Shown here in pieces: positions 1 through 32,000 of a stretch of DNA of 32,000 nucleotides (positions within the stretch are counted from its first letter, which is position 1; each line of letters begins with the position of its first letter). The notes below the pieces were generated by a model. It made no database searches, had not been told where the DNA came from, and worked only from the letters and a program-made list of their open reading frames with translations. A program made the translations under genes and the position numbers. The stretch spans positions 630,001 through 662,000 of the forward strand of contig CP064967.1 of NCBI GenBank assembly GCA_016699265.1. The letters are read 5' to 3'. The DNA comes from Candidatus Saccharimonadota bacterium (GTDB lineage Bacteria; Patescibacteriota; Microgenomatia; UBA1406; GWC2-37-13).

Positions 1-509
1 GCAAGTCTGCCTTCTTACTACTTTGGACCTTAGTTCCAGCATTAATATCGCTCGTTATCTCGGCCATGAAACCTATATTTTTACCACGCTACTTTATTTA
101 TTCTGCAACTGGAATTTCTCTTCTCATTATTCATTCTCTGGAACAGATTAAACCTTCGGTAAGAGTGCTCGTCTACACATTGATAATCATTTTTCTCTTG
201 CAGTACAATTCAATTCAGATCACCGAGCGAGCAAAAGGCGATGTCCGAGCGCTAGTCAACAAACTTCAAAAGGTTATGTCTCGCGATGATGTGATCTATG
301 TGGAGAGCGAACTTGACTATCACACCGTCCAGTATTACTTCGAGCCAAGCAGAGTTTACATTTATCGAAAAAGCTTTCAAGAGATTCCTGAGTACGTTGG
401 AAAAGTTCTCATTTCAGAATCACATGTGGTCTCTACTCTTCCTCAGTTTCCTAAAAAAGCCTACGTTATTCACACTAATTTGTCCTTCGACATTTTGTCG
501 ATGAACTGA
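1..509 (+). CDS. Membrane protein, C-terminal part (5' end outside window); possibly the tail of a GT-C (ArnT/PMT-like) glycosyltransferase
   Basis: The frame of ORF 66..509 stays open back to nt 3 (KSAFLLLWTLVPALISLVISA precedes the listed Met). Hydrophobic segments are followed by a soluble tail. The family assignment is a guess. Confidence 0.45.
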   Translation, partial: KSAFLLLWTLVPALISLVISAMKPIFLPRYFIYSATGISLLIIHSLEQIKPSVRVLVYTLIIIFLLQYNSIQITERAKGDVRALVNKLQKVMSRDDVIYVESELDYHTVQYYFEPSRVYIYRKSFQEIPEYVGKVLISESHVVSTLPQFPKKAYVIHTNLSFDILSMN

Positions 510-520
510 GGTTAGTATTC

Positions 521-592
521 GGTATCTCGTATTTGGCATCTCGTATTAAGATACGTCATACGGCATACGTAATACGATATACGATATACGAT
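521..592. repeat. Heptamer-phased repeat array: two GGYATCTCGTATT direct repeats (521-533, 535-547), then six tandem ATACGNN heptamers (551-592)
   Basis: ATACG starts at 551, 558, 565, 572, 579 and 586, an exact 7-bp period. Its reverse complement CGTAT occurs at 528 and 542, 14 bp apart. Confidence 0.85.
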
Positions 593-605
593 TCATGTTG
601 TGCGG

Positions 606-611
606 TATAAT
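606..611 (+). promoter_or_regulatory. -10 box TATAAT, 6 nt upstream of the glyA ATG (leaderless geometry)
   Basis: TATAAT at 606-611, spacer agtcgt, ATG at 618. No SD is possible in this spacing. Confidence 0.55.
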
Positions 612-617
612 AGTCGT

Positions 618-1955
618 ATGAAACATCTCCCGAAGATTGATCCAGAAATAGCCCAACTTATTAAGAGCGAGGAAAAAAGACAAGAATCAACGCTCATGAT
701 GATCCCTTCTGAAAACGTCGCATCCTATGCGGTTGAGGAGGCGGTCGGATCCGCTTTTGGAAATAAGTATTCTGAAGGGTATCCGAATAGACGATATTAT
801 CAAGGTCAGGAATTTGCAGATAAACTCGAGTCATTAGTCATAGAAAGAGCCAAGAAACTTTTTAAAGTAGCCCATGTAAATGTCCAGGCATTGTCTGGCT
901 CTCCAGCCAACTTCGCCGTCTATACCGCTCTTCTGAAACCTGGGGCAACCATCATGGGACTTTCATTAAGCTCAGGAGGCCACCTCACTCATGGAGCTAG
1001 ATTTAACGCAAGCAGTATTTACTTCAACGCAGTTAATTACAATGTTCGACCAGATGGTTACATCGACTACGAGGCTCTAAAGAAGCAAGCAAAAAAAGTT
1101 AAACCAGACATTATTATCGCTGGCACAACGGCATACGCTCGAATTCTTAACTGGAAAAAATTTGCAGAAATTGCAGATAGCATCGGAGCATTGCTCTTGG
1201 CGGATATGTCGCATATCTCGGGACTAGTTGCTACTGGGGTATATCCTTCCCCAGTACCATTCGTCCACGTTGTGACGACTACCACTCACAAGACGCTTCG
1301 TGGTCCACGAGGAGCCCTCATCATGGTTACTAACAAAGGACTTAAAAAAGATCCGGATATGTCGACTAAAATTGACAAAGCTATAATTCCTGGGATTCAA
1401 GGAGGACCACACCTTAACACGATCGCTGGAATTGGCGTAACTTTAAAAGAGGCAAGCTCAAAAAAGTTTGTTACCTACTCTAAACAGATTCTTAAAAACG
1501 CAAAGGTGCTCGCCTCTGAGTTAATCAAGTATGACTTTTCATTAGTTACTGGAGGTACCGACTCCCACCTGATGCTTGTAGACTGTCGAAATAAAAAAAT
1601 CCTTGGCAACACTGCAGCGCTTGCCTGTGAGGCCTCCGGAATTATTCTCAACTACAACGGAGTACCATTTGATCCTAATCCCCCATTTTACCCTTCTGGA
1701 ATTCGTCTTGGGACACCAGGGATAACCAGTAGAGGAATGAAGGAACCAGAAATGAGGAAGATTGCATCATATATCGACGAAACTCTTACTGCTGTAGCAA
1801 AAACAAAAAAACGTCTTAACATCACCGATGAACAGGAACGCAAACGAGATATTCGTAAATCCCTGATTGACCAAACACCAGAGCTCAAGGAAATAAAAAA
1901 GCAAGTAGAGTCCTTATGTAAGCGTTTTCCTCTAAATAAGGTCTACCCGATATGA
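618..1955 (+). CDS. glyA: Serine hydroxymethyltransferase
   Basis: Translation shows MIPSENVAS, GNKYSEGYP.RRYY.G, SGSPAN and TTTTHKTLRGPRG (PLP-Lys region). ATG 618 is preferred over the track's GTG 600 because of the -10 box at 606. Confidence 0.95.
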   Translation: MKHLPKIDPEIAQLIKSEEKRQESTLMMIPSENVASYAVEEAVGSAFGNKYSEGYPNRRYYQGQEFADKLESLVIERAKKLFKVAHVNVQALSGSPANFAVYTALLKPGATIMGLSLSSGGHLTHGARFNASSIYFNAVNYNVRPDGYIDYEALKKQAKKVKPDIIIAGTTAYARILNWKKFAEIADSIGALLLADMSHISGLVATGVYPSPVPFVHVVTTTTHKTLRGPRGALIMVTNKGLKKDPDMSTKIDKAIIPGIQGGPHLNTIAGIGVTLKEASSKKFVTYSKQILKNAKVLASELIKYDFSLVTGGTDSHLMLVDCRNKKILGNTAALACEASGIILNYNGVPFDPNPPFYPSGIRLGTPGITSRGMKEPEMRKIASYIDETLTAVAKTKKRLNITDEQERKRDIRKSLIDQTPELKEIKKQVESLCKRFPLNKVYPI

Positions 1956-2257
1956 CATATTTGTTAATCGCTGCAAACGTAGCAATGCTCCTTACATTAG
2001 CTTTGGGCTTCCGAACACTTCCTCCAGCACTACCACTCTTTTACTCCAAACCCGGAGGTGAAATGCAGCTTGCGGTATGGTGGCTCATTCTGATTATTCC
2101 GGTATGTATGAATGGACTCTACATCCTAAACAATACAATTACCCGAAAGTTATTTTCTCAGTCCGACTTTGCGTATAAAATTATTCATTATGCCAATCTA
2201 CTACTCATCGGTATCTTCACTATGATTTTTATAAAAATTGTTACGCTTGTCTCATAA
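1952..2257 (+). CDS. Small integral membrane protein (about 3 TM segments), function unknown
   Basis: The start overlaps the glyA stop (ATGA) and the stop overlaps the next start (TAATG), which suggests translational coupling. The sequence is hydrophobic. Confidence 0.55.
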   Translation: MTYLLIAANVAMLLTLALGFRTLPPALPLFYSKPGGEMQLAVWWLILIIPVCMNGLYILNNTITRKLFSQSDFAYKIIHYANLLLIGIFTMIFIKIVTLVS

Positions 2258-3317
2258 TGGCACCGGTTTTGGCGCTCATACTTTCAGCATCATTTTCTTA
2301 CTGCTTTACCATTCCGACTATCTGGCTCGCAAAAAAACTCAGACTCGTCACCGACTCAAAAACTCGTAAGCACCCAGCACATACGCATACCGGAATCATT
2401 CCACGCGCAGGCGGAGTCCCGATATTTTTAGCGTTCCTTTGTAGTGCGTTCGTCTTTCTCGACCTTGATAAGATTGTTGTGGGTATCATGATTGCAAGCT
2501 TAATTCATGTGCTTATCGGTCTGTACGATGACTATATCGACAGTTCACCGTATTCACGATTCGTGGGTAATTTTCTCGTTGCGGCTATTGTGGTCGCAGC
2601 AGGACTTGGAATTCCCTATCTTTCAAATCCATTCGGGGGAGTCGTTCATTTTGACTCAATAGTTTGGTCATTTAGTCTAATTGGTCCTCACAGTATTCTC
2701 GTGATCGGTGATCTGCTTGCTATAATCTGCCTGTCTGGACTACAAATATGGTTAACTGGAGTAAGGGTGTAGACGGGCAGCTCCCTGGTTTCGTTGCGAT
2801 TGCAGGTATTTTTCTCGGTTTACTCTCTCAGAGGTTCGTGGCGCATGATGTGAGCGCACAGACTGTTATGACTTTGTCATTTATCTTTGCTGGAGCATAT
2901 CTTGGGTTTCTTCCATTTAATTTTTATCCCCAAAAAATAATGCCAGGATATGGCGGAGGAGGTATGGCAGGACTTTGGTTGGGAATTCTAGCAATTCTTT
3001 CATTCGGAAAAATCGGAACGGCCATCTTAATTCTTGCGATTCCAACTACAGATGCGGTCTATAGTATCTTAAGAAGACTCAAGAACAAGCAGTCACCATT
3101 CAAGGCAGACTGGGGTCATTTTCATCATAAACTCCTTGAGATTGGGTGGGGAAGGCGAAGGATTGCTGTATTTTACTGGAGTGTCTCCGCAGTTCTTGGA
3201 GTCGCCAGTTTATTTTTGCAGGGAGTCGAAAAGGTGATAGCATTTGCGATGGTGAGCATAGCCCTCCTAATCTTCATTCTCGCAATCGACCAGCTTAAAC
3301 TGAAAAAATTTAATTAA
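2257..3317 (+). pseudogene. Glycosyltransferase family 4 (WecA/TagO/MraY-like polyprenyl-phosphate HexNAc-1-P transferase) split by a frameshift near 2720-2740
   Basis: ORFs 2257..2772 and 2748..3317 are the two halves of one polytopic protein. GLYDDYID lies in the first half and N.VNW.KGVDGQLPG (the NxxNxxDGxDG motif) in the second. The second frame is open from 2712, and the phase changes by 1 nt. Confidence 0.8.
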
Positions 3318-3324
3318 TCTTCCT

Positions 3325-4545
3325 ATGAAATATTTTCTCAAGACATTTGGTTGTCAACAAAATCATGCAGACTCTGAGCGTCTACGTAAGAGCTTCGATG
3401 CTCGTGGCATCATTGAGTCTGGATCTTACGAGGAGGCAAACTACGTCATTATCAATACCTGCATGGTGCGTGAATCTGCAGAAAACAGGGTGTATGGATT
3501 GGTAAATAATCTTGGAGAGATAAAAAAAGAAAAAATAGCGAAGAATGAGTTCTATAAAATCATCATCACAGGTTGTATGGTGGGACTCGCCTTTCGCGAT
3601 AAGACCGGCAAATTTTTAGACAAAATTCGTAACGCTATGCCGGCAGCAGATGAGTTCATGCCCATTGAGGAGGTAGGTTTCGATCTAGAGCCGGTTCGCA
3701 ATAACGCAACACATGCTTGGGTGCCAATTTCCAATGGATGTAACAACTTCTGCACATTCTGCGTGGTTCCATTTACTCGAGGGAGAGAGATTAGTCGTCC
3801 ATTTCATTCAGTACTTGAGGAATGTGAGAACCTAAAGAAAAAAGGGTATACGTCAGTAACCCTCCTTGGACAGAACGTCAATTCGTATGGTTCTGATCTA
3901 CTTATCGGAGAGGAGAATGTTCAAACACAACGAGATCTCGAAAAAACCTACTTTAGTGATAAAACCGAACTGACGAATCCCCGTGTAAAAATTGAGTTCA
4001 AACTGCATGGAAAAAAGATCGAGCCAATTTACGTCAAGCATCTTGGGCGCTTTAGGATTCCAACACTGTTCCCGTATCTCCTTGAGGCCGTAGCACAACT
4101 TGGCTTTGAGAAGGTTGATTTTTACTCAGCTAATCCATGGGACTACTCCGATGAGCTTATAGATGTTATTGCTCGAAATACAAATATCACTCGCGATCTT
4201 CATATTCCGGTTCAGTCTGGAGATACCGAGGTTCTTAAAAGGATGAATCGCTGGTATAGTCACGACGACTATCTCAACTTAATCTCAAAACTTAAAAGTA
4301 AGATTCCTGAGATGAAGATTAGCACGGACATAATTGTTGGCTTCCCCGGTGAGACCGACGCAGAGTTTGAGAATACGGTCAAGCTTGCGAAGGAAGTTGG
4401 GTTTTATAAAGCGTACCTTGCGATGTACTCTCAACGACCGATGACCTCAGCAACGAAGTTAATGGAGGATAGCGTTCCCCATCCGGTGAAAAAACAACGC
4501 TGGCAAATCTTGGAAGACCTCATCAACAAACCCCACCTGTCCTAA
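3325..4545 (+). CDS. MiaB/MtaB-family radical-SAM tRNA methylthiotransferase (no C-terminal TRAM domain apparent)
   Basis: N-terminal TFGCQQNHADSE (UPF0004 domain) and the radical SAM motif CNNFCTFCVVP. The protein ends at 406 aa and is followed by only an 85-nt spacer. Confidence 0.85.
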   Translation: MKYFLKTFGCQQNHADSERLRKSFDARGIIESGSYEEANYVIINTCMVRESAENRVYGLVNNLGEIKKEKIAKNEFYKIIITGCMVGLAFRDKTGKFLDKIRNAMPAADEFMPIEEVGFDLEPVRNNATHAWVPISNGCNNFCTFCVVPFTRGREISRPFHSVLEECENLKKKGYTSVTLLGQNVNSYGSDLLIGEENVQTQRDLEKTYFSDKTELTNPRVKIEFKLHGKKIEPIYVKHLGRFRIPTLFPYLLEAVAQLGFEKVDFYSANPWDYSDELIDVIARNTNITRDLHIPVQSGDTEVLKRMNRWYSHDDYLNLISKLKSKIPEMKISTDIIVGFPGETDAEFENTVKLAKEVGFYKAYLAMYSQRPMTSATKLMEDSVPHPVKKQRWQILEDLINKPHLS

Positions 4546-4551
4546 AACTTG

Positions 4552-4631
4552 TATCTTATAGCTTGTAACTTTATAATTACTTGACTATGAAAGTGCTTTT
4601 TTTCAAGATACAATTTTCGAGCTATAAGATA
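4552..4631. repeat. 12-bp perfect inverted repeat (tatcttatagct 4552-4563 / agctataagata 4620-4631) bracketing the miaB-rfbB spacer
   Basis: Verified by reverse complementing. The right arm ends on the A of the rfbB ATG. Confidence 0.8.
4572..4577 (+). promoter_or_regulatory. Candidate -10 box TATAAT, 9 nt upstream of a 15-codon uORF
   Basis: TATAAT at 4572-4577 and ATG at 4587. Confidence 0.35.
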
Positions 4632-4634
4632 TGA
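4587..4634 (+). CDS. Candidate 15-codon upstream ORF (MKVLFFKIQFSSYKI) whose TGA overlaps the rfbB ATG (ATGA)
   Basis: Read codon by codon: atg aaa gtg ctt ttt ttc aag ata caa ttt tcg agc tat aag ata tga. The stop at 4632-4634 overlaps ATG 4631-4633. Confidence 0.3.
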   Translation: MKVLFFKIQFSSYKI

Positions 4635-5644
4635 GACTACTTGTAACTGGTGGTGCTGGGTTTATAGGATCTAACTTCATTCTTTACTGGCTTAAGAAAT
4701 ATCCTAAAGATACAATCGTCAACGTCGATAAGCTCACCTACGCAGGAAACCTAGAGAACCTCTCCTCAATAAAAGACAATAATAGCTACGCCTTCGTGAA
4801 GGCAGACATCTGCGATGCCAAACATATGAATACGCTAATGGAGGGCGTTGACACCGTCGTTCATTTCGCGGCTGAATCGCACGTCGATCGTTCCATTATA
4901 GACTCCGATCCGTTTGTGCAGACAAATGTGCTTGGCACCCAGACGCTGCTAAAGGCTGCAATTAACCATAAGATTAAACGATTTCACCATGTTTCTACCG
5001 ATGAGGTCTTTGGCTCATTAGAACTTAACTCAAAAGAAAAGTTTAGTGAAACGACTCCCTACGATCCTCGTAGTCCGTACTCGGCCTCAAAGGCTGCATC
5101 GGATCATCTGGTTCGCGCTTTTTATCACACATACGGATTACCCATCACTATCTCAAACTGCTCGAATAACTTTGGCCCATTTCATTTTCCAGAAAAATTG
5201 ATCCCGTTGGCGATCACAAATATTCTTGAAGGACTCAAGGTTCCGGTCTATGGCGACGGATTATACGTGCGCGATTGGCTCTTTGTAGAAGACCATTGTG
5301 AGGCGATTGATGCAATCTTGCAGAAGGGAAAGGTAGGAGAAACCTACTGCGTTGGAAGTATGACTCAGGATGTACCAAATATCGAGATTGTAAATCAGAT
5401 CTGCGCATTAATGGGCAAGAATCCTGGTGAAGTCATCGAACATGTGAAGGATCGACCCGGTCATGATCGACGGTATGCCATCGACTTCTCAAAGATTCAA
5501 AATGAACTCGGATGGAGTCCAAAACATAGTTTTGAGTCAGCGCTCAAATCAACTATCGAATGGTATCGTGCAAACGAGACGTGGTGGAAACATATTAAAA
5601 CGGGAGAATATAAAGAATATTACGATAAGCAATACCAGCAGTAA
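4631..5644 (+). CDS. rfbB: dTDP-glucose 4,6-dehydratase
   Basis: MRLLVTGGAGFIGSNF Rossmann N-terminus, the STDEVFG and YSASKAASDH catalytic motifs, and a length of 337 aa. Confidence 0.9.
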   Translation: MRLLVTGGAGFIGSNFILYWLKKYPKDTIVNVDKLTYAGNLENLSSIKDNNSYAFVKADICDAKHMNTLMEGVDTVVHFAAESHVDRSIIDSDPFVQTNVLGTQTLLKAAINHKIKRFHHVSTDEVFGSLELNSKEKFSETTPYDPRSPYSASKAASDHLVRAFYHTYGLPITISNCSNNFGPFHFPEKLIPLAITNILEGLKVPVYGDGLYVRDWLFVEDHCEAIDAILQKGKVGETYCVGSMTQDVPNIEIVNQICALMGKNPGEVIEHVKDRPGHDRRYAIDFSKIQNELGWSPKHSFESALKSTIEWYRANETWWKHIKTGEYKEYYDKQYQQ

Positions 5645-5671
5645 TTATTATTTATTATTTTTTATTTATTA
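5644..5671. repeat. Tandem heptamers (attatta tttatta ttttta-like tttatta) directly after the rfbB stop
   Basis: Four units with a 7-bp period, read directly. A further ACTAAGA ACTAAAA AATAAAA run lies at 5710-5730. Confidence 0.7.
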
Positions 5672-5736
5672 TTGAATTTGTATTTTTAAATTTCATAAAT
5701 TTAATAAAAACTAAGAACTAAAAAATAAAAACCATT

Positions 5737-6570
5737 ATGAAGGTAGCAATTACCGGTTCCACTGGCTTAGTCGGCTCACGAATCGTCGAGCTGCTCCAAG
5801 ACAACTTCACCTTTATACCTCTTAACCACAGCGATGTTGATTTGACCGATAAAGATTCTGTGGACGCCGCTCTTTCAGACCTTGATTTCGACCTCCTCCT
5901 GCACTGCGCGGGCTACACAAATGTCGATAAAGCTGAGATTGAGAAAGAGCAGGCTACCCTTCTCAACGTGGAGGCGACTCGATATTTGCTCGAAGCAACT
6001 CAAAAAAAGAATAAAAAAATCATATATATTTCTACCGACTTTGTCTTCGATGGTCGAGAAGGGCCGTATGACGAGAATAGTCAACCAAATCCAATCGGAT
6101 ATTACGGCAAAACGAAGTTTGAAGGTGAGGAGGTTGTGAAAGATCGGGGGATGATTGTGCGAATCTCTTACCCATATCGCGCTGCGTACGAGAAGAGAGG
6201 AGATTTTTTCAGAACAATCAAATCACTCGTGAAGCAGGGTAAGTCGATTACTGGAATTACCGACTCAATAATTACTCCAACCTTTATTGATGATATTGCG
6301 TATGGACTCAAATATCTCATGAAAAACTTCCGTCCCGAGATCTTCCATCTCGTAGGCGGAGACTCACTCAGTCCACACGATGCTTTCACTGCAATTGCTG
6401 AGGTATTTCAACTCGATTCATCTCTTATTGCGAAGACGACCTATGATGAATTTTTCAAGGGTAAAGCTCAACGACCTAGACATGGACACACCATTTCAGT
6501 AAAAAACTCCTTTCACCCCATGAAGACCTTCAAGGATGCTTTGATTGAAATAGCTGCCTCCATAAAGTAG
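5737..6570 (+). CDS. rfbD: dTDP-4-dehydrorhamnose reductase
   Basis: ITGSTGLVGS N-terminus, AGYTNVDKAE, STDFVFDG, YGKTKFEGE, and a length of 277 aa. Confidence 0.85.
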   Translation: MKVAITGSTGLVGSRIVELLQDNFTFIPLNHSDVDLTDKDSVDAALSDLDFDLLLHCAGYTNVDKAEIEKEQATLLNVEATRYLLEATQKKNKKIIYISTDFVFDGREGPYDENSQPNPIGYYGKTKFEGEEVVKDRGMIVRISYPYRAAYEKRGDFFRTIKSLVKQGKSITGITDSIITPTFIDDIAYGLKYLMKNFRPEIFHLVGGDSLSPHDAFTAIAEVFQLDSSLIAKTTYDEFFKGKAQRPRHGHTISVKNSFHPMKTFKDALIEIAASIK

Positions 6571-6636
6571 TATGATTACTTAAAAGTAGTCATCCTGAGC
6601 GTAGTTGAAGGATAAATTTGATAACATTAGTTACGT

Positions 6637-7929
6637 ATGACAATCACCGTAGTTGGCCATGGATATGTAGGACTCGTAAGCGCATGTGTCTTTGCCGACT
6701 TTGGTAACAAAGTTTGGGTTGTCGGCCACACACCTGAGAAGCTACAGCGGCTAAAGAACGGTGATCCCATTATCTATGAACCGGGCCTCGCCGAGATGTT
6801 GAAAAAAAACATTGCGGCCGGACGCCTCCATTTCACTGACTCCTTCGATCCGGCAGTTAAGGAATCAGCTATTGTTTTTATTACCGTCGGAACACCACCT
6901 AAAAAGGACGGGAGCGCTGATCTATCTGCGGTATATAAGGTAGCCGAAAATATTGCAAATAATCTTGGGGATAAATTTACCGTTGTATCATGTAAAAGCA
7001 CTGTACCTGTTGGGACTAACCTAGAGGTTGAAAAAATCCTGATCAAAAACAAGCCGAAAGGCGCAACTATTGCCGTTGCATCCTGCCCTGAGTTTCTACG
7101 CGAAGGATCGGCTATCTCAGATACTGTTAAACCCGATCGAGTGGTAATTGGTTCAAATGACAATAATGCAATTAAGGCGCTCCTCGACCTCCATGCTACA
7201 TTTCCAGGTAAGCGCGTGGTTACCAACCTCCCATCTGCGGAACTTATAAAATACGCTTCGAACTCAATGTTGGCCACCAAAATTTCGTTTGCGAATCTCA
7301 TCTCGTTTTTCTGTGAACAAACAGGTGCGGATGTTGAGATGGTCCTTGATGCGGTTGGAATGGATAAACGTATTGGGAGAGTCTTTATGTACTCAGGCGT
7401 CGGTTACGGCGGATCATGTTTCCCGAAGGACGTTCAGGCTTTAACTGAGACAGGAAAACATTTGGGAGTAGATGTCTCGCTCCTTGAGTCGGTGGAGGAA
7501 ATTAATCATGAAGCACGAAAGCTCTTTGTTGATAAAGTTACCAAACATGTGAAAGGTAAGGCAATTGCCATCTGGGGACTTGCCTTCAAACCCGATACGG
7601 ACGATGTACGATTTGCCCCCTCTGTCTACATGATCGAGAGACTTTTAAAAGAAGGATATTCGATCAAGGCATATGATGCAGCTGCCATGAGTAATGTCCG
7701 TAAACTAATCTCGGACCCTCAATTAGAGCTCGTAGACGAGCCGTATTCTGCACTTGAAGGAGCAGATGCATTACTCGTACTCACTGAGTGGAATGAGTTT
7801 AAGCAGGTAGATCTTTCCAAGTTAAAAAAACTTCTCAAATCGCACCTCATATTCGATGGGAGGAATATGTACGATCCAGAAAAGATGAGAGCTGAAGGCT
7901 TTACGTATTTTGGAGTGGGAAGATCCTGA
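6637..7929 (+). CDS. ugd: UDP-glucose 6-dehydrogenase
   Basis: VVGHGYVGLV NAD-binding fold, CPEFLREG, GGSCFPKD (catalytic Cys) and GLAFKPDTDD. Confidence 0.92.
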   Translation: MTITVVGHGYVGLVSACVFADFGNKVWVVGHTPEKLQRLKNGDPIIYEPGLAEMLKKNIAAGRLHFTDSFDPAVKESAIVFITVGTPPKKDGSADLSAVYKVAENIANNLGDKFTVVSCKSTVPVGTNLEVEKILIKNKPKGATIAVASCPEFLREGSAISDTVKPDRVVIGSNDNNAIKALLDLHATFPGKRVVTNLPSAELIKYASNSMLATKISFANLISFFCEQTGADVEMVLDAVGMDKRIGRVFMYSGVGYGGSCFPKDVQALTETGKHLGVDVSLLESVEEINHEARKLFVDKVTKHVKGKAIAIWGLAFKPDTDDVRFAPSVYMIERLLKEGYSIKAYDAAAMSNVRKLISDPQLELVDEPYSALEGADALLVLTEWNEFKQVDLSKLKKLLKSHLIFDGRNMYDPEKMRAEGFTYFGVGRS

Positions 7930-8005
7930 TTAATTTTCATTTTGAAATTTTTAATTTTTATTCAGTATTAAATTATTTCAAAGTTCAAATTTCTAAATTC
8001 AAATT
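7930..8005. repeat. AT-rich spacer with 7-bp periodicity along nearly its whole length, ending in (TTCAAAN)-type heptamers 7977-8004
   Basis: It can be parsed in one phase as TTAATTT TCATTTT GAAATTT TTAATTT ... CAAAGTT CAAATTT CTAAATT CAAATT ATG. Confidence 0.65.
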
Positions 8006-8956
8006 ATGAAGATATTGGTTACTGGAGGAGCAGGATTTATCGGTTCGCATCTTTGCGAAGCACTACTCTCTCTAGGTCATTCAGTAATCTGCGTGGATAA
8101 CTTTTCTTCGAGTTTAAAATCTAATATCTCGAGGCTCATTAAAAACTCTCAGTTCAGCTTCGTCGAGTATGACGTGACGGTGCCAGGGCTTGAGGTTGGT
8201 CCATTCGAACGACTCTACCACCTTGCCTCTCCTGCATCTCCAAATCATCATAGTCCGATCAGTTACCACGCTCTAGCGCTCGAGACGATGCTTGTTAATA
8301 CTCAAGGAACACTCAACTTACTTCGCCTTGCACAGAAGAACAAGGCGCGATTTCTCTTTTCCTCAACATCTGAAGTTTACGGCGATCCGTTAGTGAATCC
8401 CCAACCAGAAACCTATCTTGGAAATGCATCAACTACCGGACCACGATCTGTGTATGATGAGGCAAAGAGATTTGGCGAAACTCTAATTTCCTACTTTGTG
8501 AGAGACCATAATCTTGATGCAAGGATTGCAAGAATTTTTAATACCTACGGACCACAGATGCATCCCCAAGACATGAGAATGGTTGAGTCCTTCATCGTCT
8601 CTGCGCTCAAAAACGAACCGATAAATATTTTTGGTGACGGTCTGCAGACACGATCTCTCTGTTATGTAACAGATACAGTAGATGGACTCATCAAACTGAT
8701 GGAACTAGATGACGGCAAAGGAAAAGTAGTAAACATAGGATCCGAAGAAGAAAAAACCGTCAATGATTTCGCTGACATGATTACGAAACTCTGTAATTCT
8801 ACATCCGAGTTGTCACATACAGAAACCCTTCCACAAGATGACCCTAAAAAACGTCGTGCAGATATTTCCCTAGCGAGAAAGCTTTTAAACTGGGAGCCTA
8901 AAGTAACACTAGATGTTGGGCTTAAACAAACCATAGAATACATTCGCACCTTATGA
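8006..8956 (+). CDS. uxs: UDP-glucuronate decarboxylase (UDP-xylose synthase family SDR)
   Basis: KILVTGGAGFIGSHL, YHLASPASP, STSEVYGDP, YDEAKRFGE and RIFNTYGP, which are typical UXS/ArnA-C-terminal-like motifs. Confidence 0.85.
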   Translation: MKILVTGGAGFIGSHLCEALLSLGHSVICVDNFSSSLKSNISRLIKNSQFSFVEYDVTVPGLEVGPFERLYHLASPASPNHHSPISYHALALETMLVNTQGTLNLLRLAQKNKARFLFSSTSEVYGDPLVNPQPETYLGNASTTGPRSVYDEAKRFGETLISYFVRDHNLDARIARIFNTYGPQMHPQDMRMVESFIVSALKNEPINIFGDGLQTRSLCYVTDTVDGLIKLMELDDGKGKVVNIGSEEEKTVNDFADMITKLCNSTSELSHTETLPQDDPKKRRADISLARKLLNWEPKVTLDVGLKQTIEYIRTL

Positions 8957-8989
8957 TCTTTCCGCGTTAATTCTTGTATATGGCGCGTG

Positions 8990-8995
8990 TATAAT
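8990..8995 (+). promoter_or_regulatory. -10 box TATAAT, 6 nt upstream of ATG 9002 (leaderless geometry)
   Basis: TATAAT at 8990-8995, spacer cgaaat, ATG at 9002. Confidence 0.55.
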
Positions 8996-9001
8996 CGAAA
9001 T

Positions 9002-10132
9002 ATGAAAAAAGCAGTAATCATTATTCCTACATATAACGAAGCCTACGATATCGAGAAGATCCTCGAGTCTGTCTTCTCGATTACATCAAAGATAAATAAC
9101 TGGCAATTTACAGTTTTGGTTATAGACAGCACCTCACCAGATGGAACCTCGCAGATTGTAGAGGGACTAAAAAAGAAGCATAAGAATCTTGTCTTGATCA
9201 AGACTAAGAAGGAAGGACTTGGTAAAGCGTATATGACGGGTTTCACCTATGCTCTGGAAAAGCTTGAAGCCGATCTTTTGTTCGAAATGGATGCAGATTT
9301 TTCACACGACCCATCGGTTCTTCCAGAATTTGTTCGAAAGATAGACGAAGGTGCAGATTTTGTAATAGGATCACGTTATCGAAAAGGAGGATCGATTCCT
9401 GCAGACTGGGGAATGAACCGCAAAATTTATTCAGTACTTGGTAATCTCATAATTCGTCTCGGTTTTATGAAACTTAAGATTTCTGACTGGACTTCAGGAT
9501 ATAGAGCTATTAGAAGTTGGGTTATCAAATCGAGTCTCTCTTATATTCAAAACAGTACCGGTTACGTCTTTCAAGTTGCGCTTCTTGAAAAGGCTGTGAA
9601 ACTTCATGCTAGAGTCGAAGAGATACCAATCAACTTTGTAGATAGAAAATATGGTGTTTCAAAACTCAACTCAGGACAGTACATTAAAAATACCCTGCTA
9701 TATGTACTTACACACTCATCTTTTATTAAATATGTCTTGGTTGGCGGATCGGGTTTTATTATCGATTTTGGTCTCTCATACCTAATGATCGAAAGGGTTC
9801 ACACTCAGTTCCCAGTTTGGCTCGCTACTATAATGAGCGCAGAGGTCGCAATTATATGGAACTTCATCTGGAACAATTATTGGACATTCTCCCATAAGAA
9901 AGTCGGGCATAAATCACACGAATTTCTCACTAGTTTGGGCAAGTTTAATATTGTAGCGCTTGGCTCAATACTGATTCAAGCCGGACTAATCGAGCTTTGC
10001 GTGCGATCATTTGGACGCAGTTTTTGGTACATTTATAAAATTGCAATTTTAGGCTTTATAATTATTCCTTACTCATATGTCCTGTACAACAGAGTGATTT
10101 GGAAAGGCGGAAGACAGGAAGAAAAAAATTAG
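9002..10132 (+). CDS. Polyprenyl-phosphate sugar synthase: GT2 (DPM1/ArnC-like) domain fused to a C-terminal GtrA-like membrane domain
   Basis: AVIIIPTYNE, DSTSPDGT and EMDADFSHDP GT2 motifs, then four hydrophobic helices (FIKYVLVGGSGFIIDF...). Start moved from the track's GTG 8987 to ATG 9002 because of the -10 box. Confidence 0.8.
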   Translation: MKKAVIIIPTYNEAYDIEKILESVFSITSKINNWQFTVLVIDSTSPDGTSQIVEGLKKKHKNLVLIKTKKEGLGKAYMTGFTYALEKLEADLLFEMDADFSHDPSVLPEFVRKIDEGADFVIGSRYRKGGSIPADWGMNRKIYSVLGNLIIRLGFMKLKISDWTSGYRAIRSWVIKSSLSYIQNSTGYVFQVALLEKAVKLHARVEEIPINFVDRKYGVSKLNSGQYIKNTLLYVLTHSSFIKYVLVGGSGFIIDFGLSYLMIERVHTQFPVWLATIMSAEVAIIWNFIWNNYWTFSHKKVGHKSHEFLTSLGKFNIVALGSILIQAGLIELCVRSFGRSFWYIYKIAILGFIIIPYSYVLYNRVIWKGGRQEEKN

Positions 10133-10167
10133 TATTTAATAGCAAGGATGTCTCAACATTCTAGATA

Positions 10168-11076
10168 CTAGTTGGTTACTTTCTCGGAGTACTGAGCAGC
10201 AACCCATCCCTCCTGCTCATCATTAAAAAGAATTTTATACCAATTTGGTTTTTCTTCAACCAGCTCGTAGCTTTCACCTGGATTTACCTTAGCGGACTCT
10301 GAAGCATCAATTGATGGCTCTGATCTAACTCTTAACCAACCTGTTGGCGTTTCTTTTATTAAAATTACAATTTTTTTAGCTCCATCATCACCTGCAGACG
10401 CCTTGGATGTGGGCTGTTGTTCTTTAGTGATATTCTTTATTGTTGCACTCTTAGTCGACTCTTGCTGAGACAGTTGATCAATTGCCAACTTGACACTCGT
10501 GGACGTCCTATGTCCAGCCTCTACATTAAGTTTCAGGGTTCTTCTAAAAAAACCTGGCAAATAGATCGATAGCTCGTGTGTCCCTTTTGGAACATCGTAT
10601 AGTATTAATGGAGCAACTCCTTTTTCGTCTAAATCTAGGTATACAAGCGCTCCCTGCGGATCCGACTCAACTGCGATTTCACCAACATTATCTTTAGTTG
10701 GTTTGGTTTCCATTTTTGTAAGAGTGGAGATCTCACCTGCAGTTGAGATATCAGAGTTTCCGAGAACTCGTCCGACATAGGTTACTGCATTTTTATATAC
10801 CTTTATTTTGCCTTGCCAGGTGGCCGATTGAGACGCTTCTTTATTTGGAATGAGCTTTATGAGATACTCACCCACCTTCATTTTTTGCCTAACTGGAGTA
10901 TTTCCAATCTGTATTTGGTCTAGATAGACTACTGACTGTGGAGTTGAAACTACTCTGATCTCTCCCAACTCAGTTTGACCGTTAAAAAAGAAGAACTTAA
11001 GAAGTAGGAAAATACCAAAAAGAACGACTAATACCGTTAGTAAAATTAACTTACCTTTGAATGAGCCTTTTCGCAT
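10168..11076 (-). CDS. Membrane-anchored envelope protein with two PEGA-like domains and a C-terminal SH3b domain
   Basis: N-terminal TM segment (LILLTVLVVLFGIFLLL), the PEGA-like segments STPQSVVYLD..IGNTP and SDPQGALVYLD..KGVAP..GTHEL, and the SH3b-like GWLRVRSEPS...WYKI...EGWV. Start set at Met16 (11076) on the basis of the -10 box. Confidence 0.7.
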   Translation of the reverse strand: MRKGSFKGKLILLTVLVVLFGIFLLLKFFFFNGQTELGEIRVVSTPQSVVYLDQIQIGNTPVRQKMKVGEYLIKLIPNKEASQSATWQGKIKVYKNAVTYVGRVLGNSDISTAGEISTLTKMETKPTKDNVGEIAVESDPQGALVYLDLDEKGVAPLILYDVPKGTHELSIYLPGFFRRTLKLNVEAGHRTSTSVKLAIDQLSQQESTKSATIKNITKEQQPTSKASAGDDGAKKIVILIKETPTGWLRVRSEPSIDASESAKVNPGESYELVEEKPNWYKILFNDEQEGWVAAQYSEKVTN

Positions 11077-11082
11077 ACCACT

Positions 11083-11088
11083 ATTATA
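11083..11088 (-). promoter_or_regulatory. -10 box TATAAT (minus strand), 6 nt upstream of ATG 11076
   Basis: The minus-sense sequence reads gagtaTATAATagtggtATG. Confidence 0.55.
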
Positions 11089-11100
11089 TACTCTATGTAG

Positions 11101-11379
11101 ATGTACCACAAAACCGATCACGCATTAAACAGTCAAATTGCTGACCTGAATAAGGTGAAGATAAACGTATCGTTCAAGAAACTGCTGATCACGACGGTCG
11201 CCTACTTTCTTCTACTTCCGATTTTTGTATATCTTGCGATCACGACTCAATACGACATCATTATCTATCTGTACCTTGCCCCTCTTGCCCCAATCATTTT
11301 TGTGACCTACGTAATCTTCACCGGAAAACTAAAATGGCTTATTAAGATCGCACACAAGCTCCATGCTCTACGACCTTAG
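11101..11379 (+). CDS. Hypothetical small membrane protein (2 TM segments)
   Basis: The ORF has hydrophobic stretches. TATACT at 11087-11092 lies 8 nt upstream of its ATG. No family was recognised. Confidence 0.4.
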   Translation: MYHKTDHALNSQIADLNKVKINVSFKKLLITTVAYFLLLPIFVYLAITTQYDIIIYLYLAPLAPIIFVTYVIFTGKLKWLIKIAHKLHALRP

Positions 11380-11415
11380 TTATTAGTGATTTGTTAGTTG
11401 TCATTGGCTCACATT

Positions 11416-11444
11416 TTGACATTTTTGATTAGGTACTATACAAT
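11416..11444 (+). promoter_or_regulatory. Sigma70-type promoter TTGACA-N17-TACAAT, with the -10 box 6 nt upstream of ATG 11451
   Basis: TTGACA at 11416-11421, TACAAT at 11439-11444, spacer cctcgt, ATG at 11451. Confidence 0.7.
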
Positions 11445-11450
11445 CCTCGT

Positions 11451-12002
11451 ATGGAAAATACCGAAGGTTCAATTCTAGATCGAGGCTCTATCCAGTCGTT
11501 TCCAACAATGTCTCCAAATAAAAAAGGTGGATCAAAGAAACTTTGGATTCTCATTGTGCTTATTGCGGTCGCCGTTGCTGCATTTTTATTTCTAAGGCCA
11601 TCAGAAACGACAATTCAAAAACCTACACCAACGATTGAACCTACAACAATCATTGAAGAACCCCCGATTACGGATGAGACCAGTACGACTCCTACCACAG
11701 AACCGACAAAGGACGTCAAAAAAACCGCTACAGGGCCGAAGATACAGGTACAAAACGGTAGTGGTGCTGAGGGAGTGGCTGGTAAGATGCAGACTGCACT
11801 CTCAGACAGTGGTTATGATAATGTAGAAACCACAAATGCAGACAACTTCGACTACACAGAAGTTACAATCAAAGCAAAGGATGCATCGATGGAAACGGCC
11901 AAAAAAATTAAAACACAGCTGAAAGACTACTCGTTTGCAGAAGAAGTGGCTACTTTGAGTGATGACTCGGATTTTGACATCGTACTGATCGTAGGCAAGT
12001 GA
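11451..12002 (+). CDS. LytR_C-domain envelope protein (TM anchor, Thr/Pro-rich linker, LytR_C domain)
   Basis: TM segment LWILIVLIAVAVAAFLFL, a PT-rich linker, then IQVQNGSGAEGVAGKMQTAL..GYDNVETTNA..., which resembles LytR_C. Confidence 0.7.
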   Translation: MENTEGSILDRGSIQSFPTMSPNKKGGSKKLWILIVLIAVAVAAFLFLRPSETTIQKPTPTIEPTTIIEEPPITDETSTTPTTEPTKDVKKTATGPKIQVQNGSGAEGVAGKMQTALSDSGYDNVETTNADNFDYTEVTIKAKDASMETAKKIKTQLKDYSFAEEVATLSDDSDFDIVLIVGK

Positions 12003-12602
12003 TCACTTTAACTCTAAGCTTTTCCACAGAACTCTACTTGCATAGGTTCTATAAGGTTTCCATCTGGAAACTATCATCTCAATCTGTTTTATAGAAGGCT
12101 CTTCCTTAAGTCCGTAAACCTTGATAATTCCTTTTTTAAGACCAAGGTCTCCAAAGGAAAATACGTCTTCTCTACCCAGAGCAAAGATCAAGAACATCTC
12201 TGCTGACCAAGGACCTATGCCCTTTATCTGAACCAGGGTATTGATGACATCTTCATTGCTCATATGCTCTAGCTTATCGAGATTCACAGTTTTATTATCA
12301 ACTTTCGCTGCTAAATCTTTGAGACTTCTAACCTTTGCCCATGATGCTCCACATTCTCTAATCTTTTCGTCGGGAATATTAAACAAGGCTTGAGCAGTTA
12401 TGTTCTTTTTAGGGAAAAGGTTTTTAAATCGTCCAAAAATTGTAGCTGCGGCCTTGCCCGATAGTTGTTGCGAAATAATAGTATCGCAGAGTTCTGAAAA
12501 AAAATTACGTGACTTTCTTAGGGGTATAAGAGGATTTTTTTCTATGTATCCGTATAGTTTGGAGTCTACGTTTTGAAGATGCTTTCGAGCCTTATGACTC
12601 AT
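12003..12602 (-). CDS. HhH-GPD superfamily DNA glycosylase (DNA-3-methyladenine glycosylase II, AlkA-like)
   Basis: Helix-hairpin-helix IKGIGPWSAEMFLIF followed by FSFGDLGLKKG (catalytic Asp region). Confidence 0.8.
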   Translation of the reverse strand: MSHKARKHLQNVDSKLYGYIEKNPLIPLRKSRNFFSELCDTIISQQLSGKAAATIFGRFKNLFPKKNITAQALFNIPDEKIRECGASWAKVRSLKDLAAKVDNKTVNLDKLEHMSNEDVINTLVQIKGIGPWSAEMFLIFALGREDVFSFGDLGLKKGIIKVYGLKEEPSIKQIEMIVSRWKPYRTYASRVLWKSLELK

Positions 12603-12608
12603 ATTCGG

Positions 12609-12929
12609 TTAAAGCCACTGAACGTAGTCACAACCTTCTGAGGATTTTGTTTCTCGGTTCCAACTATTGGTTGAGCATTTTTTTAGTTTTTTTCCTGAGG
12701 CGCTGGTGTAGATTACAAGTTTAGAACCACATTTCGGACAGTCCTCATCTGTCTGTTCAGTTGCGCCTTTCTGCCACTCAACATAATCACATCCAGTCGA
12801 AGATCTAGTCTCTGCGTTCCAAACATTTGTCGAACAGCGTTTAAGTTTCTTACCTGATCGGGTAGTTGCCATTACTAAAGGACTCTGACACTTTGGGCAT
12901 TTCTCATCAAGGTTCTGTACTTCATCCAT
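12609..12929 (-). CDS. Tandem zinc-ribbon protein (two ~45-aa CPKC...C...GC modules, topoisomerase-type C4 finger-like)
   Basis: CPKCQSPLVMATTRSGKKLKRCSTNVWNAETRSSTGCDYVEW and CPKCGSKLVIYTSASGKKLKKCSTNSWNRETKSSEGCDYVQW. Start placed at Met32 (12929) because of the promoter at 12937-12964. Confidence 0.6.
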   Translation of the reverse strand: MDEVQNLDEKCPKCQSPLVMATTRSGKKLKRCSTNVWNAETRSSTGCDYVEWQKGATEQTDEDCPKCGSKLVIYTSASGKKLKKCSTNSWNRETKSSEGCDYVQWL

Positions 12930-12936
12930 AACAGTC

Positions 12937-12964
12937 ATAGTACCAGCTACAACAGAAAAGTCAA
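12937..12964 (-). promoter_or_regulatory. Promoter TTGACT-N16-TACTAT (minus strand), with the -10 box 7 nt upstream of ATG 12929
   Basis: The minus-sense sequence reads TTGACTtttctgttgtagctggTACTATgactgttATG. Confidence 0.6.
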
Positions 12965-12967
12965 CAA

Positions 12968-14098
12968 TCAAATTTTGAATCCTAGTAAATCTAGCCCTTT
13001 TTTTAGCGTATCGCCGCCACATTCTACTTCCAGATAACGCAGGGCTTCCGGAGTATTAAAATCATCCTCAAGAAATCCTTCAACCTTTTTCCAATCACCA
13101 CTGTTTTGTTCTTGTAACCTAGAGCGTAGAGCTTTGAACTTTTTCTCGTAATTTTTTAATTCATCTTCTTCGTATTCCCATGGATGGCGGTAGTGGTGGG
13201 ACAAAAGCAACCAACGAATGGCGCAAGAGGAGTATTTTTTCAAAAGATCCTCCACCAAAACTAGATTACCAAGGGATTTAGACATCTTCTCTCCTTCAAA
13301 CATTACCATGCCGGTATGCATCCAAAACTGAACATATGGTTTTTTACCGGTAAAACTTTCGGACTGGGCAACTTCACTTTCATGATGAGGAAATATGAGG
13401 TCCCTACCACCACCGTGTATGTCGATCTGGTCACCAAGAGCCTCCTCTACCATTGCAGAGCATTCAATGTGCCATCCAGGTCTTCCCGGTCCCCAAGGTG
13501 ACTTCCAGTTAGGATCTCCTTTAGCTTTTACCCATAAAACAAAGTCCATTGGATTTTTTTTATTAGGATCTGTTGGATCGTTTCCTCTCTCCTGAGAGAT
13601 CATGAGCATCTGATCACGACCATATTTTGACAGAGATCCATAACCTTCGAACTTTGAAATATCAAAATATACATTCCCATTTTTTACGTAAGCAAAACCA
13701 TTCGCTATAAGTGCTTCATTCATTGAAATTATTTGACCCATCACGCTTGACGCCAAAATATACTTGTCTGGTGGTAATACATTCAGCGCGTTCATCTGCT
13801 TATGAAAGTGTTCGATCCACTGTCGAGCTATCTCGGTCCATGATTTACCTGCCTCCGCCGCCTGTTTTATCACGTCGTCTCCGTCATTGATGTCAGTTGC
13901 ATTCTGTATATAGGTAACGCTTAATCCTTTGAATTTTAAATATCTAATAAGAGTGTCGAAAACCGCGTATGTAAATGCATGACCTAAATGAGTAGCGTTG
14001 TTTGGAGTAATGCCGCAGACATATAGCTTAACAATACCTTTACTAAGGGGAACAAAATCCTTCTTATTTCTCGATAAAGAATCGTATAATTGGAGCAT
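12968..14098 (-). CDS. Class-I cysteine ligase of MshC-like architecture (CysRS catalytic core without an anticodon-binding domain); a pipeline would probably call it cysS
   Basis: HIGH motif HLGH, KMSKS present, WHIECS Zn/Cys-binding region. Only about 105 aa follow KMSKS. The motifs [28 protein letters not shown] and GNLVLVEDL resemble MshC as recalled. Confidence 0.75.
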
Positions 14099-14106
14099 AA
14101 AGGCTA

Positions 14107-14135
14107 ATTATACCGATTCGAGATCGTAATTTGAA
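14107..14135 (-). promoter_or_regulatory. Promoter TTCAAA-N17-TATAAT (minus strand), with the -10 box 8 nt upstream of ATG 14098
   Basis: The -35 hexamer is the last unit of the TTTGAAR heptamer repeat. Minus-sense TATAAT lies at 14112..14107. Confidence 0.55.
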
Positions 14136-14150
14136 GTTTGAAATTTGAAG
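14130..14150. repeat. Three tandem heptamers TTTGAAG TTTGAAA TTTGAAG
   Basis: Read directly. The 15-mer tttgaaatttgaagt is identical to 29217-29231. Confidence 0.85.
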
Positions 14151-14213
14151 TCAATATTTGAAAATTAAGCAATTAATAATTGAATATATATTAAAAACTT
14201 TAAATTAAAAATT

Positions 14214-14870
14214 ATGAAAAAGGTCTTATGTATTTTCGCTCATCCAGATGATGAGTCCTTCGGCCCTTCAGGAACCATTCACCTGCTTACGAAAACTCAT
14301 GAAGTCTACCTCGTCTGCATTACAAACGGAGACGCTGGAAAGAATTCTCATAAAACATCTAAGCTCCCTTTAGCTAAAATTCGCCAGCGTGAACTGAGAG
14401 CGTCCTCAAAATTTTTAGGCACAAAAAAAGTGTTTTTTCTAAACTACGGAGACGGTTCGTTAAATAATCTCCAGTATCACGACATCGCCAAAAAAATAAA
14501 GAAAATTAGTGATCGGCTCAAACCGGAAACTTTCATCACATTCGAACCTCGTGGCGTTTCCGGACACCTTGACCACATTGCCGCATCGATGATCACAAGT
14601 TACGTATTTGAGCGAACACCATATGTAAAAAAACTTATGCATTATTGCCTGAGTAAGGATCAGACAAGCTCAATGGGTGAGTATTTCATCTACAGACCAG
14701 AAGGTTACAGTGCGGATGAAATTGATGAGGTAGTAGACATTTCAACCGTTCGTGAGCTAAAAACTGCTTCAATGTATCTTCACAAATCACAGGTCCACGA
14801 TGCGCAAAGAATTATCAAATTATTTGGAAACTTTACCAAGGAACACTTCATTGTTACTGAAAGGAATTAA
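14214..14870 (+). CDS. PIG-L/LmbE-family N-acetylglucosaminyl deacetylase (MshB/BshB family)
   Basis: The N-terminal signature VLCIFAHPDDESFGPSG and the metal-binding GHLDH. Confidence 0.85.
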   Translation: MKKVLCIFAHPDDESFGPSGTIHLLTKTHEVYLVCITNGDAGKNSHKTSKLPLAKIRQRELRASSKFLGTKKVFFLNYGDGSLNNLQYHDIAKKIKKISDRLKPETFITFEPRGVSGHLDHIAASMITSYVFERTPYVKKLMHYCLSKDQTSSMGEYFIYRPEGYSADEIDEVVDISTVRELKTASMYLHKSQVHDAQRIIKLFGNFTKEHFIVTERN

Positions 14871-14880
14871 GTTCGGGTTG

Positions 14881-14886
14881 TATAAT
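14881..14886 (+). promoter_or_regulatory. -10 box TATAAT, 6 nt upstream of ATG 14893
   Basis: The sequence reads tgTATAATgtcactATG. Confidence 0.5.
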
Positions 14887-14892
14887 GTCACT

Positions 14893-15399
14893 ATGCCAAA
14901 TCATCCAGAACAAGGAGCTTTCGATCTCGGAGACAAGCGACGACCAGAACCATCTAGCGATCCTGACAGCTTTGAAGGAGTTAGAAGAACTATTTCAGGA
15001 GGGCGAAAAGGCGTTCGACCTAATCCTACCGACCCACTCCTTAAAGGAGCTACCGAATTGCTTGAAGAACCAGAGGCAAAAGAATTGCCAGTTTATACTC
15101 ATACTATCGCCCCCCATAAAAGAGTTTATTATATCGATGAAGATCCTAGTGGCCAGCGCTTACCAAGTTGGACAACTAGAACTCTACATCTGTGTGAAAC
15201 GAACCAAACTATTCTGGTTACTGAAGCAAGAAGGAGAAAGAAATTGTTTACAACCACAGAGGACAGTGAAGCTCATCGAGAAGGTAGACCTTTATCGTTT
15301 TTTCCTGCAGGGGCTAGGGTTGCCACATCCGATGCAGTACGCCGCAAGACAATGGGCATGAACCAACCTCCATCAACGCCACTCCCTCAGCCCCGCTAA
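14893..15399 (+). CDS. Hypothetical Pro/Arg/Glu/Thr-rich protein (168 aa), probably largely disordered
   Basis: This is the Met32-onward part of ORF 14800..15399. The frame has A/T-rich third positions, G-rich first positions and host-like cca/cct/gga/gaa codons. The overlapping 158-aa frame does not. Confidence 0.55.
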   Translation: MPNHPEQGAFDLGDKRRPEPSSDPDSFEGVRRTISGGRKGVRPNPTDPLLKGATELLEEPEAKELPVYTHTIAPHKRVYYIDEDPSGQRLPSWTTRTLHLCETNQTILVTEARRRKKLFTTTEDSEAHREGRPLSFFPAGARVATSDAVRRKTMGMNQPPSTPLPQPR

Positions 15400-15404
15400 T
15401 TTGA

Positions 15405-15410
15405 TATCAT
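15405..15410 (+). promoter_or_regulatory. Possible -10 box TATCAT, 6 nt upstream of the argS ATG
   Basis: The sequence reads TATCATatctgcATG. It is a weaker hexamer with no clear -35. Confidence 0.35.
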
Positions 15411-15416
15411 ATCTGC

Positions 15417-17108
15417 ATGCTACAAACTGAAATAGAGCTTCTCATTATCGCTGCATTGAAATCTCTCAACCTTCAAGATGCATCTCCTGCACTAGCTCAC
15501 ATAGCAGATCAAAAGCTTGGAGACTACACAACCAGCATCGCACTCAAGCTAGCGCCCAAACTTAAAGCTACTCCAATGGAACTCGCACAGAAGATCGCCA
15601 ACTCAATTCCAAAATCCGAACTCGTCGATAGGGTAGAGGTTCTAAAACCTGGTTTTATTAATATTCATGTATCCCCGCTTCAATTATTTAAACAATTAAA
15701 GGAGTTCTCCTCCAGAAACTTCAATTTATCTTCCTTGTTTTCTAAAAAAAATAAAACAGTAATAGTTGAGTACTCCTCACCTAATATCGCTAAGCCCTTC
15801 ACCATCGGACATTTACGATCCACGATTATTGGCGACGCGATTGCAAACATGCTCCAAGCAACAGGCTATGACGTAAAACGAGATAACCACGTTGGCGACT
15901 GGGGAACTCAGTTTGGGAAACTTATTTATGCAATTCAAGAGTGGGGGAGTCTCGAAGAAATTGAAAGATCTCCCCGACCAGTAAAAGTTTTAGTGGATCT
16001 CTATGTTAAGTTCCACGAAGAGGCAGACAAAGACAAAGACCTGGAAGAACGCGCAAGAAAGAAATTTAAATTATTAGAAAACGGTGATGATCAAATTCGA
16101 GCTCTTTGGAATAACTGCATCGAATGGTCATGGAAGGAATTTGATTTTATATATAAAAAGCTAGGAATTGTTTTTACAGAAAATGAAGGCCGCGGATATG
16201 GCGAATCGTTCTTCGACAAAGACCTGATGGCAGTAGTTGACGAACTCAGCAAGAAAAAAATACTTCATAAAAGCGAAGGTGCTGAGATTGTTGAGTTTAC
16301 GGATGAAAAATATCCCCCACTTATGATCACTAAGAGTGACGGCGCATCCTTGTACTCAACTCGAGATCTTGCGACAGATAAATTTAGACTAAAAAAGTAC
16401 GGCAAGGATATAGTGATTATCAATGAAGTTGGAGCCGAACAGACACTCTACTTTAGACAGCTGTATGAGGTTGAAAGAATGCTTGGATGGTTTACGACTG
16501 GTCAGCGCATCCATGTTGGACACGGTCTCTACAGGTTTAAGGACCAAAAAATGTCTACGAGAAAAGGGAATACTATTTGGTTAGAGGACGTGATATCTGA
16601 GGCAGAGGTCCGAGCTTCCAAAATGGGAAATAATCCTTCTGTTTCTACAAGCATTGCTATCGCTTCACTAAAATGGAATGATCTGAAGCATTCACCACAA
16701 CAAGATGTGATTTTTGACTGGGATCAAATTCTCAATATGCAGGGAAACTCAGGACCATATATGCTCTACACTATCGTGAGAGCTATCAGCATTCTTGGCA
16801 AAGCAGGGGAGTCTGATTTAGAAAATGGGGGAGAGACTCCCCTTTCCGGAGATGAACTCAACCTCGCAAGATTTCTATCTAAGTTCCCTGAAGTGGCACA
16901 ACAAGCTACCACACAGTATCTTCCATCCACTCTAGCCACTTACCTATTTCAACTCGCTCAGCAATACAACGTTTTTTATCAAACCTCCCCTATCTTAAAA
17001 TCTGATGAAAAAACGAAAGAGCTGCGTTTGATGATTACAGCTGCAACTGCAAACGTCTTAAAATCAGGCCTCAAATTACTCGGCATCCAAACAGTCGACA
17101 AAATGTAA
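15417..17108 (+). CDS. argS: Arginyl-tRNA synthetase
   Basis: SPNIAKPFTIGHLRST (HIGH-type region), MSTRKG (KMSKS-equivalent), a DALR-type C-terminus, and a length of 563 aa. Confidence 0.93.
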   Translation: MLQTEIELLIIAALKSLNLQDASPALAHIADQKLGDYTTSIALKLAPKLKATPMELAQKIANSIPKSELVDRVEVLKPGFINIHVSPLQLFKQLKEFSSRNFNLSSLFSKKNKTVIVEYSSPNIAKPFTIGHLRSTIIGDAIANMLQATGYDVKRDNHVGDWGTQFGKLIYAIQEWGSLEEIERSPRPVKVLVDLYVKFHEEADKDKDLEERARKKFKLLENGDDQIRALWNNCIEWSWKEFDFIYKKLGIVFTENEGRGYGESFFDKDLMAVVDELSKKKILHKSEGAEIVEFTDEKYPPLMITKSDGASLYSTRDLATDKFRLKKYGKDIVIINEVGAEQTLYFRQLYEVERMLGWFTTGQRIHVGHGLYRFKDQKMSTRKGNTIWLEDVISEAEVRASKMGNNPSVSTSIAIASLKWNDLKHSPQQDVIFDWDQILNMQGNSGPYMLYTIVRAISILGKAGESDLENGGETPLSGDELNLARFLSKFPEVAQQATTQYLPSTLATYLFQLAQQYNVFYQTSPILKSDEKTKELRLMITAATANVLKSGLKLLGIQTVDKM

Positions 17109-17110
17109 AC

Positions 17111-18291
17111 ATGAATATTAAGAATTTTGAGGTAATGAGATGGCATAGTTTTTTCGACGGTTTCATACTACATGCACCAATAGCAGTTATATATTTTGCT
17201 AAAGTTTCTGGTTCTTTTGCGCTTGGAATGAGCGTTTTCTCAATAGGAATGGTTTCTTCTGCACTTTTAGAGATACCTACGGGAATTTTCTCGGACAAAA
17301 TAGGTAGGAAGAAAACAATCCTGCTTGGTAGTATTTCTAGTGTTGTCTTTATCTTCATTTATGCAATGGCTACCTCTTACCAAATGCTTTTAATGGGAGC
17401 TGTTATCGCGGGTTTTTCACGTAGCTTGTTCAGTGGTAATAACGAGGCACTGTTGCACGACTCACTTAAAGAAAATGGGATTGAAAAAGAATTTTCTCAC
17501 TACTATGGCAAGGTTAGCGCAATGGAACAATCCGCTCTTGGAATTGCAGCAGTCATTGGTGGAATAATAGCCTCTTGGTCTCTGAGATCAGTATTCTGGT
17601 TTTCACTAATCCCTCAAATAATCTGTGTATTTCTAAGCTTTCAACTAACAGAACCCAAAGTGCATTCAAAAGAATCAGGTAATATCTATCTCCACCTTAA
17701 AGAAGCGCTAAAAGGATTTGCGACTAACAAGAAACTTCGTCTTTAACACTCGCCAGCTCCACTACGTACGCTTTAACCGAAAGTTCATTTCAATTCAGAT
17801 CTGCTTTTTTCAATCGCTCTGGCCCAGTATGGGCTCTCGGATTCGTGCAGGCGATTTCAAACATTTGTGCAACTATCAGTTTTTGATTTTAGCGATCGGG
17901 TTTTGAAAAATTTGGCGATATTAAATCCTTAGTAGCAGGCAATGTTTATGGGCGTGTTTTAAATATTATTGGCACTCATTTCCTACGATACTTTCCCCAA
18001 TGGATCATGTCCCTAACATCAATAATTTATGGAGTGCTTACTGTGGCAAAGGAATCACTACTCCAGAAAGAGTATCAACAAGAACAGAGAGCAACGATGG
18101 GATCTCTAAATTCTTTTGCAGGTAGTTTTTATTCCAGGGTAGTTGCCTTCTGTCTTGGACTCATTGCTGATGCTCTAAATCCGGCAAAGGCGTTGTTAAT
18201 AATGCAATTTTTTACAGCAGCTACAATAGTTTTTTATCTTTTGATTGCTCGGCATGATAAACTATCAAAGAAAATTTCTTTAAATAACTAA
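17111..18291 (+). pseudogene. MFS transporter interrupted by three homopolymer-length frameshifts
   Basis: ORFs 17111..17746, 17718..17906 and 18007..18291 are consecutive pieces of one 12-TM-like protein. Phase changes occur at T3 17742-17744, T5 17880-17884 and A5 17906-17910. Repairing each by 1 nt gives a continuous ...KKLRLLTLASS... ...ATISFDFSDRVLKKFGDIKSLVAG... sequence. Confidence 0.75.
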
Positions 18292-19583
18292 TGTCATTTT
18301 TTTATCTGTACAAGCTGTGGTTATGGATCGGGATCTTGGATTGGAAAATGCCCAGACTGTAATGAATGGAACACACTGAAAGAACATAAAGATGACGAGA
18401 AACAGGATAAAAAGAATCTCCAAGAATTTACGAGTACAAAGTTTAGCGATATTGAGATTAGCGATAAACAACGAAAAAAAACGGGAATCTTCGAGTTCGA
18501 CCGAGTTCTTGGTGGCGGAGTTGTCCCTGGTGAGGTAATCATGCTTACAGGTGAGCCTGGTATTGGAAAGTCTACCCTACTGCTTCAAGCGCTTCAAAAC
18601 TTGCAACGGTGTATGTTTCGGGTGAAGAATCCGGCGAACAGGTCAAGGATCGCGCTCTGCGGCTTAGGATACCACTATCTAAGCTTCAGTTCTCAGATGT
18701 TCTTCAGATTGAGTCGGTCATTAAAGGTGTACAAAATATCTCAAAAACCTCTCTGGTCGAGCTTCTTGTTATTGATTCTGTTCAGACCGTTTACTCAAGA
18801 GAGATACCGGCAACAGCAGGTAGCATAACTCAACTCAAGGAAACAACCCAAAAGCTTGTACAGTTTGCAAAAATCTAATATCCCTGTCATTATTATTGGA
18901 CACGTGACTAAAGATGGAGATATTGCAGGACCGAAAATGTTAGAGCATCTTGTGGACTGCGTTCTATTGTTTGAAGGAGAAAAGGTTTCTCATCACAGAG
19001 TACTCAGATCATTAAAGAATCGTTTTGGTTCTACCGATGAAATCGGTATTTTTGAGATGGACGAAAAAGGTCTCAAAGAAATAGACAACCCCTCGCCTTT
19101 CTAGAAAATCAACAAACAGAAATGGTGCTGGGTAAGGCAATCGTGGGTGTGGCGGAGGGTAAGAGACCTTTATTTTTTGAGATTCAGACATTAACTGTTC
19201 CGACCACCCTAAACTTCCCGAGAAGAATCGTAAATGGCGTTGACTATAACAAAGCACTCTTACTCCTTGCAGTCATACGAAAGCATCTGAACATTTCCCT
19301 CGACAGCCTAGACGTGTATATTAATGTCGTAGGAGGCGTACAGGTTAAGTCACCTGCAGTAGATTTAGGAATTGTTGCCGCGCTACTCTCTTCCCTTTCT
19401 AACCAAGCTGTTCCTAAAAAAACGGTGTTCTTTGGCGAGGTAGGACTATTGGGTGAGGTTCGTACCGTCTCATTTCAGGACAAGATAGGTCAGGAAGCCA
19501 CCAGACTAAAGTTTAGTACTATTATTTCTTCCAAAAATCTCAAAAACATTAAGGATCTAAAACGTATTCTTTTTCCACGATAG
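18291..19583 (+). pseudogene. radA: DNA repair protein RadA/Sms interrupted by four 1-nt frameshifts
   Basis: All RadA modules are present but lie in different frames: zinc finger CTSCGYGSGSWIGKCPDC, Walker A GEPGIGKST, YVSGEES, KNRFG, and a Lon-like C-terminus. Phase changes occur at T7 18297-18303, A4 18596-18599, A5 18869-18873 and cc/ttt 19096-19100. Confidence 0.85.
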
Positions 19584-20175
19584 TATTTTTTCCGTTCGCA
19601 CCTTGTATCCTAATTATTAGAGTATTTTTTCCTTTTTTTAATGGATAGTCATACTTAAAAACTCCAGATTCATCCTGATAGACGCGTGTTCCAAACATAG
19701 TAATTACCGCTTCTTTCTCTGTCTTTCCAACGACCGTTACCTTATCTACTCTTCTAAACACGGTCTCAACTGGCTCATAAATTCGCAGTGTTGGTGGCAT
19801 AACAAATCTATATATTTGATATCCAAAATAGCTGAAGAACAAAATTGCCACAATTGTTATACCTATAACGGTTGATCTCCTTCGTTCAGATAAGAGCAGT
19901 TTACGAGAAAGTTTTCCCTTAAAGTTGGGATCCTCCTCCCTCTTCTCATATTCTCTTCTAAAAAAAGCAAGAGCCCTATTCGAATCAATCTCAAGAAATG
20001 TGGCGTAGTTTTTTATAATACCACTAATATATACATTGGACGTGAATTGCGACCAATCGTTTCTTTCAACTGCAGCTAAAAACTTGGATCGCACTCGAAT
20101 CTTTTTCTCGATATCTTGAAGTGATAAACCTTTTTTATCTCGAGCGGTTTTAAGTATTTCACCAACAGTTAACAT
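19549..20175 (-). CDS. RodZ-like protein (N-terminal HTH, TM segment, C-terminal beta domain)
   Basis: HTH region VGEILKTARDKKGLSLQDIEKKIRVRSKFLAAVE and TM segment VIGITIVAILFFSYFGYQIY. Its 3' end overlaps the radA 3' end by 35 nt (convergent). Confidence 0.65.
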   Translation of the reverse strand: MLTVGEILKTARDKKGLSLQDIEKKIRVRSKFLAAVERNDWSQFTSNVYISGIIKNYATFLEIDSNRALAFFRREYEKREEDPNFKGKLSRKLLLSERRRSTVIGITIVAILFFSYFGYQIYRFVMPPTLRIYEPVETVFRRVDKVTVVGKTEKEAVITMFGTRVYQDESGVFKYDYPLKKGKNTLIIRIQGANGKNTIVEKEYVLDP

Positions 20176-20268
20176 AATAAAAGTTCTTATTTGTCATTTC
20201 TTAATTCTTAATCAATAATGCTTGTAATTGAACTTAAGTACTAACCGTAATTCTTAATGTATTTTAGT

Positions 20269-20296
20269 ACTAAGAACTAAAAACTAAGAACTAAAG
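20269..20296. repeat. Four tandem heptamers ACTAAGA ACTAAAA ACTAAGA ACTAAAG
   Basis: Read directly. The 13-mer ACTAAGAACTAAA also occurs at 5710-5722. Inverted TTCTTAA units lie at about 20198-20211 and 20250-20256. Confidence 0.8.
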
Positions 20297-20860
20297 TTAT
20301 TGCTTAACCCTTTCGACGTAGAGGCCCGTTTCTGCGCTTACAGACACCACATCTCCTTTCTTGACAAATAGGGGAACCATTACTGTCAATCCTGTTTCAA
20401 GTGTTGCCAATTTCTTTGCACCGGAGACCGTGTCTCCTTTAACAGCATCCTCCGTACTCACAACTTCAAGATGCACATTTGCTGGCGGACGAACAGAAAG
20501 AGGATCCTCGCCGTGCATCACCACGAAATACTTATTTCCTTCTTTTAGGTAATTTGCAAAATCGACTGTCTCAGTTGGTACTGCTATTTGTTGATAAGTT
20601 CTTTCGTTCATAAAATACAACGACTCAGTATCTTTGTAGAGATACTGCATCTCAATCGTGTCTACGTCAGCGGTCTCAAGCGAGAATGTGGTTTTGAAGT
20701 TAAGTTCCAATGTCTTTGTATTCGTAACACTTTTCATTCGAATGCGAATATTAGCCTGACCTCGTCCTTGATAATTGAATTCTGTCTTAAGTACCTGCCA
20801 GATATCTCCTTGCTGATTTAAGAAATCCCCTTTTTTTACACTCCCCGCTTCAATCTTCAT
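20297..20860 (-). CDS. efp: Translation elongation factor P (Arg at the loop-tip modification position)
   Basis: Three-domain EF-P length (187 aa). EFNYQGRGQANIRIRMK aligns with E. coli EFVKPGKGQAFARVKLR. Confidence 0.9.
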   Translation of the reverse strand: MKIEAGSVKKGDFLNQQGDIWQVLKTEFNYQGRGQANIRIRMKSVTNTKTLELNFKTTFSLETADVDTIEMQYLYKDTESLYFMNERTYQQIAVPTETVDFANYLKEGNKYFVVMHGEDPLSVRPPANVHLEVVSTEDAVKGDTVSGAKKLATLETGLTVMVPLFVKKGDVVSVSAETGLYVERVKQ

Positions 20861-20948
20861 ATTTATTTAGTAATTTTTATTTTTGTAATTTGTATTAAAT
20901 TTCTATTTTTTAAATAATTAATAAAAATTAAAAATTATTAATTAAGAA

Positions 20949-21812
20949 TTAATCAAGTTCTCGTTGTAATTCTTCTAATATTTTCTTTGCCTTACCCGAA
21001 ATTTTATCCGGAACCTTGATTTTCATTATCACGTATAGATTTCCTTTTTGTGTGCTGTTTGGGTATTGAACTCCTTCTCCTTTCAATCTTACTAAAGTGC
21101 CTGAGATTGTTCCTTTTCGAACTTTAAGAGTTACTTTACCATCAAGCGTTTCAACCTCGACCGTTCCTCCAAGAACTGCCGTAGGATAGGATAGATTTTT
21201 TTCGGTGTAAAGATCTTGACCTTCTCTTCTGAAGACAGCATCTGGCATAACCGCTACCAGTAAATCAAATTCATTAAATCTAATCCTATTCCCGTCGTTT
21301 ACACCTGCTGGAACTTTAACACTTCTTCTTTTACCATCAATAGACACTTCTTTCTCTATTCCATGAACAGCTTCCCGGAAGGTCAGCTTAATGCTATAGA
21401 CCGGACGCCTTGCTCTTCTTTGTCCTCCACCAAAACCAAAAAATTGTTCAAAAATTTCGAAAGGATCCGATCCACCAAACTGTGAAGGATCGAATCCTCC
21501 AAATGGATTTCCACCGGTCGAACTGTACGAGTAGCTGAATGGACCTTGTTGATAACCTTGTCCTCCCGCTTGATTTGCAGCAGAACCGAATCCTCCTCGT
21601 TCAAAACCCTCATGACCTACTTGATCGTAGGTAGACTTTTTTTTTGGATCTGACAAAACCTCATAAGCCTTGTTTATTTCCTTAAATTTGTCAGTTGCAC
21701 CGGTAGCCTTATTACGGTCAGGATGCCACTTAAGAGCTAGCTTGCGGTAAGCTGATTTAATTTCGGCCGCTGAGGCTGATTTACCTACACCCAGTACGCT
21801 ATAAAAATCCAT
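20949..21812 (-). CDS. dnaJ: DnaJ-family co-chaperone, class B/CbpA-like (J domain, G/F-rich region and C-terminal domains, no CxxCxGxG zinc finger)
   Basis: DFYSVLGV...HPDRNK J domain and a G/F-rich linker. The 287-aa protein contains no cysteine at all. Confidence 0.85.
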
Positions 21813-21823
21813 ATGTTATTTTT

Positions 21824-21858
21824 CAAAAATAAATAACGTCCCGACCTACGTCGGGACG
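21824..21858 (-). terminator. Rho-independent terminator downstream of dnaK
   Basis: A perfect 9-bp GC-rich stem (cgtcccgac / gtcgggacg, 21837-21845 and 21850-21858) with a 4-nt loop, followed on the minus strand by TTATTTATTTTTG. Confidence 0.8.
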
Positions 21859-21891
21859 CGATTTGTAATAAAGGTCGAAATTACTTAATTA

Positions 21892-23796
21892 TCAGTTGAC
21901 CACTTCGCCTTCTTCAGCCTTCTTCTCATCGGCTTTTACGGACTCGTCGGTCGCATGATCGTCGAGTTTTTCCTCGCCATCCTGCTTAGCCTCTTCGGTC
22001 TGAGCTTGGCTATAGGCCTGCTGTCCAATCTTCATCATGGACTCATTCAGGTTCTTACTTTTCTCCTCAATCTCTTGAGAATCTCCCTTTTCTAGAACCT
22101 CTTTGAGTTCTTTAACTTTGGACTCTACCTCATCCTTCACATCCTGAGGTAGTTTATCGCCTGCGTCCTTTACCGATTTCTCGGCTACATAGACAAGGTT
22201 TTCTCCCTTGTTCTTCGATTCGATACGGTCCTTCTCTTTCTGATCTTCCTCAGCGTGTGCCTCTGCATCGGTTTTCATCTTCTCAACTTCGTCTTTGGTA
22301 AGACCGGTTGATCCGGTTATCTTAATGCTCTGGGTTTTTCCGGAAGCTTTATCCTTTGCAGTGACATGCAAAATTCCATTCGCATCGATGTCGAAGGTTA
22401 CCTCAATCTGAGGCACTCCTCGTGGTGCTGGTGGAATTCCGTCAAGTGCAAATCTGCCAAGTGACTTGTTGTCCTTTGCAAGAGGCCTCTCACCCTGCAA
22501 GATATGAATCTCAACCTGCGTCTGATTATCGGCAGCAGTTGAAAACACCTCTGATTTTGAGGATGGAATAGTGGTGTTTCTGGTAATTAATGGGGTCGTT
22601 ACTCCACCCAAGGTCTCAAGACCCAAGGTTAGCGGAGTTACGTCTAGAAGAACAACATCTTTGGTCTCGCCAGTTAGTACCCCTGCCTGAATTGCTGCTC
22701 CAACGGCAACGACTTCATCAGGATTTACCGACTTGTTTGGCTCTTTTCCAAAGAACTCCTTTACCTGTTCGGTAATCTTTGGCATACGAGTCATTCCTCC
22801 AACCATTACCACCTCATTGACCGACTTCACATCTATCTTTGCATCCTTAAGAGCAGCTTTTACTGGTCCTAAAGTCTTAGCGATTAACCCTTCTACGAGC
22901 GACTCAAGTTTAGCTCTCGTCAACTTCATTACAAGGTGTAATGGTTGTCCATCTTTCACGGTTACGAATGGCAAATTGATCTCTGCCTCTAGCGATGAGG
23001 AGAGTTCAATCTTAGCCTTTTCCGCTGCGTCACGTAGTCTTTGAAGAGCTTGTGGATCTTTTCTCAGATCGATTCCATTCTCTTTGTTAAACTCGTCTGC
23101 AAGATGATTTAAGATTACCTGATCAAAATCATCTCCACCAAGATGCGTATCGCCATTGGTAGCTTTTACCTCGAAGACTCCGTCCCCTAACTCGAGGATA
23201 GTGATATCAAAGGTTCCTCCACCTAAGTCGTATACCGCAATTGTTTGAGCTTGTTTCTTATCGAGCCCGTATGCAAGAGCTGCTGCAGTTGGCTCGTTGA
23301 TAATTCTCACGACCTCAAGTCCTGCAACTTCTCCAGCCTGCTTCGTTGCCTGTCTTTGTGCATCATCAAAGTAAGCTGGCACCGTAATAACTGCTTTTTC
23401 AACTTTTTCACCAAGATATGCCTCTGCATCCTCTTTGATCTTTTTCAAGGTCATGGCAGAAATTTCCTGTGGAGTAAATGTTTTCCCGTTAACTTCGATC
23501 ACAGCCATACCATCTCGTCCAGACTTGATTGCATAAGGCAACCATTTAAGATCTCGACTTACGGATTCATCAGTGAAACGATGACCCATCAATCTTTTGA
23601 CGGAAAAGATGGTGTTCTTTGGATTGATAACGATCTGGCGCTTAGCCACATCTCCAACCACTCTCTTGATCGGATCAACAACCGATGGAACGGTGTTTCT
23701 TCCTTCCTTAGAATGAATAACCTTTGGCTTGCCGCCTTCCATAACAGCGACACATGAGTTTGTTGTACCGAGATCGATACCTAGTATTTTAGACAT
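21892..23796 (-). CDS. dnaK: Molecular chaperone DnaK (Hsp70)
   Basis: [33 protein letters not shown], and a length of 634 aa. Confidence 0.97.
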
Positions 23797-23817
23797 AATA
23801 TTTTAATAAATTTATAA

Positions 23818-23869
23818 AATTTCTAAGTGCTCTGATTGCACTAATTTCTAACGAACTTCCAATTTCTAA
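23818..23869. repeat. Three copies of AATTTCTAA (23818, 23843, 23861) around a short hairpin (agtgc-N7-gcact, 23826-23842) in the grpE-dnaK spacer
   Basis: Read directly. The minus sense is TTAGAAATT. Confidence 0.7.
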
Positions 23870-23917
23870 TATGTTGTGTCATTGTTGTTTATTTAGATTA
23901 ATTAAAAATTTGGTTAA

Positions 23918-24414
23918 TTAGGTTAATTTTTTACTCACCTTGACCTGTGCGGGTCTTACAATCTGACCATTGAATTTGTACCCATTTCGCATTACCTCAA
24001 CAACTATATTGTCCTCTCTCCCTCAACGAGATCGATTGCTTCCGCTACATGAATATCATACTCTTTATTTAGCACATCGATTTTTTTTAATCCTTCTTTT
24101 TCAAGAAGTTCAAGAAACGACGTTTTTACTATTTCAAGACCTTTATCTTTTACAAATACCTCTGCCTGCTCCAAATTATCTAAAAACGGAAGTATTCGTA
24201 AAATAAAGTTCTGGACTGCACGCCTTCCAAGTTCTTGTCGCTCATCTGCTACCCTTTTTTCCAAATTGTGATAGTCGGCTAAAGCTCTTAGTAACTTATT
24301 TTTATATTCGTCACGTTCAACTTCCAGAACTGATTTGGCTTCTTCAACCTCACCTAATTCTGTATCGAGTTGATCCATAACGTCGTGTGCTTTTTGTTTC
24401 ATTTTTGGTTTCAT
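23918..24414 (-). pseudogene. grpE: Nucleotide exchange factor GrpE with a frameshift at a (CT)n tract (about 24013-24020) that separates the conserved C-terminal beta domain
   Basis: The main ORF 24004..24414 ends at ...AEAIDLVEGERTI*. The next frame continues DNIVVEVMRNGYKFNGQIVRPAQVKVSKKLT*, stopping at 23918. This matches the canonical GrpE end (.QKGY.L.GR.IR.A.V.V). Confidence 0.8.
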
Positions 24415-24416
24415 AA

Positions 24417-25154
24417 TTATCCTTTATCGTTAATAATGCTTTCGATTAAATGTGCAAAATATTTAACCTGTGGAGTGACCGATTCATAGTACATTCGTTT
24501 GGGTCCTAAAACTCCGATAAATCCCTTCATTTTCTCTGTATTAATATCGCCCAGAATACTCGCGCAGGTTTCATAAACCGGATCGCTAAAGTCATCCTCA
24601 CCTAACATGATATACACTTCATCCTGATCCGATTGAACCTTTGTTAAGATCTTTCCCCAGTACTGTAGTTCGTCTAACTTCTTAAATAACGCTCGAGAAA
24701 CATCTAGGTTGAAAAACTCTGGAATACTTAATAAATTTCCAACTCCCGCATAGTACACTTCACCGGTGCTTGTAACTGCGATTGAAAGTAATCCGGTTTT
24801 TTGTGCAAGAACCTTTGTAGCGTGGGATAACATTTTTTGGTCGTCAGCTCGCTCATCCCAAATTCCATTCTTATATGCTACTTCTTCTCCCGTGGAAAGA
24901 TCCTTTTCTTTCATTAAGTGCTTTATGTAAAACCGAAATCCCTTTGCAGAAGGTATTCTTCCTGAAGAGAAATAATCTTTTTTTATGTACCCTTTCTTAG
25001 CCAACTCAACCATCTCGCTTCTGATGGTAGCCGGAGACACGCCTAGTTTATACTTCTTCTCAAGAATTTCAGATCCCACAGCAAGTCCGCTTTCGGTATA
25101 CTCACGAATCAAGGCTCGAAGCACATCTGTTTGTCTGTTTGTTAGGTCATCCAT
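24417..25154 (-). CDS. hrcA: Heat-inducible transcriptional repressor HrcA (short form)
   Basis: LTNRQTDVLRALIREYTESGLAVGSEIL...SPATIRSEMVELAKKGYI winged-helix N-terminus. Start set at Met29 (25154), which has the SD AAGGA 7 nt upstream. The upstream part of the track ORF contains the promoter and CIRCE. Confidence 0.85.
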   Translation of the reverse strand: MDDLTNRQTDVLRALIREYTESGLAVGSEILEKKYKLGVSPATIRSEMVELAKKGYIKKDYFSSGRIPSAKGFRFYIKHLMKEKDLSTGEEVAYKNGIWDERADDQKMLSHATKVLAQKTGLLSIAVTSTGEVYYAGVGNLLSIPEFFNLDVSRALFKKLDELQYWGKILTKVQSDQDEVYIMLGEDDFSDPVYETCASILGDINTEKMKGFIGVLGPKRMYYESVTPQVKYFAHLIESIINDKG

Positions 25155-25201
25155 ATTTATATCCTTGGCTAAAAGGCTTGTCCAGAGCGTTAGCCGAAGG
25201 G

Positions 25202-25228
25202 TTAGCAATAGTATAGTAACTCTGCTAA
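25202..25228. promoter_or_regulatory. Degenerate CIRCE-like operator TTAGCA-N15-TGCTAA
   Basis: TTAGCAATA-gtatagtaa-CTCTGCTAA compared with the consensus TTAGCACTC-N9-GAGTGCTAA. The outer 6 bp of each arm are perfect and the inner 3 bp diverge. It overlaps the -10 box of the hrcA promoter. Confidence 0.55.
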
Positions 25229-25238
25229 AAGATGTCAA
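25210..25238 (-). promoter_or_regulatory. hrcA operon promoter TTGACA-N17-TATACT (minus strand), leadered (about 49-nt 5' UTR)
   Basis: The minus-sense sequence reads TTGACAtcttttagcagagttacTATACT. Confidence 0.65.
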
Positions 25239-25291
25239 CCCCGATTTTATCGAGAGTTGATTCTCAAAATAGTCGGCATCAAGAAATGAAC

Positions 25292-25810
25292 CTATTTCAC
25301 ATGTGAAATAGGGGGTTTTGCAGCGACCAAGTATCGATTTTCTGTAGCAGGACAGGGGGAAATCACTTCAAGTCTTGGATCTTCTGCAAGAAACTTACCG
25401 TATAGATGTATTGCATCCTCGCTTAAAGCATTCTCTCTATCCGAATACCACCGCTTAACAAATCCTCTCGCTACTAATTCCCCTATCGTTCGACCCACTA
25501 ATCTAGGGATATGCGTAGCATAAGGTAGATTTTTAGTGAAATTGTGAGAACGAACAGCTCGAAACTCAATACCTTTATCTCTTCGGTTTTTTTGTAATTC
25601 TCCTCGAACCTCTGCTAAGAATTCGCCATTCTTACTTACTGTAAAAGCCCCAAAAGGAGGAATATTTGGAAACCGCTCATCATCCTTTACTGTTAATCTA
25701 ACACTGAGTCGTTCAAGGTTTGAGTTAGCTTCTTGATTGAATTCAAATAGTACCCGATCATCTGTTTTTTCTATGTCGATGGGGTGAATATCTCCAGCTG
25801 GATTTTCCAT
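25292..25810 (-). CDS. Hypothetical protein (172 aa), no family recognised
   Basis: A long ORF with host-like composition. TATAAT lies 8 nt upstream of its ATG. Confidence 0.55.
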   Translation of the reverse strand: MENPAGDIHPIDIEKTDDRVLFEFNQEANSNLERLSVRLTVKDDERFPNIPPFGAFTVSKNGEFLAEVRGELQKNRRDKGIEFRAVRSHNFTKNLPYATHIPRLVGRTIGELVARGFVKRWYSDRENALSEDAIHLYGKFLAEDPRLEVISPCPATENRYLVAAKPPISHVK

Positions 25811-25818
25811 TACGAACT

Positions 25819-25824
25819 ATTATA
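25819..25824 (-). promoter_or_regulatory. -10 box TATAAT (minus strand), 8 nt upstream of ATG 25810
   Basis: The minus-sense sequence reads gaTATAATagttcgtaATG. Confidence 0.5.
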
Positions 25825-25833
25825 TCAACTGGG

Positions 25834-25839
25834 TATAAT
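25834..25839 (+). promoter_or_regulatory. -10 box TATAAT, 6 nt upstream of the nfo ATG 25846
   Basis: The sequence reads gggTATAATaaacccATG. Confidence 0.55.
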
Positions 25840-25845
25840 AAACCC

Positions 25846-26673
25846 ATGTATCGAATTGGAGCACATGTATCTATAGCAGGAGGACACATAAAAGGTATAG
25901 ACAGAGCTCTGGAGATTGGGTGTAATGCAGTTCAGATCTTCTGCGCTTCACCTCGAGGATGGAACTTTGCCAAGATTCCAGACAGCGACGCTGATGCCTT
26001 CTCGAAGTTCGCGATAAAACAAGATGTAACCCCAATTTATTTTCACGCCTCTTATCTCATTAACCTTGCGGACACCGGACGAATTGGAACGCTTTCCAAG
26101 CAACTCCTTACTCACGAACTCAAGATTGCATCGTCAATGGGGGTAAGGGGAAGCATCGTTCATCTCGGGTCATATAAAGATAATGGAAAGAATCACAAAC
26201 ATCTTTGCGATCACATCTCGATGATTCTTGAGAAGGCGCCATCTGACGTTGAGTTCATTATCGAAAATGCCGGAAACAGAAAGATAGGAAAAGACATAGA
26301 AGAGATTGCTGAAATTATTGAGGAGGTAAAGGATAAGCGTCTTAAAGTCTGCTTAGATACTTGTCACCTCCATGCAGCGGGATACGATCTGAGTACCGAG
26401 AAATCCTACGAAGACTTTATTACCGTATTTGATGACAAAATCGGACTGGACAGACTTTCGGTTTGGCATCTCAACGACAGTCGAGATCCGTTTGGCTCAC
26501 TTAGAGATCGTCATGACAATCTTGGAGAAGGTCTTGTGGGAATGGATGTATTTAAGCATCTTCTGAACCACCCCAAGACCAAACATATTCCCGTCATTCT
26601 CGAGGTTCCTGGTTTTAAGGGTGAGGGTCCGGATAAGCAGAACGTTGATATTGTAAAGTCACTTATCGTATGA
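25846..26673 (+). CDS. nfo: Endonuclease IV (AP endonuclease, TIM-barrel)
   Basis: IGAHVSIAGG, VQIF.ASPRGW, IVHLGS, LDTCHLHAAGYD and WHLNDS motifs. Confidence 0.9.
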   Translation: MYRIGAHVSIAGGHIKGIDRALEIGCNAVQIFCASPRGWNFAKIPDSDADAFSKFAIKQDVTPIYFHASYLINLADTGRIGTLSKQLLTHELKIASSMGVRGSIVHLGSYKDNGKNHKHLCDHISMILEKAPSDVEFIIENAGNRKIGKDIEEIAEIIEEVKDKRLKVCLDTCHLHAAGYDLSTEKSYEDFITVFDDKIGLDRLSVWHLNDSRDPFGSLRDRHDNLGEGLVGMDVFKHLLNHPKTKHIPVILEVPGFKGEGPDKQNVDIVKSLIV

Positions 26674-27194
26674 CCTCTCCGATCGTCCTCGCCTTTGAAG
26701 ATGCGAAGAAGAATATTGCTCTCGAAGCAGAAACGATCAAAGCCTTTCAAAACCGACTGAAGAAAAACACGACCTATCTCAAGTCAGATGGCGTTGCCGA
26801 TCATTTTTGTGTGGGCGTTCTCGTGGTAAATAAAAAACAGAAGAAGATGTTTGTTGGTCACCACATAAAGTCTGATCATTGGATGGGAGCGGGAGGCCAC
26901 ATGGAAAAGGGAGAATCTCCGCTTGATACCGTAATTAGAGAATGTAAAGAAGAATTAGGCCTCGAGGTTATTGATGCCACCATGTTTGATCTTACTCATT
27001 TCGATGATGTAAACAGATCCGACTGTATGCAGCACTATGATTTTTTCTATCGAGTGGAGTTAGAAACACTTCCTAACCTTACCGCCGACAAAGGAGAGTT
27101 TCATGAGGCTGGATGGTATTCCTTCGACGAAGTACTTAACAAAAAACTTTTACCAAAGTACCGAGCATCTCTCGTAAAAGTTTTTGAGATGTAG
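26670..27194 (+). CDS. Nudix hydrolase
   Basis: Nudix box GGHMEKGESPLDTVIRECKEELGLEV (GX5EX7REUXEEXGU). The start overlaps the nfo stop (ATGA). Confidence 0.85.
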   Translation: MTSPIVLAFEDAKKNIALEAETIKAFQNRLKKNTTYLKSDGVADHFCVGVLVVNKKQKKMFVGHHIKSDHWMGAGGHMEKGESPLDTVIRECKEELGLEVIDATMFDLTHFDDVNRSDCMQHYDFFYRVELETLPNLTADKGEFHEAGWYSFDEVLNKKLLPKYRASLVKVFEM

Positions 27195-27208
27195 ATGAGC
27201 TTCCGCTA

Positions 27209-27616
27209 TTAGTCTTCATACCTATCGTGATATGCCTTCTTATCTCCATACTCTATGTAGCCTTGATGATCTACGAGCTCTATATACCCAGGGAAGCTTT
27301 TATGTTTTATTCCGCACCAGTACTTCTCTGTTTCAAGACCTATCGCTGTGGCGTAGTGAAAGAAGCCATTAGCGTAACTGCAATAAAGACAGGAGAGTTT
27401 TTCGATGGTGGTAATATACGAAAGTTGCGCCCGATCAAACACTATATAATTGTTACGTTTCACTAGCGCTATGCCACAAAGCGGAAAACATATATGGTGG
27501 TAGATCTCTAGAATTATATCGGTGAAGACTATAGGAACGAGTGGAAGCCAAATAAAAGGAATAACTACGATCCGAGAAAGAATATCGACAAGTCTCTTGT
27601 GTTTTTTATATAGCAT
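27209..27616 (-). CDS. Hypothetical Cys-rich membrane protein
   Basis: One or two N-terminal TM segments, then SCLYCSYANG...YWCGIKHK. Start set at Met20 (27616), preceded by the SD-like AGAGGA. This avoids overlap with cca. Confidence 0.55.
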   Translation of the reverse strand: MLYKKHKRLVDILSRIVVIPFIWLPLVPIVFTDIILEIYHHICFPLCGIALVKRNNYIVFDRAQLSYITTIEKLSCLYCSYANGFFHYATAIGLETEKYWCGIKHKSFPGYIELVDHQGYIEYGDKKAYHDRYED

Positions 27617-27630
27617 TAAGGTTCCTCTAG

Positions 27631-27636
27631 TATAAT
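27631..27636 (+). promoter_or_regulatory. -10 box TATAAT, 6 nt upstream of the cca ATG 27643
   Basis: The sequence reads tagTATAATgaagcaATG. Confidence 0.55.
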
Positions 27637-27642
27637 GAAGCA

Positions 27643-28980
27643 ATGATTCAACTACCAGCAGAGATTCACGCATTTATGGATATCTTTATCAATAAGGGAT
27701 ATCGTATTTATGTTGTAGGTGGAGCAGTTCGCAATCTTCTTCTTGGAATGGATGTTATTAACTGGGACTTCACCACCAACGCGAAGCCTGAAGAACTTAA
27801 AGAACTATTTCCAGATAGTTTTTATAACAATACATTCGGAACTGTGGGTATAAAGTTTGAAGGTCATGTGCTTGAGGTGACCACTCATCGAAAGGAAAGC
27901 GACTACTCTGACGCTCGTCATCCTGACACGATTGAATGGGCTGAAACGATTGAGGAGGACCTAGCTCGTCGTGATTTTACAATAAATGCAATAGCCCTTC
28001 ACTATATTGATAGTAAACCGGTCTTGGTCGATCCTTACAATGGACAAGAAGATCTTAAGCAAAAACGTATAGTAACCGTTGGAGATCCAGATACTAGATT
28101 TGCTGAGGATGCACTTCGATTGATGCGAGCGGTTAGACTTACGGCTGAACTTGGTTTTCTCCTTGATGAAAAGACGAGAGATTCAATGAGAAATAATGCC
28201 ACTCTAATCAATAAAGTTTCCGGTGAAAGAATACGAGATGAGCTTCTTAGGATAATTTCATCGAATAATCCTGCTGAGGGCGTTCTCTTCTTACGAAGCA
28301 CGGGAATCTTAGAACAGATACTCCCCGAGCTTGATGCATGTTTCACTATAGAACAGAAGAGTCCCAAACGTCATCATATCTATGATGTTGGTACTCATTT
28401 AGTAATGTCTCTTAAGCACTGTCCATCAAAAGACCCTGTTACCAGACTGGCTACTCTACTACATGACATCGGAAAGGTTCAGACTTACAATAAAGATGAG
28501 ACAGGACTCATTACCTTCCACAATCATGAGGTTGTTGGCGACAAACTTGTGCAAAAAATTGCTGACCGACTAAAGCTTTCCAATAAACAGAAAGAAAAGC
28601 TGGTCCTTCTTGTGAAACATCATCAGTTCACTGTCCAAGAAGATCAAACCGATAAGGCGATACGAAGATTTATTCGTGACGTTACTAAAGAATATCTTCA
28701 GGACATGCTCGACCTACGTACAGGAGATCGTATTGGTTCAGGTGCCACGCCAACTTCATGGAGACTCGATCTTTTCAAAAAACGTCTTGAGGAAGTTCAG
28801 AAACACGTATTTTCAATTACAGATCTAAAAATTGATGGAAATGACGTGATGAAACAACTCAATCTAAAACCAGGAAAACAGATTGGAGAAATTCTCAGTA
28901 AGTTATTTACCGAAATTGAGGAAGGAAGACTAAAAAATGAAAAGGAAGCTCTTCTCTCCGAGTTAAAAAAGATTGCCTAA
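27643..28980 (+). CDS. cca: CCA-adding tRNA nucleotidyltransferase (PolyA_pol head and HD domains)
   Basis: VVGGAVRNLLLG, RRDFTINA, RLMRAVRL, and the HD domain LLHDIGK. Confidence 0.85.
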   Translation: MIQLPAEIHAFMDIFINKGYRIYVVGGAVRNLLLGMDVINWDFTTNAKPEELKELFPDSFYNNTFGTVGIKFEGHVLEVTTHRKESDYSDARHPDTIEWAETIEEDLARRDFTINAIALHYIDSKPVLVDPYNGQEDLKQKRIVTVGDPDTRFAEDALRLMRAVRLTAELGFLLDEKTRDSMRNNATLINKVSGERIRDELLRIISSNNPAEGVLFLRSTGILEQILPELDACFTIEQKSPKRHHIYDVGTHLVMSLKHCPSKDPVTRLATLLHDIGKVQTYNKDETGLITFHNHEVVGDKLVQKIADRLKLSNKQKEKLVLLVKHHQFTVQEDQTDKAIRRFIRDVTKEYLQDMLDLRTGDRIGSGATPTSWRLDLFKKRLEEVQKHVFSITDLKIDGNDVMKQLNLKPGKQIGEILSKLFTEIEEGRLKNEKEALLSELKKIA

Positions 28981-29586
28981 TTTCTTTTCTTCCTCACCGA
29001 GCGTTGTCGGATCTCCATGACCGGGATACACCAGCGTCTCCTCAGGAAACTCTTTAATTAAATGTTTAATTGAAGAGTATAGCTCTTGCTTGTTTGAGTA
29101 CGAGAAATCGTAGCGACCGATTCCATCTTTGAAAAGAGTATCGCCTGTGAATAAAGTCCCTTCTTCTTCAATATAAATACATACACTCCCTGGAGTGTGG
29201 CCGGGAGTCTCCAAAATTTGAAATTTGAAGTTTAAAATTTGAAATTGCCCACCTTTTAAATCTATCGTGTCTGAGATGGGGATTACTACGGGAGCATGAC
29301 CGAGAAAGTACTTTGCCGTCTCCTCTACTCGATCTAGTAAAAATCGATCTTTAGACGATATATATACGGGCACATTCAGAGACATCTTGAGTTCCCCAAT
29401 CGCCATCACGTGATCAAAGTGTCCATGCGTCGCAATAATCGCCTTTACTTGAAGATTGTTTCGAGACATTTCTTCAAGAATAAAGTCTGCAGAGTCTCCC
29501 GGATCTATAATCACGCAGTCTTTATCCTGAATCAAAAAGTAGCAGTTCGCCTGAAGCTCCCCTAACGGATATGTAAGAATTTTCAT
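28963..29586 (-). CDS. MBL-fold metallo-hydrolase (GloB/YcbL-like)
   Basis: ATHGHFDH (HxHxDH), TPGHTPGS and GHGDPTTLG. Its 3' end overlaps the cca 3' end by 18 nt (convergent). Confidence 0.85.
   Translation of the reverse strand: MKILTYPLGELQANCYFLIQDKDCVIIDPGDSADFILEEMSRNNLQVKAIIATHGHFDHVMAIGELKMSLNVPVYISSKDRFLLDRVEETAKYFLGHAPVVIPISDTIDLKGGQFQILNFKFQILETPGHTPGSVCIYIEEEGTLFTGDTLFKDGIGRYDFSYSNKQELYSSIKHLIKEFPEETLVYPGHGDPTTLGEEEKKLGNLF
29217..29244. repeat. Four tandem heptamers TTTGAAA TTTGAAG TTTAAAA TTTGAAA inside the MBL coding sequence
   Basis: Read directly. On the coding strand they encode FQILNFKFQIL. Confidence 0.85.
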
Positions 29587-30446
29587 TTACGTTTTCGTTT
29601 TTCTAGCAATACGAGCACTGGGGTCGCAATAAAGGGCGATGAGTAGGTACCGGTAACGGTTCCTATGAGAAGAGCGATGATAAAAAATCGTATCGTTGAT
29701 CCACCAAATAAGATGAGTGCAAGAAGCATGAACATTATGGTCATCGAGTTGTTCACTGATCTAATAAGTGTCTCGGTGAGCGCTCTGTTTGCGCTAATCT
29801 GAGCATCCTCAACCTTCGATCTTCGATACTCGCGTATCTTATCAAAAATGATAATTGTGTCGTGAACCGAAAACGACATCGTTGTAAGCAACGCTGTGAC
29901 AAATAGCGTGTTTAGCTCTGCTCCATAAAAATGAGAGATGATAGAGTAACCACCTGCCATGACTAATAGGTCATGAGCAAGTGCAACTATTGCGGCAACT
30001 GCAAAGTTAAAGCTCTTGAAGGCGAAGGTCATATAAAGCAGAATTCCTAGTATCGCAACCGATGCAGCGATTAAGGTTTTATTAATCGTTTCCTTGCCGA
30101 GAGTCGCACCTACCGTCTCCGATCGAAGTACGGTGACCGAACTCTTTGATGCTTTTTTTACCTGCTCTAATACCACCTTTTCATCTGTGACGCTCAACGG
30201 AGCGAAGCGCATCGATACTTTATTACCCGTCTGTTCTTGTGAGATTGTCTTAATCTTTTTAGTCTCGAGTAAGTCACTTAAAATCTTCATGTTAGTCTGA
30301 GAGCCGGTTTGGTACTCAATTATTGTTCCCCCACTGAAGTCGATTGATGTTCGGTATCCATAGGTAAACATCGAGATCAGTCCCGATATAATCACAATCG
30401 CTGAAATGCCAAAATAGATAAAACGAAACTTGAAAAAATTAATCAT
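29583..30446 (-). CDS. secF: Protein translocase subunit SecF
   Basis: Six-TM SecF layout, DFSGGT near the N-terminus, and HDTIIIFDKIRE. It overlaps secD by 4 nt. Confidence 0.9.
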   Translation of the reverse strand: MINFFKFRFIYFGISAIVIISGLISMFTYGYRTSIDFSGGTIIEYQTGSQTNMKILSDLLETKKIKTISQEQTGNKVSMRFAPLSVTDEKVVLEQVKKASKSSVTVLRSETVGATLGKETINKTLIAASVAILGILLYMTFAFKSFNFAVAAIVALAHDLLVMAGGYSIISHFYGAELNTLFVTALLTTMSFSVHDTIIIFDKIREYRRSKVEDAQISANRALTETLIRSVNNSMTIMFMLLALILFGGSTIRFFIIALLIGTVTGTYSSPFIATPVLVLLEKRKRK

Positions 30447-31810
30447 ACCTTTGGCTGCACCTGCGCTTTGTAAAAAATATTAATAAGTCTCTTCGTGATT
30501 ACGACACCCGTAAACAAGCTCACTACCACACCAATGGCAAGAGTAAGAGCAAACCCTTTAATCAAGCCGAGCTGTGGGAAAAACTCCCAGTTGAGTGGAT
30601 TGTATAAAATGAATGCCACGAGTAGTGTAGTAATGTTTGCATCTTTGATTGCATCAATAGCTCTTCCAAATCCAAGCTGTATCGAGGCGAAATGACTTCG
30701 TCCCTTACGCTTTTCCTCCTTTATTCTTTCGAAGATGAGAATGTTTGAATCTACGGCCATACCGATTGAGAGTATAAATCCAGCAATGCCAGAAAGAGTC
30801 AAGGTAACCGAGAAAAGTCTAAAAAACGCATATGATATGAGTCCATAAATAATAAGACCGGCACAAGCAATCAACCCGAGTCCCCCATAGTTAAGTATCA
30901 TAAACAGCGCAACGGCCACCAACCCTATCCCTCCCGCAACTATACTTTTTTGAATCTCTTGGGCACCAAGTGATGGTCCAATGGTTCTCTGCTCGATTAG
31001 CTTAATTGGAACAGGCAACGCACCAGAGTTTATAGCCATCGCAAGTTGTCTCGTTTGATCAACATTATATTGGGTTGTGATAACCGCGTTTCCGTCAAGA
31101 ATCGGTTGCTGTACTGTTGGTGCTACAAGGACCTGATCGTCGAGAAAAATTCCAATTGGTTTACCAATATTTTTTGAGGTTAGATCGGCAAATATTTTCA
31201 CGCCTTTTGGAGAGAATGAAAGAGAGACCTGGGGTTTACCTGTATTTTGATCAAACGTAACCGTTGCCCTTTTAATATCCCCTCCCTTTAATTTAGACTC
31301 AGGGCTGAAATATATTCTACCTGCGGTTTCTGTTCCTGCATTTGGAATTTTTAGTTGAAGCTCTTCTCGAAAGTTAAGGTTTGCAGTTCGGCCAATGGTC
31401 GCCACAGCTTGAGCCGTATCCTTAATACCCGGAAGCTCGACGATAATTCGGTGTTTGTCTCCTGCCTTTATAGTTTGTACAAGCGGTTCAGATGCTCCAA
31501 AAAAATTAATTCTTCTTTCGATAATGTCTTTACTGGAGTTAAGGGCGTCCTGAATATCTGATGACAGTAATTTGGATGTGTCGGTTTCAAAAACAAGATG
31601 GCTTCCGCCTTTTAGATCAAGACCGTACTTGGTTGTAAAGTCCTTCTTGATCCTTAAACCGTAGATATTCGTATTTATAGATAATGGATTAATCGTGGTG
31701 TCTAGGGTTCTACTTCCAAGAGTAAGGTGAATGCGATAGTTCTCAGGGAGATCTATCCATACAAGAAGTATGAAAAGACAGGTTAGCGCGACATACCAAA
31801 GATATTTCAT
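30443..31810 (-). CDS. secD: Protein translocase subunit SecD
   Basis: GLDLKGG, a periplasmic P1 domain, and the C-terminal TM bundle with AVDSNILIFERIKEE. Confidence 0.9.
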   Translation of the reverse strand: MKYLWYVALTCLFILLVWIDLPENYRIHLTLGSRTLDTTINPLSINTNIYGLRIKKDFTTKYGLDLKGGSHLVFETDTSKLLSSDIQDALNSSKDIIERRINFFGASEPLVQTIKAGDKHRIIVELPGIKDTAQAVATIGRTANLNFREELQLKIPNAGTETAGRIYFSPESKLKGGDIKRATVTFDQNTGKPQVSLSFSPKGVKIFADLTSKNIGKPIGIFLDDQVLVAPTVQQPILDGNAVITTQYNVDQTRQLAMAINSGALPVPIKLIEQRTIGPSLGAQEIQKSIVAGGIGLVAVALFMILNYGGLGLIACAGLIIYGLISYAFFRLFSVTLTLSGIAGFILSIGMAVDSNILIFERIKEEKRKGRSHFASIQLGFGRAIDAIKDANITTLLVAFILYNPLNWEFFPQLGLIKGFALTLAIGVVVSLFTGVVITKRLINIFYKAQVQPKV

Positions 31811-31819
31811 CTGTAAACG

Positions 31820-32000
31820 CTATTTTAACAGCTCATCCTCTGAGCCGACAAGCATTACTTTTGGCTGTCGAAGGAATCTCCATAAAAAAGGATCTGTATT
31901 TCTCTTACGAAATGTGAACTCATCCTCATTCATTACAGTAAAATTTATCTCTCTACCAAAGGTCTTTTCAGCCTCAGAAATTAGAAGCTCAATCTCCGGT
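31820..32000 (-). CDS. C-terminal part of an unidentified protein (5' end outside window)
   Basis: The minus-strand frame reads PEIELLISEAEKTFGREINFTVMNEDEFTFRKRNTDPFLWRFLRQPKVMLVGSEDELLK*, with the stop at 31820-31822. It is open to the window edge. Confidence 0.5.
   Translation of the reverse strand, partial: PEIELLISEAEKTFGREINFTVMNEDEFTFRKRNTDPFLWRFLRQPKVMLVGSEDELLK

Follow-up and report, generated by a model that had tools for sequence, protein, structure and literature searches.

In group C of the GeneMarkS-2 classification, which includes Actinobacteria such as Mycobacterium tuberculosis as well as Deinococcus deserti, the first genes of operons have a Pribnow box 6–8 nt from their start (Lomsadze et al., 2018, PMC6028130). 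Leaderless transcription is predicted for 25–50% of the operons in this group and, in D. deserti, concerns 167 of the 262 genes that were mapped, and the remaining genes are described as users of ribosome-binding sites (RBS) of the Shine-Dalgarno (SD) type (PMC6028130). In archaea (group D), most operons are transcribed from the start codon and the promoter box of leaderless genes is situated about 26 nt upstream, whereas the SD-independent initiation of Bacteroidota (group B) is associated with a single non-SD motif before all genes, internal ones included (PMC6028130). A full-text literature search gave no report dealing with leaderless genes or with the use of SDs in Microgenomates or Microgenomatia; the matches to “leaderless” that were opened turned out to be reference-list entries or unrelated, and Tsurumaki et al. 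(2022) treat solely the loss of the anti-SD in some Parcubacteria. The leaderless mechanism is already well known from group C, and no description of it was found for the lineage considered here.

The window analysed in this work is a 32,000-nt stretch from an uncultured, ultra-small bacterium of the Microgenomates group within the candidate phyla radiation (CPR), and genome-wide counts refer to its complete genome of 928,688 bp. As in group C, a −10 box is located near the start of operon heads, a large share of operons is probably involved, and a 5′-terminal AUG is predicted to act as start codon. Differences from group C consist in the host (CPR/Microgenomatia), the AT-rich genome, the canonical TGnTATAAT element and the lack of SD enrichment at the other genes, the last of which departs from the usual description of group C and not from leaderless initiation itself. 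With archaeal leaderless genes the genome shares transcription from the start codon, as predicted, but the box is a bacterial −10 element at 6 nt and RpoD is encoded in the genome. The comparison with Bacteroidota reveals a retained CCUCC, almost no SDs, A-rich and G-poor upstream regions and strong SDs at very few genes as common traits; however, no Bacteroidota-type promoter is present here, and TATAAT is limited to operon heads, where it is accompanied by further promoter anatomy.

Eleven sites in the window had been reported in the initial annotation, and on re-checking each hexamer and each ATG lies where it had been placed. The gap between hexamer and ATG is 6 nt in eight cases, 7 nt in one and 8 nt in two. 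Exact TATAAT at a gap of 6 nt precedes glyA (606–620, plus strand; hexamer 606–611, ATG 618), a GT2-GtrA glycosyltransferase gene (8990–9004, plus; 8990–8995, ATG 9002), a gene for a PEGA/SH3 protein (11074–11088, minus; 11088–11083, ATG 11076), a hypothetical gene of 168 aa (14857–14895, plus; CTGAAA, 18 nt, hexamer 14881–14886, ATG 14893), nfo (hexamer 25834–25839, ATG 25846) and cca (27631–27645, plus; 27631–27636, ATG 27643). At a gap of 8 nt, exact TATAAT precedes a CysS paralogue that had been termed MshC-like (14096–14135, minus; TTCAAA 14135–14130, 17 nt, hexamer 14112–14107, ATG 14098) and a 172-aa gene (minus; hexamer 25824–25819, ATG 25810). There are hence six exact hexamers at one offset, and eight within 6–8 nt, rather than the seven at one fixed offset claimed previously. 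Variant hexamers are found at the LytR_C gene (11416–11453, plus; TTGACA 11416–11421, 17 nt, TACAAT 11439–11444, gap 6, ATG 11451), which reaches 11/12 in a two-hexamer promoter scan, at argS (15405–15419, plus; TATCAT 15405–15410, gap 6, ATG 15417), and at a Zn-ribbon gene (12927–12964, minus; TTGACT 12964–12959, 16 nt, TACTAT 12942–12937, gap 7, ATG 12929), in which TG precedes the −10 hexamer. The putative leaderless promoters of nfo and the 172-aa gene stand back to back (25808–25848), and the spacer between the divergent start codons 25810 and 25846, only 35 bp long, holds both −10 boxes. The gene caller used here missed the 168-aa hypothetical gene (ORF 14893–15399), for which family profile searches returned no match. 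Assignment of the MshC-like gene as plain cysS was dropped since a full-length cysS is found elsewhere in the genome.

Family profiles reach their positions 1–6 at the box-adjacent ATG in five of these genes. Position 1 of the SHMT profile corresponds to residue 8 of GlyA, and position 2 of the Pfam SHMT model to residue 5; position 3 of the argS profile falls on residue 4, position 1 of the nfo profile on residue 1, position 1 of the cysS profile on residue 2 of the CysS-like protein, and the GT2 domain begins at residue 6 with profile position 2. In Cca, the head domain of the CCA-adding enzyme begins at residue 22. Starts further downstream would cut off conserved residues, and as judged from these directly observed alignments the box-adjacent ATG is the real start in glyA, argS, nfo and the CysS-like gene.

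The spacing itself, a direct observation, can be evaluated without annotation. Among the 24 TATAAT hexamers in the window (24.1 in dinucleotide shuffles), six are followed by ATG at a gap of 6 nt, compared to a mean of 0.39 and a maximum of 3 in 200 shuffles, and eight at gaps of 6–8 nt (mean 1.1, maximum 5 in 200 dinucleotide shuffles). A genome-wide count of distances from −10 to start codon, which the initial annotation had proposed, displays a sharp peak at gap 6 with shoulders at gaps 5 and 7–9: ATG follows TATAAT 27, 78, 33, 30, and 20 times at gaps of 5, 6, 7, 8, and 9 nt, respectively, and about 9 times per gap elsewhere. The excess of ATG at gap 6 thus lies outside the shuffles in the window and outside neighbouring gaps in the genome, in agreement with the earlier statement that it is far above chance in an AT-rich background. 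GTG, TTG, and other triplets do not form a spacing peak after TATAAT anywhere in the genome. An ORF of 80 aa or more is opened by 79% of the gap-6 ATGs, as opposed to 30% of those at gaps of 12–40 nt, and when starts are picked by coding potential alone, matches to at least 5 of the 6 hexamer positions at gap 6 number 78 versus about 8. De novo enrichment of pentamers by gap before first ATGs yields solely TATAA, ATAAT, GTATA, and TGCTA, at offsets that match one another, and SD words are absent from the result.

RNA polymerase normally initiates 7 nt past the −10 hexamer, on a purine that follows a pyrimidine. With this rule, transcripts should begin at the A of AUG or 1–3 nt before it, and a pyrimidine occupies position −1 in 70% of the gap-6 cases. 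We consider it likely that extended −10 promoters of the sigma-70 type, ending 6 nt and less often 5 or 7–9 nt before ATG, give rise to leaderless mRNAs. The start of transcription, deduced from promoter geometry, and the mode of translation are both inferred here. Ordinary sigma-70-type promoters, consisting of TGnTATAAT and a weak −35 element, would place the first base of the transcript on the A of AUG, or 1–3 nt earlier at the longer gaps, so that the resulting mRNAs would possess neither a 5′ UTR nor an SD site. Their translation would proceed by the known leaderless route, in which ribosome and initiator tRNA bind to the 5′-terminal AUG. Operons making such RBS-free mRNAs probably account for some 40–50% of the transcription units and some 150–190 genes, per-operon fractions being rough since the genes called here cover only 79% of the genome. 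The core of the initial annotation, i.e., widespread leaderless mRNAs at operon heads, finds support in the spacing peak, the promoter anatomy, the restriction to operon heads, the N-terminal homology, and conservation.

Among other explanations, real promoters whose transcripts are not strictly leaderless, because they carry leaders of 1–5 nt or are translated from a downstream codon, seem unlikely. The enrichment also at gaps 7, 8, and 9 may leave leaders of 1–3 nt, and three of the eleven sites in the window have a gap of 7 or 8 nt. However, a gap of exactly 6 predominates and puts +1 on the A, and the peak is specific to ATG, a specificity unneeded if only the distance from promoter to gene mattered. 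Use of a downstream codon is at odds with the profile alignments described above.

The anatomy of the sites, likewise seen directly, is that of promoters with leaderless geometry. A box at a gap of 5–9 nt precedes 278 genes versus about 100 in shifted-gap controls, so that false positives should make up about 100 of these 278 calls, a demonstrable one being the TTG start called for hrcA (see below). The start codon is ATG in 242 of the 278, TGn precedes the hexamer in 75 (17 expected), and the −35 match to TTGACA is in slight excess (2.87 vs about 2.5 in controls). TGnTATAAT occurs 87 times in the genome: 34 copies occupy the leaderless position, and just 6 are intragenic copies that lack a start in the next 300 nt downstream. 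A generic scan for two-hexamer (−35/−10) promoters gave no excess (33 vs 41.7 in shuffles), and full two-hexamer promoters were therefore dropped as carriers of the signal; the −35 element is weak, and the argument is carried by the −10/TGn element. Where the upstream neighbour is divergent, 52% of genes have the box; the share is 17% for genes located at most 15 nt from an upstream gene on the same strand, with a control rate of about 13%.

The 3′ end of the 16S rRNA, the inspection of which had been suggested earlier, retains the anti-SD CCUCC (...GGATCACCTCCTTTCT). SD 4- and 5-mers at positions −18 to −4 are nevertheless not enriched, occurring at 29 of 785 genes versus 27 of 785 control windows, and SD 7-mers number 6 (2.3 expected). 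The initial annotation had attributed SD-like AAGGA or AGAGGA sites to internal or leadered genes, a claim that does not hold genome-wide. Genuine SDs are confined to a handful of genes, such as those for HU, bS20, AtpE (ATP synthase subunit c), and RRM proteins; the SD of HU is long and recurs in 25 of 26 relatives. The sequence that precedes the other genes is A-rich and G-poor. SD pairing is probably restricted to few genes, e.g., those for HU, bS20, and ATP synthase subunit c, and the remaining genes probably employ A-rich, G-poor leaders or coupling instead.

In a genome without SD enrichment another upstream signal is expectable, and upstream regions are A/T-rich at all genes, so TATAAT could be imagined as an AT-rich, non-SD ribosome-binding or translation-enhancer motif of the group B type, located within longer mRNAs and unrelated to promoters. 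We regard this as highly improbable: before internal operon genes the box is at control level, the motif matches the sigma-70 −10 consensus exactly and is joined by a TGn extension and, at 17 nt, a weak −35 element, its spacing is sharp to one nucleotide, and the 35-bp spacer between the divergent genes accommodates the boxes of both.

The hrcA gene provides a contrast to these leaderless candidates, as it is leadered in this genome (25152–25238, minus strand; TTGACA 25238–25233, 17 nt, TATACT 25215–25210, leader of about 50 nt, ATG 25154). Position 1 of the HrcA profile corresponds to residue 33 of the ORF that begins with TTG, so that the start falls on ATG 25154, and the TTG start of the gene caller, with its “TAAAAT” box, was discarded as a false positive on the basis of this alignment. 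The −10 element is enclosed by a CIRCE-like inverted repeat, TTAGCAGAG-N9-TATTGCTAA. In most relatives, the ATG of hrcA directly follows TGCTAA(T), and the AAGGA before hrcA is not conserved among those relatives that likewise have a leader. Leaders may come and go at a promoter that stays in place, as in the case of hrcA.

The geometry is also observed directly in relatives. Orthologues of argS (40–69% identity) carry TAnnnT at a gap of 6–9 nt in 12 of 17 cases although the flanks diverge, and the nfo geometry is present in all six genomes of the same genus (our own included) and in about six of seven other genomes of the same family. TATAAT-N6-ATG exceeds the reversed-pattern control in 30 of 30 relatives from genus to order, by 3- to 20-fold in most and 2- to 3-fold in three. 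Chance from AT-rich composition, or start codons picked to fit, is counted as refuted, with a negligible residual probability, even though the total of TATAAT in the window equals the shuffled expectation and its genome-wide number (685) is below the mononucleotide expectation (1236), because the ATG offset is annotation-free and far beyond shuffles and neighbouring gaps, persists with coding-only starts and recurs in all 30 relatives. Within the phylum, the trait is patchily distributed, and the counts suggest that about one quarter of the other families share it and about one third lack it.

A broader proposal, for and against which we consider the chances evenly balanced, is that in Microgenomatia, and patchily in other Patescibacteria, about one transcription unit in two has no leader and initiation at essentially all remaining genes does not depend on an SD, a fully intact anti-SD being retained solely for a few conserved genes with very high expression (HU, bS20, ATP synthase subunit c, RRM proteins). 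If true, this two-part regime would combine the mode of Actinobacteria with that of Bacteroidota in organisms whose ribosomes are reduced. For gene calling, SD-based prediction will misplace starts in such genomes, and the −10-to-ATG rule would offer a simple and accurate predictor of starts and promoters for CPR MAGs. With regard to the expression of CPR genes, E. coli-like promoters (TGnTATAAT) would be combined with CDSs devoid of ribosome-binding sites, which is relevant to functional metagenomics. The range of lineages that rely heavily on leaderless mRNAs would come to include a large radiation of uncultured organisms with reduced ribosomes, and a retained anti-SD that serves only few genes would bear on the evolution of initiation modes.

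All eleven pairs of -10 hexamer and ATG that the initial annotation had placed at operon heads are borne out exactly. Counted from the hexamer's final base to the A of the ATG, eight sites share a gap of 6 nt (glyA, GT2-GtrA, PEGA/SH3, LytR_C, the gene starting at 14893, argS, nfo, and cca). The Zn-ribbon gene has 7 nt, and two genes have 8 nt, namely the CysS/MshC-like gene (minus strand, ATG 14098) and the gene for a 172-aa protein (minus strand, ATG 25810). Seven exact TATAAT hexamers at one fixed offset had been claimed; six lie at gap 6, and the strong clustering stands with eight within gaps 6-8. The window contains as many TATAAT hexamers as its dinucleotide shuffles (24 vs. 24.1), and 6 of the 24 are followed by an ATG at gap 6 (shuffle mean 0.39, maximum 3 in 200 shuffles). 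In the divergent pair formed by the 172-aa protein gene and nfo (window 25808-25848; nfo on the plus strand, ATG 25846), the spacer between the start codons measures just 35 bp and contains both TATAAT boxes, and the -35 region of each promoter overlaps the first codons of the opposite gene.

The genome is a single complete contig of 928,688 bp with 40.9% G+C, the window corresponding to bases 630,001-662,000, and among the informatively named relatives of its ArgS, the closest come from Levybacteria, Roizmanbacteria, Woesebacteria, and Microgenomates MAGs (CPR/Patescibacteria, Microgenomates group). The annotation-free distance distribution for the 685 TATAAT hexamers on both strands peaks at gap 6, with 27, 78, 33, 30, and 20 ATGs at gaps 5, 6, 7, 8, and 9 and about 9 per gap at all remaining gaps from 0 to 40. 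Neither GTG, TTG, CTG, ATC, nor ATA shows such a peak in the same genome-wide count. Long ORFs (at least 80 aa) begin at 79% of the gap-6 ATGs, compared with 30% of those at gaps 12-40 and 10% of those at gaps 0-4. De novo pentamer-by-offset enrichment before first ATGs yields only fragments of (TG)cTATAAT or TATACT at matching offsets, and with starts called from coding potential only, -10 matches of at least 5/6 number 78 at gap 6 vs. about 8 at other gaps.

A simple Markov-model caller provided 785 genes, a set that is incomplete since it covers only 79% of the genome. A box at gap 5-9 precedes 278 genes, compared with about 100 at shifted gaps by the same procedure (near-equivalent starts allowed), so that the true excess is about 150-190 genes. 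Boxes occur in 52% of genes with a divergent upstream neighbor and in 17%, near the control rate, where a same-strand upstream gene is at most 15 nt away. Among the 87 strongest boxes (TGnTATAAT), 34 are at the leaderless position, 27 are located 10-300 nt upstream of a called start, and only six lie inside genes with no start in the next 300 nt downstream. We estimate the leaderless share at about 40-50% of transcription units, which falls inside the 25-50% predicted by GeneMarkS-2 for its group C, a class of bacteria with leaderless transcription units (Lomsadze et al., 2018, PMC6028130).

Judging from curated profiles, which align from their first positions there, the ATG adjoining the box is the protein start. 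Profile position 1 falls on residue 8 of SHMT (glyA), residue 1 of Nfo, and residue 2 in the CysS model, position 3 on residue 4 of ArgS, and position 2 on residue 6 of GT2; the head domain of the CCA-adding enzyme begins at residue 22. The “MshC-like” gene (window 12968-14098, minus strand) encodes a 376-aa CysS paralogue that covers positions 1-325 of the 466 of the cysS profile and lacks the C-terminal anticodon-binding part; a full-length cysS is encoded elsewhere (genome 307166-308563). Its divergent partner (window 14214-14870, plus strand) is a deacetylase with weak, below-cut-off matches to BshB/MshB models, by our reading an LmbE-type enzyme, and the pair may point to a low-molecular-weight-thiol-like pathway with a cysteine-ligating step in this CPR bacterium.

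On sequence grounds, the -10-like box before these ATGs is a promoter. In the hexamer alignment, T and G stand out at positions -3/-2 (TGn in 75/278 vs. 17 expected), a weak T-T-G is seen around -23 to -21, and the TTGACA match is slightly better at 16-18-nt spacers than at control spacers. A generic two-hexamer promoter scan gives no excess over shuffles, and the sites therefore belong to the extended -10 type, in which the -35 element is weak. A pyrimidine directly precedes the A in 70% of gap-6 sites, as is expected before the +1 of a transcription start site. An RpoD gene is present. We infer transcription starts and translation mode from established promoter geometry and known leaderless initiation.

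The 16S rRNA 3' end, to which the initial annotation had drawn attention, carries an intact anti-SD (...GAUCACCUCCUUUCU), and the genome has genes for IF3, bS21, and a four-domain bS1. Genome-wide, none of GGAG, GAGG, AGGA, and AAGG peaks at a particular position upstream of starts, SD 5-mers at -18 to -4 precede 29/785 genes vs. 27/785 in a control window, and 7-mers precede 6 called starts vs. 2.3 expected. The proposed contrast, in which SD-like sites mark internal or leadered genes, therefore lacks support, and the three examples (AAGGA before hrcA and grpE, AGAGGA before ATG 27616) occur at background frequency. Non-leaderless genes are A-rich and G-poor upstream (6-15% G at -10 to -1), with T at -1 in 50-58%. 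Short tandem arrays of 7-nt period (ATACGAT, TTATTAT, TAAAAAC, TTAATTT, TTCAAAA, TTTGAAG, ACTAAAA, TAAAAAT) occupy many intergenic spacers, especially AT-rich ones preceding non-leaderless genes (window 551-592, 5645-5732, 7930-8003, 14130-14151, 20198-20212, 20269-20295, and 20922-20952; also locus L101, upstream of nfo).

Long SDs (GGAGGTGA-like) are limited to a handful of genes on the contig (G000:C1) in an otherwise SD-free genome, encoding HU (888154-888423, minus), bS20 (559779-560030, plus), ATP synthase subunit c (444956-445183, minus), two RRM RNA-binding proteins (77697-77966, plus; 806194-806469, minus), and a membrane protein (433535-434185, minus). Since they are so few and that of HU (GGAGGTG/GGGGGTG) is kept 5-14 nt upstream of the ATG in 25/26 relatives, the anti-SD is probably functional yet serves very few genes. 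Unlike the remainder of the genome, a stretch at about 171000-173200 (minus strand) has several neighboring ORFs with strong SD-like sequences (CGAAGGAGGTAGTG-ATG, CGAAAGGAGGA...) and may be foreign DNA.

TAnnnT at gap 6-9 is kept in 12/17 argS orthologue loci (40-69% identity) with unalignable flanks. At two Woesebacteria-type argS loci (L016, L019) an AGAGGA-containing leader replaces the abutting box, and SD-like leaders may thus be commoner in other lineages of the class. The nfo geometry is kept in 6/6 same-genus genomes (own included) and about 6/7 others of the family; most order-level relatives have AT-rich leaders there. TATAAT-N6-ATG exceeds the reversed pattern in 30/30 genus, family, and order relatives, 3- to 20-fold in most and 2- to 3-fold in three. 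In a phylum-wide sample of 200 genomes, the excess is strong in 7/9 of the same class; in other classes it is strong in 50/190 and absent in 60/190. The trait is therefore clade-wide in the order and patchy across Patescibacteria.

A full-text literature search found no paper describing leaderless architecture in CPR; Tsurumaki et al. (2022) cover only anti-SD loss in some Parcubacteria. The architecture is the same as in group C (PMC6028130), combined here with a Bacteroidota-like absence of SDs, and this CPR bacterium adds to an already known type. The true start of hrcA is ATG 25154 (minus strand), its promoter is TTGACA-N17-TATACT (25238-25210, minus strand), and a CIRCE-like inverted repeat, TTAGCAGAG-N9-TATTGCTAA (TTAGCA...TGCTAA), a putative HrcA operator, surrounds the -10. 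Among loci L110-L138, hrcA is leaderless in most relatives, since its ATG adjoins the repeat directly 3' of TGCTAA(T) at gap 7-9, whereas our genome and about eight relatives have 20-50 nt inserted between operator and ATG (about 50 nt here; window 25152-25238, minus strand), with no conserved SD in any of these inserted leaders. Leaders have therefore appeared or disappeared while the promoter stayed in place, and hrcA offers a natural experiment of this change among relatives.

What the first reader, a model, noticed from the sequence alone, without database searches (positions are those of the whole stretch)
12968..14870. MshC-type cysteine ligase divergently paired with an MshB/LmbE-type deacetylase: a candidate cysteinyl-aminosugar (low-molecular-weight thiol) module
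Seen in the sequence: ORF 12968..14098 (-) has the class-I HIGH (HLGH) and KMSKS motifs and the WHIECS region of CysRS. Only about 105 aa follow KMSKS, and the protein ends about 27 aa after DDFNTPEA. That leaves no room for the helical anticodon-binding domain of canonical CysRS, where E. coli has about 190 aa after KMSKS. Several stretches resemble actinobacterial MshC as I recall it, more than they resemble CysRS: [16 protein letters not shown] (MshC GITPYDATHLGHAATY), [14 protein letters not shown] (MshC ERGGDPDRPGK), GNLVLVEDL (MshC GNLVLVS) and the LDLLGFKI end. A PIG-L/LmbE deacetylase (AHPDDES, GHLDH) lies 115 bp away and is divergently transcribed. Established knowledge: in mycothiol synthesis MshB (LmbE family) deacetylates GlcNAc-Ins and MshC ligates Cys to the freed amine. 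BshB plays the deacetylase role for bacillithiol. Inference: the pair could make a cysteinyl-glucosaminide-type thiol or metabolite in a lineage where none is described. The alternative is that this is simply a minimal housekeeping CysRS that happens to sit next to a deacetylase.
Basis: partly seen in the sequence, partly recalled or inferred. Interest (0 to 1): 0.72.

Follow-up and report, generated by a model that had tools for sequence, protein, structure and literature searches.

The report
MshC-type cysteine ligase beside LmbE deacetylase
A tiny-genome (Microgenomates/CPR) bacterium carries a shortened cysteine-activating enzyme of the same evolutionary branch as the mycothiol enzyme MshC, repeatedly found next to or fused with a sugar deacetylase, so it may make an unknown cysteine-sugar compound, or it may be a stripped-down cysteinyl-tRNA synthetase.

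Summary
Both genes are real and intact. ORF 12968..14098(-) is a 376-aa class I cysteine ligase with HIGH, KMSKS and all four zinc ligands. It has no anticodon-binding domain. A PIG-L/LmbE deacetylase lies 115 bp away on the other strand.

- **Length:** the short form is conserved in more than 120 homologues, mostly from Microgenomates.
- **Placement:** the protein does not group with canonical CysRS. It groups with MshC-like proteins (NJ bootstrap 99/100) in a clade of proteins that all lack the domain.
- **Shared changes:** the clade has a 4-residue ERGxDP insertion. It has also replaced four residues that are 88-98% conserved in canonical CysRS (R42, K73, K185, N237).
- **Link to PIG-L:** the pairing recurs as two fusion proteins, four tight co-directional pairs and the divergent pair here. 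Two PIG-L subfamilies are involved. Only 1 of 80 mostly canonical CysRS loci has a PIG-L within 10 kb.

Against an MshC call:
- The MshC model cut-off is not met.
- No MshA- or MshD-like gene is in the window.
- The local pairing sits inside a roughly 25-kb conserved block.

I could not test whether these ~1-Mb genomes hold a second CysRS.

Verdict: cysteine-aminosugar ligase module about 0.45, minimal CysRS about 0.38, bifunctional about 0.1.

The parts
12968..14098 (-). Gene for a 376-aa class I cysteine-activating ligase of the MshC-type branch, which lacks the anticodon-binding domain (stop codon 12968-12970)
   Evidence: ORF. Pfam tRNA-synt_1e 373.5 bits. NCBIfam cysS 410.8 and MshC 357.6 bits. 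Clade placement. AlphaFold2 model pLDDT 94.
13979..13990 (-). HIGH motif (HLGH, residues 37-40). It is followed by A-F, where canonical CysRS has G-R (E. coli R42).
   Evidence: R42 is basic in 91% of canonical sequences and in 0% of the short clade.
13532..13609 (-). Loop of the connective-peptide (CP) domain, [26 protein letters not shown] (residues 164-189). It carries the 4-residue insertion and ERG motif shared with MshC.
   Evidence: Gap-free alignment to MshC and a 4-residue gap against CysRS. The loop is 29 residues in 41 of 50 short-clade sequences and 25 in 94 of 129 canonical ones.
13274..13288 (-). KMSKS motif (residues 271-275)
12971..13168 (-). Shortened C-terminal helical bundle (residues about 311-376, including DDFNTPEA at 345-352), ending in LDLLGFKI. 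No anticodon-binding domain follows.
   Evidence: Helices 311-327, 336-344, 349-359 and 362-371 in the model. TM-score normalised to the target is 0.85 for MshC 3c8z and 0.74 for full-length CysRS 1u0b. No C-terminal domain elsewhere in the window.
14099..14213 (.). 115-bp AT-rich region between the two divergent genes, with back-to-back promoter-like sites (minus strand TTCAAA-17-TATAAT at 14135..14107; plus strand TTGAAA-16-GAAAAT at 14138..14165)
   Evidence: The number of promoter-like sites in the region is no higher than in shuffled sequence, so this is only suggestive.
14214..14870 (+). Gene for a 218-aa PIG-L/LmbE-family metal-dependent de-N-acetylase or amidase ('type A' subfamily, widespread in Microgenomates)
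   Evidence: Pfam PIG-L 104 bits. Best NCBIfam hit BshB2, 81 bits, below the 195 cut-off. Best solved relative is archaeal diacetylchitobiose deacetylase, 74 bits. Orthologues in Curtiss- and Roizmanbacteria and in L148 and L155.
14238..14258 (+). AHPDDES motif of the deacetylase (residues 9-15; metal ligands and general base of LmbE enzymes)
   Evidence: The assigned roles come from established knowledge of MshB and LmbE enzymes.
14562..14576 (+). GHLDH motif of the deacetylase (residues 117-121; second metal-binding His motif)

Best explanation
Shown: the minus-strand gene encodes a complete cysteine-adenylating enzyme. It has HIGH, KMSKS and the zinc site C28/C213/H238/E242. [quoted passage not shown] The only biochemically characterised member of that branch is the mycothiol ligase MshC.

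Shown: this branch is repeatedly adjacent to or fused with PIG-L/LmbE deacetylases.

Inferred mechanism: the PIG-L enzyme removes the N-acetyl group from a GlcNAc-containing compound. The ligase forms Cys-AMP and passes the cysteinyl group to the freed sugar amine. The product would be an N-cysteinyl-glucosaminide, meaning a mycothiol- or bacillithiol-like thiol or a cysteinylated glycoconjugate.

Unknown: the aglycone, the glycosyltransferase that makes the GlcNAc compound, and any later acetylation.

Consequence: this reading requires a separate route to Cys-tRNA somewhere else in the genome.
For: 1. The CPR family and the MshC-like group cluster together and exclude all 129 canonical CysRS representatives in 99 of 100 NJ bootstraps. 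The smallest clade holding this protein and M. smegmatis MshC has 50 members. All are short, or are short ligases fused to PIG-L.
2. The clade shares rare changes. The CP loop is 29 residues in 41 of 50 members, against 25 in 94 of 129 canonical sequences, and carries the ERG motif. The truncation point after the helical bundle is the same.
3. E. coli R42, K73, K185 and N237 are 88-98% conserved in canonical CysRS. They are replaced in every short group, here by F42, D75, V190 and S241. Loss of three conserved basic residues near the active site would fit loss of contacts with the tRNA 3' end. That is inference.
4. The CPR proteins retain canonical-conserved positions no better than the MshC-like group does (0.776 against 0.735).
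5. There are two independent fusion proteins of ligase plus PIG-L: P0133 (634 aa) and P0314 (648 aa). They are 56% identical and come from different samples.
6. Tight co-directional pairs occur in L118, L148, L155 and L167. Two PIG-L subfamilies, only 26-31% identical to each other, are involved, and four gene arrangements are seen.
7. PIG-L lies within 10 kb of CysRS in only 1 of 80 mostly canonical loci.
8. Established knowledge: in mycothiol synthesis the LmbE enzyme MshB acts just before MshC.
Against: 1. NCBIfam scores cysS at 410.8 bits, above its cut-off of 340. MshC scores 357.6, below its cut-off of 485.1.
2. The closest solved sequence is E. coli CysRS (324 bits) rather than MshC (275 bits).
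3. No GT4 (MshA/BshA-type), GNAT or inositol-phosphate synthase gene is in the 32-kb window or next to relatives.
4. The host genome is about 1 Mb (contigs of 928,688 and 1,012,456 nt). Two CysRS-type genes plus a thiol pathway would be costly in so small a genome.
5. I saw no canonical CysRS attributable to CPR bacteria in any result, though the sample was small.
6. In L148 and L155 the gene order is gltX, PIG-L, ligase. That resembles the gltX-cysE-cysS arrangement of housekeeping cysS in Bacillus, which I cite from memory.
7. In this lineage the pair lies inside a roughly 25-kb conserved block of housekeeping genes.
8. The pair is absent in L005, L006, L007 and L013.
9. The ligase is as conserved as the neighbouring ArgRS.
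Confidence: 0.45

Rival explanations
1. Minimal housekeeping CysRS. The short enzyme is the only cysteinyl-tRNA synthetase of these reduced genomes. It recognises tRNA-Cys through the acceptor end (U73, first base pairs) and the tRNA core, without reading the anticodon. Under this reading the PIG-L partner has one of two explanations. It may simply be carried along in a conserved block. Or it may supply cysteine, for example as a BshB2/Mca-like amidase that releases Cys from scavenged host cysteinyl-aminosugar thiols or N-acetylated cysteine. MshC would then descend from such a short CysRS.
For: - The cysS model cut-off is passed and the MshC cut-off is not.
- All zinc ligands are canonical, including E242 and Q245, which M. 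smegmatis MshC has changed.
- The N-terminal motif L-S/T-R-x-K-x-x-F is kept as in canonical CysRS but not in the other short groups.
- The gene sits among translation genes: ArgRS here, gltX in L148 and L155, and AspRS, the CCA-adding enzyme and YqeY in L005 and L006.
- NCBI names the family cysteine--tRNA ligase in Levybacteria and other Patescibacteria genomes.
- It is conserved like ArgRS.
- The genomes are about 1 Mb.
- There is a precedent. CysRS* of Desulfobacterales lacks the anticodon-binding domain and still charges a tRNA (PMC5389517).
Against: - The protein shares a clade, an insertion and the loss of R42, K73, K185 and N237 with MshC-like proteins.
- In the Acidimicrobiales locus L081 and five JGI loci with best matches to L081, the short form sits beside a canonical CysRS and is clearly a paralogue.
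- Chloroflexia, Dehalococcoidia and Anaerolineae contain both short and canonical forms. That fits paralogy better than replacement.
- Recurrent fusion and operon linkage to a GlcNAc-type deacetylase has no known role in tRNA charging.
- In E. coli CysRS, changing anticodon base G34 costs more than 1000-fold in activity (PMC13449415).
Confidence: 0.38
2. Bifunctional enzyme. A single enzyme lacking the anticodon-binding domain both charges tRNA-Cys and cysteinylates the aminosugar made by the PIG-L partner. It would represent the state from which the dedicated MshC evolved.
For: This reading reconciles the two sets of evidence above. One set is small genomes, translation-gene neighbours and a passed cysS cut-off. 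The other is MshC-clade membership plus recurrent PIG-L coupling.
Against: - No direct evidence exists.
- Dual acceptor specificity in one class I active site is unprecedented for CysRS.
- Loss of R42, K73 and K185 argues against normal binding of the tRNA 3' end.
Confidence: 0.1
3. Chance neighbours. The ligase and the deacetylase have unrelated functions and lie together only because gene order is frozen in this lineage.
For: - The whole block from NUDIX and HrcA through DnaK, EF-P, RadA, ArgRS, PIG-L, the ligase and LytR_C to GT2 is kept at 59% ligase identity.
- The pair is absent from L005, L006, L007 and L013.
Against: - The association recurs as fusions and tight operon-like pairs in other lineages. 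Different gene orders and a second PIG-L subfamily are involved.
- The background rate is 1 in 80.
Confidence: 0.07

Closest known systems
MshC (L-cysteine:GlcN-Ins ligase of mycothiol synthesis, Actinobacteria; PDB 3C8Z, 8HFM)
   Same: - Both have a CysRS-type catalytic core with a zinc site.
- Neither has an anticodon-binding domain, and both end at the same point after a short helical bundle.
- They share the 4-residue ERGxDP insertion, the GITPxxATHLGHA motif and the GNLVLV motif.
- They fall in the same clade (99/100 bootstrap).
- Structural match: TM-score about 0.90 normalised to the query and 0.85 to the target.
- In the mycothiol pathway an LmbE-family deacetylase acts just before MshC.
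   Different: - The TIGR03447 score is 357.6, below the cut-off of 485.1.
- Sequence identity is only about 36-39%.
- This protein keeps E242 and Q245, where M. smegmatis MshC has S and H.
- No MshA, MshD or inositol-phosphate synthase gene is nearby.
- The host is a roughly 1-Mb CPR bacterium, not an actinobacterium.
- In the MshC-like group, 0 of 59 loci had an adjacent PIG-L.
Canonical bacterial CysRS (TIGR00435; E. coli 1LI5, 1U0B)
   Same: - HIGH, KMSKS, all four zinc ligands and W209 are present.
- The TIGR00435 score is above its cut-off.
- It is the best solved-sequence match, at 324 bits.
   Different: - About 85-90 C-terminal residues are missing, including the anticodon-binding domain (CysS_C).
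- The CP loop that reads the first acceptor base pair is replaced by a longer ERGxDP loop.
- R42, K73, K185 and N237 are replaced.
- The protein branches outside all 129 canonical representatives.
CysRS* of Desulfobacterales (Mukai et al., PMC5389517)
   Same: It is a CysRS paralogue without the anticodon-binding domain and with an altered CP1 loop. It shows that such enzymes can still charge a tRNA.
   Different: - CysRS* is encoded with selB* and selC* and serves a special tRNA-Cys(UCA). No tRNA or selB-like gene is near this gene.
- I could not obtain its sequence, so I could not place it relative to the short clade.
MshB, BshB1, BshB2, Mca and diacetylchitobiose deacetylase (PIG-L/LmbE family)
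   Same: - The neighbour has the PIG-L fold signature (104 bits) and the AHPDD and HxDH metal motifs.
- Its best named matches are BshB2 (81 bits) and the archaeal Dac deacetylase (74 bits).
   Different: - It is far below every equivalog cut-off (BshB2 195, BshB1 182, MshB 224).
- Its substrate cannot be assigned.
- It could act either as a deacetylase or as an amidase.

Membership tests
Canonical cysteinyl-tRNA synthetase | Class I catalytic domain with HIGH, KMSKS and a Cys/Cys/His/Glu zinc site | tested here: met
   HLGH at 37-40, KMSKS at 271-275, and C28, C213, H238, E242 present.
Canonical cysteinyl-tRNA synthetase | Curated model TIGR00435 at or above its cut-off | tested here: met
   410.8 bits against 340, but only profile positions 1-325 of 466 are matched. 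Most short-clade members tested also reach it, including MshC-like ones (scores 331-398; 5 of 10 at or above 340), so it does not discriminate.
Canonical cysteinyl-tRNA synthetase | C-terminal anticodon-binding domain (CysS_C) that reads GCA | tested here: not met
   The protein ends 24 residues after DDFNTPEA. No CysS_C hit. The model ends in a short helical bundle. No remnant in any frame of the window.
Canonical cysteinyl-tRNA synthetase | Family-wide conserved residues R42, K73, K185, N237 and a 25-residue CP loop | tested here: not met
   F42, D75, V190 and S241 are found instead, and the loop is 29 residues.
Canonical cysteinyl-tRNA synthetase | Branches within canonical CysRS in a phylogeny | tested here: not met
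   It groups with MshC-like proteins and excludes all canonical representatives, 99/100 by NJ. Only a distance method was available.
Canonical cysteinyl-tRNA synthetase | Charges tRNA-Cys and is the genome's only CysRS | not testable with these tools
   Only 32 kb of the genome is held.
MshC (mycothiol cysteine ligase) | Curated model TIGR03447 at or above its cut-off | tested here: not met
   357.6 bits against 485.1.
MshC (mycothiol cysteine ligase) | CysRS-like core without an anticodon-binding domain, plus the ERGGDP-type CP loop | tested here: met
MshC (mycothiol cysteine ligase) | Common ancestry with MshC, separate from canonical CysRS | tested here: met
   NJ bootstrap 99/100 and the shared insertion.
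MshC (mycothiol cysteine ligase) | Occurs with MshA (GT4), MshD (GNAT) and inositol-1-phosphate synthase | tested here: inconclusive
   None is present in the 32-kb window or in 6-10 kb flanks of relatives. The rest of the genome was not seen.
MshC (mycothiol cysteine ligase) | Ligates Cys to GlcN-Ins | not testable with these tools
   This needs a biochemical assay.
PIG-L/LmbE deacetylase (neighbour gene) | PF02585 domain with AHPDD and HxDH metal motifs | tested here: met
   104 bits against a cut-off of 28.2. AHPDDES at 9-15 and GHLDH at 117-121.
MshB, BshB1 or BshB2 equivalogs (neighbour gene) | Curated equivalog cut-offs | tested here: not met
   BshB2 81.3 against 195, BshB1 57 against 182.5, MshB 44.7 against 224.
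CysRS* (Desulfobacterales opal-decoding system) | Encoded with selB* and selC* tRNA-Cys(UCA) | tested here: not met
   No tRNA gene in the window or in 13 related loci apart from two tRNA-Arg genes. No SelB-like gene nearby.

The most novel reading that the evidence does not exclude
The enzyme is the only CysRS-type protein in these ~1-Mb Microgenomates genomes and does two jobs. It charges tRNA-Cys without reading the anticodon. It also cysteinylates the aminosugar released by its PIG-L partner. That would make it a living intermediate from which the dedicated mycothiol ligase MshC evolved. It would also reveal a cysteinyl-aminosugar thiol in CPR bacteria and Chloroflexi.
Probability: 0.1. 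Interest if true: 0.9.

Novelty: new variant of a known kind. Interest (0 to 1): 0.68.

Why it matters
Cysteinyl-aminosugar thiols are known only from Actinobacteria (mycothiol, made by MshC) and from the Firmicutes-type bacillithiol lineages (made by the unrelated BshC).

The data here show that MshC is one twig of a much wider branch of CysRS-like ligases that lack the anticodon-binding domain. That branch is found in CPR bacteria (Microgenomates) and Chloroflexi and is repeatedly coupled or fused to LmbE-type deacetylases.

Either outcome is informative:
- These lineages may make an undescribed cysteine-sugar compound. That would be the first low-molecular-weight thiol proposed for CPR bacteria and a clue to their redox biology or envelope chemistry.
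- A large group of bacteria may translate cysteine codons with a synthetase that cannot read the anticodon. That would change the picture of tRNA-Cys identity and of how MshC arose.

It also matters for annotation. NCBI calls these proteins CysRS and JGI often calls them MshC, so metabolic reconstructions of CPR genomes inherit an unresolved call.

I found no paper that describes this clade.

Tried and rejected
1. **Truncation by frameshift or assembly error:** rejected. The length and the C-terminal LGF ending are conserved in more than 120 homologues, and the model is confident to the end. Other genes in the window are frameshifted, so the check was needed.
2. **Anticodon-binding domain encoded separately nearby:** rejected. 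The downstream ORF is a double zinc ribbon. No match to the C-terminal domain exists in any frame beyond the ligase's own DDFNTPEA helix.
3. **T-box, tRNA-Cys or other RNA element near the gene:** none found.
4. **GTDB genome scan for relatives:** this was meant to give relatives and their neighbours. I used the scan as a background control instead.
5. **Matching 'longest contig' lengths between the ligase and PIG-L hit lists:** I used this to infer co-location. 109,583 was confirmed, but 1,860 proved to be a coincidence. The remaining matches (3382, 3965, 4097, 7216, 10584, 18421, 23343, 58196) were not checked.
6. **Names of canonical CysRS representatives, to find a CPR full-length CysRS:** the named ones were archaeal, Chloroflexi, Actinobacteria, Dadabacteria, Thermodesulfobium and PVC-group. 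This was uninformative.
7. **Published contact residues for GlcN-Ins in MshC or for the tRNA 3' end in CysRS:** not available in the held papers.
8. **CysRS* sequence for comparison:** no supplement is held.
9. **Recurrent neighbours of Chloroflexi-type short ligases:** TatD, ribosomal protein S6, a PPIase, DUF192 and trehalose phosphatase. No glycosyltransferase or GNAT was found.
Full report
**Observation**

The two ORFs exist as described. ORF 12968..14098(-) encodes 376 aa and ORF 14214..14870(+) encodes 218 aa, with 115 bp between them.

The first protein is a class I CysRS-type catalytic domain (Pfam tRNA-synt_1e, 373.5 bits). HLGH lies at residues 37-40, WHIECS at 209-214, KMSKS at 271-275 and DDFNTPEA at 345-352. 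The protein ends in LDLLGFKI.

The second protein is a PIG-L/LmbE domain (104 bits) with AHPDDES and GHLDH motifs.

The window is a typical Microgenomates (CPR) fragment. It holds SHMT, rhamnose and UDP-sugar enzymes, a GT2-GtrA protein, ArgRS, RadA, EF-P, DnaK/DnaJ/GrpE/HrcA, the CCA-adding enzyme and SecDF. An identical PIG-L protein is named 'Microgenomates group bacterium' by NCBI. It occurs on 100 contigs, the longest 928,688 nt.

**The short length is real**

- More than 120 database homologues at 53-100% identity are 375-400 aa long and end in the same LGF motif. NCBI calls them cysteine--tRNA ligase (Levybacteria and other Patescibacteria). JGI calls them either CysRS or MshC.
- An AlphaFold2 model built on 40 family members has pLDDT 94 and pTM 0.92. 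It ends in a short helical bundle with no further domain.
- Foldseek matches CysRS (8qhp, 1u0b, 3tqo, 1li5) and MshC (8hfn, 8hfm, 3c8z) about equally when normalised to the query (TM 0.85-0.91). Normalised to the target, the score is 0.85 for MshC and 0.74 for full-length CysRS bound to tRNA. The architecture is therefore that of MshC.
- No trace of a CysRS C-terminal domain exists elsewhere in the window. The downstream ORF is a double zinc ribbon.

**Family scores do not settle the call**

NCBIfam gives cysS 410.8 bits (cut-off 340, profile positions 1-325 of 466). It gives MshC 357.6 bits (cut-off 485.1, positions 18-379 of 411). Ten other short proteins, including MshC-like ones from 4.5-Mb genomes, also fall between the two models. 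Their MshC scores are 333-428 and their cysS scores 331-398. The cysS cut-off therefore does not separate the two kinds.

**Phylogeny and shared rare changes**

I searched the 50%-identity representative library. I then built NJ trees on 322 core columns. The set included canonical representatives, E. coli, Coxiella and archaeal CysRS, M. smegmatis MshC, the CPR family, and Chloroflexi and Actinomycetota sequences.

- The smallest clade that holds this protein and MshC has 50 members. Every one lacks the anticodon-binding domain.
- CPR family plus MshC-like group, excluding all canonical sequences, is recovered in 99 of 100 bootstraps. The full 50-member clade is recovered in 63 of 100.
- The clade shares a 4-residue insertion in the CP-domain loop. 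The loop is 29 residues in 41 of 50 members, against 25 in 94 of 129 canonical sequences. It carries an ERG motif absent from 95% of canonical sequences.
- According to Mukai et al. (PMC5389517), this is the CP1 region that reads the first acceptor base pair.
- Four positions are 88-98% conserved in canonical CysRS: E. coli R42, K73, K185 and N237. All four are replaced in all short groups, here by F42, D75, V190 and S241.
- Overall retention of canonical-conserved residue classes is similar in the CPR family (0.776), the Chloroflexi and fusion group (0.759) and the MshC-like group (0.735).

Exchanging three conserved basic residues for aromatic, acidic and polar ones near the active site is what a switch from a nucleic-acid acceptor to a sugar acceptor would look like. 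That is inference. I could not find published contact maps for these residues.

**Coupling to PIG-L deacetylases**

*Within this lineage.* The divergent pair is kept at 77% ligase identity (L001) and 59% (L094). At 64% (L003) an MFS gene lies between the two. However, a whole block of about 25 kb is syntenic at 59% identity. This conservation alone therefore proves little. The pair is absent from four other family members at 52-61% identity (L005, L006, L007, L013).

*Outside this lineage.*
- P0133 (634 aa) and P0314 (648 aa) are fusions of a short ligase with a C-terminal PIG-L domain. They are 56% identical and come from different samples.
- A motif scan of JGI metagenomes returned 120 short-type loci.
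- In four of those loci PIG-L is immediately adjacent and co-directional.
  - In L118 and L167 it lies downstream and the genes overlap.
  - In L148 and L155 the order is gltX, PIG-L, ligase, with gaps of 28 and 13 nt. L155 is on a 1,012,456-nt contig of 40% GC.
- Two PIG-L subfamilies take part, and they are only 26-31% identical to each other.
  - Type A (48-61% identical within the group) comprises the window protein, the Curtiss- and Roizmanbacteria proteins, L148 and L155.
  - Type B (48-57% identical within the group) comprises the fused domains, L118 and L167.
- As a control, only 1 of 80 mostly canonical CysRS loci from GTDB genomes has a PIG-L within 10 kb.
- None of the 59 MshC-like loci had an adjacent PIG-L.
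- The Acidimicrobiales locus L081, and five JGI loci whose best matches are to L081, place the short gene beside a canonical CysRS. There the short gene is plainly a paralogue.

**Interpretation**

The protein belongs to the MshC branch and not to canonical CysRS. The ligase-deacetylase association is also a real, recurrent feature.

The most economical mechanism copies the MshB-to-MshC logic. The deacetylase frees a sugar amine, and the ligase transfers cysteine from Cys-AMP onto it.

I hold this at about 0.45 rather than higher, for these reasons:
- The MshC cut-off is not met, and the PIG-L enzyme is far below the MshB and BshB cut-offs.
- No GT4, GNAT or inositol-phosphate synthase gene accompanies the pair anywhere I looked.
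- These genomes are about 1 Mb.
- The gene sits among aminoacyl-tRNA synthetase genes: ArgRS here and gltX in L148 and L155.
- I never saw a full-length CysRS attributable to CPR bacteria.

The rival reading is a minimal housekeeping CysRS without anticodon reading, at about 0.38. Its precedent is CysRS* (PMC5389517). Under that reading the PIG-L partner could be a cysteine-supplying amidase of the BshB2/Mca kind, or a frozen neighbour. A bifunctional enzyme (about 0.1) would reconcile both sets of evidence. Pure chance adjacency is unlikely (about 0.07).

**What could not be done**

The decisive test is whether the same genome has a second CysRS, and it was out of reach. Only 32 kb of the genome is held. 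Loci come with at most 10 kb of flank. The phylogeny is distance-based only. The literature searches found no description of MshC-like ligases in CPR bacteria or Chloroflexi.

**Verdict**

This is a genuine and unusual feature. It is a new variant of a known kind: an MshC-type cysteine ligase clade outside Actinobacteria, coupled to LmbE-family enzymes. The acceptor is unresolved and could be an aminosugar or tRNA-Cys. Interest is 0.68.

Noticed in passing
window 12609-12938 (-): A 109-aa protein with two Topo-I-type C4 zinc ribbons lies about 30 nt downstream of the ligase. It has its own promoter-like site (TTGACT-16-TG-TACTAT at 12964..12937). It is 98% identical in L001, where the flanking genes are 64-86% identical, so it is unusually conserved. 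It stays next to the ligase in L002 and L094 but lies elsewhere in L003. It might be a nucleic-acid-binding partner, but that is untested.
   Followed up: partly
window 2257-3317, 17111-18279, 18298-19580: Three genes look disrupted. The MraY/WecA-like gene is split into two ORFs. The MFS transporter changes frame near 17740-17788. RadA changes frame near 19090 and is broken into fragments. The cause could be indel errors in the assembly or pseudogenes. The ligase and PIG-L genes are intact.
   Followed up: partly
window 1-32000 compared with L094 (GCA_964561915.1) and L001 (GCA_964366455.1): About 25 kb of gene order is conserved down to 59% ligase identity. The block runs from MiaB-like and rml/UGDH genes through GT2-GtrA, PEGA, LytR_C, the ligase, PIG-L, ArgRS, RadA, HTH, EF-P and DnaJ/K/GrpE/HrcA to NUDIX. 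Gene order is very stable in this Microgenomates lineage.
   Followed up: yes
L148 1923-5130 and L155 5552-8922: The genes gltX (GluRS), PIG-L (type A) and the short ligase are co-directional with gaps of 13-28 nt. The L155 contig is 1,012,456 nt. PIG-L occupies the place that cysE holds in the Bacillus gltX-cysE-cysS operon, which I cite from memory. This suggests a possible role in cysteine supply.
   Followed up: partly
L081 9926-12663; also L124, L150, L173, L193, L214: In the Acidimicrobiales locus L081, a short MshC-like gene (about 390-433 aa across these loci) lies directly beside a canonical CysRS (450-508 aa) on the same strand. The five JGI loci, whose best matches are to L081, show the same arrangement.
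   Followed up: partly
L003 1819-3501: The ArgRS of this syntenic relative is only 33% identical to the window's ArgRS, while neighbouring genes are 46-74% identical. The argS gene may have been replaced in place by a non-orthologous copy.
   Followed up: no
window 14885-15361 (+), overlapped by 14800-15399 (+): A 158-aa ORF with no Pfam match lies between PIG-L and ArgRS on the same strand. A 144-aa gene with no Pfam match sits there in L001, and none is present in L094. A 199-aa ORF in another frame overlaps it and is probably spurious.
   Followed up: no
L007 and L008 (ligase 6001-7170 in L007): In this 54%-identity relative the short ligase is flanked by a divergent MFS transporter and a convergent methionine sulfoxide reductase (MsrA), which is a thiol-dependent repair enzyme. 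This was seen in one lineage only.
   Followed up: no
L011 5214-5846 and window 12003-12602: The fusion gene P0314 is followed by an Ogg-type HhH DNA glycosylase. The window's ligase is followed, after the zinc-ribbon gene, by an HhH-GPD glycosylase. This may be a remnant of shared gene order between the fusion lineage and the CPR lineage.
   Followed up: no
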